Positions 1-64,000 of a DNA stretch of 64,000 nucleotides are shown here, one piece after another. The position numbers and the translations under genes are program-made. The stretch lies in sequence record SRR20825006_870; one strand, 5' to 3'. The notes below the pieces were generated by a model. The model was given only the letters and a program-made list of their open reading frames with translations. It was not told the origin of the DNA and made no database searches. Positions within the stretch are counted from its first letter, which is position 1. Every line of letters begins with the position of its first letter.

Positions 1-27
1 ACCCCAAGACTTGATCTTGGGGTCCAT
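1..27. repeat. REP-like palindromic element, probably cut by the window edge
   Basis: ACCCCAAGA-CTTGA-TCTTGGGGT followed by CCAT: 9-bp perfect stem, layout of alphaproteobacterial GTCA...TCCA extragenic palindromes. Confidence 0.55.
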
Positions 28-143
28 TTCACCTGTCCGCTTCGCTGAAGACTTGCCATTATCCCAACCGCGTCCAACCCGCCGGGCGAAAAAAGGGTAG
101 ATCATGCTCGGAGATAGCACAACGAATCGCCGCCGCACCCCTT

Positions 144-170
144 CGTCATTCCCGCGCAGGCGGGAATCCA
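144..170. repeat. REP-like palindromic element
   Basis: CGTCATTCCCGCGCAGGCGGGAATCCA: ATTCCCGC-GCAG-GCGGGAAT stem-loop, a widespread extragenic repeat type (same core as the Neisseria dRS3 ATTCCC-N8-GGGAAT). Confidence 0.7.
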
Positions 171-219
171 GATTGGAAAATCCGCGCGGCACATTTTTGG
201 CGGTGTGGCCAATATAATT

Positions 220-1122
220 CTAAAGCCCGTCAAACCATTTCTGGTTCACGTCAACCTGCTCAATCATCTGGGTGGAAACACCAAGCTCATATTGCTTGAG
301 CAAATCGCACAGCCGTTCGCCATCAATCAGATCAATCGCAATGGCGCCATCGCGCGTTGCTTCTTCGGATGCTTGGCTGGTGAAGGTGCCTGTGGTGATA
401 AAAAGCCCCTTGTCGGCGCGGCCCTGCAATGCGCCGCGAAAATCCCGAATTTCTTTCGAGCCGACGCTGCCTTTCCAGCGTTTGCACTGAAAATAAACCT
501 GAAACGACACAAGGTTCACCCGCAACACGCCAACACCGTCAATGCCACCATCCCCGGTTTTGCCGCGCACCTCAACTTTCACAAAGCCAGCCTCCCGCAA
601 AAGACGTTGCGACAAACGCTCAAAGGCATAGGGGTCCATTTCGCGCAAGCAGTCTAAAAGGGTTGCGCGCCAATCCTCTGCTTCCGGCGGCTCGTCGGTT
701 GAAGCCTCAAGCGCAACAGTGTTTTTGGGCGCGGTCAGCTTGTCCTTGTCGCGCTTGGCTTTCTTTTTTTTCGCTTCCTCTTTTTTCACGCGAGTTTCTA
801 TCGCGGTTGTTTGTTCGACAGTTTTTATTTGTTCACCAAAGTCGGTGAGTGCCCAAACACCGCGCGCAGAGTTCTCAAGCGCCTCACCACGCTTTAAATA
901 GGTACGTGCCCATGCGAGATAATAATTGAGCTTTTGAAATCGCCCATTGGGCATCATAATCGCCTGCTCATTCTCGCTCACGCCCTCTTGTTCAATTACC
1001 TGCTCATCAAGCTCTTGAATGCTGGCAGAACCGCCCAAAGTTTTCAAAGCATTGATCGTGGCCAGCATAAGCTGTGGCAAATCAGGAAATCCGGTTTCTT
1101 CAATAATAAAAGTACGGGTCAT
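220..1122 (-). CDS. mrr: Mrr family type IV (modification-dependent) restriction endonuclease
   Basis: Mrr_N-like N-terminus (WARTYLKR..LENSARGVWALT); catalytic domain FERL..GDGGIDG..QCKRW..GLFITTGTF..IDLIDG. Confidence 0.92.
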   Translation of the reverse strand: MTRTFIIEETGFPDLPQLMLATINALKTLGGSASIQELDEQVIEQEGVSENEQAIMMPNGRFQKLNYYLAWARTYLKRGEALENSARGVWALTDFGEQIKTVEQTTAIETRVKKEEAKKKKAKRDKDKLTAPKNTVALEASTDEPPEAEDWRATLLDCLREMDPYAFERLSQRLLREAGFVKVEVRGKTGDGGIDGVGVLRVNLVSFQVYFQCKRWKGSVGSKEIRDFRGALQGRADKGLFITTGTFTSQASEEATRDGAIAIDLIDGERLCDLLKQYELGVSTQMIEQVDVNQKWFDGL

Positions 1123-4100
1123 ATATTCGCTTCCAAAAGCTCTATTTCGTCGGTCGTCAAGTCAAACAACTCATAAACAAGCTGATTAATCTCCGCTTCC
1201 GCCTGTTCAATCTCAGCGGTCAGCCGCGCAATTTCGGCGCGGTCGCGGTTGAGCCAATCTTCCCAGTCGCTGCGCTCGCTTAAGGGAATATCGGCTTTAA
1301 ACTGTTTGTTGATCTCGGCGCGGAACGCGGCAAAATCGGCAAAGTCCCACCAGCTTTTCAGCTTATTGTTCAGCTTCGCCTCCCGCTCGGGCGGGCATAA
1401 ATCCGGAATGCGCCGCCGCACGCCTTGTTGCAATGCATAGCGTTGCTGTGCAGCAGTTTGGCAGCGTTCGGCGAGGGTGGCCAATTGCTGTTTTTGCGCG
1501 TCGGTTGCTGTGGGGATAGGGAGTTGCTCCATGTATTGTGCTTTAAGCCTTAGATAACCTCCACGGGCAGTAGTGGTTTGAGTACTCAGAAGAAACCAAA
1601 TCAGATTCGAATTAAACAGAGCTGATTCAAAATGACCGGCTCCCCGAATGCAGAAACATGTCATGTCTAGGTACGTTCCCGTGTCCAATGAGAAACACGG
1701 CCTATTAGCAATATCCCGGTAGATCAATTTCTCGGTTCGAAATGTTTCTTCGTAGGCCTGTTGAGGCTGCTGAAGCTCGTACCATTCCTGCTTCGCCGCT
1801 CTTTTTTCCAATCGAGTTCGAAACACGCCCAAATAACTTTCTAATGCTGGGTATTCTCCAATATCAATTTGAGCCTTTGGAATATAGATAATCCAGTTGT
1901 TTTCGCTTCTTATGTGCCAAGAGTCTAACTCACTTCCAAATACAATTGGATGTATTAGTTCAGAGGCTGAAGGGGTCTCCGAAACAATTTTTGCGCGTAT
2001 TTCATCGGAAATAATAAACGCATCATTACAGCCGGTCTTTATTCCTGCAAACGGCTTTCCATAAACTGATTTAAGTGTTGGAAACTGGGAGTAAATTTTT
2101 GAACGCAAATCCGAAAGTGTCTGATCTTCGAAGCTCCAAGACGTGCTACCGAGGCGGTTTTGGGAAAACCCAATTTTATGTTTGTGAAACGTTGCCCTGA
2201 AATTTTGATTTGGTAATTCCGGCACCACCCAAACCGCAAACTTGCTTTTGTCAGTTGGTGTATCCCGTTGCAGTGTTACGATTGCAGTATAGGTGGTCAC
2301 GCCCTCAAATACTTGCAGATCGTTGAAATCTACCAGTGTTTCTACTCTAGAATTTTTGCGTAGAAAATCTCGCAATGGTTTGCCTGCATTTGTCTTCAAA
2401 AACGTTCGCGAAGAAATATAGCCAAGCCGCCCGCCAGACTTAAGCAGCCGCAAGCCCCGCTCGTAGAAATAGCAATAAAGATCGGCCCGGTCCGAGACCA
2501 CCTCATAGCGTTTTTCCAAGTAAGGCTTTATCGCCTTGAGAAATTCCATGCGCACATAGGGCGGATTGCCCAGCACCACATCAAAGCCACCTTCGGCAAA
2601 AATATCGGGAAAGGCGCTCTGCCAGCTAAAGCCATGGCTGAGATAAGCAAAATTGCTGTCTTCAATCAAACTGTCGCCCACCAGAATATTCTGGTCCAAA
2701 CTGTCCAGTGTTTTGCCGCGCTTGGCGGTTTTGATCCACAGCGACAGCTTGGCAATCTCCACGCTTTCCGCATTCACATCCACGCCAAACAGATTGTGGG
2801 TCAAAATCTCGCTGTCCGGGTCAAACAGATCGCCCAAATGATCGCCCTTGAGGCTGGCAATCTTATCATTCACCTGGGTCAGCTCTGCCTTCATAAAATC
2901 AAACGCGGTCACCAGAAATACGCCTGAGCCACAGGCTGGGTCCACAATCCGCAGCGCCTTGATTTTATCGCGATAGGCTTCCCATGCTTTCAGTTCAGCC
3001 CGCTTGTTCGTCCACTTGATATTTTCATAATCATCAAGCGAACTTTTCTTGGTGATAAAGGGCGTAAAGCTTTGCACAAACAATTCGCGCAAATGGGTGC
3101 CAAGGGTTTGGTCCACGATAAAGCGGGCAATGTAATCCGGGGTATAGACCACGCCATCGCGCTTGCGCTTGCCGCTGGTGCCGGTCTTTTTAGTTTCCGC
3201 CGCCATTTCGCCACGGGCCACCGCCTGCAACCGTTCCACATCGGCAATGGATTGCTCAAAGATATGCCCCAGCACCGTGACCGAGACTTCGGACGCAAAG
3301 TCATATTCACCGATGCGCTTAAAGCCTTCGCACACCAGATCGGGCAACTCCAACGCGTCCACAATCGGGTCTGGCGCAAACAGGCCGCCATTATAGGGCG
3401 GCACATTTAACTGGTTGTTGCCCTTATCAATCGAGCGGAACAACCCCTTAAAATTCTCCCAGATCGGGCGCGGATTAAACGGGTCAGCATGCTCAAAGGC
3501 GCGCGCCAAAATATGGTCGGGCAACAGACCGGTGTCTTCCGCAAAAGCGGTGAACAGCACCCGGTCTAAAATTTTCTGCGCCGCCGATATGGCATCCAGC
3601 GGGGCGATGGCAGGGGCAGCTCGCTGCACGGCGTCAATCAAACTATCCCGCAGCACTTTATAATCGGCATAAAGCGCATTGGTGATGTCTTTATCTTCTT
3701 TGCGGCTCTGCGCCAAAATCTCGCCGGTGCGCCCACTCAGCAGATTTTCAGCGCTCAGCAAGAGCATAAAGCGTTGATATTCTTTCGGGTCAGTCAGCTT
3801 GGCAAATTCGAACTTTTCAAAAGCCTCTGTGCCATCCCCAAACCCATAAAGCCGCAACTCCACATAGTTGGACACGATCACCCATTTCACACCCGGGGCC
3901 TGGGTGGCATATTCCCATGCCTGCTCCACCGGGCTTTTCGCCCGCCCGGGCATGATCGCGTCCAAATCCTTGGTCTTGGCACCCTTCAGTTCAAACGGGG
4001 CAAGAATTTGTGTGGTGCTGGGCGAAAATTCGCCAAGCGCTAAATCCACCGATCCGCGCAAAATGCTTTGCTCGGTGGCCACAGTAAACTCTTCGCCATC

Positions 4101-4298
4101 GCTGGCAGATTTGTATCCCAAAACTCCTTCAACAATGCGCGCCTTGAAATCTCCATGCAACGCAACTTCTTTTAAACGATAGATCTGATTGGATCGAATA
4201 AGCTCCGCCCAATTCTCCAACAGCGAAAAATGATCTGTTGGGATTTGCGCGTCATTCTTGAGGTAGCGATTGAGTGTTTTGGGATTAAAAAGTGGCAC
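1119..4298 (-). CDS. Type IIG (Eco57I-like) fused restriction endonuclease / N6-adenine methyltransferase with C-terminal target recognition domain
   Basis: N-terminal PD-(D/E)xK-like VDLAL..FELK; YNGGLF; YTP; motif I DPACGSG; motif IV GNPPY; TaqI_C-like GIKTG..EKLIY; GTG start; stop overlaps the mrr start (ATGA). Confidence 0.9.
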   Translation of the reverse strand: MPLFNPKTLNRYLKNDAQIPTDHFSLLENWAELIRSNQIYRLKEVALHGDFKARIVEGVLGYKSASDGEEFTVATEQSILRGSVDLALGEFSPSTTQILAPFELKGAKTKDLDAIMPGRAKSPVEQAWEYATQAPGVKWVIVSNYVELRLYGFGDGTEAFEKFEFAKLTDPKEYQRFMLLLSAENLLSGRTGEILAQSRKEDKDITNALYADYKVLRDSLIDAVQRAAPAIAPLDAISAAQKILDRVLFTAFAEDTGLLPDHILARAFEHADPFNPRPIWENFKGLFRSIDKGNNQLNVPPYNGGLFAPDPIVDALELPDLVCEGFKRIGEYDFASEVSVTVLGHIFEQSIADVERLQAVARGEMAAETKKTGTSGKRKRDGVVYTPDYIARFIVDQTLGTHLRELFVQSFTPFITKKSSLDDYENIKWTNKRAELKAWEAYRDKIKALRIVDPACGSGVFLVTAFDFMKAELTQVNDKIASLKGDHLGDLFDPDSEILTHNLFGVDVNAESVEIAKLSLWIKTAKRGKTLDSLDQNILVGDSLIEDSNFAYLSHGFSWQSAFPDIFAEGGFDVVLGNPPYVRMEFLKAIKPYLEKRYEVVSDRADLYCYFYERGLRLLKSGGRLGYISSRTFLKTNAGKPLRDFLRKNSRVETLVDFNDLQVFEGVTTYTAIVTLQRDTPTDKSKFAVWVVPELPNQNFRATFHKHKIGFSQNRLGSTSWSFEDQTLSDLRSKIYSQFPTLKSVYGKPFAGIKTGCNDAFIISDEIRAKIVSETPSASELIHPIVFGSELDSWHIRSENNWIIYIPKAQIDIGEYPALESYLGVFRTRLEKRAAKQEWYELQQPQQAYEETFRTEKLIYRDIANRPCFSLDTGTYLDMTCFCIRGAGHFESALFNSNLIWFLLSTQTTTARGGYLRLKAQYMEQLPIPTATDAQKQQLATLAERCQTAAQQRYALQQGVRRRIPDLCPPEREAKLNNKLKSWWDFADFAAFRAEINKQFKADIPLSERSDWEDWLNRDRAEIARLTAEIEQAEAEINQLVYELFDLTTDEIELLEANI

Positions 4299-4459
4299 AA
4301 AATAAATCCGATTTTTTGTCCACTATGTCATGCAGATGTTGATTGGCGCAAGCGCCTCAGTTTGTGACTAAAATTTTAGCCCCATTCCCTATAATTTCAC
4401 TAAAACTTTTTAGAGTTTTCTAAAATTATAGGGGGCGATTTCAGTCTTTTTTCGGCGCG

Positions 4460-4672
4460 CTAATGACTCGCCTTTGCCACCTTGATCATCGCACCGATAA
4501 TTAGAAATGCGCCTGAGATCAGCAACAGGATAAAGCTTAGCGGCAGGAAGAAGCTTTCCTGCACAATGCGATTGGGGCTTACCCCGCCGCCAAAAACAAA
4601 CATTTCCACCAGCATCGATGCGCCAGCACAAAGCAGCGCGGCGATACCTAATATGATGAATTTACTAGCCAT
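4460..4672 (-). CDS. Small two-helix membrane protein, DUF3955-like
   Basis: 70 aa, two hydrophobic segments around VQESFFLPL; AGGAG RBS upstream. Confidence 0.65.
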   Translation of the reverse strand: MASKFIILGIAALLCAGASMLVEMFVFGGGVSPNRIVQESFFLPLSFILLLISGAFLIIGAMIKVAKASH

Positions 4673-4698
4673 TTCTCTGCTCCTTTAGTTGGCAGGGA

Positions 4699-4723
4699 AA
4701 CGTTTTTCTGTCGGGAAGGTTCC
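4699..4723 (-). promoter_or_regulatory. EcfG (sigmaT/RpoE2) general-stress promoter facing the DUF3955-like gene
   Basis: Minus strand reads GGAAC-N16-CGTT, the ECF15 consensus. Confidence 0.65.
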
Positions 4724-4745
4724 TTCGGATTTTCATGATCACGGT

Positions 4746-4771
4746 GGAACCAACGGCACAGGGTACGCGTT
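4746..4771 (+). promoter_or_regulatory. EcfG general-stress promoter for the PRC-barrel and DUF3008 genes
   Basis: GGAAC-N17-CGTT exact match, upstream of gene families typical of this regulon. Confidence 0.75.
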
Positions 4772-4819
4772 TTCCTTGCATCTCATCTGTCGCCATTGTG
4801 GCGGCGAAAGGAGGATGAA

Positions 4820-5188
4820 ATGCAAATTGTACTCGACGAAACACATGACTTGATCGCCGCAGAAAAAGTAGACGGTACAAAGGTTTACGATGTCGCAGGC
4901 GAAAAAATGGGCACGGTAAAATCCGTGATGATCAATAAGCGCACTGGTAAGGTGGCGCACGCGATCCTGTCCATTGGCGGCTTCTTGGGCATGGGTGAAG
5001 ATTATCACACCGTGCCATGGGAAAAGCTTGATTATGACACTGACCTTGGTGGTTACAAGCTTGATGTGCCGGAAGAACAATTGAAGTCAGCGCCAACCTT
5101 TTCAGCTGAAGAAGTGACCGCGCTGAATGATCGCGAGTTTGAACATCGCATCTATCATCACTACGGCACACCGCCCTATTTTATCTAA
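4820..5188 (+). CDS. PRC-barrel domain protein
   Basis: LIAAEKVDGTKVY..G.V..VMI.K..GKV.HA.LS.GGFLGMGE.YH.VPW..L.YD; GAGGA RBS supports ATG 4820 over the ORF-track start 4796. Confidence 0.88.
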   Translation: MQIVLDETHDLIAAEKVDGTKVYDVAGEKMGTVKSVMINKRTGKVAHAILSIGGFLGMGEDYHTVPWEKLDYDTDLGGYKLDVPEEQLKSAPTFSAEEVTALNDREFEHRIYHHYGTPPYFI

Positions 5189-5197
5189 CAGACACAA

Positions 5198-5226
5198 GCC
5201 ACTGCGCCAATTTTTGGCGCGGTGGC
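5198..5226. terminator. Intergenic stem-loop
   Basis: GCCACTGCGCCAA-TTT-TTGGCGCGGTGGC; no U-tract, so it may be a stabiliser rather than a terminator. Confidence 0.4.
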
Positions 5227-5247
5227 ACTATGTCATAGGAGCGAAAA

Positions 5248-5433
5248 ATGCCTGCAAAATCCAAAGCGCAGCAGAAAGCGGCTGGCATGGCCTTGGCCGC
5301 GAAACGCGGTGAAATGAAAGTCGGTGACCTGCAAGGTGCCGCCAAGGAGATGTATGACAGCATGAGCGAAGAAGAGCTGCGCGATTTTGCTGAAACCAAA
5401 CATGACAATAAGCCAGAGCACGTGGACAATTAG
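5248..5433 (+). CDS. DUF3008 family protein
   Basis: MPAKSKAQQKAAG.AL.AKRGE..L.GA.KEMYDSMSE.EL.DFA.TK signature; AGGAG RBS. Confidence 0.88.
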   Translation: MPAKSKAQQKAAGMALAAKRGEMKVGDLQGAAKEMYDSMSEEELRDFAETKHDNKPEHVDN

Positions 5434-5454
5434 CCCACGTGCCCGCTTTATTTC

Positions 5455-7494
5455 TTAGCGCAGGCTGGCTTCAATGTTGCCGCCATCAACCGTCATGATA
5501 TGCGCGGTGGTGCGAGCGGCCAACGCCAGCGCCACAAAGGCATCCGCCACATGGCCCGCTTCAACTTCACGCTTCAGCAAATTACCCGCCATATAGCTTT
5601 CCGCACTGATATTGCGAGACTTTGAACGGCTTTCGATAAACTCATCGGTGAGCAAGCCAGAGCGGATACGGTCTGCATTGACGCCATTTACCCGAATGCC
5701 CAGCTCGCCCAGCTCAAGCGCAAATTGTTTCACCAAGAAGAAGGTCGCTGCTTTCGGCAAACCATAGGCGCCGAAATCCTTGCCCGGGTTAACCGCTTGC
5801 TTGGACACATTGAACAAAATCTGCCCACCAGCGCTTTGCACCTGCATCACTTTTGCAGCGGCTTGCGCGATTTTCTGGTGCGAGAAAAAGTTCAATTCAA
5901 AGCTATTGCGCAATGTGTCCTGATCCATATCCAACATGGATTTTGACCACGCAGCGCCTGCATTGCTGATCAGAATATCAATGCCGCCAAATCGGCGCAC
6001 CATGGCGTCCACGGCCTGTTGCGGGCCTTCAGCGCTGCACAAATCAATCACCGCGCCATCATGGTCCATGCCCAAACTGCCAAGTGCAGTCATAAGGCTG
6101 TCTTGATCGCGGTCCACCAAAAAGATATTCGCACCTTGGTCTTTGAAAGCTTTGGCCGTGGCCAAGCCGATCGCGCCTGCGCCGCCCGTTACCAACACGG
6201 CTTTGCCCTGCAATGGTTTAGGCTTGGCTTTGCCCAATTTGGCCTGCTCCAATGACCAATATTCCATATCGAACAGATCATCTTCTTTGATTGGATAAAA
6301 GCCGCTATTGGCTTCGGCCCATTCCATCACTTGGATGGTCTGCGTGCCCAAATCAGCCGCAATGCGGGCGGCGGAGGCGTTGGTACCTGCGCCAACCAAG
6401 CCGAGGCCAGGCACCCAGAAAAGGTTTGGCGTTGGCACCAGCATGGTTTTCTTGTCGCTCACCCGCGCATCCTGACGGGCGAAATAGGCTTTGTAGCTTT
6501 CCACAAACGCATCAATGGCAGCATCAACGCTGGCTTGGTCGTCACTGGCGATAATGGTGGGGAAGCCTTTGGTGCGGATCACATGGTCTGGCGTGGCAAC
6601 GCCGCGCTTGGCCAAATCGCCCAAATCATCGCGGGTCAAAAAGCTCAAAATCTGATCATTGGCGCGCAAATCCAAAAAGGGAGCTGCCTGATCCTGATTG
6701 CCCGTATAGGCCTTCATAGCGCGAGCCAGGCTCGCACGAATTTTTGGCAAAATGCTCTTCGCGCTGATTGTTGGGCTGGGTGCCGCCGCAGGCTTTGCGG
6801 CACGCGCATTAAACCAAGCTTCAACCGCACTCACATGTTCAACCATTAACTCATAAGAGCTCTTGGCGTCTGGTCCGAAGGTGAAGTGGCCATGATTGAT
6901 CAAATGCAGCCCTTCAACATTTGGGTTTTGATCAAAAATATCGGCTGCGACTTTGGCCAGCTCGAAGCCGGGCATAATGTATGGCACCAGCGCGACCTTA
7001 TCGCCAAAAATCTCTTTCACCACCTCTTCCACATTCGGCATATTGGCCAAGGCCAACATGGCCGTGGCGTGGGTGTGATCAACAAATTTATGTGGGATAT
7101 AGGCGTGCAGCAATGTTTCTACCGACGGATTTGGTGAAGTGCTGTCCAGCAAGTTGGAGCGCTGCAAATTCACCATATCCTCATCAGATAGGGCTGGCAA
7201 TTCGCGCAGCTTATTGAGCGGTTCAATTTGCACGCCGGGCAGGCCCGCCGCTTCAATGGTTTCAAGATCCCAACCACTGCCTTTAACGTGCAGAACATCA
7301 ATTTCATCGCCAAAAATATTGGGCCGTTTGACCTTAACAGACGTGTTGCCGCCCCCATGCATAACCATGTCAGGGTCTTGACCAATCAATCGGGATGTAT
7401 AAACCCTCAATGCCAGTTGACGATCTGCTTCCTCTGGGCCAGCATTATCGAGAAAAGATTGCGCGTCTTGTTCGTTCCAGAGATTTTTTACCAC
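5455..7494 (-). CDS. Bifunctional class II aldolase / short-chain dehydrogenase (RhaD/YuxG-like fusion)
   Basis: HGGGNTSVK, KGSGWDL, PSVETLLH, HTH, NHG, TPDHVIRTK, EYWSLEQAKL, then SDR motifs TGGAGAIG and YGLPK; probable GTG start at 7494. Confidence 0.88.
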   Translation of the reverse strand: MVKNLWNEQDAQSFLDNAGPEEADRQLALRVYTSRLIGQDPDMVMHGGGNTSVKVKRPNIFGDEIDVLHVKGSGWDLETIEAAGLPGVQIEPLNKLRELPALSDEDMVNLQRSNLLDSTSPNPSVETLLHAYIPHKFVDHTHATAMLALANMPNVEEVVKEIFGDKVALVPYIMPGFELAKVAADIFDQNPNVEGLHLINHGHFTFGPDAKSSYELMVEHVSAVEAWFNARAAKPAAAPSPTISAKSILPKIRASLARAMKAYTGNQDQAAPFLDLRANDQILSFLTRDDLGDLAKRGVATPDHVIRTKGFPTIIASDDQASVDAAIDAFVESYKAYFARQDARVSDKKTMLVPTPNLFWVPGLGLVGAGTNASAARIAADLGTQTIQVMEWAEANSGFYPIKEDDLFDMEYWSLEQAKLGKAKPKPLQGKAVLVTGGAGAIGLATAKAFKDQGANIFLVDRDQDSLMTALGSLGMDHDGAVIDLCSAEGPQQAVDAMVRRFGGIDILISNAGAAWSKSMLDMDQDTLRNSFELNFFSHQKIAQAAAKVMQVQSAGGQILFNVSKQAVNPGKDFGAYGLPKAATFFLVKQFALELGELGIRVNGVNADRIRSGLLTDEFIESRSKSRNISAESYMAGNLLKREVEAGHVADAFVALALAARTTAHIMTVDGGNIEASLR

Positions 7495-7532
7495 GAGGCC
7501 GTCCGTCCAATTTTTAGGGATGATTTTTTGTA

Positions 7533-7563
7533 ATTTGACAAATGTTAGTAACATCTGTCAAAT
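7533..7563. promoter_or_regulatory. Putative SorC-family operator in the divergent promoter region
   Basis: 31-bp near-perfect palindrome ATTTGACAAATGTTA-G-TAACATCTGTCAAAT containing TTGACA on both strands. Confidence 0.7.
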
Positions 7564-7581
7564 AGAAAAAAGAGGGGAATT

Positions 7582-8559
7582 ATGGCATACGGCAAAAGGC
7601 GGGCTTCTGGCCAGGTGAGTGGTGATGAAATTGTGGTGGAAGCCGCATGGCTTTATTATCATGATGGGCTGAACCAAAACGAAATTGCCGACCGGCTGGA
7701 TGTATCACGCGCCACTGTTGTGAATTATTTGCAGGAAGCGCGGGAGAAAAATTACATCCGCGTCACCATGGCACCTGATGTGTTTATGGGCCATAAGCTT
7801 TCCCACCAATTGCGCGAAAAATTTAACCTGAAAGCCGCCTTCATTGTGCCCAACGGGCAGGGCGATATTCAAGCACGATTAACCCGTGCGGCGCGGGGCG
7901 CGGCAGAGTGGTTGCCAGACTTGGTGGCACCCGGCGACAAGTTGGGTGTGGCGTGGGGCCAAACCATTTATGAAATGGCCGAACTGCTGGTTTCCTCTGC
8001 TAACGTCACCATCCCCGATGTGGAAGTGGCGCAATTGGTCGGCTCCATGGCAACACCATATGGCTTTACCGCTGAAATTTGCTCCGCCCATCTGGCGCAA
8101 GGACTCGGCGCTGCCTGTATCAATTTGCACGCCCCGGCCATTGTGACCAATGTGGAGTTGGCGCGACAATTGCGGGCTGAGCCGATCATCAAAAATCAAC
8201 TGGCGGCCTTGGAGCAATGCAACAAAGCAGTGTTTGCCGCTGGCTCCGTCAACGCCAATTCTCATGTGGTGATGAGTGGCATTGCCACCGAAGATGATTT
8301 GAAAACCTATGTCGATAAGGGTGCATGCGGTGTGCTGTGTGGTCGCTTTGTGGATCAAGCGGGCAAGCCTGTGCATGGGCCACTGGACGACCGGATGATC
8401 GGCATTGAGTTGGAAAAACTCACCCACCTCGAAACCGGCTTGCTGGTTTCCGTTGGCGAAGATAAGGCGCAAGCCATGGCGGCGGTGATGAATGGGGGCT
8501 ATGCCACCCATTTGGTGACAGATGCTGAAACGGCGCAGCTCATCCTTGCATTAGACTAA
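7582..8559 (+). CDS. SorC/DeoR family sugar-binding transcriptional regulator
   Basis: AAWLYYHDGLNQNEIA..L.VSRATV HTH; GVAWGQT sugar-binding domain; HLVTD C-terminus. Confidence 0.92.
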   Translation: MAYGKRRASGQVSGDEIVVEAAWLYYHDGLNQNEIADRLDVSRATVVNYLQEAREKNYIRVTMAPDVFMGHKLSHQLREKFNLKAAFIVPNGQGDIQARLTRAARGAAEWLPDLVAPGDKLGVAWGQTIYEMAELLVSSANVTIPDVEVAQLVGSMATPYGFTAEICSAHLAQGLGAACINLHAPAIVTNVELARQLRAEPIIKNQLAALEQCNKAVFAAGSVNANSHVVMSGIATEDDLKTYVDKGACGVLCGRFVDQAGKPVHGPLDDRMIGIELEKLTHLETGLLVSVGEDKAQAMAAVMNGGYATHLVTDAETAQLILALD

Positions 8560-8585
8560 GCAGAACAATCCAAGCCAAATTGAGT

Positions 8586-8613
8586 AAAAAAGGGCGCAAC
8601 CTGAGTTGCGCCC
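8586..8613. terminator. Intrinsic terminator between the convergent regulator and mtnA
   Basis: AAAAAA-GGGCGCAAC-CTGA-GTTGCGCCC (U-tract on the minus strand). Confidence 0.7.
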
Positions 8614-8622
8614 CATTCGCAT

Positions 8623-9717
8623 TTATTCCTGCTCAGGGAATAGGCTTTTTAGTCCTTCATTAGATGCGGCACATACACCGCGCTCTGTGATCAAACCAGT
8701 GATCAACCGTGCAGGTGTCACATCAAAGGCGGGGTTGCCGCCCGGTGTTGCATCCGGTGAAATTTGCACCCAATCGCGCTCGCCATTTTCCAGCTTGCCA
8801 TAAACATGGGTCACTTCGCGGCCATCGCGTTCTTCAATCGGAATTTCCTTCACGCCGTCATTCACCGTCCAATCGATGGTGGGTGAGGGCAGGGCCACAT
8901 AGAACGGCACATTATTGTCTTTGGCGGCCAGCGCCTTCAAATAGGTGCCGATCTTGTTGCACACATCGCCTTGCGCGGTGGTGCGGTCTGTCCCCACAAT
9001 CACCATGTCCACTTGCCCGTGCTGCATCAAATGGCCGCCCGCATTATCGACGATCAAAGTGTGCGGCACCCCATGGCTTGCCATTTCCCAGCTGGTCAAT
9101 TGTGCGCCTTGGTTGCGGGGGCGGGTTTCATCCACCCACACATGCACTTTAAGGCCTTTTTCAACCGCGTGATAAATGGGCGAGGTGGCGGTGCCCCAGT
9201 CCACAGTGGCGAGCCACCCCGCATTGCAATGAGTTAAAATATTGATCGTTTCACCAGGGGCTTTCTTCGCCGCAATCTCTTCAATGAACTTGAGGCCGTT
9301 TTGGCCGATGGCGCGATTGATCTCTACATCTTCATCGCAAATTTCAGCCGCCAATTTATAGGCCGCAGCCGCCCGTTCCGCTGGCGCAATAGCGCTGAGG
9401 TGGGCTTTGGCGCGGTCCAACGCCCAGCGCAAATTGATAGCGGTGGGGCGGGTTTCGTTCAAAATTTCCCATGAAGCATCGAGATTTTGGTCAGATGGAT
9501 CATTGGCCATAGCCAACGCCATGCCATAGGCGGCGGTGGCGCCGATCAATGGTGCGCCACGCACCCACATATCCTTAATGGCCACAGCCGCATCTTCACG
9601 TGATTTCAGCTCCACCACTTTCAGCTCGTGCGGCAACAAGCGCTGCTCGATGATTTTGACGGTCTGTTGATCATCCCCCAACCAAATGGAGCGATAATGA
9701 GTGCCATCTATTTTCAT
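8623..9717 (-). CDS. mtnA: S-methyl-5-thioribose-1-phosphate isomerase
   Basis: [52 protein letters not shown]. Confidence 0.96.
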
Positions 9718-10982
9718 AGTAAATTGTCCTTTCTGACCGCGCGCGCAAGCTCGGCGATTTGATGTGGGGATTTATAAGCGTCACGTGAGATCACGATTTG
9801 ACGGCCAAACTGCAGGGCCCGTGCCTCGCAAGCGGCGCGCAAATCTACGTCCTCAATGCTGTCGAGCTCCATAATGTGGGCAAGGCCCAAAATGCGGCGG
9901 TGCATTTCAATGCCGCCAAAGCCTAGCGCATCTGACCAGATTTGGTTCAAGCGATCTGTAAGCGCTTGTTCAGAGGCAAGATTGTGGCCCTGATCTTCAT
10001 AAAGCCGTTTGTCATAAAGAATGCCAGTGCGCTCCGTGCGCCACAAATGGCTGAACTCTTCTTCAAAATGATGCCAGATGTCGCACGTGACATCCAAAAT
10101 CCATTGCGCATAATCATCACGCGCGCCTATAGACGCTTCATGACCATCCTGCGCGAAGAACGCCATGTAGAAATTGCCCAGCAACATGCCAATGTCGAAG
10201 CCGATGGGGCCATAGGTGGCAAATTCAGGGTCGATCACCACGGTGTCACTTTCGGTGACCATAATTGAGCCCGTATGCAAATCGCCATGCAACAGCGTTT
10301 CAGCATTGTTGCAGAATTTGGCTTTGAAATGCTGTGCGGCAACTTTCATGTCAATGTCAGCGCGCAAAGTGGCCACAACACCATCCAATTGCGGGCTGGT
10401 GTGGCGGTTCATCTCCGCATCGAAATATGGATCGGTGAACACAAGATTTTCGGTGATGTCACACAGTTCAATATTGTCAGCAAAAAGCGCCAAGTCTTTT
10501 TTGCGCTCTTTCGTGTCCATAGACAGATCAGAGGCGCGGAACAGGGTACGGGCACAAAATTTGCCCATCACCTCGGCCAGGTTGTCGTGCTTGATCCCGT
10601 CGCGCAAGCTGTTGCGCAAGATCACATGCGGGGTCATGAATTGCATCACGATCAGCGCTTGCGATTCGTCGAAATGATAAACCTCAGGCACATCTTCCGG
10701 CGCATATTTAGCTTGGCGAATAAGCGCGTGATATTCAAAGAAAGCCCGCTTTAGGGGCAACGGCCAGCTATCGCCCACCAGCCGCACATAGGGCAAGGCC
10801 TGCTTCACAATCGCCTGGCCATTTGGGCCGGTGACAATAAAGACAAGGTTGAGGTTGCCGTCGCCAACTTCTTGCGCCGACCAGCGCGTGGCGTCAGGCC
10901 CAACTTTTTCTTTCAAGATCTCCAAATGGCCAAGTTTTTCGCCAATTGTGTCTACATTTAATGGTTCATATGGATTGCTCAC
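9714..10982 (-). CDS. mtnK: S-methyl-5-thioribose kinase
   Basis: [43 protein letters not shown]; overlaps the mtnA start by 4 nt. Confidence 0.96.
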
Positions 10983-11088
10983 AATATCCTCCCAATGCGC
11001 TGGTCACGCTAACAAATTCAGGGGTTAGGGTGACATGCCGAGCGCAAAACGCCAAACACATATTGCCCCATGATTTGCAATTTAAATG

Positions 11089-11116
11089 TCAAATGTCAAT
11101 ATCGTTTGACATTTGA
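11089..11116. promoter_or_regulatory. Putative operator between mtnK and the ABC operon
   Basis: Perfect inverted repeat TCAAATGTCAA-N6-TTGACATTTGA. Confidence 0.72.
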
Positions 11117-11154
11117 TGCGAAATGGATTTATCGTGCCGCTATCGGAGGAGTTT

Positions 11155-12690
11155 ATGGCTGGAATACCCATCAAAATTCGCGGGCTTGAAAAGCGTTTTG
11201 CGGCCAATCGTGTGCTGCGGGGCGTGGATTTAGATATCCCTGCGGGCAAAGTAACAGTATTGATGGGCGCCAATGGGGCGGGAAAATCCACCTTGGTCAA
11301 AATCATCTGCGGGCTTTATGCCGCCGATGCGGGCCAAGTTGAATTAAATGGAAAGCCCTTCGCACCAACCACACCCTCAGAAGCGCTGCAAGCGGGCATT
11401 GTGACCGTCCACCAAAATATCAATGATGGTGTGGTGCCGGATTTGGATGTGGCGTCCAACCTGATGCTGGATTGGCTGGCTAACCCGAAAAGCGCACCCG
11501 TGCTCAACCCGCGCAAAATCCGCCGCTCTGCGGAAGAAATTGCGGCAAAGCTGGGCCTCAATTTCGATATGAATATGATGGTGAGTGACCTCACCTTGGC
11601 GGATCGGCAATTGGTGGCCATTGCCCGCGCCATGGCCCATGAGCCAAAACTAATGATTCTGGATGAGCCGACCAGCTCGCTCTCCGCTTCTGAAGCCGAG
11701 CGGCTTTTTGAGCTGGTGGAGAAGCTGCGTGAAGGCGGCGTTGCCATTCTTTATATTTCTCACCGCATGTCCGACATTCGCCGTGTGGCGGACCGCATTG
11801 TTTCTATGCGCGATGGCACAATTGTGGGCCAATATGAAACTGAGCCACTAGATTATGAGGGCGCGGTAAACGACATGCTCGGCCACACCATGACTGATGT
11901 AAACATCAAGGTGCAAGCGCCAGGCGACAAGGTTTTGGAGCTTCAGGATTTGCAGCTTAAGCCTGAGAGCAAGCCAATCAATCTCACCGCGCACCGCAAT
12001 GAGGTGATTGCCATCACCGGTTTGGTGGGCGTGGGTAAAACTCAGTTGACCGAAGTGCTTTTCGGCCAAGCAGCGGCAGCAGGCGGCACAGTGCGCCTAA
12101 AAGGCAACAGCTATGCGCCTAAATCCGCGCGTGATGCGATCAATCAAGGCGTGTTCTTGTGTGCGAAAGACCGCGGCACAAATGGTGTGGTGCAGGATTT
12201 TGATATCAACCGCAACATCACATTGCCCTTCCTTTCTAGTCTTTCGACCCTGGGCTTTGTGCGCCGCCGTTCTGAATATCGCATCACCAATGAGGCCATC
12301 AATAAGCTGGGCATTGTGTGCCAAAGCGCCAATGACGAGATTGGCACACTTTCTGGCGGCAATCAGCAAAAGGTGATGGTGGGCCGTTGGCTCTCACACC
12401 CCAGTGATGTGCTGATTTTGGACGAACCGTTCCAAGGGGTGGATATCGCCGCCCGGCGCGACATTGGCACAAAACTGCGTGAGACCGCAAAGGATCGGGC
12501 GACCATTGTTTTGGTGGCTGAACTGGACGAAGCCCTAGAGATTGCAGACCGCATTTTGGTGATGGCTGAATTCACCATTGTGGGCGAGCACAAAAATGAA
12601 AATGTCGATGTGGACCTGATCTTGGAGCAAGTTTCAGGCGCGGCGGCACCTCAAGATCTACAAGAACAAAAAGAAGGGGCTGCTCGATGA
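11155..12690 (+). CDS. Sugar ABC transporter ATP-binding protein (RbsA-like, two NBDs)
   Basis: GANGAGKS, LDEPT, YISH, LSGGNQQK; GGAGGAG RBS before ATG 11155. Confidence 0.92.
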   Translation: MAGIPIKIRGLEKRFAANRVLRGVDLDIPAGKVTVLMGANGAGKSTLVKIICGLYAADAGQVELNGKPFAPTTPSEALQAGIVTVHQNINDGVVPDLDVASNLMLDWLANPKSAPVLNPRKIRRSAEEIAAKLGLNFDMNMMVSDLTLADRQLVAIARAMAHEPKLMILDEPTSSLSASEAERLFELVEKLREGGVAILYISHRMSDIRRVADRIVSMRDGTIVGQYETEPLDYEGAVNDMLGHTMTDVNIKVQAPGDKVLELQDLQLKPESKPINLTAHRNEVIAITGLVGVGKTQLTEVLFGQAAAAGGTVRLKGNSYAPKSARDAINQGVFLCAKDRGTNGVVQDFDINRNITLPFLSSLSTLGFVRRRSEYRITNEAINKLGIVCQSANDEIGTLSGGNQQKVMVGRWLSHPSDVLILDEPFQGVDIAARRDIGTKLRETAKDRATIVLVAELDEALEIADRILVMAEFTIVGEHKNENVDVDLILEQVSGAAAPQDLQEQKEGAAR

Positions 12691-13706
12691 GCGAAACCCG
12701 TGTGAACAAAAAATCCATGTCATTGACAGATTATGCCATCCGTTATGGCTTTGTGGCCTTGCTGGTTGGCCTTGTGGTCTATTTCAGCGTGGCGGCAGAA
12801 GGTTTTGCCAGCCCCTATAGCGCGGTGTTCATTTTCCAATCTGTGGCCATCACTGGTATTTTGGCTTTGGGCGTTACTGCAACATTGGTTGTGGACGGGT
12901 TTGACCTTTCCATCGGGGCGGTGGCCACATCAGCATTGATGCTTTCTGCCTATGTGATGGTGGTGATGGAACAAAGCGCACTGGTGGCTGTGGTTGCCTG
13001 TTTGCTGATGGGCGCCCTCGTGGGCCTGATCAATGGGTTTTTGATTGTGCAAATGCGGGTGCCAGATCTTTTGGCCACATTGGGCATGATGTTCTTGCTG
13101 ATCGGCCTGCAGCGCATTCCGACCGAGGGCCGCTCTATCGCCACAGGCATGAGCTTGCCTGATGGTTCAACGGCGGCCGGCAGCTTTTCGCCAGAATTTT
13201 TGGCGCTCGGTCGTCACCGGTTTGACTTCTTCATCGACAATTTGATCCCGGTTTCCGTGGTGTTCTTGATTGTCATCGCCATCGGCATCTGGCTGTTCCT
13301 GGAATATACCCGCTATGGCCGCGTCATGTATGCCATTGGCTCCAATGAACGCGCTGCAAGCTTAGCTGGCGTGCCCGTGAAGAAATACAAAATCATTGCC
13401 TATATGATTTCAGGCGTTTTGGCGTCAGTGGGCGGCATCTTGCTGGCCGCACGCTTGGGCCGTGGCGACATCGCCTCAGGCAACAATTTGCTGCTCGATT
13501 CTGTAGCGGCGGCGCTGATCGGCTTTGCCGTTCTGGGTGCTGCCAAACCAAACGCATTCGGCACGGCGGTAGGCGCTTTGTTTGTGGGCATTTTGCTCCA
13601 AGGCCTCACCATGATGAATGCCCCTTATTACACCCAGGACTTTGTGAAAGGCGGCGTGTTGGTTGTTGCGCTCATGTTCACATTTGCTCTTTCAAATAGA
13701 CGCTAG
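12687..13706 (+). CDS. Sugar ABC transporter permease (RbsC-like)
   Basis: Multiple TM helices, GFDLSIG, ATLG, GRVMYAIGSNERAASLAGV EAA-type loop. Confidence 0.92.
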   Translation: MSETRVNKKSMSLTDYAIRYGFVALLVGLVVYFSVAAEGFASPYSAVFIFQSVAITGILALGVTATLVVDGFDLSIGAVATSALMLSAYVMVVMEQSALVAVVACLLMGALVGLINGFLIVQMRVPDLLATLGMMFLLIGLQRIPTEGRSIATGMSLPDGSTAAGSFSPEFLALGRHRFDFFIDNLIPVSVVFLIVIAIGIWLFLEYTRYGRVMYAIGSNERAASLAGVPVKKYKIIAYMISGVLASVGGILLAARLGRGDIASGNNLLLDSVAAALIGFAVLGAAKPNAFGTAVGALFVGILLQGLTMMNAPYYTQDFVKGGVLVVALMFTFALSNRR

Positions 13707-13760
13707 GCCCGACCACCCTAGATCGTTCAACAAAGCGGTCGATTAAATCGGAGGAACCAA

Positions 13761-14807
13761 ATGAAACTAACAAGACGCATGTTTGCTAAACTGCTCGCAG
13801 GGGCGTCCCTTGCAGCATCTAGCTTCGTAGGCTTGGCCCATGCGGCCGATATGCCTGCGCCATTTGATAATGCTGGCGATGTGAAAATCGCGTTGGTGCG
13901 TTATTTGTCTACAGGTGACTTTTTCCAAGCCTATTTGTCTGGCGTGGAACGTCAATCTGCTGCTTTGGGCGTTGACTTACGTGTGTTGGACAGCCGTCAA
14001 GACGCCGCTTTGCAGGCAGACATGGTTGATCAAGCCATCGCCTTGGGCGTGGACGGCATCATCGTGCAGCACGGCCTGACAGAATCTATGCAAGAAGCAG
14101 TGCAGCGCGCTGTAGATGCGGGCATTAAAGTGGTGGCTTTTGACGTGAACGTTGAAAACCCAGCCGTGCCGCAGATTGAACAATCTGACCGCGACTTGGC
14201 CCGATTGGCCTTGGAGCAAGCGATTGCTAACAATGGGGAAAGCTGGAAAGCTGGCTATGTTTATGTACCAGGCATTGCACCGCTCGATCGCCGCAACGAA
14301 ACATGGGTAGAGTTTAAAGAGCGCTATCCTGGCATCGACGAAAAAGCCCAGTTCGGTACATTGGACAACCCAATTGCCAACTCAAACGCCAACCAAGCCC
14401 GTTCAGTTTTGTCTGCAAACCCAGACATTACTGTGATGTTTGCGCCATATGACGAATTCGCCAAAGGCGTGAAAATCGCCGTTGACGAAGCTGGTATGTC
14501 AGACCAAGTGAGCATTTATTCTGCTGACGTTTCAACATCTGACATCGCAGCAATGCGCGAGCCAAACAGCGCGTGGAAAGCCACTGCGGCAACCAACCCA
14601 GCTGTTGTAGGTGAAGTTTCTGTGCGTGCATTGGCCATGATGTTGGCTGGTGAAAACCCAGGCGCAAGCGTTGTGGTGCCACCAACCTTGATCACACAAA
14701 AAGATCTGTTGGAAAAAGACATCAAAAATATGGAAGAGCTGAGCGAGAAATTGCCACAGTTCGCCCATGCGCCAGTGGCTGTGCCTGAGTGGATGCCATT
14801 GCCATAA
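13761..14807 (+). CDS. Sugar ABC transporter substrate-binding protein; probable ligand methylthioribose or deoxyribose (from context)
   Basis: Tat-like signal MKLTRRMF..AHA; periplasmic binding protein type I pattern (AIALGVDGII, AGIKVVAFD). Confidence 0.85.
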   Translation: MKLTRRMFAKLLAGASLAASSFVGLAHAADMPAPFDNAGDVKIALVRYLSTGDFFQAYLSGVERQSAALGVDLRVLDSRQDAALQADMVDQAIALGVDGIIVQHGLTESMQEAVQRAVDAGIKVVAFDVNVENPAVPQIEQSDRDLARLALEQAIANNGESWKAGYVYVPGIAPLDRRNETWVEFKERYPGIDEKAQFGTLDNPIANSNANQARSVLSANPDITVMFAPYDEFAKGVKIAVDEAGMSDQVSIYSADVSTSDIAAMREPNSAWKATAATNPAVVGEVSVRALAMMLAGENPGASVVVPPTLITQKDLLEKDIKNMEELSEKLPQFAHAPVAVPEWMPLP

Positions 14808-14844
14808 TTTAAGGGTCTACCTTAAAAAGACGCAACCCTTTGAC

Positions 14845-14887
14845 TGGGGCGATCTGTCGGGCAGCACCCGTCGGTCGCCCCATTTTT
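14845..14887 (+). terminator. Stem-loop with U-tract after the binding-protein gene
   Basis: TGGGGCGATC..CGGG-CAGCA-CCCG..GGTCGCCCCA-TTTTT. Confidence 0.55.
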
Positions 14888-14901
14888 GTTTGGAGATCAA
14901 T

Positions 14902-15345
14902 ATGCTCAAAGGCATAGATGCAACACTGTCCGCCCACCTTGTTTATCTGATGATGCAAATGGGCCATGGCGATGAAATCGCCATTGTTGACGCCAACTTC
15001 CCGGCGCATTCAACCGCGCTTGAAACCGTTTCTGGCGAATTGGTTGACCTGCCTGCTATGGACGCACCAACCCTTATCGAAGCGATGATTTCGCATTTCC
15101 CGTTGGATGAATTTTACGACTTTGCCGCATGGCGCATGGAAATTGATGGCGCGCCAACCGAATTGGGCGAGGTGCACAACCAAGTGTTTACGCTGTTGGA
15201 AAAGGCCAAGCCAGAGGGCGCCAAATTAGGTTCGCTTGAGCGCCAAACCTTCTATCGGCAAGCCAAAAATTGCTTTGCGGTGGTGCGTGTTGGCGAGATG
15301 CGTCCGTTCGGGTGCTTTATCTTGCGCAAGGGTGTGATTTTTTAG
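14902..15345 (+). CDS. RbsD/FucU family sugar mutarotase / pyranase
   Basis: MLKGID..MGHGDEIAIVDANFP..ERQTFY..GE.RPFGCFILRKGV; GGAG RBS supports ATG 14902. Confidence 0.9.
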   Translation: MLKGIDATLSAHLVYLMMQMGHGDEIAIVDANFPAHSTALETVSGELVDLPAMDAPTLIEAMISHFPLDEFYDFAAWRMEIDGAPTELGEVHNQVFTLLEKAKPEGAKLGSLERQTFYRQAKNCFAVVRVGEMRPFGCFILRKGVIF

Positions 15346-15374
15346 CCATTTTGCAGCGCTTCGATCTTTATTTA

Positions 15375-15402
15375 TCAAATGTTATATGATACTGACATTA
15401 GT
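15375..15402. promoter_or_regulatory. Putative operator upstream of the transketolase-RLP operon
   Basis: TCAAATGTTA-N8-TGACATTAGT, same arms and spacing as the 11089 site. Confidence 0.62.
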
Positions 15403-15431
15403 AATAATTGATGTATTCACGCCAACTTTGA

Positions 15432-16373
15432 TTGGGGAATCTGGTGAAGAATAAAAAAACCACTGAAGAAGTCGCGTTGGGCATTCGCCGCCGCGTTTTT
15501 GAACATTCCATGCGCAACAATGGTGGCTATTTGAGCCAAGCTTGTTCCGCGGCTGAGCAATTGGCGTGGCTTTATAATGAAGCCCTGAATTTGGGCGAAC
15601 CCACCATGCCCATGATCCCGCCACCATTTGGCGGCGTGCCAGCCCCCGGCAATGATGATTATGTGACCGGCGCGGGCTATAACGGCCCGTTTGAACCGCA
15701 ATATGATCGTCTGTTCATCGCGCCAGCGCACTATGCTTTGGTGGCCTATGCTACACTGATCGAGGTGGGGCGCATGGCCGAAGAAGGGCTGGAAATGTTC
15801 AACAAGGACGGCTCGTCAGTTGAAATGATTGGCGCCGAACATTCCCCAGGCATGGAAGTGCACAATGGCACATTGGGCATTGGCCTTTCCACCGGCGCGG
15901 GCCTTGCCTATGGCCGCCGCTTGCGCGGCGACAGCGGCGAAGTTTGCGTGTTCATGTCAGACGGTGAAGTGCAAGAAGGCCAGACATGGGAAGCCATTCA
16001 AGCCTGTGCACACCACGGCATTGATAATGTGTGGGCTATTATGGATGTGAATGATCAACAATGTGACGGCGCCATGTCTTCCGTGATGGAAGTGCGCGAC
16101 ATCGCCACCAAAATGCGGGCCTTTGGCGCCACCGTGGTGGAAATTGACGCCCATGATTTGAATGCCATGCGCGAAGCCAAAGCTGAGCCCCATGAAGGCC
16201 AGCCATTGATCATTCTTGCCCATTCCTCGCCCACCAAAGGTATGGAATTCTTGCAGCGGCGCTTCCCGCGTTTGCACTATGTGCGCTTTAAGTCTGAAGA
16301 AGAACGCGATGAGATGAACCAATCTATCGCTAAAGAACTGGGCATTGATCCGGTTCAATTTGACACGCATTAA
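15432..16373 (+). CDS. Split transketolase-like enzyme, N-terminal ThDP-binding subunit (atypical)
   Basis: DRLFIAPAHY, GTLGIG, SDGEVQEGQTWEA..N ThDP motif, TKG; start uncertain (TTG 15432 or GTG 15444). Confidence 0.85.
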   Translation: MGNLVKNKKTTEEVALGIRRRVFEHSMRNNGGYLSQACSAAEQLAWLYNEALNLGEPTMPMIPPPFGGVPAPGNDDYVTGAGYNGPFEPQYDRLFIAPAHYALVAYATLIEVGRMAEEGLEMFNKDGSSVEMIGAEHSPGMEVHNGTLGIGLSTGAGLAYGRRLRGDSGEVCVFMSDGEVQEGQTWEAIQACAHHGIDNVWAIMDVNDQQCDGAMSSVMEVRDIATKMRAFGATVVEIDAHDLNAMREAKAEPHEGQPLIILAHSSPTKGMEFLQRRFPRLHYVRFKSEEERDEMNQSIAKELGIDPVQFDTH

Positions 16374-16387
16374 GGGAGTAAACTGAG

Positions 16388-17392
16388 ATGGTTGAAATGG
16401 TAACGCGCCCTTATGCGAGCGCTTTTGAAAAATACGCACTGGCCAATAAAGATGTGATCTGCATGTCTGCAGATTTGACATCATCTTGCGAAATTGATGG
16501 CTTCCGCGATCGGCACCCTGAACAATTTATGTCCATGGGCATGGCCGAGCAAAATATGATGAGCTTTGCTGGTGGCTTGGGCCTTGCAGGCTATCGCCCC
16601 TTCATTCACACCTTTGGTGTGTTCACCTATCGTCGGCCCTATGACCAATTGATGGCGTCTATCGCTTACCCGCGCCGCAAAGTGCGGATCATGGGCTTCT
16701 TGCCCGGCGTCACCACACCCGGCGGCATGACCCACCAAGCGATTGAAGATATTGCCATTATGCGGGCCATGCCCAACATGTCGATTTTGGAAACAGGCGA
16801 CGCGACGGAGGTTGAAAGCCTTTGCGAAGCGGCAGATTCAATTGATGGTCCGGTTTATTGCCGCGTATTACGTGGCTCGGTGCCGCGCTTGTTCGACACG
16901 CCAATCAAGGTTGGCGAAATGCGCGAACTTTCCGCCGGGGATGATGTGCTTGTGGTGACCGCAGGCATCACCACAGAAGAAGCCCTGCGCGCCAAAGCCG
17001 CGTTGGCTGGGGCAGGCGTTTCCATTCGTCATTTGCACCTTCACACACTGAAGCCGTTCGACTCCGAGCGTTTGCTTGACCATTTGCAATCGGTCAAACA
17101 TGGCGTGATCACCTTGGAAAACCATGTGATCAATGGTGGTATCGGCTCGCTGGTGGCTGAAACTATTGCGGAAGCGGGCATTGAGAAAAAGCTGGTGCGC
17201 CTTGGCCTGCAAGACACCTATGCCCATGGCGGTTCGCGCCCTTATTTGATGCGCTATTATGGCTTGGATGCATTGGCCTTGGTGCGTGGCATTGAAGGCC
17301 TGATGAACATCGAAACCAATATTGATGCGGACGATTTGGATGCGGTGCGTGTTGATGCCGTGCACTCAAGCGCGAAAGCGGAGGCGCTTTAA
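16388..17392 (+). CDS. Split transketolase-like enzyme, C-terminal subunit
   Basis: SADL, MGMAEQNM, GG.THQAIED, GPVY.R, LKPFD, TLENH..GGIGS. Confidence 0.88.
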   Translation: MVEMVTRPYASAFEKYALANKDVICMSADLTSSCEIDGFRDRHPEQFMSMGMAEQNMMSFAGGLGLAGYRPFIHTFGVFTYRRPYDQLMASIAYPRRKVRIMGFLPGVTTPGGMTHQAIEDIAIMRAMPNMSILETGDATEVESLCEAADSIDGPVYCRVLRGSVPRLFDTPIKVGEMRELSAGDDVLVVTAGITTEEALRAKAALAGAGVSIRHLHLHTLKPFDSERLLDHLQSVKHGVITLENHVINGGIGSLVAETIAEAGIEKKLVRLGLQDTYAHGGSRPYLMRYYGLDALALVRGIEGLMNIETNIDADDLDAVRVDAVHSSAKAEAL

Positions 17393-17395
17393 CCC

Positions 17396-18517
17396 ATGGA
17401 TCGGATGCGCGTTACCTACCAGATCAATGCCCAAAGCAATGATGAAGCCTTGGAGCGGGCGCACAATATCGCGTTGGAACAAACCGTTGAGATCCCGCGC
17501 GATGTGGTGCCGCAAGGTTTCATCGAAGATGAGATTTTGGGCAAGGTGGAAAGCTGCGGGCAAGCCAGCGATGGGCAGTTTGAAGCCGTGCTGTCTTATA
17601 GCCCGGAAAGTGTTGGCACAGAGCTGACCCAATTGTTCAATGTGGTGTTTGGCAACTCCTCTATCCAAAAAGGATTGCAAGTCACCAACATTGATTTGGG
17701 TGCCAGCCTTTCTAAGCAGTTCCCCGGCGCACGGTTCGGCATCAAAGGCGTGCGTGAACGTTCTGCGACGCCAAAGGGCGGCTTGATCTCGCCCGTATTG
17801 AAACCGCAAGGGTCAAGCGCGGACGGGCTGGCGGAAATCGCCTATCTCTGCGCGGTGGCTGGGGCCAACATCGTGAAAGAAGATCATGGCCTTGTGAACC
17901 AGCCTGCTGCACCGTTCCAAGAACGGGTGGAAAAGATTTCCAAAGCGGTGGAGCGCGCAAACAAAGAAACCGGCCAAAGCTGTCTCTATTTGCCAAATAT
18001 TGGTGGCCATTTTGCCCACCTGATCGAAGATGCACAGTTCGCCAAGCAAGCGGGTGCAGGCGGCATTTTGCTGATGCCGGGGCTTTTGGGCTTTGACATC
18101 GTCAATCACTTCGCCCGCGATGCAGCGTTTGATTTGCCAATCATGACCCACCCGAGCTTCCTGGGGCCATATGTCTTGTCAAAAGACACAGGTTTCACCC
18201 ACGCCATCATGTTCGGCCTGTTGCAGCGCTTGGCCGGGTCTGACATTTCGGTATTCCCAAATGTGGGTGGTCGCTTTGGCTTCTCGGTCGAGGAATGCAC
18301 TTCCATAGCAAATGCATGTCGCGCGGCAGACGGCATCGGCCAACCGATTTTCCCAAGCCCGGGTGGCGGCATGTCCAAAGACCGTGCGGGTGATATGCTC
18401 AACATGTATGGTGACGATGTGGTCTATCTTTTGGGCGGCAGCTTGCTGCGTTATGGCGATAAAATCGGCGAAGGCATAAAAGATATGCGCGCCGCACTCG
18501 AAGCCGCACGCAAATAA
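17396..18517 (+). CDS. rlp: RuBisCO-like protein (form IV, DeepYkr / R. rubrum-like motif set)
   Basis: IALEQT, FGNSS, FPGARFGI.G.R, LKPQG, VKEDHG, HP, GGRF, PGGGM, LLGG; several residues needed for carboxylation are replaced. Confidence 0.9.
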   Translation: MDRMRVTYQINAQSNDEALERAHNIALEQTVEIPRDVVPQGFIEDEILGKVESCGQASDGQFEAVLSYSPESVGTELTQLFNVVFGNSSIQKGLQVTNIDLGASLSKQFPGARFGIKGVRERSATPKGGLISPVLKPQGSSADGLAEIAYLCAVAGANIVKEDHGLVNQPAAPFQERVEKISKAVERANKETGQSCLYLPNIGGHFAHLIEDAQFAKQAGAGGILLMPGLLGFDIVNHFARDAAFDLPIMTHPSFLGPYVLSKDTGFTHAIMFGLLQRLAGSDISVFPNVGGRFGFSVEECTSIANACRAADGIGQPIFPSPGGGMSKDRAGDMLNMYGDDVVYLLGGSLLRYGDKIGEGIKDMRAALEAARK

Positions 18518-18535
18518 GCCCTTGAAAATAAACAG

Positions 18536-18560
18536 ATGCGCGCCGAACAGGCGCGCATTT
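18536..18560 (+). terminator. Stem-loop after rlp
   Basis: ATGCGCGCC-GAACA-GGCGCGCAT-TT. Confidence 0.55.
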
Positions 18561-18661
18561 CGCTTTCCAACTAGTCAAATAAGAATTGGCTTTTGAAATT
18601 GTCACATCAAGTTAAATGCGTTAACACCCTTGCCGAATAACTTGCTTGAGGGGAAGAAAGC

Positions 18662-19204
18662 ATGACCACCCGTGACATCGTTTTGATCGCACTTTTTGCC
18701 GCCATTATGGCTGTTCTCGGGGTGTTTCCCCCAATCACCTTGCCAGTAATCGCCGTGCCCATCACCGCGCAATCCTTGGGCGTAATGCTCGCTGGTGGCG
18801 TGCTTGGCGCGAAGCGTGGGGCGCTTTCAATGATCCTTTTCTTGGCGCTGGTCGCCGTTGGTTTGCCGCTTCTTTCCGGCGGTCGCGGCGGCGGCGGCGT
18901 GTTCTTTGGCGCTAGCGGTGGCTTCTTGATAGGCTGGGTCGTGGCTGCCTTTGTGGTTGGCCTGCTGGTGGAGCGCTTCTGGGATAATCTCAACTATATC
19001 AATGCCTTTATCGCTAGCGTGGTGGGCGGCATTGTGTTGCTTTATGCCATTGGCATTCCGTGGATTTCTGTGGTCGCAGGCATTTCGCTCGGCCAAGCCT
19101 TTACCGGCTCCATGGGCTTTATCCCTGGCGATTTGGTCAAGGCCGTGATCGCCGCATTGGTGATCGTGACCGTTTCAAAATCCTACCCGATCATTAAGAA
19201 ATAG
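18662..19204 (+). CDS. bioY: Biotin ECF transporter S component BioY
   Basis: ALFAAI, VPITAQSL..LG.KRG..GLP.LSGGRGG..GFLIG..FIPGDLVK. Confidence 0.92.
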   Translation: MTTRDIVLIALFAAIMAVLGVFPPITLPVIAVPITAQSLGVMLAGGVLGAKRGALSMILFLALVAVGLPLLSGGRGGGGVFFGASGGFLIGWVVAAFVVGLLVERFWDNLNYINAFIASVVGGIVLLYAIGIPWISVVAGISLGQAFTGSMGFIPGDLVKAVIAALVIVTVSKSYPIIKK

Positions 19205-19217
19205 CGGCGTTGCGCCC

Positions 19218-19880
19218 ATGATTGAAATTGTCTCGGCCAGTTTGGTGAAAAACGGACGGACCATCTTGTCCGACCTATCGGCCAAACTGACCGAACGCCG
19301 CATCGGCATTATCGGGCATAATGGCTCGGGCAAGTCGAGCTTTGTCAAAATGCTCAATGGGCTGGAGCCATGTACCAGTGGCCAAGTGCGTGTGGGCGAT
19401 GCAGACATTGCCGAACACCGCGCCGGCGTCGGCTTTGTGTTTCAAAACCCGGACAATCAATTGGTGATGCCGCTGGTGGAAGAGGACATTGCCTTTGGCC
19501 TGAAAAAGTCCGGCCTCAGCAAAGCAGAGATCAAAGCGCGCAGCGATGCTTTGCTTGAAAAATTCAATCTCACCCATCTGCGCGAACGCCTCACCCACGA
19601 GCTGAGCGGCGGCGAGAAACAGCTGATCGCGCTGATCGGGGTGCTGATTATGCAGCCCGAACATATTATTCTCGACGAACCCACCACCTTGCTAGATTTG
19701 CGCAATCGCGCCATGCTGATCTCCATGTTGGACAAGCTGGAGCAGCAATTGATTATCGTCAGCCACGATCTGGATTTGATGGCGCAAATGGACCGGCTTT
19801 TGCTGATCCATGACGGCAAATTGCATGCGGATGGTGTGCCGACTGAGATCATGCAAACCTACCGTAACCTCTCATGCTGA
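19218..19880 (+). CDS. bioM: ECF transporter ATPase (BioM)
   Basis: GHNGSGKS, FVFQNPDNQ, LSGGEKQ, LDEPT; follows bioY. Confidence 0.85.
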   Translation: MIEIVSASLVKNGRTILSDLSAKLTERRIGIIGHNGSGKSSFVKMLNGLEPCTSGQVRVGDADIAEHRAGVGFVFQNPDNQLVMPLVEEDIAFGLKKSGLSKAEIKARSDALLEKFNLTHLRERLTHELSGGEKQLIALIGVLIMQPEHIILDEPTTLLDLRNRAMLISMLDKLEQQLIIVSHDLDLMAQMDRLLLIHDGKLHADGVPTEIMQTYRNLSC

Positions 19881-20500
19881 TCAGCCTATATAAGCCCGGC
19901 AACAGCCTTGTGCATCGCGCCCCGGCGGGGTGGAAAATTGTGCTGCTTTTTATTTTTTGCACGGCACTGTTTCTGGTGCAGAACTGGTGGTTTCTGGGGG
20001 GGGCGATTGCGCTGGTGCTGACCAGCTATCTGCTAGCGAAATTGCCGCTATCTCTGGCATGGCAGGCGGTGCGCCCGGCGCTTTGGGTGCTGGTGCTGAT
20101 CTTTTTGGTGCAGCTTTGGTTAAATGATTGGCAGTTCGGCCTGTATGTGGTGCTGCGTTTTGCGATCATGATCGTGGCCGCAACCCTGCTGACCCTGACC
20201 AGCAAAACCAGCGAGATGATTGAAGGCATCGAGCGCAGTGTCGGCAAATTATTTGGCGCGGATATTGCGGAAAAAGTGGGTCTCGCCTTTTCACTGTCTT
20301 TGCGGTTTATCCCCATGGTGCGCGAAACCTATCAGGAAGTGCGCGAGGCGCAAAAGGCGCGCGGGTTGGGCCGCAATTGGCGGGCGCTGATCACGCCAAC
20401 CATGATCCGCACGTTGAAATCCGCCGATGATATTGCCCAAGCCATTGATGCCCGCTCTGCCGGGGCACCTTTGGGCGAGAAAGCGCCGCCCCATGATTAA
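19874..20500 (+). CDS. bioN: ECF transporter T component (BioN/CbiQ family)
   Basis: SLVHR.P..K, LRFIP, AQKARG and AIDARS XRX motifs. Confidence 0.85.
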   Translation: MLISLYKPGNSLVHRAPAGWKIVLLFIFCTALFLVQNWWFLGGAIALVLTSYLLAKLPLSLAWQAVRPALWVLVLIFLVQLWLNDWQFGLYVVLRFAIMIVAATLLTLTSKTSEMIEGIERSVGKLFGADIAEKVGLAFSLSLRFIPMVRETYQEVREAQKARGLGRNWRALITPTMIRTLKSADDIAQAIDARSAGAPLGEKAPPHD

Positions 20501-20918
20501 GCTTCGCGGTCATCATCTGCTGTGCGCGCTGACCTTTGCCGGGCGCGGCTATAGCCGCCAATTTGAGTGCGACTTCAAAGCAATTACAAAGCGCATGCGC
20601 GACAATGAGATGATGCAGATTGTGGATCGACCCGACGAGATTTGCCAAAGCGTGAAAGATTGCGACGGTAGTCACTGTTATGAACCGCGCATTGATCAAC
20701 GTGATCAACTGGCGCTGGCGGACATTTCAGCGCTGCTTGGGCGCGCGCTGAAGGTTGGCGATGAGATTGCACCTGCGGAGCTATTTACCGATAAGATGCG
20801 CGCCGCGTTCCGCGACAATCAAATTCGCCGTGGCTGCTTTGATTGCCAATGGCGCGACTTCTGCGATCAGATTGCGGCAGATGGATTTCAAAACACACTT
20901 TTGCTGGCAGACAAATGA
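20493..20918 (+). CDS. DUF1284 family Cys/His-rich putative metal-binding protein
   Basis: IKLRGHHLLC..F.G.GYS..F, DEIC, RD, C..C.W...C; ATG 20493 overlaps the end of bioN. Confidence 0.85.
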   Translation: MIKLRGHHLLCALTFAGRGYSRQFECDFKAITKRMRDNEMMQIVDRPDEICQSVKDCDGSHCYEPRIDQRDQLALADISALLGRALKVGDEIAPAELFTDKMRAAFRDNQIRRGCFDCQWRDFCDQIAADGFQNTLLLADK

Positions 20919-22306
20919 GTTCGGAAATTGTCGCGCGGATCAAACATCATCTAAGCGAAAACCCGGATCGGCCAACCCTGTTTGCCGGACAGGAGGTGCT
21001 GACTGCGGGTGCGTTGTTGGCACAGATCGAAGCGGCAGAAGCGCGGTTGCAAGAAGACGGGTCGCCTGCACAAATAGCGCTGGCCTTACCCACCTCGGTT
21101 GAGGCGCTGGTGCTGTTTATTGCAGCGTTGAATGTGGCGCGGAACACGATCTATTTTGATCCCAACTGGCCCGCGGAAACGCAGCAACGCATCTTGAATT
21201 TTGTGCAGCCAGACCTGCTGATTGATCAGGCAGCTTGGACCAGTTTGCCGGGCGGCGACGCGCCGGAAGGTGATGCGCATTATACCTGCTTTACCTCCGG
21301 CTCCACCGGATTACCCAAAGGCTGTTTGCGGCACGAAAGCTCCTGGCTGGCCAGCTTTGAAGCGGATCAACCTTTCTCTGACATTACGGCGCAATCGACC
21401 ATTCTGGTGGCCGGCAGTTTTGCCCACTCGCTGTTTACCTATGCCGCCATTCGCGGCCTAGTGGCGGGGGCGAAAGTCGTGCTGCTGCCCAACTTCCACC
21501 CCGGCGCTTTATTGCGGCAGATTGAGCGACATCATCAGGCTGTGCTATTTGCGGTGCCGACGCAATTGGACGCGCTGGTGAGTGCGGCTAAGGGCAGTTA
21601 TCCCAATTTGAGTAAGGTGCTATGCACGGGTTCGAAATTGGCCCCACACCTCGCAGTTAAGGTGAAAGAGCATTTTCCCAAGGCTGACTTGATCGAGTTT
21701 TACGGCACGTCAGAACTGAGCTATGTCGCAGCGCGGTCCGTGCAGCAAGACGATGCGGCAGGCCTTGTGGGCAAGCCGCTCGACCCGGTGCAAATCGAAG
21801 TTTTGAATGAAGAGGGGCTGCCTGTGCTGCCCGGCGAAACCGGGCAGGTTTTTGTGCAAAGCCCACTGGCCTTTAAAACTTATCTCACCGAAGCGGGGCA
21901 GCGCGATATGCCGAACCGGATCAGCGTTGGCGATACGGGCTTTATGGATACACAAGGCAATTTGCATTTGGTGGGGCGGGCCGACCGCATGTTTACCGTC
22001 AGTGGCCGCAATGTTGCCCCGGAAGAAATTGAAGCGGGCTTGCAGAAATTACCATATGTCGCCCATGCTGCCGTGTGGGGTAAAGAAGACGCAAAACGGG
22101 GCCACCAGATTGTCGCGGTACTGCAGCTGAAATCCGCGCCATCGCGCGCCCAAATCTTGCACGACTTGCGCCCGCATCTCACCCCCTATTTAATGCCGCA
22201 ATATTTGCTTGCAGCAGCAGAGTGGCCGCACACCAGTTCGGGCAAAACCGATCTGCAAAAGCTGAACGCCCAATGGCAGGCAAATCAAATGCAGGAGCTG
22301 ACATGA
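20915..22306 (+). CDS. AMP-dependent acyl-CoA ligase (YhfT-like)
   Basis: FTSGSTGLPKG, FYGTSE, GD.G, GR.D, SGK; ATG 20915 overlaps the DUF1284 stop. Confidence 0.88.
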   Translation: MSSEIVARIKHHLSENPDRPTLFAGQEVLTAGALLAQIEAAEARLQEDGSPAQIALALPTSVEALVLFIAALNVARNTIYFDPNWPAETQQRILNFVQPDLLIDQAAWTSLPGGDAPEGDAHYTCFTSGSTGLPKGCLRHESSWLASFEADQPFSDITAQSTILVAGSFAHSLFTYAAIRGLVAGAKVVLLPNFHPGALLRQIERHHQAVLFAVPTQLDALVSAAKGSYPNLSKVLCTGSKLAPHLAVKVKEHFPKADLIEFYGTSELSYVAARSVQQDDAAGLVGKPLDPVQIEVLNEEGLPVLPGETGQVFVQSPLAFKTYLTEAGQRDMPNRISVGDTGFMDTQGNLHLVGRADRMFTVSGRNVAPEEIEAGLQKLPYVAHAAVWGKEDAKRGHQIVAVLQLKSAPSRAQILHDLRPHLTPYLMPQYLLAAAEWPHTSSGKTDLQKLNAQWQANQMQELT

Positions 22307-23439
22307 GCAATGGGGTCTATATGGTGGCGGCGAAGCGCAGCGCGGTGGTGCCGCGCGGCGGCGCTTTCGTCAATTTGCGACCCCATGAGCTTGCGGCGCC
22401 GATTGTGCAAACGCTATTGCAGGAGGCTGGACTAGACACTGTGCAGATCGATCATATCGTGCTCGGCAATGGCCTCTCCGGCGGCGGCAATGTCGCTCGC
22501 ATGGTCGGGCTGGCGGCAGGTCTGGCAGAGAGTGTGCCCGCGATCACGCTGGACAGCCAATGCTGCGGTGGCATGGATGCGGTGCAAATGGCCATGCATA
22601 TGATTGGGGCGGGTGCCGCGCAGATGGTGCTGGCGGGCGGCGTGGAAAGCTATAGCACCGCACCGCGACGCATCGCGCGCGGCTTAAACGGCGCGCCCGA
22701 TCAGGAATATCAGCGACCGCCCTTTGCCCCCGACCCGACGCAAGATCCGGACATGCTGGAGGCGGCGGCGCAATTGGCGGCCACGCGCAAGATCAGCCGC
22801 GCCGCGCAGGAAGACTTTGCCATTCTGAGCCATCAAAAGGCGATGGATGCGTTGGCAAGGTTGAAGGGTGAAATCATGCCCATCGCAGACATAGACAGCG
22901 ATCAATTCACTCGCCAACTCAGCGCCAAGCTTTGCGCCAAACTGCCCGTGCTGTCGGGCGATAAAGAAACATGCATCACCGCGGCCACCACTGCCGTGGA
23001 GGCGGATGGGGCGGGGCTGTGTCTGTTGGTTTCGGAATCCGTGATGAAGGCGCATCCGCAATGGCAGGACCGTGCGGTAAAGCTATGTGGCGGCGTCAGC
23101 CGGGGCAGTGATCCGGCGATGCCAGCCTTGGCCCCGATCCCGACCATTCAGCGGATCTTGCAGCAGCTTGGACTTCGCGCGTCCGATATATCGGTGATCG
23201 AAATGATGGAAGCCTTTGCCGTGCAGGCCATGGCCTGTCTTGAGGAAACAGAGCTGCCGCTCGACCACACCAATCTCGGCGGTGGGGCCTTGGCGCGGGG
23301 CCACCCCATCGGCGCATCTGGTGCGATCAATTTGGTGCGTCTGTTTTATGAAATGCAGCGGTGTGAAGCCGGGGCTTACGGCCTGGCGGCCATCGCTGGC
23401 GCGGGCGGTTTAGGATCAGCCATGGTGATGCGGAAATGA
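22303..23439 (+). CDS. Thiolase family protein (YhfS-like, atypical active site)
   Basis: GN.AR, QCCGG, AGGVES.S, DGA, MEAFA, GHPIGASG; GGAG RBS, ATG 22303. Confidence 0.88.
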   Translation: MSNGVYMVAAKRSAVVPRGGAFVNLRPHELAAPIVQTLLQEAGLDTVQIDHIVLGNGLSGGGNVARMVGLAAGLAESVPAITLDSQCCGGMDAVQMAMHMIGAGAAQMVLAGGVESYSTAPRRIARGLNGAPDQEYQRPPFAPDPTQDPDMLEAAAQLAATRKISRAAQEDFAILSHQKAMDALARLKGEIMPIADIDSDQFTRQLSAKLCAKLPVLSGDKETCITAATTAVEADGAGLCLLVSESVMKAHPQWQDRAVKLCGGVSRGSDPAMPALAPIPTIQRILQQLGLRASDISVIEMMEAFAVQAMACLEETELPLDHTNLGGGALARGHPIGASGAINLVRLFYEMQRCEAGAYGLAAIAGAGGLGSAMVMRK

Positions 23440-23870
23440 TCGAGATAAATCAGATCGCCGATTGGACGGAATATCTGGGCGCGACATTTGAGGACGCAAC
23501 GGCGCGAACAGTGACGCCAGCTCAACTGAACGCCTTTTTGCAAGCTTCGGGCGATGCAAATGAAATTCACCAGGGGGATGAGGCGATCATTCCGGGCAAT
23601 TTGCTGGTGAGCCTTGTGCCGCACTTTGTGCAGCAACATTTGAACCTTGACGACACGATCATCGGCATGACTGTCGGCTATGAAAAAATGCGTTTTAAAG
23701 CGCCGGTCAAACTTGGAGAGCCGCTGTTGTTTAAGGCGGAAATTACGCAAGTGCGGATGCACAACGATGCTGCCTATGTGACCTATCAGGTGACGTGCGA
23801 ATGCGCGGGGCAGATGGTGATGGTGCTGGAGATGCGCGACCATTATGCGCAAAAGAAAACTGCCGTCTGA
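23436..23870 (+). CDS. MaoC-like hotdog-fold dehydratase
   Basis: F...SGD.NEIH hydratase-2 motif, RFKAPV..G. Confidence 0.8.
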   Translation: MIEINQIADWTEYLGATFEDATARTVTPAQLNAFLQASGDANEIHQGDEAIIPGNLLVSLVPHFVQQHLNLDDTIIGMTVGYEKMRFKAPVKLGEPLLFKAEITQVRMHNDAAYVTYQVTCECAGQMVMVLEMRDHYAQKKTAV

Positions 23871-23891
23871 GCGGATCAAACGGCAGTTTTT
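23856..23891. terminator. Bidirectional terminator between convergent operons
   Basis: AAAACTGCCGTCTGA-GCGGA-TCAAACGGCAGTTTTT. Confidence 0.68.
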
Positions 23892-23909
23892 GGCATGAAG
23901 TTAGAGAGA

Positions 23910-24911
23910 TTAAACTCCCCAGGTCCGCTTCAGCCAGGAGGAACGTGCGGCAAGGGCAGCCCGTGCCAATTCTGATTCTGGGGCGAAGAAGTCAAAGCCG
24001 TGAAAGCCGCCGGACCAGATGTGCAACTCGCACACACCGCCCACCGCCCAGATGCGGTTGGCGAACTCCACATTTTCATCCCGGAACATTTCCGCACTGC
24101 CTGCTTCAATGAAAGCCGGAGGCAGATTGGTCAGGTCTTTGGCGCGATAGGGCGCGGCGTAAATCGAGACCTCATCGGTGCCCACACGGTCGCCCAAAAG
24201 GCATTTCCAGCCCAAAAGATTGGACGAGCGCACCCATGTGTTGCCTGCAAGATATTGATAGCTCGACAGGGTCGAGTTGGTGTCGTCAATCATCGGGCAC
24301 ATCAGCATTTGGCCCGCTAGCTTGACGCTGCCGCGATCACGGCACAACAGGGCAACCCCAGCAGAAAGCCCGCCACCTGCGCTGCCGCCCATCACGATGA
24401 TGTTCTCGGGATCAATGCCAAGCATTTCCGCATTTTCCGCCATCCAGACAAGACCGGCATAGCAATCTTCCACTGGGGCAGGATCCGGATGTTCGGGGGC
24501 AAGGCGATATTCCACCGTTGCGCCCACAATGCCAAACTCCATGATCAAATCCACCAGGCGCGGCACGTCCATGCGGCGATTGCCAACCATCATGCCGCCG
24601 CCATGAATATTATACATAGAGGGCGCAGGCTTTGCCTTGCCCTTAGCAATCTTGTCTTTCAACCCTTTGGGCGACAGCACGGAGACAATAATCTCCGGCG
24701 CGCCGTCTGGTCCGGGCACTTCATATTCGACGAAGTCGATGGGCCTGTCGCCAATGGCGGCCTCAAAAGACGGGAACATATCTTCCATGCCTGCCCGCGC
24801 GCTTGCCAAACTTTCAACGGTCATTTCGGGCGCGTCCGGTGGGGCCATTTGTGCCAGTGGACCCAGCATTTCAGGATCGTATGGTACCGGGGTTGGTTTA
24901 GGGTCACTCAT
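23910..24911 (-). CDS. Alpha/beta hydrolase, HSL-family esterase
   Basis: HGGG, EYRLAPEHP.PA..ED, GGSAGG nucleophile, HGFD. Confidence 0.9.
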   Translation of the reverse strand: MSDPKPTPVPYDPEMLGPLAQMAPPDAPEMTVESLASARAGMEDMFPSFEAAIGDRPIDFVEYEVPGPDGAPEIIVSVLSPKGLKDKIAKGKAKPAPSMYNIHGGGMMVGNRRMDVPRLVDLIMEFGIVGATVEYRLAPEHPDPAPVEDCYAGLVWMAENAEMLGIDPENIIVMGGSAGGGLSAGVALLCRDRGSVKLAGQMLMCPMIDDTNSTLSSYQYLAGNTWVRSSNLLGWKCLLGDRVGTDEVSIYAAPYRAKDLTNLPPAFIEAGSAEMFRDENVEFANRIWAVGGVCELHIWSGGFHGFDFFAPESELARAALAARSSWLKRTWGV

Positions 24912-24933
24912 TTATTTCTCCTCCAAACAAGCT

Positions 24934-25902
24934 TTACGGACCTTCGGGATCGACCACATCACGATCGGCCCAAAGTTCATCCACTGCGGCGCGCAACTCG
25001 TCACGACCAATGCGATCCACCAGTGCGATGGCACCCAGCGCCTGTTCGAGCTGTTCCATCTTGGTGGCACCAAACAAGGTGTTGATATTGTGTGGATGGG
25101 TGAGCGTGAAGGCGATGCACATTTGCGCTGGGGTTGCGTCATAGCGTTTGGCGATCTCGGCCAATTTAGGAGCCGAATCGATGATCTTCTGGCGCACATT
25201 GCCCGGATCACGTCCCACTTCACGCTCCGGTGGTGTCGGCTTGACCAGCACGCCGCCCTCCATCACGTCAGAGGATTGCATTTTGAAACCCTGCGCGAAC
25301 AATTTGGCGAACGGCTCACCATCCGGAATCGAACGGCGGGAAATGGAATATTTCAACTGCGCCATCACCGGGCCGTCGACATTTTCAGCCTTGGCAATAT
25401 CGATGCAGGACTGAATGTTGGTGGCGGACCAATTGTTGACGCCCCATGCGCGGATCAGGCCCTTTTGCTTCAGCTCCGCCAAAGACATGACCAGATCGCG
25501 CATTTCAATGGTGCTGTCGCGCACATCGCCCAGCACCACCATGTCGGAATAATCAGTGCCAACGCGGAACAGGGCATTTTCAATTTGCGGCAGGAAGCCT
25601 TTGTTTTGATCCCAAGCCTCAAGCCACAATTTTTCGGACAGCACATAATCCTCACGCTTCAATTCAGCGCCGCGCACAATCGCGGAAAACAGAATGTCGG
25701 TGAGGGGTGGTGGCGTGGTTTCCGGCGTGCCATAAACCCCCACATCAAACATATTGATGCCTGCATCTATTGCGCGGCGGATCATGCGGACCGCCAGGCC
25801 ATAATCCATGCGATCGTAAATATGCCATGACCCCAAGGAGAATAGGGGAATATCAAGGCCCGTATCTGCCAATTGATTATGGGGCACTTCTTTGTTGCTC
25901 AT
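24934..25902 (-). CDS. Aldo/keto reductase family protein
   Basis: LGSW, FDVGVY, SEK, GLIRAWGVNNW, QLKYS, LFGATK..QL. Confidence 0.85.
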   Translation of the reverse strand: MSNKEVPHNQLADTGLDIPLFSLGSWHIYDRMDYGLAVRMIRRAIDAGINMFDVGVYGTPETTPPPLTDILFSAIVRGAELKREDYVLSEKLWLEAWDQNKGFLPQIENALFRVGTDYSDMVVLGDVRDSTIEMRDLVMSLAELKQKGLIRAWGVNNWSATNIQSCIDIAKAENVDGPVMAQLKYSISRRSIPDGEPFAKLFAQGFKMQSSDVMEGGVLVKPTPPEREVGRDPGNVRQKIIDSAPKLAEIAKRYDATPAQMCIAFTLTHPHNINTLFGATKMEQLEQALGAIALVDRIGRDELRAAVDELWADRDVVDPEGP

Positions 25903-25923
25903 ATTTTGCTCCCTGAATTCTAA

Positions 25924-27030
25924 CTATGAAAGGCGCGGATCAATGACCGCTTTGATGGTGTGGTGCTGGCACATGCTGTCGAGACATTCTGACGCTTTGT
26001 TCAAGCCAACAGGCTCGGCAAAAAGCTTGTCCCACGGCATGGCATCGGCAAAGTTTTTGAAAAAGCTGATGGCGCGGGCATAGTCGGAAATATCGCCATT
26101 GAGCGAGCCGAAAATGGTCAGTTCCTTGCCCATCACCGTGCCTAACGGCACGGGACTATCCACAGGTGCAGTTGAGCCAACAATCACCACGCGCCCGCGC
26201 TGTCCAGCCATATTCACGGCCTCTTTGCCCACGCTGTTGGCACCGGCAAAATCGAACACATAATCGGCACCACGGCCATCGGTCAGCTCGTGCACCTGCG
26301 CGATCATTGCTTCGCTGCCCGCGTCAATATGAATGGTGTGGTCCGCACCAAAATGCTTGGCCATATCCAACCGATCTTGCGGCGCGCCAACCATGATCAC
26401 TTGCGCAGCGCCGGACAGCTTGGCCACAGCGGCGGCGAAGATACCCAAGGCGCCGGAGCCCTGCACCACCACACTGGATCCGGTGCGGATGGCGCCCACA
26501 CGGTCAAAGGCGCGCAACACGGTTTTGGCCGCACATCCCGCCATCGAGGCCCAGGTGTTTTTCACTTCATCCGGAATGCGCAATTTGGCGGCACCGGGGG
26601 TGACATAGGCATAATCGGCCAGTCCGGCTGTGGCGTATGGCGGTTTGTCGGAACGCTGCAAAAAGCCATAGCCGCGATTTTCGCAGGCTACAGGCTCGCG
26701 CAACACCACACAGCCATAACATTTGCCGCAGGTGGATTCTGACCAGCCAATCCGGTCACCCACCTGAAGTTCACCGCCCAAAGCATCTGTGGTGCTTTCG
26801 CCCAAGGCGACGATTTCACCGACCATTTCGTGGCCTAAAACCATGGGCAGCATGCCGGGAAAGCTCATTTTGCCTTGCCAGATTTCCACGTCCGTTCCGC
26901 AAAGTGTGGCGCAGACAATTTTGACAAGCGCAGCGCCCGGCTCAACGCTCTCGGGCAAGGGAATATCTTTAACATCAAGTGCTTTGGCATGGGCGGACAA
27001 CACCGCTGCACGGGTTTTATTGGGTACCAT
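25924..27030 (-). CDS. Zinc-binding alcohol dehydrogenase (MDR family)
   Basis: LCGTD, GHE.VG, CGKCYGC..C structural Zn site, GSGALG. Confidence 0.9.
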   Translation of the reverse strand: MVPNKTRAAVLSAHAKALDVKDIPLPESVEPGAALVKIVCATLCGTDVEIWQGKMSFPGMLPMVLGHEMVGEIVALGESTTDALGGELQVGDRIGWSESTCGKCYGCVVLREPVACENRGYGFLQRSDKPPYATAGLADYAYVTPGAAKLRIPDEVKNTWASMAGCAAKTVLRAFDRVGAIRTGSSVVVQGSGALGIFAAAVAKLSGAAQVIMVGAPQDRLDMAKHFGADHTIHIDAGSEAMIAQVHELTDGRGADYVFDFAGANSVGKEAVNMAGQRGRVVIVGSTAPVDSPVPLGTVMGKELTIFGSLNGDISDYARAISFFKNFADAMPWDKLFAEPVGLNKASECLDSMCQHHTIKAVIDPRLS

Positions 27031-27039
27031 CTTGTCCTC

Positions 27040-27774
27040 CTATGTCAGCAATTGGCCGCCATCGACGGCAAGGCTGACCCCAGTAATGTGGCTGGCCTCG
27101 TCGCTGGCGAGGAAATAGGCGGCCGGGGCCACTTGGGTGACTTTAGCGATCTGGCGCAGGGGAATGCGCGCTTCCCACATGGCCTTGGCTTCGGGATTTT
27201 CAGCAAAGCCTGCGGTCAGCGGTGTGATTACAGGGCCGGGCGCAACCGCATTGGCGCGAATGCCGAACGGGGCCAATTCGATGGCCGTGGTGCGGGTGAT
27301 CGCATCCACTGCGGCCTTGGTGGCCTCATAATGGCCCATGCCCGGGGTCGGCTGGCGTCCGCCAATAGAAGAGATATTGACGATGGCGCCCTTCTTTGCG
27401 GCCACCATCAGTTTGCCCACGGCCTCGCTCATCATCCATGTGCCCAGCACATTGACCATCAGCGCCTTTTCAAACACGGCGCTGTCCAATTCAGTCACTT
27501 GGCCATGGCCACCCACAATACCAGCATTGTTCACCAACACATCAATGCGGCCATATTGTTTGGCAATTTTGTCGACCACCGCGCCAATATTGTCGCGGTT
27601 GCTGATGTCGAGTTGATGGGATTCCACGCCGAGTTGCGTGGCGGTTTCGGCAAGCTGATCGCCATTAATATCGGCAATGATCACCTTATCCCCATGTGAC
27701 GCGAATTTTTCGGCAATGCCTTGGCCCAACCCTTGCGCTGCGCCAGTGACCAGAACGATCCGTTGTTCAGTCAT
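27040..27774 (-). CDS. Short-chain dehydrogenase/reductase
   Basis: TGAAQGLG, NNAG, YEATK, VDGG. Confidence 0.9.
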   Translation of the reverse strand: MTEQRIVLVTGAAQGLGQGIAEKFASHGDKVIIADINGDQLAETATQLGVESHQLDISNRDNIGAVVDKIAKQYGRIDVLVNNAGIVGGHGQVTELDSAVFEKALMVNVLGTWMMSEAVGKLMVAAKKGAIVNISSIGGRQPTPGMGHYEATKAAVDAITRTTAIELAPFGIRANAVAPGPVITPLTAGFAENPEAKAMWEARIPLRQIAKVTQVAPAAYFLASDEASHITGVSLAVDGGQLLT

Positions 27775-27828
27775 AACTCCTCCTAAATGGGCGTCTTCAC
27801 CTAATTGAAAAGACCATCTTGACGTTTA

Positions 27829-27866
27829 GTATACATGTGTAGAAAATAAAGTCTACAACTGGAGAA
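27829..27866. promoter_or_regulatory. Two putative TetR operator copies in the divergent promoter region
   Basis: GTATACATGTGTAGAA (27829-27844) and GTCTACAACTGGAGAA (27851-27866); consensus TTCTACA-N2-TGTAGAA. Confidence 0.6.
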
Positions 27867-27896
27867 TAAAATCACGCAAGGTGAGGAGAGCCCGCA

Positions 27897-28871
27897 ATGA
27901 CTGCCATCAGTTCCGAGTTTAAAGTCCCCAAACGTCAGCTTGGCCCGAATGGCCCTGAGGTCCCTGTCTATGCCCTTGGCTCATGGAACATTTGGGACAG
28001 AATGACCCGAGATGAAGCGCTGGCTTTGATTGATCGTGCACAAAAAGTGGACTGCGCGTTTTTTGATGTGGCCTATTACAATATGGGCCCGCACGCAGAG
28101 CAGTCGCGCACCGACATTCTGTTTGGCGAGGCAATCAAAGAGTCCGGGCTGAAGCGCAGCGACTTTTTGGTGTGCGGTAAATTATGGCTGTGGGAATATC
28201 CGAAGCTGAACTTTAAAGAACAGATCGAAATCAGCCTTGAACGGGCGCAGCTCGACAAGTTTGAAATGGTGGTTGTGGGCGATTATTTCGCCGAAAATCC
28301 GGATATGGAAAATCTGACCACCGAAGTGAATAAACTGATTGATGCGGGCCTGATTGATCATTGGGGCATCAATAACTGGATTTATAAGGACACGCGCACA
28401 GCACTTGGTTTTGCCAAAGCCAATGATCTGGTGCCGCCAACTTTTGCACAATTAAAATATAGCGTTGTGCGCCGCACCATGACTGAGGGCAAGCATTATG
28501 GGCCGCTGTTTGAGCAGGGCGAATTGGCCCTGCAGGCATCAGATTGTTTGGAAGGCGGCATTTTGGCGGGCAAAACGCCAAACCGAAAAATCGGGGCAGA
28601 TGTCGGCGACATAAGGCAAAAGATTTATGACGCGGTGCCCGAGCTGGAAAAGATCACCAAAGAATTTGACGCAAGCCTAGTGCAGGTGGCGCTGGCATTT
28701 TGTTTGGCGCACCCGGCCACGGCCAATGTGCTGTTCGGCGCATCAAAGCTATCTCAGTTTGAAGATAATCTGGGCGCAATTGAATTGGCGCAAAAGGCTG
28801 GCCCGCTTATTCGCGAACGGCTCGATCATTTGTGGCTCGACCAGCATGTTCCGGAACAAGGCGGGTTTTAG
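27897..28871 (+). CDS. Aldo/keto reductase family protein (paralog of 24934-25902)
   Basis: LGSW, FDVAYY, CGKLW, WGINNW, AQLKYS, LFGASK. Confidence 0.85.
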   Translation: MTAISSEFKVPKRQLGPNGPEVPVYALGSWNIWDRMTRDEALALIDRAQKVDCAFFDVAYYNMGPHAEQSRTDILFGEAIKESGLKRSDFLVCGKLWLWEYPKLNFKEQIEISLERAQLDKFEMVVVGDYFAENPDMENLTTEVNKLIDAGLIDHWGINNWIYKDTRTALGFAKANDLVPPTFAQLKYSVVRRTMTEGKHYGPLFEQGELALQASDCLEGGILAGKTPNRKIGADVGDIRQKIYDAVPELEKITKEFDASLVQVALAFCLAHPATANVLFGASKLSQFEDNLGAIELAQKAGPLIRERLDHLWLDQHVPEQGGF

Positions 28872-28919
28872 GGGCCAAAATCTAGGCACTTTCGCGCAAA
28901 ACTCACTATTGCGTTCTTT

Positions 28920-28935
28920 TTCAACGTGTGTAGAA
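28920..28935. promoter_or_regulatory. Putative TetR operator upstream of the peptide-type ABC operon
   Basis: TTCAACGTGTGTAGAA. Confidence 0.6.
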
Positions 28936-29005
28936 TAAAAAATGTTGGGACGTGACCCTAAGGAGTGGGACGGGGTCGCACAGTCGCCAACAGGAGGAGA
29001 GAAAT

Positions 29006-30502
29006 ATGCAGTTCAAACATAAAATTATCGCGACATTGTCGGCTGTAGCGCTGTCTGTTGGCCTAAGCGCGCCGGCATTGGCGCAAATCACCGAATTGAA
29101 AATCGGGAACTTTCTCGACATTACATCGTGGGATCCGGCCATGGCCGATATTGGCTTTGATGGGCCTTATCTGTCTGCCATTTACGATCCGCTGCTAACA
29201 GTCGATGCAAATGGCGATGTGCAGCCCGTTTTGGCCACAAGCTGGGAATATTCAGAAGACTTTTTGACCCTGACCATGGATGTGCGCACGGATGTGACAT
29301 TTACCGATGGCTCTGGGTTCAATGCCGAAGTGGCCGCGGCCAATTTGGAGCATTTGCAAGCAAGCGCGCGCTCCGGCGAAGCCTACACCAAAGTGAGCGA
29401 CATCAGCGTGGTGGATGAAGACACAATCACCATCACCTTGAAGGAGCGCGACGATACCATGCTCTATCTTATGGGCTTGGGCCGTTCCTACATGGCATCT
29501 GCCGCAGCGATTGAAGCGGGAACCCTTGCACAAACCCCGGTCGGCTCTGGTCCTTACACTTTAGACTCTTCAGTGCCCGGTTCAGAATATCACTTTGTGA
29601 AAAAAGCTGACCATTGGGATGCAAGCACATACCCTTATGAGAAAGTGTCCATCTATCCAATTCTTGATCAAACAGCGCGCCACAATGCGATGCTGTCCGG
29701 CCAGCTCAATGTGGCCTTTGCCGACCCAATAAACAATCCGCAAGCGGAAATGGGTGGCTGGAACATCACTGAATCCCTAGCGGGCTGGGTTGGCTTGCAA
29801 ATCCTCGACCATGATGGCGAGCGATTGGCCCCACTTGGCGATATCCGCGTGCGCAAAGCCTTGAACCATGCGTTTGACGGCGCGGCCATTTTGCAGGCCA
29901 TTGGCCAGGGTGCAGGCGTGAAAACCAACCAAGTGTTCACCGCAGCGTCTGGCGTGCACGACCCTGAGCTTGAGGGCCAATATGAGTTCTCAATCGAAAA
30001 AGCCAAAGAGCTGATGGCGGAAGCCGGTTATGCCGATGGCTTTGAACTGTCCATGCCTATGTCACCCATTTTTGCCACGTGGCAACCCGTGGTGCAGCAA
30101 ACATTCAATGAGCTGGGCATCAAGGTGACTTGGGACGATATGCAAATGCCTGATTATCAAATCAACGCACCTAAATATCCAATGTTCATCGCCTTCATCG
30201 CGATCGACAGTGATCCTGTGGCAAACTTTGCGCGCCAATTCTCAACCCCACAATGGTACAATCCATCACCGGACTATGTGCTCTATGCGGAATTGACCGA
30301 CATGGTAGATGCCATTCGCGATGCCGATCCGGAAGAACAGATCCGCCTGATCAAAATTTTGAACAAGCGCCTGACAGCAGATCTGGCATGGTGGGTCGTT
30401 TGGTATCAAGCTGCCAATACGTATCACAGCGTGTCTGAGATTTCGGTGACAGGCATCACCGGCATGATGTTCCCGACCTTGCGGTTCATCCAGCCGAAAT
30501 AA
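29006..30502 (+). CDS. ABC transporter substrate-binding protein, family 5 (Dpp/Opp-like)
   Basis: Signal peptide ending ALA-Q, LATSW, V.FTDG, PVGSGPY, D.RVRKALNHAFD, AKELMAEAGY; AGGAGG RBS, ATG 29006. Confidence 0.9.
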   Translation: MQFKHKIIATLSAVALSVGLSAPALAQITELKIGNFLDITSWDPAMADIGFDGPYLSAIYDPLLTVDANGDVQPVLATSWEYSEDFLTLTMDVRTDVTFTDGSGFNAEVAAANLEHLQASARSGEAYTKVSDISVVDEDTITITLKERDDTMLYLMGLGRSYMASAAAIEAGTLAQTPVGSGPYTLDSSVPGSEYHFVKKADHWDASTYPYEKVSIYPILDQTARHNAMLSGQLNVAFADPINNPQAEMGGWNITESLAGWVGLQILDHDGERLAPLGDIRVRKALNHAFDGAAILQAIGQGAGVKTNQVFTAASGVHDPELEGQYEFSIEKAKELMAEAGYADGFELSMPMSPIFATWQPVVQQTFNELGIKVTWDDMQMPDYQINAPKYPMFIAFIAIDSDPVANFARQFSTPQWYNPSPDYVLYAELTDMVDAIRDADPEEQIRLIKILNKRLTADLAWWVVWYQAANTYHSVSEISVTGITGMMFPTLRFIQPK

Positions 30503-30573
30503 TACCCACCGGCGCGGGTTGGCAAAGCATATCAATGCTGGCCCGTGCCACCTTCTAAGACCATGGAGTGCCC

Positions 30574-31515
30574 ATGACTAAATTTATCGCCAAGCGTTTA
30601 TTGGCCGGGCTGATTTTGTTGGCTGCTGTGTGCATGGGCACATTCTTCTTGGCCCATCTAGCCATCAGCGACCCAACTGTTGCCTTGCTCGGTTCTTCTG
30701 CCACACCAGAACAACAGGCCGTTTTGGCCAAAGAATTGGGATTAGACCGGCCCTTGCTGGTGCAATTTCAAGCCTGGTTGGGCAGCGCAATCACTGGCGA
30801 TTTGGGCACATCTTGGCGCAACCAACAGCCAGTTTGGGACCAAATTGTGCTGCGGGTGCCCGTCACCCTTTCAGTGGTTAGCTTTGCTATTCTCATCAGT
30901 GCATTTGTGGGCGTGGTTTGCGGCTTGATCGCCGGCTTAAACCCAGGCAGCACCTTTGATAAGGGCGTGAAAATCGCTACCGTATTGCTGTTCGCTTTGC
31001 CGGGCTTTTGGATCAGCTTGATGCTGGTCATCTGGTTTGCGGTGCGCCTGCGCTGGTTCCCATCATTTGGTTATGTGTCGCCCGCGGTTTCTTTTGGTGG
31101 CTGGATACGTTCCATAACTTTGCCTGCCGTGGCGCTGGCTTTAGGCGCCATCGTGATGATTGCGGAGCAATTGCGCAATCAAGTGATCGCCGTGTCACAA
31201 CAAGATTTTGTGCGCACCTTGCGCAGCCGCGGCCTATCCAATTTCCGGGTCAATTTGCACATTCTGCGCAATGCGTCTCCGGCGGCCCTCACCGTGATTG
31301 CTGTGCTCTTCGCCTCTCTGCTGAGCGGGGCAATCGTGGTGGAGGCTATTTTCAGCCTGCCCGGCCTTGGGCAACTCACCCAATCTGCGGCGCAAATTGG
31401 CGACATTCCTGTGCTGCTCGGCATCACCATGGTGTCGGTGGTGTTTGTGGTGATCATCTATGTGCTGCTCGATATTGCATTGGGCTGGATCAATCCAAAG
31501 GTGCGTTTGAAATGA
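30574..31515 (+). CDS. Dpp/Opp-type ABC permease (DppB-like)
   Basis: LGLDRP..Q, GDLGTS, PGFW, DFVRTLRSRG, HILRNA, E.IFSLPGLG; start GTG 30568 or ATG 30574. Confidence 0.9.
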   Translation: MTKFIAKRLLAGLILLAAVCMGTFFLAHLAISDPTVALLGSSATPEQQAVLAKELGLDRPLLVQFQAWLGSAITGDLGTSWRNQQPVWDQIVLRVPVTLSVVSFAILISAFVGVVCGLIAGLNPGSTFDKGVKIATVLLFALPGFWISLMLVIWFAVRLRWFPSFGYVSPAVSFGGWIRSITLPAVALALGAIVMIAEQLRNQVIAVSQQDFVRTLRSRGLSNFRVNLHILRNASPAALTVIAVLFASLLSGAIVVEAIFSLPGLGQLTQSAAQIGDIPVLLGITMVSVVFVVIIYVLLDIALGWINPKVRLK

Positions 31516-33323
31516 GTATTGCAGACAAAATTTTGGACCAGAAACCAAACGCGCCTGTGCGCACATCAATCACACAGCGCTTCTTCAAACGCAAAGCCGG
31601 GGTAACCGCCTTCACCATCTTTATGTTGGTGGTGTTAATGGCGCTTTTGGCCCCATGGATTTCGCCGCACGACCCGAACTTTGTGCAATTGGCCAACACA
31701 AAGGCACCGCCAAGTGCGGAACATTGGTTGGGTGGCGATAGCGCCGGGCGCGACATTCTCAGCCGCATCATTTGGGGCGCACGCACCACCCTGTTTGGCG
31801 CTGCCATCACCATCATCACAGCCCTTGCTGTGGGTGTGACCACTGGCGTTATGGCTGGCTTTTTTGGTGGGCTCGTCGACCGAGCATTCTCCTGGTTGTC
31901 GGATGCGACCCAAGCCATTCCCGGCATGATCATCTTGCTGGTGGTGGCTGCTGGCACACGATCCAACTTCCCGATTTTGATGGCAACAGTTGGCGTGTTT
32001 ATGGCGCCTGGCTATTTCCGGATCACCCGTTCCGCCACCTTGGCCATCGTCAATGAACCATATATTGACGCTGCAAAAGTGGCGGGCCTCACCGCGCCAC
32101 GCATTATTGCGCGCCATGTGTTGCCGGGCATTTATGCGCCCATCATCATTCAAACTGCGCTGGCTGCGGGTATCTCCATGGGCATTCAAGCGGGCCTGCA
32201 ATTTTTGGGTGTCGGTTCTGCCAACACACCAAGCTGGGGCGCCATGATGAATGAGGGGTTCCGCTTTATGCTGACCAACCCCACCCTGTTGCTTTGGCCG
32301 TCTGCAGCACTTGGCATCACCATCGCGGCGCTGGCCACCATTGGCTCCACCTTGGCGGAAGTGGTGCGGGTGCGCACCCCCGTTGTGTCCGAAACCGAAG
32401 GCGAGGACGATAAAGATTGGGACCCCGCCCAAGGCACAGGTGCCTTTGCCCATGACAAAAATGAAGCGATTGTGCGCCTCAAAAATTTGCGCGTGTTTTA
32501 CCAAAATGGTGACGAGCAAAAAACCGTGGTCAATGGAATCTCATTTGATGTGAAGCCGGGCGAAGTGTTGGGCATTGTGGGCGAGAGTGGCTCGGGCAAA
32601 TCTCAAACTATTTTTTCTTTGCTCAACCTGCTGCCTAAAGGCGGCAAATATGTTGCCGACCAAATTGAGATTGCGGGCAAGAATGTCTATGAAATGACCG
32701 GCAAGGATCGAGCGAAGATTTTGGGCAGCCAATTGGGCTATATCCCTCAAGAGCCCATGAGCAATTTGGACCCGACCTTCACCATCGGTCATCAACTCAC
32801 TGAGCCGTTGCGGCTGGTTTTCGGCCAATCTAAAGCCGAAGCAACGGCAAAGGCAAAAGCACTACTGGCACGCGTCGGCATCAACGATGTGGACCGGGTG
32901 ATGAAAAGCTATCCGCACCAAATTTCAGGCGGCATGGCCCAGCGGGTTCTGATTGCCGGGGCGATTGCGGGGCAACCGTCGGTGCTGTTGGCAGATGAAC
33001 CCACAACAGCGCTCGATGTGACGGTGCAAGCCGAAGTGCTGGAACTGCTGCGCGAGCTGCAACAGGAATTTGGCATGGCGCTTATTCTGGTCACCCATAA
33101 TTTTGGCGTGGTGGCAGACATTTGCGACCGGGTGGTGGTGATGCGCGAGGGAGCGATTGTGGAAATGGGCGAAGTGGAGCAAATATTTGCCCAACCCAAA
33201 GCGCAATATACCCAAAACCTCATCGACGCGTCTTTGGACGGCACGTTGAGTCGCAAAGATTTGGACGCCTCAGAAACCAGCAATGTGCATATTTTGAAAA
33301 CCGCAGGCGGAGGGCAAAAATGA
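31512..33323 (+). CDS. Fused Dpp/Opp-type permease (DppC) and ATPase (DppD)
   Basis: HWLGGD..GRDILSR, YIDAA, PSWG, then [28 protein letters not shown] in one frame; ATG 31512 overlaps the previous stop. Confidence 0.88.
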
Positions 33324-34165
33324 GCAATGTCGCCAAACCGCTTTTGAGCGTCCAAAATCTCACCGTTGAATATGGCCCGAAAAATAATGGCTTTAAAGCG
33401 CTCGACAAGGTGAGCGTTGCAATTGCTGAGCATGAATGCATGGGCATTGTGGGCGAAAGCGGGTCGGGCAAATCGACCCTTGGCCGCGCTATTCTTGGCC
33501 TTGCGCCCATCGCTGAAGGCAAAATTCTTTTTGATGGGCAGGACATCACCAATTTGAAAGGCAAGGCCCGCCGCGATTTGGCGAAAAGCATTCAGGTGGT
33601 GTTTCAAGACCCTTATGGCTCACTGAACCCGGGCATGACCATCGGCGATATTTTGGCAGAGCCGCTTACCGTGGCGGGCGAAACCCGCCAATCTGCACGG
33701 CAGCAAGTGGCGGATTTGATCGATAAGGTGCATTTGCCTGCCAATTCAATCGACCGCTTTCCCAATGAGTTTTCCGGTGGGCAACGTCAACGCATTGCCA
33801 TTGCCCGTGCGTTGGTGCGTAAGCCCCGGCTGATCATTTGCGATGAACCCACCAGCGCTTTGGATTTGCGGACGCAAGCGGCGGTGATCGATTTGTTCAT
33901 CGAGCTGCAGCGGGAAACGGGCGTGGCCTATATGTTCATCTCCCACGATTTGGGCGTGGTGCGCCGCATTTGCCACAATGTCGGGGTGATGAAGCGGGGG
34001 CAATTGGTGGAACATGGCGACGCCGATAAAGTGACCCGCACCCCCGATCATCCCTATAGCCGAAAGCTATTGCTGGCATCCCCAATCGCCAATCCGGCAG
34101 AGCAAAAGAAGCGCCGAGCCGATTGGCTTGAGATGAGAGGTTTAGACAATGCCGGAGCGATGTGA
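33320..34165 (+). CDS. Dpp/Opp-type ABC ATPase (DppF-like)
   Basis: [39 protein letters not shown]. Confidence 0.9.
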
Positions 34166-34257
34166 TACGAAATCTCGCCGGTTTGCACTTGCCTGTTTTC
34201 GGGGACAAAACAGCGCGCTCAACCATTTGCACAGCCGGCCCATAAAGAGAGTTGCCG

Positions 34258-34860
34258 ATGCCAAAGATCATAGACCACGACAAACGCCGTCGCGAAATTG
34301 TCGACGTGGCAAAACGATTAATGCTCGAGGGGGGCTTCGAAGCCGCAACAATGCGCTCAATTGCAGCGGAAGCGGGCTTCGCCAATGGAGCGCTGAAACA
34401 TTACTTTCCGGGCAAAGACAGCATCATCGCCGCAACCTTCGAGAGCGTGTTGGCAGAGATGGACCCAGAAGGGGCGTTGGACAATTTGGACGTGCCGCAG
34501 GGCGCCGACCCAGCGCAAGTGTTGCGCGACCGATTGCGCCAAACCATGCCGCTTACCGACTATGCGATCAGCGCGGGTCGGGTGCTGCTGGTGCTGTGGG
34601 ACCACGCGGCCTCCAATCCGGAATTGGCCAAAATCTATCGCGACTTTTTGCAACGCTGGCAAAGCTCAACCGTGAGCTTGTTGAAATATGCGCAAAAGGG
34701 GCGAGCCCAAAGCACAGACGAAGAGTTGGATGCCTTGGCGCTGGAAATCATCTCCATCACCATTGGGGCCAATGTCGTCAATCTGATGCACCCCAAGGGC
34801 GAACAGGTCGCGACCTATCACCAAATCATCGACAATATAATCAAGCGCACGCAGGGCTAA
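34258..34860 (+). CDS. TetR/AcrR family transcriptional regulator
   Basis: MPKIIDHDKRRREI..ATMRSIAAEAG...GALKHYFPGK HTH. Confidence 0.92.
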   Translation: MPKIIDHDKRRREIVDVAKRLMLEGGFEAATMRSIAAEAGFANGALKHYFPGKDSIIAATFESVLAEMDPEGALDNLDVPQGADPAQVLRDRLRQTMPLTDYAISAGRVLLVLWDHAASNPELAKIYRDFLQRWQSSTVSLLKYAQKGRAQSTDEELDALALEIISITIGANVVNLMHPKGEQVATYHQIIDNIIKRTQG

Positions 34861-34911
34861 TTTATCTCTGTCGGAAACTGGCCACCGCTTGCGCAAAGTG
34901 GAGGACAGTTT

Positions 34912-35655
34912 ATGGCTAGTCAAAAGCCCTTCATCGCTGAACATATTTATGCGGATACCCAAACCGGCAGCACGCCCATCCTGTTAATCCATGGGTTCAA
35001 CTCCAATGGGGCGCAAGATTGGGATGCGCAGCAATGGTTGGCACCGCTGAAAGCGGCTGGCCGCAAGATCATTGTGGTGGATTTGCCTGCCCATGGGGAA
35101 AGCGCCCGTGTGGACGCGCCCGAAGATGCTACAGTGAGCAAAATTGTGGCGACCTTATCAGAGATCATCGACAATCATGGCGGCAAAGCCGATGTGGTGG
35201 GCTATTCCCTCGGTGCGCGATTGGCGTGGGCCTTGGCCAGCCAACGGCCAGAACGGGTGAACAAGCTCGTGCTGGGCGGGCTGAGCGCAGGCGACCCGTT
35301 TGCCATGCTCGACTATGATGCAGCGCGTAAATTTGCCGATGAAGGCGTGACGCCCGACGATGAAATGACCGCCATGATTGCCTCAATGGCCATGGGAGAT
35401 GGAAAAGACAGCCATTCCCTGCTCAATTTGATGCAAGGGCTGGGGCGTGAGCCTTTCGACCCAAGTGCGGAAAAACCTGCTGCTCCTACATTGCTGGCCG
35501 CTGGCCATGAAGATCCGATGGCGGGCAATGTGGAAGCCATTGAACCCTTTTTAGACAACAACAAAACCGTGCGTGTGCCGGGGGACCATTTTAGCGCCCT
35601 CAAAAGCGACGAGTTTAAACAAGTAACCTTCGCCTTTTTAGGCATCGCACACTAG
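34912..35655 (+). CDS. Alpha/beta fold hydrolase
   Basis: LIHGF, DLPAHGES, GYSLG nucleophile, G.ED, PGDH. Confidence 0.88.
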   Translation: MASQKPFIAEHIYADTQTGSTPILLIHGFNSNGAQDWDAQQWLAPLKAAGRKIIVVDLPAHGESARVDAPEDATVSKIVATLSEIIDNHGGKADVVGYSLGARLAWALASQRPERVNKLVLGGLSAGDPFAMLDYDAARKFADEGVTPDDEMTAMIASMAMGDGKDSHSLLNLMQGLGREPFDPSAEKPAAPTLLAAGHEDPMAGNVEAIEPFLDNNKTVRVPGDHFSALKSDEFKQVTFAFLGIAH

Positions 35656-35760
35656 GGGCGGCGGAGCCGTTCACGTACATCGCAGCGCAAAAGGCCAACA
35701 GGGCGTGCCATAGGTGGGGCGTCATGCCGGTTGAGCTGTGCCCAATAAACTGAGGAGAGA

Positions 35761-36762
35761 ATGAACATGTCATCCAACCAACCTGTACAAGCTGATCCAT
35801 CGCGCATTTTAGAAATCGCAACAGGCTATATGGCCTCGCAACAATTATTCGCCGCCAGCCGCATCGGCTTGTTTAAGGCCGTGGCCAATGGCGCCAACCG
35901 TCCGCAAGACATTGCGGCAGAAACGGGTGTTTCCGAACGCATGGCCCGCACCTTGGGGGACGCAATGGCGTCGCTCGATTTGTTAACCCGTAAAGACGGG
36001 AAATATGGCCTGACCGAAGCCGCCGCCGCATTTTTGGTTGGTGACGTGGCCGATTTGGATTTGGCGCCTTTCCTCACCTTCTTGCGTGAAATCAGCTATC
36101 CGCACTGGCTGCAATTCAGCAAAACAGTGGACACTGATGAGCCGGGCGATCTCGGCATGAATGACGAACGCTGGGGCACTTTTATGGCTGGCGTGATGAC
36201 CTACAATAAATTGCACGCGGATATGTTCAGTAATGCGCTGGACTTTGCAGGCCACAAAAATGCACTGGATTTGGGCGGCTTGGCCCCAAACTTCGCCATC
36301 CGCGCTATGCAGGCCAATAAGGACCTAAAAACAACTTTCGCCTACGCGCCAGATTTTGTTGAGGGCATCAAAACCGCCATCGCGGGCGAGGGCGTGGCAG
36401 ATCGGTCAACTGTGATTGGTGTGCCAACACCAGAAGCAAAGCCAGAAGGCGAGTTTGACCTGGTGTTTGTCAACCATGTGATCCATCGCTTTAGTGTGGA
36501 TGAAAACAAACAGATTTTCACCAATGCCCGGGCGGTGGCCAGCAAAGGCGCCAAGCTAACCGTGTTGGATTTCTATCTGGATGATAATGAAAAACAACGC
36601 GCGATTGATGCCCAACATGCCAGCGAATATCATGTGATTGATGGTACAGTTGTGTTCCCAGAATCTGAAGTCTGCGCCTGGTTGAACGACACCGGATGGA
36701 AGCCAGTTGAAATGGTGGCCTTGCCGGGTAGCCCTCGCGTTTTGGTGGCGGAAGCTGTCTAA
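35761..36762 (+). CDS. O-methyltransferase-fold protein with dimerisation domain; SAM motif degenerate
   Basis: N-terminal winged helix (LFAA.RIGLF), LDLGG, FDLVF..HVIH. Confidence 0.78.
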   Translation: MNMSSNQPVQADPSRILEIATGYMASQQLFAASRIGLFKAVANGANRPQDIAAETGVSERMARTLGDAMASLDLLTRKDGKYGLTEAAAAFLVGDVADLDLAPFLTFLREISYPHWLQFSKTVDTDEPGDLGMNDERWGTFMAGVMTYNKLHADMFSNALDFAGHKNALDLGGLAPNFAIRAMQANKDLKTTFAYAPDFVEGIKTAIAGEGVADRSTVIGVPTPEAKPEGEFDLVFVNHVIHRFSVDENKQIFTNARAVASKGAKLTVLDFYLDDNEKQRAIDAQHASEYHVIDGTVVFPESEVCAWLNDTGWKPVEMVALPGSPRVLVAEAV

Positions 36763-36780
36763 CCGCAGCAAAAAACAACA

Positions 36781-36810
36781 AAAAAGGAAGGGGCCGCAAG
36801 GCCCCTTTTT
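36781..36810. terminator. Intrinsic terminator
   Basis: AAGGGGCC-GCAA-GGCCCCTT-TTT with upstream A-tract, between convergent genes. Confidence 0.8.
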
Positions 36811-36850
36811 AGTGAGGTCCAACTGTTTAGGACCCTAGGGGTTTAGGCAG

Positions 36851-38197
36851 TTAATCTTGTTGATAGACAATCCGGCCACCAACCATGGTGAGCTTGATCG
36901 GCATATCCGGCAGATTCAGAAAATCTTCGCCAAACACATCGCCGCCAACCCAGCACAAATCAGCCACCTTGCTCGGGGCAATTGTGCCCTTCCAGCTTTC
37001 GGCAAAATCCTGATAAGCGGGCACGCTGGTATACATGCGCAACAATTCGATCTTAAGTTCATCGGTGAGTGGCACCTGTTGCTGCTGCAAGCGCTTGGCG
37101 GCTGAAACCACAATATGTCGCCAATCCGGGCTGGCCACCGGGGCATCTGATGTGAGGGTAAACCAATTATGCTTCACCATTAAATGCAGCGGCCATGCCC
37201 GCTGGGCTACATCTGCATTGACGGCTTGCGCCAGCCAATCATGGGTTTGATCCGCAATAAGCGGTTGCAGATCAATGCCAATCCCTAACCGCTCCATACG
37301 TTCAAGCTGTTCCGGCGTTAGCAGGTCGCCATGAATAATGTAATGCCGCAAAGCATCATCTGCACTCACGTCTTCCAAGGCATGAATAAACGCATCTGAC
37401 GTGCGGTCACCCGTGGCATGAACACCAATTTGCAGCCCGCGCTTATGCGCTTCGAAAACCATCTGACGAAAGACGTCTAACCGCTCATCTTCCGTTCCTA
37501 TGCCTGTGAGCAATTCGCCATGGCCGCCGCCCTGATAGGGATCAAGCGTCCATGCGCTGCGCATGGGAGGAATGCCATCAGCAAAGATTTTCACGCCATT
37601 GACCGACAGCCATTTGGGATCGGTCTGCGGCAAAACCTGGTCCAACCCTGCCATGTAGTCGTTGAGCTGACTTGCGCCGTCCAGCAGCCCAAAAAGGCGC
37701 AACATAGTCACCCGTGCAGTTTGTGCTTTGGTGCCGGAAAGTCGAGCATAAGTGTCAAACACTTTGGTGCCGAAACACCCAGTTGCACCGTGATCTTCCC
37801 CCGGGCCGATGCCCGGCTCGGTGTAAGAGGTGATGCCCAATGCGGCCAGTTTTTCCCATGCGGCGAGAATAGCGGCTTCACGCCCTTCTTCGCTATCGAG
37901 CAACTTGCCATGCCAATCAAAATCATGATCTTTGAACATCAATTTGGGATAGGTGGCCCCATACCAAACCCCATGCAAATGCGCGTCATTGATACCCGGC
38001 AAAAGGGTGCCGCCGGCCAGTTGGTGAAACTGGGTGTCTGGACCTTTATATTTCAGCACATCAGCCTCGCTGCCAACGGCCAAAATCATATCATCTTTAA
38101 TGGCAATCGCGTCATATTGCGCGTTGCGCGCATCCATGGCGTGCACCTTGGCACCGACGAAAATAAGGTCGGCGATTTTTTGCGGATTATCAATCAT
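36851..38197 (-). CDS. Amidohydrolase 3 family metallohydrolase (short form)
   Basis: PGINDAHLH, GVKIFADG, VHATGD, IIHG, TSDAP, KGTIAPSKVADL. Confidence 0.85.
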   Translation of the reverse strand: MIDNPQKIADLIFVGAKVHAMDARNAQYDAIAIKDDMILAVGSEADVLKYKGPDTQFHQLAGGTLLPGINDAHLHGVWYGATYPKLMFKDHDFDWHGKLLDSEEGREAAILAAWEKLAALGITSYTEPGIGPGEDHGATGCFGTKVFDTYARLSGTKAQTARVTMLRLFGLLDGASQLNDYMAGLDQVLPQTDPKWLSVNGVKIFADGIPPMRSAWTLDPYQGGGHGELLTGIGTEDERLDVFRQMVFEAHKRGLQIGVHATGDRTSDAFIHALEDVSADDALRHYIIHGDLLTPEQLERMERLGIGIDLQPLIADQTHDWLAQAVNADVAQRAWPLHLMVKHNWFTLTSDAPVASPDWRHIVVSAAKRLQQQQVPLTDELKIELLRMYTSVPAYQDFAESWKGTIAPSKVADLCWVGGDVFGEDFLNLPDMPIKLTMVGGRIVYQQD

Positions 38198-38223
38198 CTA
38201 TCTGAATTACATCTTGTTTTAAT

Positions 38224-38279
38224 TTCCACCATTGTAGGCAAAAACAACTGCGATACAAGTTTTTTCTACAAATGTTGAA
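38224..38279. promoter_or_regulatory. Two putative TetR operator copies upstream of the amidohydrolase
   Basis: TTCCACCATTGTAGGC (38224-38239) and TTCTACAAATGTTGAA (38264-38279). Confidence 0.6.
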
Positions 38280-38325
38280 AATTCAACTGGAGATGCAAAT
38301 GGGGCTGCGCGCGGTGGGCGAAAAA

Positions 38326-39456
38326 CTACTTCTTATCCAGCGATTTCAAAAACAACAGGCTGGCGACCACGAGCGGCAAGCAGGCCAGATAGGCACTGCG
38401 CACCCCGAAATGCTCGGCGATAAAACCCAGCAAGGGCGGCCCCAAAAACAAGATCACAAAGGCAGATTGACCCAGCGCAGCCACATTGACCGCGGCTGGG
38501 CGATCTGTGCGCTGCGCTGCCGCAGAAATGGTGATTGGATAAACGGCTGAACAACCAATGCCCATGATCACAAAACCAGCAATGGCCACCATTGGAGCAG
38601 GGGCAAAAATGATCATCGCCGCGCCAATGCCAGTTAGGCCAAGTAGAACACCCGCGGTTCTTTTACGTCCGAAATGATCGACAATAGGGTCAGCAAACCA
38701 ACGGGCGATGGCCATGGCCAACGTGAACCCGCTGAGCGCCATGCCAGACGTCCATGGATCGGTGCCAAAAGCGTCACGCATGTAAATCAGCGACCAATCG
38801 ACGCCAGCCCCTTCGGCCAACATGGGGGCGGCAACTACAATACACAGCCCCACCATTCCCACCGTGGGCAAAGCGAATATGGGCGTGGCGCTTTGGGCCT
38901 CTTCGGCGCGTGCTGTTGCCGGCAAAATTTTGCTGACCACCAACATCACAACCAAAATCACCACAAGTGCAATCAGCAGCAAATGGCCGCTGGTGGCAAT
39001 TTGCATGTCGCGAAAGCCAGACCCGATAATCGCGGCCACAAAGAAGCCGCCGCTCCACATGCTGTGAGCGCGGCTCATAATGCCCCGTTCGAGCATGGCC
39101 GAATGCCGATCTGTCTCAAGATTGAGGCAAACTTCCAACACGCTGATGAACACACCCAAAACAAACAGAGTGCCAAACGCAATTGCTGGGTGTGGCGCAA
39201 TGCTGATCAGGCTGGCGCAAATCGAGACAACAGCAAGCGGCACCATAATCGACAAGCGAACGCCAAAGCGCGCAATGATGGGCGCAGCAATGGTGAGCCC
39301 GATAAAGGCACCGCAGGAAAGACCAATCAGCACCAACCCCAGACTGGCCTTGTTGACCCCCAACGCCACTTGAATATCAGGCAGGCGCGAAAACATGCTG
39401 CCCACTGTGAGCGACAGAAGAAAAAAGCACAAATAAAGCTGATGATGAGGGCGCAC
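38326..39456 (-). CDS. MFS transporter
   Basis: About 12 hydrophobic helices, SRLPDI, IMSR.H..WS.G, EG...DWS, GPPLLGFIA; probable GTG start at 39456 after TAGGA. Confidence 0.85.
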   Translation of the reverse strand: MRPHHQLYLCFFLLSLTVGSMFSRLPDIQVALGVNKASLGLVLIGLSCGAFIGLTIAAPIIARFGVRLSIMVPLAVVSICASLISIAPHPAIAFGTLFVLGVFISVLEVCLNLETDRHSAMLERGIMSRAHSMWSGGFFVAAIIGSGFRDMQIATSGHLLLIALVVILVVMLVVSKILPATARAEEAQSATPIFALPTVGMVGLCIVVAAPMLAEGAGVDWSLIYMRDAFGTDPWTSGMALSGFTLAMAIARWFADPIVDHFGRKRTAGVLLGLTGIGAAMIIFAPAPMVAIAGFVIMGIGCSAVYPITISAAAQRTDRPAAVNVAALGQSAFVILFLGPPLLGFIAEHFGVRSAYLACLPLVVASLLFLKSLDKK

Positions 39457-39571
39457 GCGAAGGGTCCTAAGTTGACAATTTTGCGCCACTTTACTGAACC
39501 GTTTGCCTCTCGCTAGCCCCCGCTTTGACTGAGCGTGCAGCAGGCCTGCACCCAACGATCACCCCAATCAC

Positions 39572-39611
39572 CATGCGCTTAAGGGAAAGCATTCATGCAC
39601 CGCTGGGCAAG
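39572..39611 (+). promoter_or_regulatory. Tandem direct repeat, putative AraC/FeaR-type activator site
   Basis: CATGCGCTTAAGGGAAAG and CATGCACCGCTGGGCAAG at 22-bp period. Confidence 0.4.
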
Positions 39612-39722
39612 ACCGGGGGAAAGCCCCGCGATAGCCTGACAGTTACATTTTGCGCAAGTGGGAGCGTCCAATGTTTTGGGCGGCGCGAAAAGCAGTTTTG
39701 TTCGCATCAGGAGGGCGGCGCT

Positions 39723-41390
39723 TTGACAGCTGAGACCATTTATACCAACGGCAAAATCTACACTGTGGACCCATCCACCCCATGGGTGGAGGCGCTTGCC
39801 GTGGCCAATGGTCAAATTGTTGCCCGCGGCACCAATGCAGATATGGAAGTCTATAGAGGCGCGGGCACGCAGATTGTTGATCTGGGCGGCAAGATGGCCA
39901 TGCCCGGCATTGTGGATGTGCACAACCATATTTTGCTGGGCGGCATGGCAGAGCTTTATGAATTGCGGTTTCCCGGCAGCTTAAACCGGGAAGGCATTTG
40001 CGCACTGGTAAAAGAGGCGGCTGAAAAAGCCGCGCCGGGCGAATGGATCATCGGGGCGCAATTGGGCGCCGACATGAACAATGTGCTCAACAGTTCTGAA
40101 TCGCTGGCCATGTTGGACGCGGCAAGCAATGGGCATCCGGTGCTGCTGCGCGATGAAACCTTCCACAATCGCTGGGTCAATTCCAAAGCCATGGAGCTGG
40201 CGGGCATCACTGAAGATATGCCCAACCCAGAGCAAGGCGAGTTTGGTCGCGATCCAGCTACGGGCAAACTCACCGGCTTTATGATTGAAGCCGCCTCTGG
40301 CGTGGTGGAGCGCGCATTGATCGAGCAAGGTGGCGTAACCCCGGAAATGGGCGTCGCGGCGGTGAAAAAAGCCTTGAATGTGCTCAATGGTTTTGGCGTC
40401 ACGGCCTTTTTGGATGCCGCCTCCATGGAAAATATCATGCAGGCCATTGCCGGGCTTTATGATGAAGGCGGGCTAACCGCATGGGCGGCGTGTGCCATGC
40501 CAGCGGTGGAGCCAACCTTTCTGTTTGGCATTTCCGGCGACGATCTATTCGCTAAGCGCGAGCAATTTCGCCGCCCCCATGTGAAGCCAGATTTTGTAAA
40601 ATTCTTCCTAGATGGTGTGCCGGGCGCAAAAACCGCCGCTTTCCACGATGCCTATCTCGAAGATCCGATCCATGGCTGCTGTTTCCGCGGCGCGACGATG
40701 ATGACCTATCCGGATTTGATCCGCTGGCTGGGCAAATGCGAAGAGCAGAGTTTGGCGGTGAAAATTCACTGCGCGGGCGATGCGGCTGTGTCGCAGGCGT
40801 TAGACGCCATTGATGTGGTGCGCAGTTTTAACGGCCCCACCCATCTGGTGCATCATATCGCCCATGCCAGCTATATCCGCGATGAAGATCTTGCGCGGTT
40901 TGCTGAGCTGAATGTAGCGGCGGACCTGTCACCCATGATCTGGTATCCCACCACCTTTTTGGAGGCCCATAAGCAGGCCATGGGCGAAGAGCGGGCAGAA
41001 AAATTCTGGCCAAACAAGAATATGCAAGAGGCAAATGCCCTCATGGCTGGTGGTTCTGACTGGCCTGTCATCCCAAACCCTAACCCTTGGGATGGCATTG
41101 AGGGGCTAGTGACCCGCGAAAATCCGTCTGGCGCGTTTGAAGGCAAAGCCTTGTGGCGCGAGCAGGCATTGGATTTGGCCAGCGCGGTGGAAATTTTCAC
41201 CCTCAACTCGGCCAAGGCGTTGGGTTTGGACAAGGAGATCGGTTCGCTCGAAGTGGGCAAGTCTGCGGATTTGATCGTGCTGAACCAGAACATTTTCGAC
41301 ATATCACCAAAAAACATTTCTGACACCAAGGTCGACGCCACCTATTTCCAAGGCAAGCTCGTTTTTGAAAGAGCGGTGCACCATGACTAG
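39723..41390 (+). CDS. Amidohydrolase 3 family protein (YtcJ / N-substituted formamide deformylase-like)
   Basis: NGKIYTVD, PGIVDVHNH, H..WVNSKA, VKFFLDG, IHCAGD, HIAH, GSDWP, GSLEVGKSAD; GGAGG RBS before TTG 39723. Confidence 0.88.
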   Translation: MTAETIYTNGKIYTVDPSTPWVEALAVANGQIVARGTNADMEVYRGAGTQIVDLGGKMAMPGIVDVHNHILLGGMAELYELRFPGSLNREGICALVKEAAEKAAPGEWIIGAQLGADMNNVLNSSESLAMLDAASNGHPVLLRDETFHNRWVNSKAMELAGITEDMPNPEQGEFGRDPATGKLTGFMIEAASGVVERALIEQGGVTPEMGVAAVKKALNVLNGFGVTAFLDAASMENIMQAIAGLYDEGGLTAWAACAMPAVEPTFLFGISGDDLFAKREQFRRPHVKPDFVKFFLDGVPGAKTAAFHDAYLEDPIHGCCFRGATMMTYPDLIRWLGKCEEQSLAVKIHCAGDAAVSQALDAIDVVRSFNGPTHLVHHIAHASYIRDEDLARFAELNVAADLSPMIWYPTTFLEAHKQAMGEERAEKFWPNKNMQEANALMAGGSDWPVIPNPNPWDGIEGLVTRENPSGAFEGKALWREQALDLASAVEIFTLNSAKALGLDKEIGSLEVGKSADLIVLNQNIFDISPKNISDTKVDATYFQGKLVFERAVHHD

Positions 41391-42444
41391 CGCGAAGCCC
41401 ATTCCCGTCACGATGGTGACCGGCTTTTTGGGGGCGGGCAAAACCACTTTGCTCAACCATTTGCTGGGCCAGCCCGATTTGGACGGCACCTTGGCGATCA
41501 TCAATGAATTTGGCGAAATCGGCCTCGACCATTTGTTGTTGGAAGTGACCGACGAGCGCATGGCCCTGCTCGACAATGGCTGCGTGTGCTGCACCGTGCG
41601 CGAAGACTTGGTGCAAACCTTGCTGGAGGCGAACAAGAAACGGATCGCAGGCGAACTGAACTTTAACCGAGTAATTTTGGAAACCACGGGCTTGGCCGAT
41701 CCAGCCCCCATTCTACATGCCCTTATGGCGCACCCTGAGTTAGAAGAGCAGTTCGAAATCGAAACCGTGATCAGCCTAGTTGATGCCACATCCGGCGCAC
41801 AAACTTTGCGCACCCACGAGGAAGCCAAAAAACAATTGGCGTGTGCCGACCAAGTGATCCTCACCAAAACAGATATTGCCCGACCAGATCAAACGGCCAG
41901 CACCAAAGGGTTGATTGAAGATCTGAACCCAACCGCGCAATTGCATATTGTGCGCAATGGCGATGTGGCCAGCGCGCAACTCTTCAACCGCGCCTATGGT
42001 ACCAAAAGCCGCGATGCAAAAGATTATGCCGGATGGATGGATGCAGATCATGAGCATCAATGCGATGCCCATTGCGACCATGAACATCACCGCCATGATG
42101 GCATTGCCACCTATGCGTTCACATCTGACCAACCAGTGGATTGGATACTGTTTCGCGAATGGCTCGACAATCTGGCGGCCTTAAAAGGCGCGGACCTTTT
42201 GCGCATGAAAGGCATCGTCAACATCACTGAAGATGCTGATCGCCCCATGGTGGTGCATGGGGTGCAGCATGTTTTTCATCGCCCCAAACAACTCAATAAT
42301 TGGCCTTCGGATGATCGGCGTACCCGCCTGATCTTCATCGTCAAAAATATCACGTTGGACACCATAGAACGCACGCTGATCAAGTTTGCGCAATTGGAGC
42401 CAGCGCGACTTTCAGCGCGAACACTGGGAGGTGCCTCGCACTGA
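41383..42444 (+). CDS. COG0523 / CobW-family metallochaperone GTPase
   Basis: GFLGAGKT, NEFG, GCVCC, ETTGLADP, TKTD, His-rich linker, CobW_C (LLRMKG, HGVQH). Confidence 0.92.
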   Translation: MTSAKPIPVTMVTGFLGAGKTTLLNHLLGQPDLDGTLAIINEFGEIGLDHLLLEVTDERMALLDNGCVCCTVREDLVQTLLEANKKRIAGELNFNRVILETTGLADPAPILHALMAHPELEEQFEIETVISLVDATSGAQTLRTHEEAKKQLACADQVILTKTDIARPDQTASTKGLIEDLNPTAQLHIVRNGDVASAQLFNRAYGTKSRDAKDYAGWMDADHEHQCDAHCDHEHHRHDGIATYAFTSDQPVDWILFREWLDNLAALKGADLLRMKGIVNITEDADRPMVVHGVQHVFHRPKQLNNWPSDDRRTRLIFIVKNITLDTIERTLIKFAQLEPARLSARTLGGASH

Positions 42445-42486
42445 GATAAGACCAAATTCGATTGAACACGGGAGGAACCTAATCGA

Positions 42487-43671
42487 ATGAATAAATTTAT
42501 GAAAATATTGGCGCTTGGCGGCATGGCCAGCCTTGCATCCATGGCCTTCTCTGGCTCCGCGCTGGCAGCAGGCCCCACATGTGAAGATGGTCCCATTCAA
42601 TTGGGCTCTGTCTCTACCGTTACAGGCGTTGTGGATTTCTCTGATGCCCCAAATGCTGCAGAAGCCTACTTCGCACAATTGAACGAAGCAGGCGGCATCA
42701 ATGGTTGTCAGGTTGAATATACTTTGGCCGACGACCGGGGTGACCCGCAGGTTGCGGCACAAGCTGCGCGTGACTTGATCGACAATAAGCAAGTTGTGGC
42801 CTTGGCTGGCGGCGCAAGTCTTCTGGATTGCGCTGTGAATGCGGGCACTTATAACCGCACAGGCGTGTTGAATGTGTCTGGCCTTGGCGTGGATGCAGCG
42901 TGCTTTAACTCGCCATCGGTTGCGCCGGTGAATGTGGGTCCATTTACCCTCACCACCGCGATGCTCTATTACGCCAGTGAAGTGGTGGGTCGCGAAAAAA
43001 TCTGTACCTTCTTCTACATTATCGGCGGCACACAAGAAGCCTATACAAAGGGCGTCACCGATTGGGAAAAGCTGACAGGCAAAAAGTTGCATCTGATGGA
43101 TTTGACCTTGCCAGTGCAGGGCGATTTGACCCCATACGTAATCCGCGCACGTGAAGCTGGTTGCGAAGCCTTGCTGACCAACCAAGTGGAGCCGGGCATT
43201 GTGCAATGGGTCAACACAGCGGAAGCCCAGGGCGTTGAAGGCATTGACTGGTTGTTCCTAGCACCGGGTTATGCCGATGCGGTGGCCAATGCATTGGCGG
43301 ATACAAACCAGCCAGTTTATGTGGGCACCGAATGGGAACCTTACACCATTGAGAGCGAAGCCAACCAAGGTTGGATCGATGTGATGACCAAGGCCGATCT
43401 GCCGCGCACAGCCTTCTCACAAGGCGGCTATTTGGCAGCGCAAGTGATGACCGACGTGATCAAAGGCATTGATGGTCCTGTAACCCGCGAAAGCGTGAAA
43501 CAAGCGCTGGAAAATATGGAACCTCTCTCATATCCAATCGCAGGTACGCCTTATATTTTTGGCAAAGCTGATCGGCACAGCCCCATGCGCGCCACCAAAA
43601 TTATGGCGCTTAAAGATGGCGAGTGGAAAGTGCTGCTCGATGAATGGCTGACATTGCCTGAGCTTGACTAA
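42487..43671 (+). CDS. ABC transporter substrate-binding protein (branched-chain amino acid / LivK type)
   Basis: Signal peptide, LNEAGGING, DDRGDP..A...ARDLI. Confidence 0.88.
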   Translation: MNKFMKILALGGMASLASMAFSGSALAAGPTCEDGPIQLGSVSTVTGVVDFSDAPNAAEAYFAQLNEAGGINGCQVEYTLADDRGDPQVAAQAARDLIDNKQVVALAGGASLLDCAVNAGTYNRTGVLNVSGLGVDAACFNSPSVAPVNVGPFTLTTAMLYYASEVVGREKICTFFYIIGGTQEAYTKGVTDWEKLTGKKLHLMDLTLPVQGDLTPYVIRAREAGCEALLTNQVEPGIVQWVNTAEAQGVEGIDWLFLAPGYADAVANALADTNQPVYVGTEWEPYTIESEANQGWIDVMTKADLPRTAFSQGGYLAAQVMTDVIKGIDGPVTRESVKQALENMEPLSYPIAGTPYIFGKADRHSPMRATKIMALKDGEWKVLLDEWLTLPELD

Positions 43672-43722
43672 GTCAAAAAAGGCCGGGTGATTTCATCCGG
43701 CCTTATTCAAAGGTCCAGACAT

Positions 43723-44592
43723 ATGAATTCACTTTTAACACCGGCTATGGCGGGGCTTTCCGCTGGTGGGGCTTACGCCATTTTGGGCGTATGCGCCATT
43801 TTCACCTATCGATTGGTGGCCGTTGTCAATTTCACCGGAGCCGCTGTGGGGGCATGCGGCACCTTTATTATGGTCGCACTGGTGGAAATGGGCATGCCGC
43901 TTTTTCCCGCCGTGGTGCTGGGCATCGCCGCAGGGGCGCTGGCCGCTCTTTTTGTCGGCTTCATCACCACCATCTGGTTTTCCGGCGCAAATGGCTCGGT
44001 CAAAGCCGCGGTGACTGCTGCGCTGTTGGTGGGCTTTATCGCCCTTGGACTACGCCTGACGGGGGGACAACACCCAAAGCGCTTTCCAGATATTTTGCAG
44101 GGCGCATGGTTGCGCTTGGCAGATGTGCAAATCACCAATGCGTCGATAGCTGCCATCGGACTGGCGATTGTGTTGACCATTGCTGCAGAGCAATTTTTAA
44201 ACCGCACCCGCACTGGGTTAGAGCTGCGGGCCTTATCTGAACGGCCCATGGCTGCGGAATTGCTGGGCATTCGCGTGCGGCTGTTGGCGCTGATTGTTTG
44301 GGCCATTGCAGGGGCGGTGACCGCATTCGCGTTGATGTTGATCGCGCCTTTGCGCTCACCTGATTTCGCGTCTTTGAGCTTGTTGATCGTGCCTGCCCTC
44401 GCGGCGGCGCTGATTGGGGCATTTAAAAGCTTTCGCGCTGCACTGTTTGGCGGGCTCGCCATCGGGATTATTGAAGGCCTTGCCAGCGGATTGGTGGGCC
44501 TAAACCAATACCGTGCGGCAATCCCGTTCATCGTCATCTTACTTGTTCTTTTATGGTCGCAAAGGGAGGCTCGTTGGGATGAATCGCGCTAG
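43723..44592 (+). CDS. Branched-chain amino acid type ABC permease (LivH-like)
   Basis: G.YAI.G, VVNF, TRTG..LRA......AELLGI, AALIG. Confidence 0.88.
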   Translation: MNSLLTPAMAGLSAGGAYAILGVCAIFTYRLVAVVNFTGAAVGACGTFIMVALVEMGMPLFPAVVLGIAAGALAALFVGFITTIWFSGANGSVKAAVTAALLVGFIALGLRLTGGQHPKRFPDILQGAWLRLADVQITNASIAAIGLAIVLTIAAEQFLNRTRTGLELRALSERPMAAELLGIRVRLLALIVWAIAGAVTAFALMLIAPLRSPDFASLSLLIVPALAAALIGAFKSFRAALFGGLAIGIIEGLASGLVGLNQYRAAIPFIVILLVLLWSQREARWDESR

Positions 44593-46303
44593 TCTTCGCG
44601 CCGCTTTTTTCGCGGCTTTATCTATTCTCGTGGCCGGTGGCTTGGTGATTGGGCTATTGCCAAATTATTGGGTCTATCTGATCACCGCCGTGTTTATCCT
44701 CGGCATCGCCCTGCAAAGCTTGGGCATTGTGACAGGACGAACCGGCATGATCTCGCTGTGCCAAATGTCATTCGCAGGCGTTGGCGCGTGGACGGTCGGT
44801 TATCTCAACTTTATCGACTTCCCGGGCGGTTTGCCGCTTTGGCTTTTGCTAGGTGGCCTTGCGGCCCTGCCATTCGGCATCATTATCGGCTTGCCTGCGT
44901 TGCGGCTGCGCGGCATTAATCTGGCAATTGTCACGCTGGGCTTCGCATCCGCTTTTGACGTTGTGCTCGCCACCATCACCTATCCGGGCCAGACCAGTTT
45001 TAAAATGGTCGCCCGCCCGGCAGGCATGGAAGGCGATGTAGGCTATTTCATGTTTGTGATCATGATCTATGCGCTGATCGCTGTGGTGCTGGAATTCCTC
45101 AACCGATCTCGCCTTGGTGCGTCCTGGTTGGCAGTGCGCCATTCTGAACGGGCGGCGGCAGCGCATGGGGTATCCATTCCCACAACCAAGCTGAGCGCTT
45201 TTGCGATTTCAGCCTTTATTGCTGGGGTCGCAGGCGGCTTGTTTGCCGGATATTTGGGCACGCTGGTGGCAGAAAACTTCTCCATGATGCAATCGCTCAC
45301 CTTGTTTGCGGTGGCCACTATGGCGGGCAGTCAGTTTACCCTAGGTGCCATTATTGGCGGGGTGCTGGTCAGCTTGTTCCCTGAATTGTTGCGGCGACTG
45401 AATGTGCCGCAGGATTTCGGCAGCGTGATCTTCGCCGCGGGTGCGGTGCAGGCACTTTCAACGGGTGAAAGCATCAGCGAAACCTTTATGCGTTTGGGCG
45501 GCAAAATAGTGCCGAAAGGCTTGTTGAAACGCGCCAAAGCAAAGACCCATAATCTACCCGCTGCCAAAACATTCGCCAAAGATGTGCCCGCCTTGCAGGT
45601 GCAGGATGTGACCGTGCGGTACGGCAATGTGGTGGCGTCAAACAAAGTCAACTTAACGGTGCCCCAAGGCAAAGTGGTGGGCTTGATCGGCCCGAACGGT
45701 GCGGGCAAATCCACACTTGTGGATGCTATAACGGGCTTTTTGCCAGATTACGAAGGCGATATTCGCTTGGGTGACAAAAGCCTAAATGGTGTTTCCGTTA
45801 CCGCGCGGGCGCGTTTGGGCGTGCGCCGCACATGGCAGACCACCCGCATCGCGCCAGAACTGCAAGTGGGCGAATATATGCGCCTTGCCGCAGGCAGCGA
45901 CCTATCTGACGATGAAGTTGAAGCGGTGTTGGATTGGTTCAACTGCCCGCCAGCAAGCGCACCAATCGCCAGCATTGATGCCGGCACACGGCGCTTGCTT
46001 GATGTGGCAGGTATTGTTGCCGCCCGGCCACCGGTGATCTTGTTGGATGAACCAGCCGCAGGCCAGTCTTACGCCGAAGCAGTGCGCTTGGGTGAGCGAC
46101 TTCGCCAAATCCCAGAAACATTCGGCTCCTCAGTTTTGCTGATTGAGCACGATATGGATTTGGTGCGCTCCGCCTGCGAAGAAGTGACGGTTTTAGACTT
46201 CGGCACGGTGATTGCCCACGGTGCACCCGCCAATGTGTTGGAAACACCGATTGTGCAAAAGGCCTATTTGGGTGTCGACCATGAATTGGAGGCAAGCGCA
46301 TGA
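44579..46303 (+). CDS. Fused ABC permease and ATPase (LivM-LivG-like)
   Basis: G.TG.ISL.Q, PALRLRG..LAIVTL, then GPNGAGKS, LLDEPAAG, LIEHDM; GGGAGG RBS, ATG 44579. Confidence 0.87.
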   Translation: MNRASLRAAFFAALSILVAGGLVIGLLPNYWVYLITAVFILGIALQSLGIVTGRTGMISLCQMSFAGVGAWTVGYLNFIDFPGGLPLWLLLGGLAALPFGIIIGLPALRLRGINLAIVTLGFASAFDVVLATITYPGQTSFKMVARPAGMEGDVGYFMFVIMIYALIAVVLEFLNRSRLGASWLAVRHSERAAAAHGVSIPTTKLSAFAISAFIAGVAGGLFAGYLGTLVAENFSMMQSLTLFAVATMAGSQFTLGAIIGGVLVSLFPELLRRLNVPQDFGSVIFAAGAVQALSTGESISETFMRLGGKIVPKGLLKRAKAKTHNLPAAKTFAKDVPALQVQDVTVRYGNVVASNKVNLTVPQGKVVGLIGPNGAGKSTLVDAITGFLPDYEGDIRLGDKSLNGVSVTARARLGVRRTWQTTRIAPELQVGEYMRLAAGSDLSDDEVEAVLDWFNCPPASAPIASIDAGTRRLLDVAGIVAARPPVILLDEPAAGQSYAEAVRLGERLRQIPETFGSSVLLIEHDMDLVRSACEEVTVLDFGTVIAHGAPANVLETPIVQKAYLGVDHELEASA

Positions 46304-47010
46304 ACGCTCTTGAACTGAACAAAGTGCACATCAAGCGCGGGGATATTCCCATTGTGCATGGGGTGGATATTGTGGCGAAGCCCGGCGAAATCAGCGTGTT
46401 GCTAGGTGCCAATGGTGCGGGCAAAACCACCATTCTGGAAGGCACTTCCGGTGTTATTCCTATTGCCAGTGGCGATATTGTGCTGGAGGGGGCGCAAATG
46501 TGCAAAGCCAGCGCTGGGCACCGCGCTCGGTCCGGCATCGCCCATGTGGAGCAGGGCCGCACCATCTTTGCCGAAATGAGCACTGAGGACAATTTGCGCG
46601 TGGGCCTGCACCCAGAAAGCGGGCTGGAACAAGCCTATGACTTGTTCCCCGAACTGAAAAGCCGCGCCAATGTAAAATCGGCAATGCTTTCGGGCGGCGA
46701 ACAGCAAATGCTGGTCATCGCTAGGGCGCTGCTGGGCAAGCCAAAAGTGGTGTTGATTGACGAAATGTCTGCTGGGTTGGCCCCGGTGGTGGTGGCACGG
46801 CTGATGCAGGCTGTGCGCCTGTTGGCAGATCAGGGCCTTGCCGTGTTGTTGGTGGAACAATTCGCCAATCTCGCATTAGATATTGGCGATCGCGCCTATG
46901 TGCTGCGGCGGGGTGAAGTGGTTTATGATGGCTCATGCGAAATTTTGCGCAATGACCCAGCAATGCTGCACCATCTCTATCTGGGCGATATGGAAAAAGA
47001 CAGCGCCTAA
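46300..47010 (+). CDS. ABC ATPase (LivF-like)
   Basis: GANGAGKT, LFPEL, LSGGEQQML, DE.S.GLAP, LVEQ. Confidence 0.9.
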   Translation: MNALELNKVHIKRGDIPIVHGVDIVAKPGEISVLLGANGAGKTTILEGTSGVIPIASGDIVLEGAQMCKASAGHRARSGIAHVEQGRTIFAEMSTEDNLRVGLHPESGLEQAYDLFPELKSRANVKSAMLSGGEQQMLVIARALLGKPKVVLIDEMSAGLAPVVVARLMQAVRLLADQGLAVLLVEQFANLALDIGDRAYVLRRGEVVYDGSCEILRNDPAMLHHLYLGDMEKDSA

Positions 47011-47017
47011 CCCCCAT

Positions 47018-47051
47018 AAAAAAGCCCGGAAAGACCAAATCTCTCCGGGCT
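47018..47051. terminator. Stem-loop after the ABC operon
   Basis: AAAAA-AGCCCGGA..TCCGGGCT. Confidence 0.5.
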
Positions 47052-47096
47052 GAAGTTTCCAGCAATGGTGTTGGGGGAAGACAAGCTGGAAAAATA

Positions 47097-47116
47097 ATTA
47101 ACGTGTGAAATATATT
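47097..47116. promoter_or_regulatory. Putative HpaR box upstream of the aminotransferase operon
   Basis: Reverse complement AATATATTTCACACGTTAAT matches the hpa operator AATATATTTAACACGTTAAA at 18 of 20 positions. Confidence 0.6.
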
Positions 47117-47261
47117 GACAGTTGGTGCTGTGTTTTGCAACCCTGTTGGTCAACGCATATAGGCCAATTTGCTGGGTTTATAGGCTTTTGACGTGTCGAT
47201 GCCGAACAAAGCAAATCTCGATGCACCAAGGGTCAAGCACAGCTTTTGAAATGGATGAGAA

Positions 47262-48656
47262 ATGGCAGAACAAGCAACACAATCAGAACGGGCCCAAATT
47301 ATCGACCAATTGCTGGAAGCGGAGCAGCAGCGTTTTGCGGATACCCATCCAAAATCGCAATCCCTGTGGGGTGAAGGGCGCAAGAACTATCTTTATGGCG
47401 GCCCGTCACACTGGATGCGGCGCTGGGCTGGCGGTTTTCCCATTTATGTCGACAGCGCCAAAGGCGCCGAAGTGCAGGATGTGGATGGCCGCACCTACAC
47501 AGATTTTTGCTTGGGCGATACGGGCGGCATGTGTGGCCACGCGCCAGAGGCCGTAACCGAAGCCGCTTTGGCCCAACTCAAGCGCGGCACCACCACCATG
47601 CTGCCCACGGAAGACAGCATCTGGGTGGGGCAGGAACTGGCGCGTCGTTTCGGCATGCCCTATTGGACCCTAACCACATCAGCCACCGACGCCAATCGCG
47701 GGGCCATCCGCTATTGCCGCATGGTGACGGGCCGCCAAAAAGTGTTGGTTTTTTCCGGCTGCTATCATGGCGGTGTGGAGGAGGCGCATGTGGAAATTCG
47801 CGACGGCAAAGTTGGCCTGCGCAATATGATCCACCCCAATGGCGTTGATCATTCAAAAGTATCGCATGTGGTGGAATTTAACGACCGGGAGGCGCTGGCG
47901 GAAGCGCTGGAAAGCGGCGAAATCGCTTGTGTGCTGATGGAACCGATGATGACCAATTTCGGCATGATCCCGGTTGCACCAGGCTTCAACGATTTTGTGC
48001 GCGAAAAAACGCGGGAAACCGGTACGATTTTGATCATTGATGAAACCCACACCATGTCCAGCGGCACAGGCGGTTTTACCAAAACCCACGGGTTGGAACC
48101 CGATATTTTTGTGGCGGGCAAAGCCATCGCGGGGGGCATTCCGGCAGGCATTTTCGGCATCAGCGAAGAACTGGCACAGCGCATTTGGCAAGAAGTGCCG
48201 CATGTGAACCCGAAAATGCGTCAGTCCGCCCATTTGGGTATCGGCGGCACCTTGGCGGGCAATGCCCTAACCGTGGCGACCATGAAAGCGGTGCTGTCCA
48301 ACATTCTGACGGATGAGAATTTTGAGAAGATGATCGCCAATGCGGAACGGCTGGCGAAGAGCGCGCGCGAACTGATCGAAAAGAATAATTTGCCGTGGCA
48401 TGTGACTCAAGTGGGCGCGCGTGCGGAAATTATGTTTTCGCCGCAACCTCCACGCAATGGGGCCGACGTGATCGCAACCCGGCAAGGCGATTTGGAAGTG
48501 CTGTTGCACGCCTTCTATATGAATGAAGGAATTTTGGTGACCCCATTCCACACAATGTTTTTGATGTGCCCGGCCACCACCGCAGTGCAGGTTGATAAGC
48601 ACACCGAAGTGTTTGCGAAATTCATCAGCCTGCTGCAAGAAAATGGAGTGGCCTGA
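47262..48656 (+). CDS. Class III PLP-dependent aminotransferase (glutamate-semialdehyde aminomutase-like)
   Basis: DVDG..Y.DF, GH, SATDANR, GCYHG, EP, IIDETHT, PD....GKAIAGG.P, GGTLAGN. Confidence 0.88.
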   Translation: MAEQATQSERAQIIDQLLEAEQQRFADTHPKSQSLWGEGRKNYLYGGPSHWMRRWAGGFPIYVDSAKGAEVQDVDGRTYTDFCLGDTGGMCGHAPEAVTEAALAQLKRGTTTMLPTEDSIWVGQELARRFGMPYWTLTTSATDANRGAIRYCRMVTGRQKVLVFSGCYHGGVEEAHVEIRDGKVGLRNMIHPNGVDHSKVSHVVEFNDREALAEALESGEIACVLMEPMMTNFGMIPVAPGFNDFVREKTRETGTILIIDETHTMSSGTGGFTKTHGLEPDIFVAGKAIAGGIPAGIFGISEELAQRIWQEVPHVNPKMRQSAHLGIGGTLAGNALTVATMKAVLSNILTDENFEKMIANAERLAKSARELIEKNNLPWHVTQVGARAEIMFSPQPPRNGADVIATRQGDLEVLLHAFYMNEGILVTPFHTMFLMCPATTAVQVDKHTEVFAKFISLLQENGVA

Positions 48657-49447
48657 TGCCCTTTTCCTTAAAGGACAAAGTGGCCCTGATTACGGGCGCG
48701 GGGCGTGGCATTGGCGCCGCCATTGCTACCCGCTTTGCTGAAGCGGGCGCGCAAGTGATCCTAGCCAACCGCACCTTTGATTATGCCGAGGAGCTAGCGG
48801 CTGCACTCACAGCGGTGGGGCATAAAGCGCTGGTGCTGCCACTGGATGATCTATCGCGAGATGGATTGCATCATCTTGTGGGCAAAGCGGCGGCAGCTGC
48901 AAATGGGCAATTGGATATTGTGGTGCACAATGCGGGCGGTTGCCCGTGGGGCGACGTGGAAGAACTAGACGAAGACCAGTTGGAACTGGTGCTCGATCTG
49001 AACCTTAAATCCTGCTTCTGGCTTACACAGGCGGCCTTGCCTTTTCTGCGTAAATCAAATGCGGGACGGTTTTTGGTGACCTCATCCATCTCATCGCGCA
49101 GCGCCTTTGGCGGCGGTACGCATTATTCAGCGGCGAAAGCGGGCGTGAATGCCTTTATCCGCGGCACAGGCTTTGAGCTGGCGCGGGAGAACATCACCGT
49201 GAACGGCGTGGAGCCGGGCTTTATTGCCAAGCCCGGTCGTGGCCGCATGGGGCAGCCCGATGCCATGGCAGAGCTGGGCCGACATATTCCCATGGGGGCG
49301 CTGGGCGAAGCCGACGATATTGGCCACGCCATGCTGTTTTTAGCGTCAGAAGAAGCGAAATATATCACCGGGCAAACCATAATTGTGGATGGCGGCGCGA
49401 GCTTGCCGGAAACGGGTTACGCCGTGGAAGACCGATGGGGGCTATAA
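48656..49447 (+). CDS. Short-chain dehydrogenase/reductase
   Basis: TGAGRGIG, HNAG, YSAAK, YITGQ..VDGG; coupled to the aminotransferase stop. Confidence 0.9.
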   Translation: MPFSLKDKVALITGAGRGIGAAIATRFAEAGAQVILANRTFDYAEELAAALTAVGHKALVLPLDDLSRDGLHHLVGKAAAAANGQLDIVVHNAGGCPWGDVEELDEDQLELVLDLNLKSCFWLTQAALPFLRKSNAGRFLVTSSISSRSAFGGGTHYSAAKAGVNAFIRGTGFELARENITVNGVEPGFIAKPGRGRMGQPDAMAELGRHIPMGALGEADDIGHAMLFLASEEAKYITGQTIIVDGGASLPETGYAVEDRWGL

Positions 49448-50199
49448 TGAGTGCACTTAAAGGCAAACGCGCATTGATCACCGGGGCGGCCACTGGCATG
49501 GGCCGGGCCACCGCAGAACGATTTGCGCAAGAAGGCGCGGAGTTGATTCTATTTGGTCTCGGTGGAGACTTGCTTGACGACGTGGCCGCAAAAACCAATG
49601 GGATTGCTATTCATGGCGACGTGACGCAAATGGCCGATATTGAGGCGGCCATCAGCGCGTGTGATGGACAATTGGACATATTGGTCAGCGCCGCCGGGGT
49701 GATCTTTGATGATGATCCTGAGACCATTCAGGATGAGGTTTGGGACAAGACGTTTGACGTCAACACCAAAGGGGCCATGCGCATGTGCCGCACGGCGATC
49801 CCATTATTAAAAAAACAAGGCGGTGCCATCGTCAATATCGCCTCCGTCGCGGCGCAAAATAGCGGGCCCGGCATGGCGAGTTACGCGGCCAGCAAGTCGG
49901 CGCTGATCACCTACACAAAGTCAATTGCCAATGCCCATGGGCCTGATGGGATTCGGGCCAATGTGGTGCTGCCCGGTTGGGTGCGCACGCCCATGAGTGA
50001 AATGGAAATGGCACAATTGGCAAATTCACGGGGCACAAACCCGGAAGAGGAATTTGAAAAAATACGTCAAACCATCTGTTTGCGCCGGATTGCCGGGGCA
50101 GACGAGATTGCGGCCTGTTGCTTGTTTTTAGCCTCTGATGAGGCCAGCTTTATTAGCGGCACCCAATTGGTAGCTGATGGCGGTGGGCGCAAGAAATAG
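49447..50199 (+). CDS. Short-chain dehydrogenase/reductase
   Basis: TGAATGMG, YAASK, PGWVRTPM, ADGG; TAATG overlap. Confidence 0.9.
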   Translation: MSALKGKRALITGAATGMGRATAERFAQEGAELILFGLGGDLLDDVAAKTNGIAIHGDVTQMADIEAAISACDGQLDILVSAAGVIFDDDPETIQDEVWDKTFDVNTKGAMRMCRTAIPLLKKQGGAIVNIASVAAQNSGPGMASYAASKSALITYTKSIANAHGPDGIRANVVLPGWVRTPMSEMEMAQLANSRGTNPEEEFEKIRQTICLRRIAGADEIAACCLFLASDEASFISGTQLVADGGGRKK

Positions 50200-50212
50200 G
50201 GTGAGTTAAACC

Positions 50213-50647
50213 CTATTCCTCAACAAATTCTTCGAGCAGATCGAGAAGCTTTTCAATGCGCTCAACGCCATATTTTTCTTCTAGAGATTGATAGATGCGG
50301 CGTTGTTCTGGTGAGATGGCTTCAATAAAAGCTTTGCCGCTTTCGGTGACAGAAAGCACGGCGCGACGGCCATCATCATCGGCCCGGCGGCGCAGAATAA
50401 AGCCGCGATCTTCAAGCGTTTTGATGATGCGCGTCAAGCTCGGCGCCAACACGGAAGCACGGTTAGCCACTTCGGTGGCATCCAACGGACCTTCTTCATC
50501 AACAACACGGAGCACCCGCCATTGTTGCTCGGTCACATTATGCGCAGCCAGCATTGGCCGGAAATGAGACATGACAGATTCGCGAGCACGCAACAGGGCC
50601 ATTGGCAGTGAGCGGCGGGTACTTTGTGGAAACATATTTCTTTCCAT
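50213..50647 (-). CDS. hpaR: Homoprotocatechuate degradation regulator HpaR (MarR family)
   Basis: SLPMALLRARESVM.HFRP.L..H.VTEQQWRVLR, PSLTRI; divergent from the hpa operon. Confidence 0.92.
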   Translation of the reverse strand: MERNMFPQSTRRSLPMALLRARESVMSHFRPMLAAHNVTEQQWRVLRVVDEEGPLDATEVANRASVLAPSLTRIIKTLEDRGFILRRRADDDGRRAVLSVTESGKAFIEAISPEQRRIYQSLEEKYGVERIEKLLDLLEEFVEE

Positions 50648-50732
50648 CCGGCTTCAAAAAACTTGGCACCCTTTATTGCGGGATTGTTGAATTGGGGCAA
50701 GCCTTTTCCTTTGACGCTTGACAAGAGAGAAA

Positions 50733-50752
50733 AATATATTTAACACGTTAAA
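50733..50752. promoter_or_regulatory. Putative HpaR operator
   Basis: Palindrome TTTAAC-AC-GTTAAA downstream of TTGACA (50718-50723) in the hpaR/hpaF divergent region. Confidence 0.7.
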
Positions 50753-50774
50753 CAATATTGGGACGGAGGCGACT

Positions 50775-51173
50775 ATGCCGCATTTGAGCATAGAATACTC
50801 AGCCAACCTGGCTGATAAGATTGATATGAACGCACTTTGTCATGCGCTGCATGACGTGATGATCAATGCAGGGCCATTTGAAAAAGGCGGCGTGCGCGTG
50901 CGCGCTTTCCGCGCAGATCATTATGCCATTGCGGATTTGCATGTGGAAAATGCATTTGTCGATATCAATTTGCGCATTGGTCGAGGCCGCAGCCAAGAAG
51001 ACAAAAAGCAAGTGGGCGAGGCGCTGATCGCACGTGCTCAAGCGGAATTGGCATCGCTTTTTGAAACCGAACATTTTGCTCTTTCACTCGAAATTCGCGA
51101 AATTGACGCCGAGTTAAGTTGGAAGCGCAACACCATCCATAAACGCATTCGAGCAACAGGATCTAACGCATGA
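50775..51173 (+). CDS. hpaF: 5-carboxymethyl-2-hydroxymuconate isomerase
   Basis: Catalytic Pro1 MPHL.IEYSANL, G.RVRA, GRGRS, KRN.IH; GGAGG RBS, ATG 50775. Confidence 0.9.
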   Translation: MPHLSIEYSANLADKIDMNALCHALHDVMINAGPFEKGGVRVRAFRADHYAIADLHVENAFVDINLRIGRGRSQEDKKQVGEALIARAQAELASLFETEHFALSLEIREIDAELSWKRNTIHKRIRATGSNA

Positions 51174-52684
51174 CCGACCTGAAGACCAATATTGAAAAGG
51201 CACAATCCTATTTAGAACGCTTTCGCAAAGAGGGTGTGTTGAACCATATTGCAGGGCAATCAGTTGCAGCAGATAGCGGCGAGCAGTTCGAAATTATCTC
51301 GCCGGTTGATCTGGAGCCGATTGCAAAGGTTGCGCGTGGCGGTGCGTCAGATATCGACAAGGCAGCAAAAGCGGCAAAAGCAAGCTTTGCGGAATGGGTC
51401 GCGATGTCGGGCAAAGAACGCAAAAAACTGTTGCACCGCATTGCGGATGCGATTGAGGCGCGGGCCGAAGAAATTGCATTTGTTGAAAGCATGGATACGG
51501 GCCAAGCCATTCGCTTCATGTCGAAAGCCGCTTTGCGCGGGGCGGAGAATTTCCGCTTTTTCGCGGATCGTGCGCCAATGGCCCGCGACGGTGAATCCTT
51601 GCGTGCCAACAATCAATTGAACATCACAGCACGTTCGCCAATCGGCCCAGTGGGGATCATCACCCCATGGAACACGCCGTTTATGCTGTCAACCTGGAAA
51701 ATCGCCCCAGCGCTAGCGGCAGGCTGCACAATTGTACACAAGCCTGCAGAATTTTCGCCACTCACCGCGCGCCTATTGGTGGAAATTGCCGAAGAGGCCG
51801 GCCTGCCCAAAGGCGTGTGGAACCTGGTGAATGGCTTTGGCGAAGATGCCGGCAAGGCGCTGACTGAACATCCTGACATCAAGGCCGTGGGCTTTGTGGG
51901 CGAAAGCCGCACGGGCTCCATGATCATGAAGCAGGGCGCAGACACACTAAAACGCTTCCACTTTGAATTGGGCGGCAAAAACCCAGTGGTGGTTTTTGAT
52001 GATGCCGATTTGGACCGCGCCGCAGATGCAGCCGTGTTCATGATCTACTCACTGAACGGCGAGCGCTGCACCTCTTCCTCACGCTTGCTGGTGCAATCAT
52101 CAATCTATGATGAGTTCACTGCCAAGGTGGCGGAGAAAGCTAAGAACATTAAAGTGGGGCACCCGCTTGACCCGCAAACTGTGGTCGGCCCGTTGATCCA
52201 TCCAGTGCACGAAAAGAAGGTGCTGGAATATCTTGAGATCGGCCCAAAGGAAGGCGCGACTGTTGCTGCTGGCGGCAAGAAGGCGGAAGGGTTCACCGGC
52301 TGCTATGTGGAGCCGACCTTATTCACCAATGTCACCAACGATATGCGCATCGCTCGGGAAGAGATTTTTGGCCCCGTATTGAGCGCCATGAAATTTGACA
52401 GCGAAGAAGAAGCGCTGAGCATCGCCAACGACACCGAATATGGCCTCACGGGCTATGTGTGGACCTCAGATGTGACACGCGCTTTGCGCTTCACCGATCA
52501 GCTCGAAGCGGGCATGATCTGGGTAAATTCAGAAAATGTACGCCATCTGCCATCGCCATTTGGCGGCGTGAAAAGTTCTGGCATCGGCCGCGATGGCGGC
52601 GATTGGTCTTTCGATTTCTATATGGAAACAAAGAACATCGCTTTTGCCACCACTGCGCATGCCATTCCAAAATTGGGTGGCTAA
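51170..52684 (+). CDS. hpaE: 5-carboxymethyl-2-hydroxymuconate semialdehyde dehydrogenase
   Basis: ITPWNTPFMLSTWK, FVGES.TG, ELGGKNP, YSLNGERCT, NVRHLP.PFGG. Confidence 0.93.
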   Translation: MTDLKTNIEKAQSYLERFRKEGVLNHIAGQSVAADSGEQFEIISPVDLEPIAKVARGGASDIDKAAKAAKASFAEWVAMSGKERKKLLHRIADAIEARAEEIAFVESMDTGQAIRFMSKAALRGAENFRFFADRAPMARDGESLRANNQLNITARSPIGPVGIITPWNTPFMLSTWKIAPALAAGCTIVHKPAEFSPLTARLLVEIAEEAGLPKGVWNLVNGFGEDAGKALTEHPDIKAVGFVGESRTGSMIMKQGADTLKRFHFELGGKNPVVVFDDADLDRAADAAVFMIYSLNGERCTSSSRLLVQSSIYDEFTAKVAEKAKNIKVGHPLDPQTVVGPLIHPVHEKKVLEYLEIGPKEGATVAAGGKKAEGFTGCYVEPTLFTNVTNDMRIAREEIFGPVLSAMKFDSEEEALSIANDTEYGLTGYVWTSDVTRALRFTDQLEAGMIWVNSENVRHLPSPFGGVKSSGIGRDGGDWSFDFYMETKNIAFATTAHAIPKLGG

Positions 52685-52746
52685 GCCCACCCCACAAATA
52701 AGAATTGAGTTTGCGGTTTTAGACCGCGTTGAGGAGATCCGTTAAA

Positions 52747-53727
52747 ATGCCTGTACCCAAGAGTAATTTATATCCCGACTTCAACATTGTTCGCCTGTCT
52801 CATGTGGAATTTATGGTGACCGATTTGGCGGCCAGCAAAGCTTTTTATGCTGATACGCTTGGGTTGCAAATCTCTTATGAAGATAGCGAAACAGTGTTTT
52901 TGCGTGCTTTGGAAGAACGCAATCATCACTGTATCATTCTACGCAAAGGCCAAAAAGCTGAAGCCAATGTGTTGGGCTTTAAGGTCTATGATGAGCAGGA
53001 TTTGGACAAGGCTGAAATCTATTTCAAAGAAAAGGGCCTGCCCACCGAATGGATTGAGCGTCCGCATCAGGGCCGCACTTTGCGCACTCAGGATTTGCAT
53101 GGCATCCCGCTGGAATTCTATGCGCGCATGAACCAGCTCGACCCAATCCATCAGCAATATAAGCTTTATAAAGGCGTGCGCCCCTTGCGCATTGACCACT
53201 TCAACTGCTTCTCCACCAATGTGGATGAAAGCGTGGCCTTTTATAATGATCTCGGCTTCCGCGTGACCGAATATACCGAAGATGAAGAGAGCAAAAAACT
53301 TTGGGCAGCGTGGATGCACCGCAAAGGTGGCGTGCACGACATGGCCTTCACCAATGGCCGTGGCCCCCGCTTGCACCATACGGCCTTTTGGGTGCCAAAC
53401 CCGTTGGCCATTATCGACTTGCTCGATTTGATGTCCACTACAGGCTATCTCGAAAACATTGAACGTGGCCCTGGCCGTCACGGCATTTCAAATGCGTTTT
53501 TCCTCTATATCCGAGACCCAGATGGCCACCGGATTGAGATCTATTGTTCGGACTATATGACCGTTGATCCAGACCTTGAGCCGATCAAATGGGATTTGAA
53601 AGATCCGCAGCGGCAAACCCTTTGGGGGGCGCCAGCACCGCGCAGCTGGTTTGAGGAAGGCACGACTTTTGCCAATACCGAAATCAGCGACAGCCAATTG
53701 GCCGCGCAGCCTATTGTGGCGCCATAA
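52747..53727 (+). CDS. hpaD: 3,4-dihydroxyphenylacetate 2,3-dioxygenase (VOC-type extradiol dioxygenase)
   Basis: RIDHFN, HRKGGVHD, LHH.AF, ERGPGRHGISNAFFLY.RDPDGHRIE.Y. Confidence 0.93.
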   Translation: MPVPKSNLYPDFNIVRLSHVEFMVTDLAASKAFYADTLGLQISYEDSETVFLRALEERNHHCIILRKGQKAEANVLGFKVYDEQDLDKAEIYFKEKGLPTEWIERPHQGRTLRTQDLHGIPLEFYARMNQLDPIHQQYKLYKGVRPLRIDHFNCFSTNVDESVAFYNDLGFRVTEYTEDEESKKLWAAWMHRKGGVHDMAFTNGRGPRLHHTAFWVPNPLAIIDLLDLMSTTGYLENIERGPGRHGISNAFFLYIRDPDGHRIEIYCSDYMTVDPDLEPIKWDLKDPQRQTLWGAPAPRSWFEEGTTFANTEISDSQLAAQPIVAP

Positions 53728-53862
53728 AGCGAACCCACTGGCGTTGGGCGGGGCGAAGATAACGGCAAGGCGAGAACTTTTTGAGCACTGAGCCGTTGAC
53801 CTTTTAACGCCATCCCAACGCCAAGAGGCGTTTGACTTGAACGGCTAACAAAGGAAAGCGAC

Positions 53863-55326
53863 ATGAAACTGAACGACCCCAAATTGCTCCGCGAAGCCCT
53901 GCCAGTTGCTGGTAAATGGATCGAAACCAGCGATGATATGCTGACGGTCAAAAACCCATCCACCGGCGACATTGTGGGCAAGCTGCCCAAAATTGGCGCT
54001 GAAGAAGTGGAAGAAGCGATTGCCGCTGCGGCCAAAGCGCAAAAGCAATGGGCCAAACGCACCGCAAAAGAGCGGTCACAGATTCTGCGTCGCTGGTTTG
54101 AATTGATGATGGAACATCAGGATGACCTCGCGGCCATTCTGACCCTTGAGCAAGGCAAACCGCTTTCCGAAGCCAAAGGCGAAATCGCCTATGGCGCAAG
54201 CTTTATTGAATGGTTCGCCGAAGAGGCACGCCGCGTTTATGGCGATTTGATCCCGGCGCACCGTACCGATAGCCGCATCATGGTGATGAAGCAGCCCGTT
54301 GGCGTTGTGGCGGCCATCACGCCGTGGAATTTCCCCAATGCCATGATCACCCGCAAAGCCGGACCTGCTTTGGCGGCAGGGTGTGCCATGGTGCTAAAGC
54401 CCGCGTCGCAAACCCCGTTCTCGGCGATTGCATTGGCCGTGCTGGCGGAACGTGCCGGGTTGCCCATGGAATTGTTCTCCGTGGTCACCGGCTCCTCCAA
54501 AACCATTGGCGACACACTGACCGCCAGCGATGTGGTGCGCAAAATCACCTTTACCGGCTCCACGGAAGTGGGGGCGATGCTCTATGAGCAAAGCGCGCCA
54601 ACCATCAAAAAACTCGGCTTGGAATTGGGCGGCAATGCGCCCTTTATTGTGTTCGACGATGCTAATGTGGATGACGCGGTTGACGGAGCAATCATCGCCA
54701 AGTTCCGCAATAATGGCCAGACATGTGTGTGCGCCAATCGGGTTTATGTGCAAGCCAATATCTATGATGAATTTGCGCAAAAGCTGAAAGAAGCATTGCA
54801 GAAACTGAAAACCGGCGATGGATTTGAAGATGATGTGACCTTCGGGCCGCTGATCGATCAGGGCGCGGTTGAAAAGGTGGAAGAACATATTGCGGATGCC
54901 AAGCAAAAGGGCGCTGAAGTTACCTTGGGTGGTCAGCGCCACAGCTTGGGCGGTACCTTCTTTGAACCGACCATCATGACCGGCGTCACCCAAGATATGG
55001 CCGTGGCGACGGAAGAAACTTTTGGTCCCGTTGCGCCGCTGTTCAAGTTCGAGAGCGAAGCCGATGTGGTGCAGATGGCCAATGACACTGAATTTGGCCT
55101 TGCCTCTTATTTCTACGCCAATGACCTCAGCCGCGTTTGGCGCGTCGCTGAGGAATTGGAATATGGCATGGTGGGCGTAAACACCGGGCTTATCTCCACT
55201 GCGGAAGCACCGTTTGGTGGCGTCAAACATTCCGGACTGGGCCGCGAAGGTTCCCACTATGGCTTAGATGAATTTTTAGAACTCAAATATGTCTGCCTCG
55301 GCGGCATCAAGGAAAATGAGGAATAA
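53863..55326 (+). CDS. gabD: NAD(P)-dependent succinate-semialdehyde dehydrogenase
   Basis: EQGKPL.EAKGEI.YGASF.EWFAEE, ITPWNFP.AMITRK, ELGGNAP, KFRNNGQTCVC, EETFGP. Confidence 0.93.
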   Translation: MKLNDPKLLREALPVAGKWIETSDDMLTVKNPSTGDIVGKLPKIGAEEVEEAIAAAAKAQKQWAKRTAKERSQILRRWFELMMEHQDDLAAILTLEQGKPLSEAKGEIAYGASFIEWFAEEARRVYGDLIPAHRTDSRIMVMKQPVGVVAAITPWNFPNAMITRKAGPALAAGCAMVLKPASQTPFSAIALAVLAERAGLPMELFSVVTGSSKTIGDTLTASDVVRKITFTGSTEVGAMLYEQSAPTIKKLGLELGGNAPFIVFDDANVDDAVDGAIIAKFRNNGQTCVCANRVYVQANIYDEFAQKLKEALQKLKTGDGFEDDVTFGPLIDQGAVEKVEEHIADAKQKGAEVTLGGQRHSLGGTFFEPTIMTGVTQDMAVATEETFGPVAPLFKFESEADVVQMANDTEFGLASYFYANDLSRVWRVAEELEYGMVGVNTGLISTAEAPFGGVKHSGLGREGSHYGLDEFLELKYVCLGGIKENEE

Positions 55327-55327
55327 T

Positions 55328-56200
55328 ATGACCAATCGGGCGCGCATCGCCACCTTTAAGCGCAACAACAAGCTGGGCTATGGGGCCATCACCGACACAG
55401 GCGTCGTGGACCTTTCTGCCCGCTTTGGCTCCAAATATGCAGGGTTGCGTGAAGTGATCGAAGCGGGCGCGCTGCCCGAATTGGTTGAGGCCGCAAAAGG
55501 CCAGCCCGACGATTTTGGTTTGGATGAGATTTCCTATGAAATTCCTATTCAGAATCCAGAGAAATTGATTTGCGTGGGCGTTAACTTCCCTAACCGAAAT
55601 GAAGAATATAAGGACGGGCAAGAGGCACCGCCAAACCCGTCACTTTTCATCCGGTTCCCACGCTCCTTCACTGGCCATGACCAAGCTTTGGTCCGCCCTC
55701 ACGCCTCGCCACAATTGGATTATGAAGGCGAGATCGTGTTGGTGATCGGCAAAGGCGGTCGGCACATTGCGGAAGAAGACGCGTTGGACCATGTGGCGGC
55801 CTTGACCTTGTGCAATGAAGGCACAATCCGCGATTGGGTGCGCCATGCCAAGTTCAATGTGACCCAAGGCAAAAACTTTGACGATACGGGCGCCATCGGC
55901 CCTTGGTTGGTGCCGTTTGAAGGCGAAGAGCAATTGGCCGATGTGCGCCTCACCACCAAGGTGAATGGCGAAGTCCGTCAGGATGATCGCACCTCTCGCA
56001 TGATTTTCAGCTTCAGAAAATTGATCAATTATATTTCGACCTTCACCACCTTGGTGCCCGGCGACGTGATCGTGACCGGCACACCAACAGGCGCAGGCGC
56101 ACGGCTTGATCCGCCACAATGGCTGAAGCCCGGTGATGTGATCGAAGTAGAAGCGGAAGGCATTGGCCTGTTGCGTAATACAGTGCGGGATGAGGACTAA
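55328..56200 (+). CDS. Fumarylacetoacetate hydrolase family protein, probably the HpaG-type decarboxylase step
   Basis: CVGVNF, LDYEGE, GKNF, GPW, L.PGDVI.TGTP; inside the hpa operon. Confidence 0.85.
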   Translation: MTNRARIATFKRNNKLGYGAITDTGVVDLSARFGSKYAGLREVIEAGALPELVEAAKGQPDDFGLDEISYEIPIQNPEKLICVGVNFPNRNEEYKDGQEAPPNPSLFIRFPRSFTGHDQALVRPHASPQLDYEGEIVLVIGKGGRHIAEEDALDHVAALTLCNEGTIRDWVRHAKFNVTQGKNFDDTGAIGPWLVPFEGEEQLADVRLTTKVNGEVRQDDRTSRMIFSFRKLINYISTFTTLVPGDVIVTGTPTGAGARLDPPQWLKPGDVIEVEAEGIGLLRNTVRDED

Positions 56201-56201
56201 A

Positions 56202-57005
56202 ATGATCAGTGATGATGATGCCAAAAAGCTGGCGGAAGAACTGCACAATGCCGAGGAAACGCGGCAGCAAATTCCGCTGATCTCCAAGCGGTTTCCGGAG
56301 GCAGAACTGGCCGATGCCTATAAGGTGCAAGATGCCTGGGTGGCCCATAAATATGGGTTGGGGCGTCAACGCATTGGGTGGAAAATTGGCCTCACGTCAA
56401 AAGCCATGCAGGCGGCATTGAACATCACCACGCCCGATTCCGGCGTGTTGTTTGACGATATGGCGTTTGAAGATGGCGCAACAGTGCCAAAAGATCGCTT
56501 TATCCAACCGCGCATTGAAGCGGAAATTGCATTCGTTTTGAAAGCACCACTGAAAGGCGACAAGGTCACCATGTTCGATGTGCTGAACGCCACGGACTAT
56601 GTGATCCCGTCATTGGAGATCTTGGACACGCGGGTTGTGCGCAAAGACGCAGACACAGGCCAGATGCGCACCATTGTCGACACGGTATCAGATAATGCGG
56701 CGAATGCCGGGCTGGTGCTGGGTGGCCGTGCCATGCGGGTTGATGAGGTAGATTTACGTTGGATCGGCGCCATCGTGCAGCGCAATGGCGTGGTGGAAGA
56801 AACTGGCCTTGGCGCAGGCGTGCTCAATCACCCGGCCATGGGCATTGTGTGGCTGGTGAAGCGGCTGGCGCAATTTGACATTGGCTTGGCACGCGGCGAG
56901 ATTGTGCTTTCCGGCTCTTTCATCCGCCCCGTGGAAACCAGCCACGGCGACACCATCATGGCAGACTTCGGCCCCTTGGGCACCGTCAGCACCTACTTCG
57001 AATAA
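56202..57005 (+). CDS. hpaH: 2-oxo-hept-3-ene-1,7-dioate hydratase
   Basis: KIGLTSKAMQ, PD.G.L.DDM, PRIEAE, DT.SDNAANAG, EETGL.AGVLNHPA, LSGSF.RP. Confidence 0.93.
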   Translation: MISDDDAKKLAEELHNAEETRQQIPLISKRFPEAELADAYKVQDAWVAHKYGLGRQRIGWKIGLTSKAMQAALNITTPDSGVLFDDMAFEDGATVPKDRFIQPRIEAEIAFVLKAPLKGDKVTMFDVLNATDYVIPSLEILDTRVVRKDADTGQMRTIVDTVSDNAANAGLVLGGRAMRVDEVDLRWIGAIVQRNGVVEETGLGAGVLNHPAMGIVWLVKRLAQFDIGLARGEIVLSGSFIRPVETSHGDTIMADFGPLGTVSTYFE

Positions 57006-57016
57006 GGAACATCACC

Positions 57017-57820
57017 ATGCCAGCACCCACCAACAAATTTAAAGCCGCCATCCTGAAAGGCGAAAAGCAGATCGGGCTGTGGATGGGCCTCGCCAATGCC
57101 TATACGGCTGAAATTTGCGCCGGGGCAGGCTTTGATTGGCTGGTTATTGATGGCGAACATGCCCCCAATGATCTGCAATCCACTTTGAGCCAATTGCAAG
57201 CTTTGTCCAACTATCCGGTGAACCCAGTGGTGCGGGTGCCGATTGGCGAAACCTGGTTGATCAAACAAGTATTGGACCTTGGGGCGCAAACCGTTTTGGT
57301 ACCCATGGTGGAAAGTGCTGAACAGGCGAAAGAGCTGGTGCGGGCGATTAAATATCCCCCCGCTGGCGTGCGCGGCGTTGGCGCGGCGCTGGCGCGAGCA
57401 TCGCAGTTCAACCGCATTGGCGATTATCTGCAAACGGCAAATGATCAAACCTGCCTGATTGTACAGGTGGAAAGCCAAGTCGGCGTTGAGGCGATCGAAG
57501 AGATCGGTCAGATCGAGGGCGTGGATGGCATTTTTATCGGGCCTGCTGATTTGGCCGCAGATATGGGCTATCTGGGCCGCCCCGGCGAGCAGGTGGTGAA
57601 AGACGCGGTGCTTGATGGCATCGCAAGAATTGTCGCCACAGGCAAAGCCGCAGGCATTTTGAGCGCGGATAAGGCTTTTGCGCGCGCGTGTTTAGACCAA
57701 GGCGCAAGCTTTGTGGCGGTCGGCACAGACGTAACTCTGTTCTCAGGTGCCACCAGCAAATTGGCTGAAGAATTCACTGGTGCGGGCCACGCTGCACCTG
57801 CAGGTGACAAGACCTACTAA
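57017..57820 (+). CDS. hpaI: 4-hydroxy-2-oxoheptanedioate aldolase
   Basis: GFDWL.IDGEHAPND, KQ.LD.GAQT.LVPMV, YPP.G.RGVG, FIGPADL. Confidence 0.93.
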   Translation: MPAPTNKFKAAILKGEKQIGLWMGLANAYTAEICAGAGFDWLVIDGEHAPNDLQSTLSQLQALSNYPVNPVVRVPIGETWLIKQVLDLGAQTVLVPMVESAEQAKELVRAIKYPPAGVRGVGAALARASQFNRIGDYLQTANDQTCLIVQVESQVGVEAIEEIGQIEGVDGIFIGPADLAADMGYLGRPGEQVVKDAVLDGIARIVATGKAAGILSADKAFARACLDQGASFVAVGTDVTLFSGATSKLAEEFTGAGHAAPAGDKTY

Positions 57821-57834
57821 TTTTCTAAAGCAAG

Positions 57835-57859
57835 GCCCTGCCCATCAGATGAGCAGGGC
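57835..57859. terminator. Stem-loop after hpaI
   Basis: GCCCTGCCCATC-A-GATGAGCAGGGC; no clear U-tract. Confidence 0.45.
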
Positions 57860-57876
57860 AAACTTGCACCCATACT

Positions 57877-57895
57877 TTTAACATGTTAAATATAT
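57877..57895. promoter_or_regulatory. Putative HpaR box upstream of the AraC regulator
   Basis: Perfect palindrome TTTAACATGTTAAA plus TATAT; reverse complement matches 50734-50752 at 18 of 19 positions. Confidence 0.65.
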
Positions 57896-58030
57896 AGCTA
57901 GGCAGCTCGACTGTTTAAAAAATACTATGACATGGCGTTGGCCGCTCAACTGGGCAGACAACTGCATGCCACCACAAAGCATAATGAGATCGCGAGTTGC
58001 CGATGAGGGAGTTTTGTTGGAGGAAGTGCC

Positions 58031-58981
58031 ATGCTGATACAACCAGAAACACGCATACAACATGCGGTGAACGATGCGTTTCAACCGCTCGCGCTGGATA
58101 TTTTTGGCTCATTGGTGGTGGGGTTTAACGACGCCGAGCCGCAAAGTGCTGAGCTGCACACGGCAAACTTTGGCGCTTGCCGATTGTCGCACATCACGGC
58201 AAGTGCCCATTCGGTTGATGGCGCGCGCGCGGTGCGTCGTTCGTTCGACCCGGACGCCATTAAGCTGATTTTGCAAAATGAGGGCCATTCACGCCTGAAA
58301 CAAGCAAATGTTGAACTGGAGTTGGTACCCGGCAGCTGGGTGGCCTATGATCCAACCAAATCCTATAGCTTGGATAACCTATCGCCCGTGAAGCAATTGA
58401 TCCTTCAATTGCCGCGCCATAATATTCCAGCCGCCGCATTGCAGCAATTGATGCGCCCCAACAAGCTGGATATTGCCGAACGGAGCTTGCACAAAATTTT
58501 GTACACCATGATGTCTTCAGCATTGGACCAAGTGGATGGATTAGATGCCGAAGGGCAATCTGGTGTAGGCGATGCGCTGCTCCATTTGGCCAAAACATTG
58601 GTGCTGCGCATCGATCCAGAGGATTTGGAGCGCTCTGCCGTTTCCCTCAAAACCCTGCGCATGCGGGTTAAAGCCTATATCGAAACCAATCTGTCACGAT
58701 CAGATTTGGACATTGCCGAACTGGCACAAAAAATGGGGTGTTCGCGCCGCTATTTGTTCCGCGCTTTCGAGCAAGACGAAACCACCCCATCAGAATTTTT
58801 GTGGGGGCTTCGGCTGGATAAATCTTTGGAACGTTTGTCTTCGCCCAAATTTGCAGGAGCATCAATTTCGGAGATCGCGTTCTCTTGCGGCTTTTCATCA
58901 AGTTCGCACTTTTCACGCGCCTTCAGAAAACGCTTTGATATTTCACCAAGCGAAGCGCGGCATGCCAAAACGTTGAATTAA
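58031..58981 (+). CDS. AraC family transcriptional activator, FeaR-like
   Basis: N-terminal ligand domain (KLILQ..G.....Q......L.PG....YD...Y), C-terminal double HTH (SRRYL.R.F, ISEIAFSCGFSSSSHFSRAFR). Confidence 0.88.
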   Translation: MLIQPETRIQHAVNDAFQPLALDIFGSLVVGFNDAEPQSAELHTANFGACRLSHITASAHSVDGARAVRRSFDPDAIKLILQNEGHSRLKQANVELELVPGSWVAYDPTKSYSLDNLSPVKQLILQLPRHNIPAAALQQLMRPNKLDIAERSLHKILYTMMSSALDQVDGLDAEGQSGVGDALLHLAKTLVLRIDPEDLERSAVSLKTLRMRVKAYIETNLSRSDLDIAELAQKMGCSRRYLFRAFEQDETTPSEFLWGLRLDKSLERLSSPKFAGASISEIAFSCGFSSSSHFSRAFRKRFDISPSEARHAKTLN

Positions 58982-59003
58982 AAAAGGGGCCAATTGGCCC
59001 CTT
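58981..59003. terminator. Terminator between convergent genes
   Basis: AAA-AAGGGGCC-AATT-GGCCCCTT. Confidence 0.72.
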
Positions 59004-59025
59004 AATTCTTGGTCTATGATTGCCC

Positions 59026-59418
59026 CTAAGGCTTTAAAGCATCTGCCACCAATTTTGTGTCGGCAAACTGTTCAAACTTGACCACTTTGCCGTCCTCAAC
59101 TTCCCACACATGGGTGACACGCGCTTCAAAGCTTTTGCCTGTTGATTTGGCCGTGGCTGCATAAAGACCGACACCCACGACATGGGAACCAGCGTCTAGC
59201 AATTGGTTGAGGGTGAAGGTGAAATTATCGAACAGATCGCCAAGGGCGAAGAACACGTTCTTCTTCACTTCCTCCGGCCCAATATAGGTGCCAGCGCACG
59301 GAAAACCCGCAGCTTCAGTCCAGGCACAATCATCGGCAAGTGGGGCCAGCATGCCCTCCAGATCACCCCGATCACTGGCGGCATAATGGGCTTTTACAAT
59401 CTCATAAGCTTCAGACAT
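59026..59418 (-). CDS. Nuclear transport factor 2 / SnoaL-like protein
   Basis: Y.A..RGD, W.EA.GFP..GTY.G, TGKSF.A...HVW...DGK...FEQ..DT. Confidence 0.88.
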   Translation of the reverse strand: MSEAYEIVKAHYAASDRGDLEGMLAPLADDCAWTEAAGFPCAGTYIGPEEVKKNVFFALGDLFDNFTFTLNQLLDAGSHVVGVGLYAATAKSTGKSFEARVTHVWEVEDGKVVKFEQFADTKLVADALKP

Positions 59419-59427
59419 TAGGTCTCC

Positions 59428-60216
59428 TTAAACCGGCTCTTGGCCCGGCAGATAGTAGGTCATGGATGCTTTGCGGATGAATGCGCCGGCCGGGTTGTTG
59501 GCAATGGAGCCGTCGCCCTCAATGCCCAAAAATTTGCCGGTAGAGCGCATTTCATTAAAGTCGTGGAAGAAGGTGGAGGCCACCGGGATCAAATATTCCC
59601 GGAAGGTGAAAATATATTGGCCTTCATCAAACTTATAAGTGGTCGCCAAATCCACATCCCCATGGCCACGCTGCACGCCCACCAAATTCTGCCACGCATA
59701 GCGCGTGGACGAGAGATAGGTGTGTTCATACACATGGTTGGGGCTATAGGTGTAATGCGCCCGCAAGCCGATCAAATCGCGCGTTTCTGCGGGCTCTGGT
59801 CCGCTAATCTCTACGCCATCCAATGTGCCGGGGCGGAAAATCTGTTCCACCTGTGGGTCGCCCGCTGCTTCTTCAACACTGCGAATATGCGCGTAGATGG
59901 AGAGCACACGACCTGTGCTTACATTGATGATCACCGTGTCCGCATCTTTGGGGCGATCTGCAAAGACCATATCGACAAAATAGGTGTTGGGCGCCAAATT
60001 GATGACCTCACACCAATCGCTGCCGCTTTGGCCATTTTCTTGCCAATCCACCTTGTCTTTTGCGGTGAATTTTAGGGCCAGTTTGCGCCCATCATTAAAG
60101 CTGATGGCAAAATCCTTGCCGATCAACTCGTCGGTTGTGGGCAGGCGATTATGATCAATGCCAGCGGCAAAATCATCGTAATTCTTCCAGTCTGCGGGTC
60201 TCGCTTGTTCGCTCAT
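59428..60216 (-). CDS. moaF: MoaF family protein (related to the Klebsiella monoamine-regulon MoaF)
   Basis: T.DLIG.R..Y.YSP..VYEH.YL....YAWQ.L.G..RG..DVD, Y.F.FRE..IP signature; downstream of an SDR as in moaEF. Confidence 0.78.
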   Translation of the reverse strand: MSEQARPADWKNYDDFAAGIDHNRLPTTDELIGKDFAISFNDGRKLALKFTAKDKVDWQENGQSGSDWCEVINLAPNTYFVDMVFADRPKDADTVIINVSTGRVLSIYAHIRSVEEAAGDPQVEQIFRPGTLDGVEISGPEPAETRDLIGLRAHYTYSPNHVYEHTYLSSTRYAWQNLVGVQRGHGDVDLATTYKFDEGQYIFTFREYLIPVASTFFHDFNEMRSTGKFLGIEGDGSIANNPAGAFIRKASMTYYLPGQEPV

Positions 60217-60227
60217 TTGTTCCTCCT

Positions 60228-61016
60228 CTATTCAACAAATGCCAATGTGGGCAGATCAACCGTGCCAGCGCCGCCATCGACGGTGACGATGGCGCCATTC
60301 ATCATCGACGCCTCCGCACTGGCCAAAAAGCAGATCACATTGGAGATTTCTTCCGGTGTGGCCGCGCGCCCCAAAGGCACGTCTTTCGTGACCAGTTGAT
60401 AGGCCTCATCCACTGAGTTCAGCCCGTGCTTTTCAATCAGCACTTGCATTTGATCGTCAGCCATGGCGGTGCGCACCCAACCGGGGCATACCGTGTTGGT
60501 GCGGACGCCCTTGCGGCCATAATCGCGCGCCAGCGATTTCGCTAGACCAATCAAACCATGCTTCATGGTCACATAGCCCGCCGCATCCGGCCCGGCAAAC
60601 AGCCCAGCAATGGAGGCCACAGCCACAATGTTGCCTTTGGCTTCAATCAGGGCGGGCAGAGCAGCGCGGGCCGTTACAAACGCCGTGTCTAGATTTGCGC
60701 GGGTGGCGTTCGCCCACGTCTCATCGCTCATGGAGATGGTGGGGCCAACACCATGGCCACCCGCATTGGCGATCAAAATATCCAAATGGCCATATTGTTT
60801 CACAAGGCTCTGGACCACTTGGCCCATCGCGTCTGCGTCCGCTGCATCTGCCGCATAGATATCTGCCTCAATATCAGCAGCCACAGCTTCCAATGGTTCT
60901 TTGCGGCGACCCACCAAAGCCACCTTGCCGCCTTCAGCGGCGATCCGCTTGGCAACCTCGGCCCCAATGCCGGTGCCGCCACCCGTGATCAGCGCAACTT
61001 TATCTTTAAATCTCAT
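60228..61016 (-). CDS. Short-chain dehydrogenase/reductase (in the position of Klebsiella MoaE)
   Basis: TGGGTGIG, ANAG, YVTMK, CPGWVRTAMAD; GAGGAGG RBS supports ATG 61016. Confidence 0.9.
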   Translation of the reverse strand: MRFKDKVALITGGGTGIGAEVAKRIAAEGGKVALVGRRKEPLEAVAADIEADIYAADAADADAMGQVVQSLVKQYGHLDILIANAGGHGVGPTISMSDETWANATRANLDTAFVTARAALPALIEAKGNIVAVASIAGLFAGPDAAGYVTMKHGLIGLAKSLARDYGRKGVRTNTVCPGWVRTAMADDQMQVLIEKHGLNSVDEAYQLVTKDVPLGRAATPEEISNVICFLASAEASMMNGAIVTVDGGAGTVDLPTLAFVE

Positions 61017-61213
61017 CTGTTCCTCCTCGGTCCGATCAGAGCCTAGGTTTGGCGAGATCGCGTGTCGCGCCCCGGTGCGCATTCAAGATTGATCAGGAGT
61101 GCAAAGGCCGCCCTAAGCCGCGTCAACCCCTTGATAGCCGGGGCTTTGACGGGTCAAAAATCAGATTAATCATCGCGCAATCCCAAATGCGCGTACCCTG
61201 AGGAGGAGGAAAA

Positions 61214-62620
61214 ATGAGTTCTTACGGCCTAGTGATCAATGGTGAAAAAATCAGCACGGCAGACTATCTCGATGTCTTAAACCCGGCAGACCAATCAGTG
61301 GTGGGGCAGATGCCCCTTGCCAGCACGGATCAACTTGATGACGCAGTGCGCGCCGCCCAAGCGGCCTTTCTGGCGTGGCGTGATTTGGATGACAAAGAAC
61401 GGCAGAAATTGTGCAATCAATTGGCAGATAAGCTGGAAGCGCACCATGAGGAATTGGCCAAACTGATCACCGCCGAACAGGGCAAGCCACTTGTGCAATT
61501 GGGTTCACGCTTTGAGCTGGATGGCGCCATCGGCTGGAGCCGCGCGACTGCCGCGCTGGACATGCCAATCGAAGTGATTGAAGAAACTCCTGATGGTCGT
61601 GTCGAACTGCACCGCAAACCCATTGGCGTTGTGGGCTCCATTACCCCATGGAACTATCCTGTGATGATCGGGTGCTGGCACATCATCCCGGCCTTGCGGG
61701 CGGGCAACACGGTGGTGATTAAACCGTCGCCGCTCACCCCGCTTTCCACTTTGCGAATGGTCGAACTATTCAATGAAGTTTTGCCCAAAGGCGTTTTGAA
61801 CGCGGTGACGGGCGACGACCAATTGGCTGCTGCCATGTCTGCCCACCCTGGCTTCAACAAAATGGTATTCACCGGCTCAACCGCCACGGGCAAAAAGATC
61901 ATGGCATCGGCGGTGGATAGCTTGAAACGCTTAACGTTGGAACTGGGGGGCAATGATGCTGGGATTGTGCTGCCTGATGCTGACCCGAAACAAGTGGCCG
62001 AAGGCCTGTTTTGGGGCGCGTTCCTGAACAATGGGCAGACCTGTGCGGCGCTTAAACGACTCTATGTCCATGCGAATATTTATGATGCAGTGTGCACCGA
62101 AATGGCGGCCATTGCGCAAAATGTAAAAACCGGACCGGGCATGGAAGAAGACAGTGTGTTCGGCCCCATCCAAAACCGCAATCAATTTGAAAAAGTCAAA
62201 GCTTTGGTGGACGATGCTAAGGCGCGTGGTGCGCGCATTTTAACGGGTGGCGAGCCAATGGCGGGGGAGGGCAATTTTTATCCCATCACGCTGGTGGCGG
62301 ACATTGAGCAAGATGCACGGTTGGTGGATGAAGAACAGTTTGGCCCGGCTCTGCCCATCGTCAAATATCACGATATAGACGAAGCGGTGAAGATGGCCAA
62401 CGCATCTCCCATGGGGCTAGGCGGTTCAGTTTGGTCGAGCGACAAAGCCAAAGCCAAACAAATCGCTAGTCGGCTCGAATGCGGATCTGTCTGGATCAAC
62501 AATCACGGGGCCATTCAACCCAACGCGCCCTTCGGTGGCGTCAAGCAATCGGGCATCGGCCTTGAATTCGGCATGGAAGGCCTCAAAGAGTTCACGGTTA
62601 CCCAAACCGTGTTTGTTTAA
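61214..62620 (+). CDS. NAD-dependent aldehyde dehydrogenase; possibly arylacetaldehyde dehydrogenase (from context)
   Basis: EQGKP, ITPWNYP, FTGSTATG, TLELGGND, NNGQTC, EEQFGP, PFGG.KQSG. Confidence 0.9.
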   Translation: MSSYGLVINGEKISTADYLDVLNPADQSVVGQMPLASTDQLDDAVRAAQAAFLAWRDLDDKERQKLCNQLADKLEAHHEELAKLITAEQGKPLVQLGSRFELDGAIGWSRATAALDMPIEVIEETPDGRVELHRKPIGVVGSITPWNYPVMIGCWHIIPALRAGNTVVIKPSPLTPLSTLRMVELFNEVLPKGVLNAVTGDDQLAAAMSAHPGFNKMVFTGSTATGKKIMASAVDSLKRLTLELGGNDAGIVLPDADPKQVAEGLFWGAFLNNGQTCAALKRLYVHANIYDAVCTEMAAIAQNVKTGPGMEEDSVFGPIQNRNQFEKVKALVDDAKARGARILTGGEPMAGEGNFYPITLVADIEQDARLVDEEQFGPALPIVKYHDIDEAVKMANASPMGLGGSVWSSDKAKAKQIASRLECGSVWINNHGAIQPNAPFGGVKQSGIGLEFGMEGLKEFTVTQTVFV

Positions 62621-62636
62621 GTCTTTTAGGGCGGCG

Positions 62637-63287
62637 CTATGGCGTCGCCTTTTCCGGGGCATGGGGGCCAAAGGCGCAAAGGAAAATGCGCACGGCTTCC
62701 TGTGCCTGCGCTTTCAGCGCAGCCTTGTTGGGGATGCCTTTATCGCCCAACAACATGGCATCATTTGTTGGTGCACCCATCAAAAGCCAATTGAATTGTC
62801 GCGCCGCAACGCTAGCATTTGGTGCGTAAAGCAGGCCTCTCTGATGATAAAATTCTATCGCATGGGCAAGCCGTGCGATGGAGTTTTTCGGGCCATTTTC
62901 ATGCAAGGCTTCACCTAGCTCGGGAAACCGTTCAACCTCGCCAATCACCATGCGGCGTAGCTGCATAAGACGTGGGGTCATCACCACCATCAATTGCTGC
63001 TCAGCGATTTCCAAAAAGAAGTTTTTCACATCATCATTTGTTGGCGGCTCAATTTGATCTTCCCGAAGTTCAGCCGACGCCATGCCCGACATGCTTGTCG
63101 CTAGGGCTTTGAATAGAATTTCTTTGGATTGAAAATTGGCATAAACCGTTTGCTTGGACACGCCGGCCCTATCCGCAATTGCATCCATATTGGTGCCCAA
63201 AAAACCATTTTTCAAAAAGACATATTCCGCCGCTTTTAGGATTTTTTCCTGACTGCGCTTTTTGCGGGTTTGCGCCCCATTGGACAT
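62637..63287 (-). CDS. TetR/AcrR family transcriptional regulator
   Basis: IL.AA..VFL.NGF.GT.MD.IA..AGVSKQTVY..F.SKE; C-terminal LRR.VIGE..RFPELG; start 63287 or 63302. Confidence 0.9.
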   Translation of the reverse strand: MSNGAQTRKKRSQEKILKAAEYVFLKNGFLGTNMDAIADRAGVSKQTVYANFQSKEILFKALATSMSGMASAELREDQIEPPTNDDVKNFFLEIAEQQLMVVMTPRLMQLRRMVIGEVERFPELGEALHENGPKNSIARLAHAIEFYHQRGLLYAPNASVAARQFNWLLMGAPTNDAMLLGDKGIPNKAALKAQAQEAVRIFLCAFGPHAPEKATP

Positions 63288-63339
63288 AAATATGTGCCTC
63301 AAATCACCTCATATGACACCACACTATAAAAGACTCCTC

Positions 63340-63366
63340 TTGACAAATCAAACTGGACGGTCCAGT
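63340..63366 (+). promoter_or_regulatory. TTGACA -35 box and palindromic TetR operator
   Basis: TTGACA 63340-63345; ACTGGAC-G-GTCCAGT palindrome 63352-63366 between the divergent genes. Confidence 0.68.
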
Positions 63367-63398
63367 CTATTTGGCGAGATGGAAATAGGTGAGTAGAG

Positions 63399-63875
63399 AT
63401 GCAAAACCAAATTTTGTCCTGCCAATGTGGCAAGGTGCAGTTGAGCTTGAAGGGCAAGGAAATGGCCAGTGCGGATTGTGGGTGCAGCAGCTGCCAAAAG
63501 GCTGGGGCGAAGATGCAAGCTTTGGATGGCGCACCTACAATTCTGAATTCGCACGGCGCCACGCATTTCGAGCTTTATCGCAAAGATTATATCAATTGCG
63601 AAAAGGGCGCTGAGCATTTGGCGCAGTTCCGTTTGAAAGAAGATAGTCCCACCCGTCGCATCATGGCCACGTGCTGCAACACTCCGATGTTTCTCGATTT
63701 CGGACCGGGCCATTGGGCTAGTGTTTACGGCATTTTGTGGCCAGCCGGTACCGTAACGTCAAAGCGTGCTAAATCATTTTCGGCTGGTTTTATGGCCAAG
63801 CTATTGTGGGCGTGGGCAAAGATGGGCTTCAAATCGCCTAAGATCACATTTGTCGATCGACAAATTGAACTTTAA
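63399..63875 (+). CDS. GFA / Mss4-like zinc-binding protein
   Basis: CQCGKV, CGCSSC, R..A.CCNTPMF cysteine pattern. Confidence 0.75.
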   Translation: MQNQILSCQCGKVQLSLKGKEMASADCGCSSCQKAGAKMQALDGAPTILNSHGATHFELYRKDYINCEKGAEHLAQFRLKEDSPTRRIMATCCNTPMFLDFGPGHWASVYGILWPAGTVTSKRAKSFSAGFMAKLLWAWAKMGFKSPKITFVDRQIEL

Positions 63876-63987
63876 GGGCACCAATTGCATGCGTAAAACC
63901 CACTTTTGCGTGTAAAAATCGCCTATTGCATTGTTTTGCCTTAACTTCTCCCTTAGCTTTATCGAGATTTATATGGGGAGGAAGCCA

Positions 63988-64000
63988 ATGAGCGGTACGG
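63988..64000 (+). CDS. Probable 5' end of a gene running off the window
   Basis: GGGGAGGA RBS followed by ATG AGC GGT ACG; product cannot be called. Confidence 0.4.

Follow-up and report, generated by a model that had tools for sequence, protein, structure and literature searches.

A marine bacterial locus predicted to take up and break down 5-methylthioribose or 5-deoxyribose, with a RuBisCO-like protein paired to a split transketolase-like enzyme

Using ORFs, Pfam and NCBIfam, we called eleven genes at 5455-18517 of a 64-kb window (the whole stretch of DNA analysed) from a marine bacterium, and all eleven lay where an initial annotation of the same DNA had placed them. They comprise an aldolase-SDR fusion, a SorC-type regulator, mtnA-mtnK, and an operon of a sugar ABC importer, a FucU-like mutarotase, split transketolase-like genes (TK-N and TK-C) and a RuBisCO-like protein (RLP). 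Upstream lies a restriction-modification fusion and downstream lie BioY/ECF; as these flanking genes are unrelated, the borders hold. The features are as follows.

5455..7554, minus strand: fusion of a class II aldolase (residues 52-246) and a short-chain dehydrogenase (SDR; residues 451-692) by Pfam; NF006192, 881 bits, cut-off 639
7533..7563: everted half-site pair TGTCAAAT (TTGACA-N15-TGTCAA), possible regulator site
7582..8559, plus strand: SorC/DeoR(Bacillus)/LsrR-type regulator; PF04198, 191 bits, with an N-terminal HTH
8591..8614, minus strand: terminator-like hairpin 3' of mtnA, with a run of T; 10 pairs (7 G-C)
8623..9717, minus strand: MtnA; TIGR00512, 435 bits, cut-off 279
9714..10982, minus strand: MtnK; TIGR01767, 487 bits, cut-off 275
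11084..11114: operator-like palindrome region with AAATGTCAA copies; palindrome at 11094-11111
11113..12690, plus strand: ABC importer ATPase with two ATP-binding domains (Pfam)
12687..13706, plus strand: ABC importer permease, ribose/CUT2 type; PF02653, 142 bits
13761..14807, plus strand: periplasmic sugar-binding protein of the importer; PF13407, 117 bits
14767..15345, plus strand: RbsD/FucU-family mutarotase; PF05025, 107 bits, residues 48-191
15432..16373, plus strand: transketolase N-like subunit (TK-N); Pfam, only 52 bits
16388..17392, plus strand: TK-C, transketolase pyrimidine-binding and C domains (Pfam); 6yaj, 193 bits
17396..18517, plus strand: form IV RLP of the RuBisCO large-chain family; 60 bits
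18536..18558: G+C-rich hairpin just 3' of the RLP stop; 9 pairs, 7 of them G-C

Some gene starts probably lie further downstream: the ABC ATPase more likely begins at ATG 11155, behind a GGAGG, than at 11113, the mutarotase more likely at ATG 14902 than at 14767, and TK-N may begin at GTG 15444. Only 3 nt separate the TK-C stop from the RLP start, and the hairpin at 18536..18558 likely marks the end of the operon.

The regulator, which recurs in 53 of the 80 loci of named species retrieved with TK-N (the related loci below), is predicted to be a sugar-phosphate-sensing repressor, and it scored 206 bits on the DeoR and 146 bits on the LsrR model of NCBIfam, both under cut-off. Between its gene and that of the aldolase-SDR fusion lies the everted pair, for which a role as regulator site is possible and weakly suggested by the window count of exact TGTCAAAT (7 observed against 3.3 expected, with 6 of 100 shuffles reaching 7). 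The palindrome TGTCAA-N6-TTGACA is accompanied by a third AAATGTCAA copy, and exact AAATGTCAA occurs nowhere else in the 64 kb than in these three copies within 11084..11114. Two promoter-like sites facing away from each other, 11106-11135 (plus) and 11099-11070 (minus), have the arms of the palindrome as their -35 boxes. Each of 14 orthologous loci inspected has the palindrome between mtnK and the importer, sometimes with one arm degenerate.

5-Methylthioribose and 5-deoxyribose are the sugar remnants of S-adenosylmethionine by-products. Both MtnK and MtnA exceeded their curated equivalog cut-offs (NCBIfam) and are accordingly named here as predicted 5-methylthioribose/5-deoxyribose kinase and 5-methylthioribose-1-P (and 5-deoxyribose-1-P) isomerase. 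The sugar-binding protein matched the RbsB, RhaS and LsrB models (NCBIfam) only weakly, and an RbsD/FucU mutarotase is present in 20 of the 80 related loci. We searched five carrier genomes, namely G001, the closest compared genome (RLP 98% identical to the window RLP), and four others, and found no other outlet for the MtnK/MtnA product with the MtnB and ARD/MtnD models (MtnB over cut-off in 0/5, ARD/MtnD matches in 0/5). Canonical MtnN was over cut-off in none of the five and MtnP in one, which, together with the presence of the importer, points to an external source of the sugar. Characterised kinases of the MtnK family accept both 5-deoxyribose and methylthioribose, as described in PMC6079011.

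The aldolase-SDR fusion, which fell under the cut-off of the RhaEW model TIGR02632, has orthologs of 47-59% identity that adjoin MtnA or MtnA-MtnK-importer in genomes lacking RLP and TK; genome G201, for example, combines the fusion with mtnKA and importer in this way. Three combinations of the mtnKA-importer core are seen: with only the aldolase-SDR (L074), with only RLP and TK, and with both. Judged by gene content, aldolase-SDR, mtnKA and importer would make a complete DHAP-shunt-like branch by themselves, a point absent from the initial annotation.

The window RLP scored far under cut-off on the MtnW models (185 against 409 and 137 against 514 bits). In support of the initial annotation, it fell outside the apiose type: the OiaX model gave it 62 bits, whereas genuine OiaX-like RLPs from this order reached 433-437. 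In trees the window clade fell among cupin-linked DeepYkr-like RLPs. The TK-linked RLPs nevertheless form a separate clade, only 33-38% identical to cupin-adjacent RLPs, and the best solved relative, 3qfw, scored 210 bits with the window RLP against 347-443 with cupin-adjacent ones. A sister relation to an RLP-cupin fusion clade received support of 97 in FastTree and only 67 in a quick IQ-TREE run. Comparison of active-site columns in 27 TK-clade and 35 cupin-linked sequences showed that K175, K201, D203, H294, G380/381, G403/404, E60 and N123 (RuBisCO numbering) are common to both, as are His at the E204 and Arg at the K334 position. Clean switches between the groups were limited to three (128 G/R, 134 V/A, 323 G/A), and the phosphate-binding Gly pairs are retained in the window clade. 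Because the clade lies among cupin-linked RLPs and has the same active-site columns, the window RLP has probably retained isomerase activity on 5-(methylthio or deoxy)ribulose-1-P; given the 33-38% identity and the clade of its own, its reaction may also have changed. Cupin-linked relatives act on MtnA's product, and the product of R. palustris RLP1 is 1-(methylthio)xylulose-5-P, according to PMC5893883.

The best solved relative of TK-N was 6yak_AAA, the N-terminal component of a split-chain transketolase (117 bits), TK-C reached 147 bits on the dxs model, and NCBIfam transketolase models scored far under cut-off for both subunits, which we interpret as the diphosphate-binding and pyrimidine-binding subunits of one divergent split ThDP enzyme. 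The ThDP machinery is kept: the cofactor-activating Glu54, the Mg site (SDGE...N) and His100, His116 and His282, all three catalytic. Of these, Glu54 and His116 belong to TK-C, which also keeps Ser33 and Arg162. Three canonical substrate residues, equivalent to His37, H416 and D424 of human TK, are absent: the family-invariant Tyr33 of TK-N stands at the His37 position, Leu105 of TK-C at that of the phosphate-binding His (H416), and 'TPGG' for 'GEDG' in TK-C puts Gly at D424, the Asp that reads a sugar hydroxyl. TK-N further has an insertion of ~30 residues and TK-C a tail of ~28. In transketolase the His at the human His37 position holds the donor C1 hydroxyl. Transketolases, like DXP synthase, use the phosphate-binding His and the GEDG Asp for the xylulose-5-P/glyceraldehyde-3-P part. 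Loss of this His and Asp does not sit easily with a plain xylulose-5-P-type donor. Since the Tyr33, Leu105 and GEDG changes are common to six other, uncharacterised split TKs of the same order, they are not methylthio-specific adaptations; the window subunits are only 33-41% identical to other split TKs of the order, and two of the six have an OiaX-like RLP at a distance of 7-9 kb.

The TK also occurs outside RLP contexts, which the initial annotation had not mentioned. At 12 loci, TK orthologs stand beside a BisC-family S/N-oxide-reductase-like enzyme without RLP or MtnK; nine of these add a xylulokinase-like kinase and a Zn-ADH, and at the four whose flanking genes were scanned there is also a CUT2-type sugar importer. 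Their TKs are interleaved with RLP-linked ones in the tree, and five such genomes contained no RLP at E <= 1e-30 and no MtnK over cut-off. The xylulokinase-like partner fits a TK substrate of the xylulose-5-P type.

Among 301 genomes of the order, 22 have a TK-N ortholog (>=62% identity), and 22/22 carry the window RLP clade; conversely, 22 of 24 carriers of this clade have TK-N, no TK ortholog being found in the other two (G069 and G010). TK-N and TK-C abut RLP in 18/24 loci of the clade, and mtnK and mtnA are present in 17/24; at two loci (L034 and L035) RLP stands beside mtnKA and importer with TK located elsewhere. The 80 TK-N loci, which overlap partly with these 24, contain RLP in 67 cases (directly adjacent in 65), MtnK in 57 and MtnA in 56. 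The association of RLP, split TK, mtnKA and importer proposed at the outset is therefore strongly conserved. No cupin occurs in any of the 24 or the 80 loci, whereas one lies directly downstream of RLP in 9/11 loci of the neighbouring RLP group (33-38% identical), and RLP-cupin fusions make up 26 of 130 kept RLP representatives. The earlier observation that the window lacks a cupin also stood: when seven cupin portions taken from RLP-cupin fusions were searched by tblastn, no MTXu-5P methylsulfurylase-type cupin was found there, the best match having E = 0.01 over 21 residues.

Taken together, we consider it somewhat probable, from gene content and residue conservation, that the locus serves repressor-controlled uptake and breakdown of 5-methylthioribose and/or 5-deoxyribose through two parallel branches, one including an RLP-TK step. 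Their protein families assign delivery of the sugar to the ABC importer and FucU-like mutarotase, phosphorylation of C1 to MtnK and formation of the ketose, a 5-(methylthio or deoxy)ribulose-1-phosphate, to MtnA. In one branch, a variant of the DHAP shunt, the aldolase-SDR would cleave this ketose to DHAP and (methylthio)acetaldehyde or acetaldehyde, which the SDR half would reduce or oxidise. In the other, RLP would catalyse the 1,3-isomerisation already described for Rhodospirillum rubrum and for Rhodopseudomonas palustris RLP1, to 1-(methylthio)xylulose-5-P, or to 1-deoxyxylulose-5-P from the deoxy sugar, and the TK-like ThDP enzyme, in place of the cupin methylsulfurylase of the relatives, would attack the C2 carbonyl and cleave C2-C3 to give glyceraldehyde-3-P and a ThDP-bound C2 unit. 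With the sulfur substrate, our preferred guess is that this unit loses methanethiol by beta-elimination and becomes acetyl-ThDP, which would end as acetate or acetyl phosphate, with methanethiol captured by O-acetylhomoserine sulfhydrylase. Phosphoketolase, which eliminates water, and sulfoacetaldehyde acetyltransferase, which eliminates sulfite, are models for such a step. O-acetylhomoserine/O-acetylserine sulfhydrylase was over cut-off in 5/5 carrier genomes. Against this reading, the 80 loci share no conserved gene for a step on acetyl phosphate or an aldehyde in the 3 kb around the cluster.

The version in the initial annotation, a true transferase that hands the 1-deoxy/1-methylthio C2 unit to an acceptor aldehyde or sets it free as an aldehyde with the C-S bond intact, agrees with genuine transketolases as nearest solved relatives (6yaj/6yak, human TK) and with the retained Glu54, His100, His116 and His282. 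We nonetheless regard it as unlikely, as the donor-C1-hydroxyl His is Tyr and the acceptor-C2-hydroxyl Asp is gone, transfer would leave sulfur locked in a new sugar without a follow-up gene, and the RLP-TK branch would duplicate the aldolase branch of the same locus if the C2 unit merely left as an aldehyde. The sugar itself could be a different marine 5-modified ribose or a related compound, such as a thioether sugar in oxidised form or a ribose carrying arsenic, so that the MtnK and MtnA names mislead. That the locus has its own importer and mutarotase suggests a nutrient, an internal source is not evident from the MtnN and MtnP searches, and the other TK partner is an S/N-oxide-reductase-like enzyme; this possibility appears quite unlikely, however, with MtnK and MtnA well over equivalog cut-offs, the family kinases accepting both expected sugars (PMC6079011) and no evidence for another substrate.

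Still more doubtful is a reversed or separate order, in which TK acts on another compound (the MtnA ketose-1-P or a kinase-made ketose) and RLP on the TK product or a different phosphorylated intermediate. Although the TK genes lie 5' of RLP in the operon, occur beside a xylulokinase-like kinase without RLP and MtnK, and differ at two substrate-channel residues from pentulose-5-P-binding enzymes, the RLP has the active-site columns of cupin-linked relatives that use the MtnA product (PMC5893883) and the retained Gly pairs, and L034 and L035 keep it with mtnKA and importer away from TK. It is very improbable that the RLP-TK pair is anabolic, making 1-deoxyxylulose-5-P from 5-deoxyribose to feed isoprenoid, thiamine and pyridoxal synthesis and so bypass DXP synthase: the R. 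rubrum shunt does end in DXP (PMC5893883) and TK-C reaches 147 bits on the dxs model, but a genuine DXP synthase was over cut-off in 5/5 carrier genomes, the importer-led, repressor-controlled operon looks catabolic, and such a bypass would need no ThDP enzyme after DXP.

D-apiose catabolism includes a split apulose-4-P transketolase, and the locus resembles that of OiaX and relatives in having RLP and split TK in one sugar cluster; it differs in the branching of its RLP and in having MtnK and MtnA as partners. With canonical transketolase, including the split Carboxydothermus hydrogenoformans enzyme (6yaj/6yak), the TK-like enzyme shares two subunits, the ThDP/Mg motif, the activating Glu and three of the catalytic His, and departs from it in the three substituted positions, the insertion and the tail. 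The DHAP shunt or 5-deoxyribose salvage of ExPEC E. coli, Bacillus thuringiensis and R. rubrum uses MtnK or DrdK, MtnA or DrdI and the class II aldolase Ald2 or DrdA, sometimes accompanied by a transporter for sugars and a homolog of fucose mutarotase (PMC6079011); kinase, isomerase and class II aldolase domain are alike here, whereas our aldolase is fused to an SDR (NF006192 family) and the RLP and TK-like pair belongs to the same regulon. The MTA-isoprenoid shunt of R. rubrum and R. palustris proceeds through MtnP, MtnA, DeepYkr RLP1 and a cupin 1-methylthioxylulose-5-P methylsulfurylase, and in R. palustris the RLP/cupin and aldolase shunts run in parallel (PMC5893883), as the two branches would here. 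The locus likewise places a short (~370 aa) RLP of the same radiation after MtnA; it differs in entering through importer and MtnK rather than MtnP, in its separate RLP clade, and in having the split transketolase-like ThDP enzyme in the place of the cupin. A literature search found no published description of an RLP/split-TK route, in line with the initial supposition that it is undescribed. The RLP-TK pairing is widespread, with a chemistry that is apparently undescribed.

Open reading frames together with Pfam and NCBIfam matches confirmed the eleven-gene cluster that the initial annotation had claimed at 5455-18517, with its genes arranged in three transcription units.

Layout of the cluster and its flanks
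Upstream flank: restriction-modification fusion and PRC-barrel gene
5455-7554, minus strand: class II aldolase/short-chain dehydrogenase fusion (aldolase-SDR), 699 aa; NF006192 881 bits, cut-off 639; rhamnulose-1-P aldolase/dehydrogenase model below its cut-off
Divergent from the aldolase-SDR gene: SorC/DeoR/LsrR-type regulator
Minus strand: mtnK-mtnA, 5-methylthioribose/5-deoxyribose kinase (TIGR01767 487 bits, cut-off 275) and its 1-phosphate isomerase (TIGR00512 435 bits, cut-off 279)
Divergent from mtnK: operon of ABC ATPase, permease, sugar-binding protein, RbsD/FucU-family mutarotase, transketolase N-like subunit (TK-N), transketolase pyrimidine/C subunit (TK-C) and RuBisCO-like protein (RLP; 17396-18517, plus strand)
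Downstream flank: BioY/ECF and acyl-CoA-ligase-like gene

In the fusion, the SDR is joined to an Aldolase_II domain (75 bits, Pfam), and only 14 and 3 nt separate the TK-N, TK-C and RLP genes. The ABC ATPase probably starts at ATG 11155, behind GGAGG, and the mutarotase at ATG 14902, both later than the longest ORF. The family assignments show import, phosphorylation at C1 and aldose-ketose isomerisation as the predicted first steps. The flanking genes are unrelated to the cluster: an Eco57I/MmeI-type fused restriction-modification enzyme of 1059 aa lies just upstream (1119-4298, minus strand), and a BioY-ECF biotin transporter operon directly downstream (18662-20500, plus strand). Biotin synthase produces 5'-deoxyadenosine; the adjacency of the BioY-ECF operon was taken as coincidence. 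The closest named relatives belong to Maritalea, with an RLP 92% identical to that of M. myrionectae and a TK-N 98% identical to that of M. mediterranea, and the same cluster occurs in the nearest genome compared (G001, locus L031; RLP 98% identical).

Using the RLP as query against 301 genomes of the order, we found a close relative (45-98% identity; clade A) in 24 genomes and a 33-38%-identical RLP (group B) at 11 places in 11 genomes, one of which (G231) also carries clade A, while the remaining matches were ~25% identical and comprised other RLPs and RuBisCO. When ~10 kb on each side of these RLP loci was searched by tblastn with the window's proteins, TK-N and TK-C directly adjoined the RLP in 18 of the 24 clade-A loci but in none of the 11 group-B loci, and mtnK and mtnA were found together in 17 of the 24. 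Among the six clade-A loci without an adjacent TK, L034 and L035 have the aldolase-SDR gene after the RLP and also contain mtnKA and the importer; the RLP lies at a contig end in L038 and is accompanied by another ABC system in L048, L051 and L052. In a whole-genome search, TK-N orthologs (≥62% identity) occurred in 22 of the 301 genomes, every one a clade-A carrier; the TK was located away from the RLP in four (G045, G296, G087 and G011), and among the 24 clade-A genomes only G069 and G010 had the RLP without a TK ortholog. The TK-N ortholog of G045 (G045:C6:53297-54217), 31 kb from the RLP, contains one in-frame TAG and may be a decaying gene or reflect a sequencing error.

Scanning species genomes with a TK-N alignment revealed at least 542 stretches encoding relatives, of which we counted the 80 best, mostly from Hyphomicrobiales and Rhodobacterales and in part from the same genomes as the clade-A set.

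Genes found at the 80 best TK-N loci
RLP present: 67/80
RLP directly adjoining TK-C: 65/80
MtnK: 57/80
MtnA: 56/80
Importer parts: 58-61 of 80
Regulator: 53/80
Aldolase-SDR: 31/80
Mutarotase: 20/80
Cupin: 0/80

In these 80 loci, the 3 kb around the cluster held no further conserved gene apart from a molybdoenzyme module. The association of RLP, split TK and mtnKA, which had been noticed in a single cluster, proved to be conserved across genomes, with RLP and TK adjoining each other in 18/24 clade-A loci and 65/80 TK-N loci.

The window RLP matches the RuBisCO large-chain fold (PF00016, 60 bits, cut-off 30) but lacks the set of residues typical of the carboxylases. Its best solved relative was 3qfw (210 bits), ahead of MtnW enolases and other RLPs (78-122 bits). 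The structure 3qfw, which we take to be R. palustris RLP1, matched two cupin-adjacent RLPs at 347 and 443 bits and therefore belongs to group B. In the available text of PMC5893883, the RLP1 proteins of R. rubrum and R. palustris are DeepYkr-clade 5-(methylthio)ribulose-1-P 1,3-isomerases encoded beside a cupin methylsulfurylase (RPA2169/RPA2170). Probing with the cupin parts placed such a gene immediately 3' of the RLP in 9 of the 11 group-B loci as against none of the 24 clade-A loci; no cupin methylsulfurylase adjoined or was fused to the RLP in the 24 clade-A or the 80 TK-N loci, and the same probes found none in the window, as had been claimed from the sequence alone. A search of 1.8 billion representatives with the RLP returned 1603 matches, many of the 35-46%-identical ones being longer proteins; ten of these were examined, and seven were RLP-cupin fusions and one an inositol-monophosphatase-RLP fusion. 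P0191, a 726-aa representative, carries an inositol-monophosphatase-family domain N-terminal to a DeepYkr-like RLP.

A FastTree tree was built on 171 rows, without L053, whose RLP is truncated or frameshifted, and without those representatives (20 of 150) that span <330 residues. In it, the TK-linked RLPs formed one clade of 27 rows (support 95), whose sister (support 97) consisted of 11 representatives including 5 cupin fusions; the rest of the radiation held 21 more cupin fusions and 9 cupin-adjacent loci. A quick IQ-TREE run on 79 rows recovered a core (support 100) made up of 18 TK-clade rows and a single unlabelled one, with the whole TK clade at 86, the long-branch row L055 intruding and the sister relation weakly supported (67). 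Both trees place the TK-linked clade within a family whose other branches are cupin-linked. L055 (G231:C3) is the second RLP of a genome with a TK-linked cluster, 38% identical and unstable in tree position, with neither cupin nor TK nearby.

Two other assignments of the RLP were rejected on model scores and tree position. On the model for the apiose-type protein OiaX (cut-off 700 bits), the window RLP scored 62 bits, as compared with 433-437 for the order's OiaX-like RLPs; for MtnW-type proteins, the two models gave 185 against 409 and 137 against 514 bits. In the trees, the window RLP fell in the same radiation as the cupin-adjacent RLPs and away from the apiose type, but in a clade of its own, separate from its cupin-linked relatives.

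Two true RuBisCOs served as the reference for a comparison of active-site columns between 27 clade-A and 35 cupin-linked sequences, with residue numbers that we take to correspond to those of RuBisCO. The two sets were identical at K175, K201, D203, H294, G380/381, G403/404, E60 and N123 and had in common the RLP-specific His at E204, Pro at R295 and Arg at K334, the only clean switches being 128 G/R, 134 V/A and 323 G/A (S379 position). This argues for, without proving, a predicted reaction of the clade-A RLPs that is the same as, or very similar to, that of the cupin-linked RLPs.

The solved proteins closest to the TK were both chains of the Carboxydothermus hydrogenoformans split transketolase (117 and 193 bits), followed by human transketolase and DXP synthases. 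We aligned its residues to human numbering and followed their conservation in 19 family members, in which the Mg/diphosphate motif SDGE...DVN of the N subunit and Glu54 (human E366) in 'GMAEQN' of the C subunit were invariant. Also kept were His100 (human H77), His282 (near H258), Ser33 (S345), Arg162 (R474), probably Arg7 (R318), and His116 at the Q428 position, which is His in bacterial enzymes. Changed and invariant in the family were Tyr33 for H37, Leu105 for H416 and 'TPGG' for 'GEDG', with loss of D424, and the full set of substrate contacts, which we take to be made in the human enzyme by His37, His416 and Asp424, is absent, its places being held by Tyr33, Leu105 and a Gly in 'TPGG'. 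The N subunit has an insertion of ~30 residues and the C subunit a tail of ~28, both likewise constant in the family. Curated transketolase models scored far below cut-off (the best, NF004559, 137 and 198 bits against 488, where a split chain reaches a part-score only). Judged by its residues, the TK should be functional with ThDP but has a substrate channel that has been remodelled; it is not a canonical transketolase.

Six other split TKs of the order (L082-L087; 33-41% identical), for which NCBIfam models gave generic transketolase matches only, below cut-off, have Tyr33, Leu105 and the GEDG loss in common with it. The three features are therefore the mark of a larger non-canonical group and not of this pathway, and we dropped them as a signature of a methylthio substrate. 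Two of the six lie 7-9 kb from OiaX-like RLPs. Non-canonical split TKs associated with RLP sugar clusters may form a broader group. The OiaX-like RLPs are at L084:1962-3218 and L085:13953-15212 (433-437 bits, cut-off 700).

The same TK occurred in a second context. The RLP was not adjacent at 15 of the 80 best TK-N loci, and at 12 of these (L133, L149, L153, L156, L158, L159, L160, L162, L163, L125, L129 and L165; ~5000-10000 in each) a 770-aa molybdoenzyme is encoded divergently from TK-N and is matched best by the model for BisC-family S/N-oxide reductases (852 bits, short of the cut-off of 1017). Nine of the 12 also encode an FGGY kinase resembling xylulokinase (286 bits on the XylB model, short of the cut-off of 380) and a Zn-dependent alcohol dehydrogenase, and CUT2-type sugar importer components were present in all four loci scanned for more flanks (L153, L158, L162 and L163). 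In L165, the molybdoenzyme module and the RLP-importer-mtnKA module both surround the TK pair. Five genomes with the molybdoenzyme context had no RLP at E ≤ 1e-30, an empty result that is weak evidence, and none had an MtnK above its cut-off. The two contexts were interleaved on a 100-row TK tree, with six changes in all, at least three of them forced by well-supported branches; the TK is therefore one orthologous enzyme. The xylulokinase-like partner suggests that it takes a xylulose-5-P-type ketose, the skeleton that the RLP would make, and its S-oxide-reductase-like partner may point to a substituent that contains sulfur. The molybdoenzyme-TK loci look like a sugar or polyol pathway sharing the TK.

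Orthologs of the aldolase-SDR fusion (≥58% identity) occurred in 13 of the 301 genomes, 11 of them clade-A carriers, mostly beside the cluster. Without RLP or TK, 47-59%-identical orthologs adjoin MtnA in L072, L075 and L076, and in L074 (G201) an ortholog adjoins MtnA-MtnK-importer. The core of importer, MtnK, MtnA and regulator thus pairs with aldolase-SDR, with RLP and TK, or with both, as expected of two parallel outlets for the MtnA product. This mirrors R. palustris, in which, according to the available text of PMC5893883, MTA is routed partly through an RLP/cupin shunt and partly through an aldolase shunt. As in the DHAP shunt (MtnK/MtnA/Ald2), the MTR kinase and MTR-1-P isomerase are present here, both over cut-off. 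A fused aldolase-dehydrogenase is not described in the DHAP-shunt literature examined.

In the mtnK/importer spacer, we found three exact copies of AAATGTCAA, which occurs nowhere else in the 64 kb; the copies form a palindrome, TGTCAA-N6-TTGACA (11094-11111), whose arms serve as -35 hexamers in a divergent pair of promoter-like sites. The palindrome, at times with one arm degenerate, recurred in the same spacer in each of the 14 loci inspected, among them L074, which has no RLP; binding of a repressor at this site would turn off both operons. A shared operator before the aldolase-SDR gene was considered and set aside, and co-regulation is not claimed from it, the 5' region holding only an everted half-site pair with weak statistics.

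Whole-genome statements on salvage rest on G001 and four other carriers.

Salvage-related genes in the five carrier genomes
MtnB: over cut-off in 0/5
ARD/MtnD: no match, 0/5
MtnN: over cut-off in 0/5
MtnP: over cut-off in 1/5
DXP synthase: over cut-off in 5/5
O-acetylhomoserine/serine sulfhydrylase: over cut-off in 5/5

Canonical methionine salvage (MtnW, MtnB, MtnD) finds no counterpart here, as the window RLP fails the MtnW models and the five carriers gave no MtnB over cut-off and no ARD match, and a bypass of DXP synthase by RLP and TK was rejected because all five carriers have that enzyme. Taken with the importer and the mutarotase, these counts make the cluster read as one that uses external methylthioribose or 5-deoxyribose rather than serving housekeeping salvage.

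For the chemistry we propose two branches from the MtnA product. In one, the aldolase-SDR would yield DHAP and an aldehyde, which would then be reduced or oxidised. In the other, the RLP would shift the carbonyl to give a 1-substituted xylulose-5-P, and the ThDP enzyme would cut C2-C3, producing glyceraldehyde-3-P and a C2-ThDP adduct. Release of the adduct as a plain aldehyde would duplicate the aldolase branch, and for this reason we favour a loss of methanethiol leaving acetyl-ThDP, an elimination with precedents in phosphoketolase and sulfoacetaldehyde acetyltransferase. Against this step speaks the apparent loss from the TK of the phosphate-binding His and the sugar-reading Asp. That the TK would be a ThDP-dependent C-S lyase converting 1-(methylthio)xylulose-5-P into glyceraldehyde-3-P, methanethiol and an acetyl unit, and would also serve a second marine pathway, is a speculative proposal that we ourselves consider unlikely. 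In that second pathway, an S-oxide-reductase-like enzyme, a polyol dehydrogenase and the xylulokinase-like kinase would feed the TK an oxidised thioether sugar. The initial interpretation, in which a split TK paired with the RLP takes the place of the cupin step downstream of mtnK-mtnA, stands as far as genomics reaches, through the conserved association; its chemical step is still a proposal.

The route had been put forward as one not recognised as described, and the literature examined gave no description of it. Full-text literature, a scope outside which key subscription papers, the RLP-family thesis and supplements fall, contained no mention that we found of an RLP-transketolase partnership in the metabolism of methylthioribose or 5-deoxyribose, and no such pairing appears in the available portions of PMC5893883, PMC6079011, PMC6302742, PMC7895386, PMC6389311, PMC10663253 and PMC13474568. 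The last, a 2026 review, names in its available portion the methylsulfurylase route as well as the DHAP shunt, but no route through a transketolase.

The RLP-TK cluster is a new and widespread variant among the known shunts for salvage of SAM by-products, and its RLP clade is large, with the TK partner in 22 of 301 genomes of one order and at least 542 stretches encoding TK-N relatives. RuBisCO-like proteins are classic enzymes of unknown or shifting function. Since the enzymes are few, soluble-looking and from culturable, harmless bacteria, the question is directly testable. If RLP and TK work as proposed, they would provide a third fate of methylthioribulose-1-P, beside the aldolase and cupin routes, and a new reaction type in the transketolase family. 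A C-S lyase would, if true, allow recovery of both the carbon and the sulfur of methylthioribose independently of O2 and glutathione. The RLP-TK route, if it operates as proposed, would also account for the use, by many marine and soil Alphaproteobacteria, of methylthioribose or 5-deoxyribose that other organisms release, with a bearing on the flow of sulfur and carbon in the sea and on the production of methanethiol.

Follow-up and report, generated by a model that had tools for sequence, protein, structure and literature searches.

The genes for homoprotocatechuate (HPC, 3,4-dihydroxyphenylacetate) degradation in this stretch of 64,000 nucleotides (the window) are surrounded by genes of aminotransferase, dehydrogenase, amidohydrolase and transporter type, raising the question of whether these neighbours supply the pathway with substrate. 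The region at 39723-62620 comes from a marine, Maritalea-like member of the Devosiaceae and forms a composite catabolic island. Two of the neighbouring units share the site of the hpa repressor, so these units probably feed aromatic amines into the hpa pathway; on balance, flanks co-regulated by HpaR and supplying aromatic nitrogen compounds for HPC cleavage best explain the island. Genes were called with NCBIfam and Pfam models in 59 ORFs of the window (27, then 32). Every gene named in a first-pass annotation was recovered at the same coordinates, including all of the flanking genes, namely the amidohydrolase, a metallochaperone-type GTPase, the importer, an aminotransferase with two short-chain dehydrogenases (SDRs), a FeaR-like regulator, an SDR-MoaF-SnoaL set and an aldehyde dehydrogenase.

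The meta-cleavage operon hpaF-hpaE-hpaD-gabD-hpaG-hpaH-hpaI occupies 50718-57820 on the positive strand (NCBIfam, Pfam) and is predicted to convert HPC into pyruvate and succinate by extradiol cleavage. The MarR-type repressor gene hpaR lies on the negative strand at 50213-50647 (TIGR02337, score 170.5, cut-off 121.2). CHMI/HpaF is encoded at 50718-51173, positive strand, and its start is likely the ATG at 50775. HpaE (784.6, cut-off 638.35), HpaD (418.6, cut-off 321.4), the succinic semialdehyde dehydrogenase GabD (TIGR01780, 733.1, cut-off 646.35), HpaH (413.7, cut-off 351.5) and HpaI (382.3, cut-off 368.8) all exceed their model thresholds. HpaG is a protein of 303 aa with one FAH domain, scoring 171.6 against TIGR02303, below the cut-off of 276.4; the E. 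coli enzyme has two domains, and both hpaG1 and hpaG2 are listed for P. putida U. The earlier description of the operon as complete therefore stands for hpaR and for each gene from hpaF to hpaI, with the qualification that HpaG is present in single-domain form only.

Upstream on the positive strand, the island begins with Amh3 (39723-41390), a YtcJ-like Amidohydro_3 metallohydrolase of 555 aa (PF07969, 284.7 bits) whose translation contains an HxH motif (VDVHNH), KFFLDG and, further on, GSDW. The solved proteins most similar to it are hydrolases that are themselves uncharacterised (3igh, 106 bits), and its homologs carry generic names only. The adjoining COG0523/CobW-type GTPase (41365-42444, positive strand; Pfam cobW 154.6 and CobW_C 74.9 bits), with a P-loop GAGKTT, a GCVCC motif and a His-rich stretch, is likely a metallochaperone. 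A Liv-type ABC importer follows on the same strand at 42487-47010, identified by NCBIfam and Pfam family matches and comprising a Peripla_BP_6 binding protein (42487-43671), for which no close solved relative was found (best match 36 bits), a LivH-like permease (43687-44592), a fused LivM-LivG (44513-46303) and LivF (46300-47010). A terminator-like hairpin of 13 pairs (47023-47051) in the gap after livF separates this side from the aminotransferase operon, splitting them into two transcription units. The aminotransferase, AT (47262-48656, positive strand), is a class-III PLP enzyme of the GSA-aminomutase-like PRK07046 subfamily (NF005453, 608.7, cut-off 425) that matches PDB 5ykr, a 'probable aminotransferase', with 502.8 bits and retains the Lys of the GKAIAGG motif. 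SDR1 and SDR2 (48656-50199, positive strand; NCBIfam, Pfam) overlap AT and form one operon with it.

Downstream of the hpa genes, an AraC regulator with AraC_binding_2 and HTH_18 domains (58031-58981, positive strand) has FeaR (NF007243) as its best model, and a candidate arylacetaldehyde dehydrogenase is encoded on the same strand at 61214-62620; their respective scores of 124.2 against FeaR (cut-off 199) and 403.8 against StyD (cut-off 850) fall below threshold, so neither protein is an equivalog. The dehydrogenase aligns with PDB 8yen (424 bits) and with the phenylacetaldehyde dehydrogenase 4o5h (342 bits), and has orthologs in L011 (72%) and G332 (65%). Between these two genes lies an operon on the negative strand (59026-61082; Pfam) encoding SnoaL (59026-59418), MoaF (59428-60216), whose sole solved relative, 4q51, is uncharacterised, and SDR3 (60228-61082). 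Among the solved relatives and homolog names of the AT, Amh3, MoaF and SBP subfamilies there is no member with a known substrate, which counts against an aromatic assignment.

The flanks appear to be functionally tied to the hpa genes through a common HpaR-type operator. This element, of TTAA-N4-TTAA architecture and here TTAACAYGTKAA, occurs at three sites in the 64 kb window with at most one mismatch, each in a promoter region, that of hpaF, of AT or of the feaR-like gene; the four strand matches compare with 0.09 expected, and none of 100 shuffles reached four. The putative site before AT, TTAACGTGTGAA (47098-47109), lies inside the -35/-10 spacer of a promoter-like site at 47087-47116, that before hpaF, TTAACACGTTAA (50740-50751), abuts the -10 of the hpaF promoter-like site, and TTAACATGTTAA (57878-57889) precedes the feaR-like gene. 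Footprints of HpaR in Yersinia pseudotuberculosis show the same architecture, TTAA-N4-TTAA, which PMC7180172 likens to that of E. coli W. Since this operator also stands before AT-SDR1-SDR2 and the feaR-like gene, HpaR is predicted to repress both units, with derepression at the same time as that of the ring-cleavage genes; counting against this for the remaining flanks, no box precedes Amh3 or the aldehyde dehydrogenase within the window.

The box is also conserved in relatives. It is kept at the hpaR-hpaF position in G332, G152, G008, G166 and L061, lies just outside hpaF in L078, and is kept in front of AT in both L011 and G332; in G332 Amh3 also has a box in front of it, as does hpaB in G008. 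All 20 FeaR-like genes found have a box 63-163 bp upstream. Exact matches fall inside the island at all four sites in the G332 genome and at both sites in G008. In G001, the nearest genome, this region accounts for three of the five exact sites, and another stands before the gene for a second HPC dioxygenase, of LigB type (TIGR02298, 470.7, cut-off 315.95); a reversed-pattern control gave 14 matches genome-wide against seven for the box, so that only the positions of the sites, and not their number, are informative there.

Comparison with relatives links the same genes at the level of the genome. Of 50 genomes with an AT ortholog, 46 have an HpaD above its cut-off, compared with 54 of 401 genomes sampled across the order; however, HpaD is common in Mesorhizobium and Bradyrhizobium irrespective of AT, so the 46/50 figure is partly taxonomy, which confounds the contrast. 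Within the order sample, HpaD was found in 7/7 AT-positive genomes and 47/394 others, and in six of these seven it is located on the contig of AT, 4-42 kb away. A synteny survey, as proposed in the first-pass annotation, showed the same modules rearranged around hpa in other genera (G332, G008, G166 and L078). Whether the flanks occur independently of hpa clusters received a mixed answer: no hpa structural gene occurs within 10 kb of AT in 76 of 80 loci, which counts against a link, whereas the genome-level and regulatory evidence supports one. SDR1 follows AT in 74 of 80 loci and SDR2 in 70; of the 28 loci with Amh3, 26 have the CobW GTPase after it, and the LivM-LivG fusion is kept in 25 of 80. 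In 25-28 of the 80 loci, AT-SDR1-SDR2-Amh3-CobW-ABC share a strand and seem to form a single operon. SDR3-MoaF-SnoaL genes adjoin FeaR-like genes in L011, G332 and five Mesorhizobium loci. The link to aromatic amines suggested earlier is backed by an aromatic-amino-acid-decarboxylase-like (AADC-like) gene within the hpa operons of G332 and G152, and by a copper amine oxidase that adjoins the AT module, in a cluster represented at 21 of 80 loci. The proposal of an upper pathway thus finds partial support, in that operator, HpaD co-occurrence and rearranged synteny tie the flanks to hpa.

The reported lack of hpaBC and of an amine oxidase in the window was borne out, as no HpaB, flavin reductase or amine oxidase was found among the 59 scanned ORFs. 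The genome search that had been suggested for these functions, run on G001, found neither HpaB nor copper amine oxidase, and HpaB was also not found in G152, which like G001 is Maritalea-type. G001 does encode one flavin amine-oxidase-family protein (PF01593), which counts against a route free of such enzymes. The absence of HpaB from two Maritalea-type genomes fits a catechol-only entry: with no 4-hydroxyphenylacetate 3-hydroxylase found, entry would be limited to catechol-bearing substrates (dopamine-type or DOPA-derived). However, HpaBC is present in the islands of all four annotated relatives, and thus the module is not catechol-specific in general.

The scheme that follows is inferred as regards substrate, the part played by each flanking enzyme and the direction of flow. 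The Liv-type ABC system would take in an aromatic nitrogen compound, and conjugates, if any, would be hydrolysed by the YtcJ-like amidohydrolase, metallated by the adjoining COG0523 GTPase. AT would deaminate the resulting arylethylamine to an arylacetaldehyde, which the aldehyde dehydrogenase at 61214 would oxidise to HPC under the FeaR-like activator, while the SDRs may convert the reactive aldehyde to its alcohol and back, or have a side-chain hydroxyl as their target. N-deacylation of an arylalkylamine is here a candidate activity of the amidohydrolase and transamination of dopamine one of AT; dopamine and N-acyl derivatives, as first put forward, are candidate substrates.

A different division of labour is conceivable, if doubtful, in which AT2, an omega-transaminase (subfamily PRK07481) in a module with ALDH-u, UPF0261, HAD and IclR, carries out the arylethylamine step, and AT-SDR1-SDR2, the amidohydrolase and the ABC system serve a different, related substrate class. 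Candidates would be beta-hydroxylated arylethylamines (noradrenaline, octopamine), in which case AT would work as a transaminase or a PLP lyase, and SDR1 and SDR2 on the benzylic hydroxyl. The hpa operon of G152, with its internal AADC-like gene, is flanked by AT2, IclR, TctABC, ALDH-u and UPF0261 in a genome without an AT ortholog, and G001 has the same AT2 module elsewhere (C1:1252-1261 kb); AT2 is therefore a candidate arylethylamine transaminase, and may be the real one. Clusters of AT2, UPF0261 and HAD occur in 44, 37 and 36 of 80 AT loci, AT belongs to a GSA-aminomutase-like branch that includes enzymes for non-alpha amines, and the two SDRs are its fixed partners. However, the window locally lacks UPF0261, HAD and AT2, and there is no family-level lyase signal: the PbfA model matches AT2, with 262 bits where the cut-off is 525, and the top matches of AT do not include it.

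It is unlikely that the flanks degrade a non-aromatic amine or amide (an amino alcohol, polyamine, beta-amino acid or amino-acid amide) as mere neighbours of hpa, the box reflecting promoter reuse or chance. The scarcity of hpa genes near AT loci, the box count in G001, not enriched genome-wide, the usual cargo of Liv-type systems (amino acids or amides) and the proximity of ALDH-u to PuuC (557 bits, below the cut-off of 850) would suit such a role, but in different genera, at 66-78% protein identity, the box is kept at the promoters of AT and feaR orthologs, the exact boxes of G332 and G008 are confined to the island, and AT implies HpaD in both genome sets. The companions also point to aromatics, being FeaR-like and PcaR/PobR-like IclR regulators, the AADC-like gene, copper amine oxidase and HpaBC. 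Least probable, and by our estimate improbable indeed, is a position of AT-SDR1-SDR2 downstream of ring cleavage, buffering the aldolase product succinic semialdehyde by amination to GABA and reduction to 4-hydroxybutyrate, which would account for co-regulation with hpa without an upper-pathway role. Succinic semialdehyde ends the pathway, gabD lies within the operon, AT is preceded by the operator and is related to enzymes acting on glutamate-1-semialdehyde; against this, AT is not GabT-type (77-84 bits on GABA transaminase models), shares an apparent operon with amidohydrolase, COG0523 and importer genes in 25-28 of 80 loci, and in 48 loci, mostly distant from hpa, comes after an aldehyde dehydrogenase.

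The preferred reading, in which HpaR-co-regulated flanks feed HPC cleavage, can be set beside known systems. The E. coli amine system tynA-feaB-feaR likewise has an AraC-type regulator, here with FeaR as best model, adjoining an aldehyde dehydrogenase of the aryl/amino-aldehyde group, however TynA is absent here and the regulator gene has an HpaR-type box. The 3,4-dihydroxyphenylacetate catabolon of P. putida U (tyn and hpa genes; Arcos et al. 2010, as summarised in PMC7180172) resembles the island in that a peripheral route for biogenic amines (tyramine, dopamine) converges on HPC, which is degraded by an HpaR-repressed meta-cleavage operon. It differs in that no amine oxidase or HpaBC was found here (window; HpaB in G001 and G152; copper amine oxidase in G001), the candidate for deamination is an aminotransferase of class III accompanied by two SDRs, HpaG is single-domain, and there are additional genes for an amidohydrolase, a COG0523 GTPase and an ABC importer. 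With the HpaR regulon described in PMC7180172 for Yersinia pseudotuberculosis and E. coli W, the island shares a MarR-type hpaR gene adjoining the meta operon and a TTAA-N4-TTAA operator overlapping the -10 region, whereas the regulon predicted here adds the aminotransferase-SDR operon, the FeaR-like regulator gene and, in G001, the second, LigB-type HPC dioxygenase.

The region at 39723-62620 was divided into transcription units deduced from gene overlaps, intergenic sequence and hairpins, and the 27 ORFs at 35.7-63.7 kb were scanned by HMM, as were the other 32 ORFs of the window (59 in total). All genes named in the first-pass annotation were recovered in the scans of the 27 ORFs. A unit encoding a YtcJ-like amidohydrolase (Amh3), a COG0523 GTPase (CobW), a Peripla_BP_6 binding protein (SBP) and the Liv-type ABC importer proteins LivH, LivMG and LivF spans 39723-47010 and is followed by a hairpin at 47023-47051. 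Next come a unit encoding a class-III aminotransferase (AT) with its partners SDR1 and SDR2 (47262-50199), hpaR on the minus strand (50213-50647), and the hpaF-E-D-gabD-G-H-I unit, with its likely ATG at 50775, its end at 57820 and a hairpin at 57835-57859. The feaR-like gene (58031-58981) is separated by a bidirectional hairpin (58984-59003) from a minus-strand SnoaL-MoaF-SDR3 unit (59026-61082), after which lie an aldehyde dehydrogenase gene (61214-62620) and a minus-strand TetR gene. Within the importer, the LivM-type permease and LivG-type ATPase form a single fused ORF of 596 aa (44513-46303), a fusion kept in 25 of 80 related loci.

Directly upstream of the region, at 35761-39555, are genes for an O-methyltransferase with a dimerisation domain, an MFS transporter and a shorter Amidohydro_3 protein of 448 aa that shares 24-31% identity with Amh3 and has the HxH motif. 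Farther away in the window, an Mrr-type restriction endonuclease is encoded beside a 1059-aa Eco57I/MmeI-like fused methylase-endonuclease (220-4298), and a biotin transporter module of BioY, ECF ATPase and CbiQ occupies 18662-20500. A sugar-type cluster at 5455-18517 encodes a fused class-II aldolase-SDR, a SorC-type regulator, an IF-2B/MtnA-like isomerase, an APH-family kinase, a sugar ABC system, RbsD/FucU, a split transketolase and a RuBisCO-like protein (weak, 60 bits).

The hpa core, encoding meta-cleavage of homoprotocatechuate (HPC; 3,4-dihydroxyphenylacetate), is ordinary and well defined. Five of its products score above the cut-offs of their NCBIfam equivalog models: HpaD (418.6 vs 321.4), HpaE (784.6 vs 638.35), HpaH (413.7 vs 351.5), HpaI (382.3 vs 368.8) and HpaR (170.5 vs 121.2). 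The CHM isomerase HpaF is clear by Pfam only (CHMI, 163.3 vs 26.5; equivalog NF011605, 89.7 vs 215). The OPET decarboxylase/isomerase HpaG, for which two FAH domains or two genes are the mark of membership, is represented by one FAH-domain protein only (TIGR02303, 171.6 vs a cut-off of 276.4), and relatives carry the same single hpaG gene.

The flanking enzymes have few characterised kin. AT belongs to the NCBIfam subfamily PRK07046 (608.7 vs a cut-off of 425) and keeps the PLP lysine of GKAIAGG; its closest solved relative is an uncharacterised "probable aminotransferase" (5ykr), and it is related less closely to glutamate-1-semialdehyde aminomutases and beta-amino-acid transaminases. A Pseudomonas aeruginosa homolog may lie beside hpaA/hpaC, a point given no weight here; literature searches on 5YKR, PA4088 and MoaF returned nothing relevant. 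Amh3 matches the Amidohydro_3 Pfam domain at 284.7 bits and its translation retains the superfamily metal ligands (HxH and downstream His/Asp residues); its relatives are all uncharacterised, with generic names only. The GTPase translation contains GAGKTT, GCVCC and DADHEHQCDAHCDHEHHRHD, corresponding to the P-loop, CxCC motif and His-rich segment that are the hallmarks of COG0523 metallochaperones, and scores 120.6 against the ZigA equivalog cut-off of 600. The search for solved relatives of SBP yielded none that was informative. The FeaR-like regulator falls below the FeaR equivalog cut-off (124.2 vs 199), as does the 61214 dehydrogenase below that for phenylacetaldehyde dehydrogenase of the StyD/FeaB type (403.8 vs 850); the nearest solved enzyme to the latter is unnamed, and the best named one is phenylacetaldehyde dehydrogenase 4o5h (342 bits).

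A palindrome, TTAACAYGTKAA, is shared by the intergenic regions 5′ of AT, hpaF and the feaR-like gene. Allowing at most one mismatch, the TTAA-N4-TTAA box occurs at 47098, 50740 and 57878 and nowhere else in the 64-kb window, each time at one of these promoters; four strand matches were counted against 0.09 expected, and none of 100 shuffles reached four. In a study of Yersinia pseudotuberculosis, TTAA-N4-TTAA is the HpaR site defined by DNase footprinting, the operator is called similar to that of E. coli W, and one site overlaps a -10 element (PMC7180172). At the promoter-like site of hpaF the box abuts the -10 element, and at that of AT it lies within the -35/-10 spacer. Judged by the presence of this palindrome at a promoter, all three sites are candidate HpaR operators, and the AT-SDR1-SDR2 and feaR-like units are predicted here, as a new point, to be members of the HpaR regulon. 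Neither Amh3 nor the 61214 dehydrogenase gene has a box before it in the window, and a search for a common FeaR-type motif among the SDR3/ALDH, MFS/Amh3 and orthologous intergenic regions gave nothing convincing. Just 3′ of the AT box, at 47110-47150, a second stretch (TTGACAG ... GTTTTGCAAcCCTG) is conserved with the orthologous stretches of locus L011 and of G332, a genome of the same family but another genus, and could be bound by a further regulator. The conserved TTTGCAA that follows the AT box was considered as a sigma-54-like element, a reading discarded because the alignment shows inconsistent spacing from genome to genome.

The box recurs at corresponding positions in relatives. The hpaR-hpaF intergenic region contains it in G332, in G152 (the same genus as the window), in the further relatives G008 and G166, and in locus L061, and in L078 it lies just outside hpaF; further boxes precede the AT operon in L011 and G332, Amh3 in G332 and hpaB in G008. 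Genome-wide, the exact matches fall inside the island at four of four distinct sites in G332 and two of two in G008. The nearest genome, G001, has five, comprising the window's three sites, one before an HPC dioxygenase gene of the LigB type and one inside a BamA-like gene; a reversed-pattern control is as frequent there, so the argument lies in the positions of the sites and not in their number. Across 1.6 Mb of 80 loci with AT orthologs there are 32 boxes, and a box stands 63-163 bp upstream of the FeaR-like gene in 20 of 20 cases, representing about three lineages since 18 of them are Mesorhizobium-type kin.

The association of AT with HpaD was followed in wider samples. Of 50 AT-bearing genomes (loci L010-L059 of the 80), 46 encode an HpaD that scores above the cut-off. 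Among 401 genomes drawn evenly from the order, AT orthologs of at least 70% identity occur in seven, and HpaD was found in 7/7 of these compared with 47/394 of the others, a comparison to be read with the caution that HpaD is frequent in the Mesorhizobium and Bradyrhizobium families with or without AT and that kin are not independent. The two genes lie on one contig, 4-42 kb apart, in six of the seven. A paralogous AT group of 42-47% identity, present in 53 genomes of this sample and mostly without HpaD, was excluded from the orthologs. In the family to which the window belongs, an HpaD above the cut-off is encoded by 3/3 AT-positive and 2/11 AT-negative genomes. A phylum-wide sample of 401 genomes yielded AT (E ≤ 1e-135) in six, all Hyphomicrobiales already in the order sample, and so provides no independent lineage test. 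The first-pass annotation had tied the flanking genes to hpa; the common operator and the co-occurrence with HpaD favor this link, but hpa structural genes lie within only 4 of the 80 AT loci (L010, L015, L061 and L078).

These 80 loci (AT orthologs of 69-99% identity, up to 10 kb per side, the AT of L010 being 99% identical) were compared by mapping the window proteins onto them. SDR1 follows AT in 74/80 and SDR2 in 70/80. Amh3 was located in 28/80, both CobW and SBP in 26, and the genes for the three ABC membrane/ATPase components in 25. Where the locus is of Mesorhizobium type, the Amh3-CobW-SBP-ABC genes are directly 3′ of SDR2 on the same strand. The FeaR-like gene (at least 40% identity) occurs in 20/80, MoaF and SnoaL in six, and SDR3 in five. 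Clustering of neighboring ORFs gives counts that are lower bounds, because the basic ORF caller used overlooks genes at loci of high GC content, and reveals recurrent partners absent from the window: a PuuC-like aldehyde dehydrogenase (ALDH-u, only 35% identical to the 61214 dehydrogenase) directly before AT in at least 48 loci, by clustering and representative annotation, a further class-III aminotransferase, from the PRK07481 subfamily (AT2), in at least 44, an IclR regulator in at least 40, UPF0261 in at least 37 and a HAD hydrolase in at least 36. Bradyrhizobium-type loci include a copper amine oxidase in at least 21 cases. The ATP-binding family UPF0261, the HAD hydrolase and the PRK07481 aminotransferase form a conserved triad, with IclR, at L013:1190-4502, L105:4078-12851 and many other places, recurring beside the AT module in at least 36-44 of the 80 loci.

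In G332 all parts lie within about 45 kb, in an order differing from that of the window: AraC-HpaB-HpaC, hpaR, hpaFED, a gene resembling aromatic-L-amino-acid decarboxylases (AADC-like), gabD, hpaGHI, Amh3-CobW-ABC, AT2-HAD-UPF0261-IclR, ALDH-u-AT-SDR1-SDR2, an ortholog of the 61214 dehydrogenase (65%), a second ABC system, the FeaR-like gene and SnoaL-MoaF-SDR3. G008 and G166 have other arrangements, and both, like L078, encode HpaB and a flavin reductase. In G152, where the AT ortholog was not found, hpaFED, an AADC-like gene and hpaGHI are flanked by AT2, IclR, TctABC, ALDH-u and UPF0261, and G001 has an AT2 module of this type on another contig. The AADC-like gene stands between hpaD and the next hpa gene in both G152 (L098:1399-2808) and G332 (L092:14078-15508), the two being 68% identical; that of G001 is elsewhere in the genome (L099:1324-2748) and is 57% identical to that of G152. 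Seawater RNA-library contigs from two runs of one study match 43001-62655 almost continuously at about 94-95% identity in the same gene order, indicating that a close relative has the same island. Their use as evidence of expression was rejected, the depth being flat and genes of both strands covered, a pattern resembling carried-over DNA or assembly of the region as a whole.

The report of neither HpaBC nor an amine oxidase in the window held, since none of the 59 ORFs scanned encodes HpaB, a flavin reductase or an amine oxidase. The genome search for these enzymes proposed at that stage was run in G001 (3.5 Mb, 98% complete, with 27% of the window's sampled words in common) and covered HpaB and the copper and flavin amine oxidases. 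The HpaB equivalogs TIGR02309 and TIGR02310, HpaB_N (PF11794) and copper amine oxidase (PF01179) had no match there, and a single 442-aa protein of the flavin amine-oxidase family (PF01593) was found, without an equivalog match; PF11794 had no match in G152 either. At L107:3096-3965 (about 1.58 Mb on G001 contig C1), G001 encodes a second, LigB/E. coli-type HPC 2,3-dioxygenase (470.7 bits vs 315.95 on TIGR02298), a solitary gene with an HpaR-type box before it in a genome without HpaB. An entry at the catechol level, from dopamine- or DOPA-derived compounds, fits the lack of HpaB matches in G001 and G152, both of the window's genus, as well as the AADC-like genes and the presence of a second HPC dioxygenase. 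The organism combines ring-cleavage genes, with two HPC dioxygenases in G001, and uncharacterised enzymes in a predicted HpaR regulon, with no hydroxylase or copper amine oxidase found.

On balance we lean slightly towards placing the AT module in aromatic-amine metabolism upstream of HPC, because of the HpaR-regulon prediction and the module's conserved companions, which include HpaBC, regulators of aromatic type, the decarboxylase and the amine oxidase. We infer that the amidohydrolase and ABC system would serve uptake and hydrolysis of a conjugate and that AT rather than AT2 would perform deamination; the roles of SDR1, SDR2, SDR3, MoaF and SnoaL, like the substrate, are assigned in the same way. 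A more specific proposal, which we consider unlikely, is an undescribed oxidase-free route in marine and rhizosphere Hyphomicrobiales, in which the HpaR-controlled AT-SDR1-SDR2 with the amidohydrolase, COG0523 protein and ABC system (joined in relatives by UPF0261-HAD-AT2) would degrade catecholamine-type compounds or their N-acyl conjugates. Its substrates might be N-acetyldopamine from arthropod cuticle, or amines of the noradrenaline/octopamine type; the GSA-aminomutase-like PLP enzyme would form the arylacetaldehyde either through transamination or, from a beta-hydroxy amine, through elimination, and the SDR pair would take the benzylic hydroxyl or the aldehyde. If true, this proposal would provide a first physiological role for PRK07046 aminotransferases, the YtcJ clade of Amh3, MoaF and UPF0261. 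The general placement upstream of HPC, if it holds, would define an oxidase-free entry for catechol-type amines, offer testable substrates for several widespread families without known function in Mesorhizobium, Bradyrhizobium and Devosiaceae, and suggest that bacteria of seawater and the rhizosphere draw carbon and nitrogen from dopamine- or DOPA-derived compounds.

Breakdown of biogenic aromatic amines via HPC is known with amine oxidases and HpaBC. A full-text literature search of incomplete cover found no transaminase-started tyramine or dopamine cluster. The 3,4-dihydroxyphenylacetate catabolon of P. putida U differs from the present region in its amine oxidase and HpaBC, neither of which was found here, and E. 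coli tynA-feaB-feaR in its amine oxidase and in FeaR and StyD models that the window proteins do not reach. For these reasons the region is not a member of either system, although both work in a like manner.
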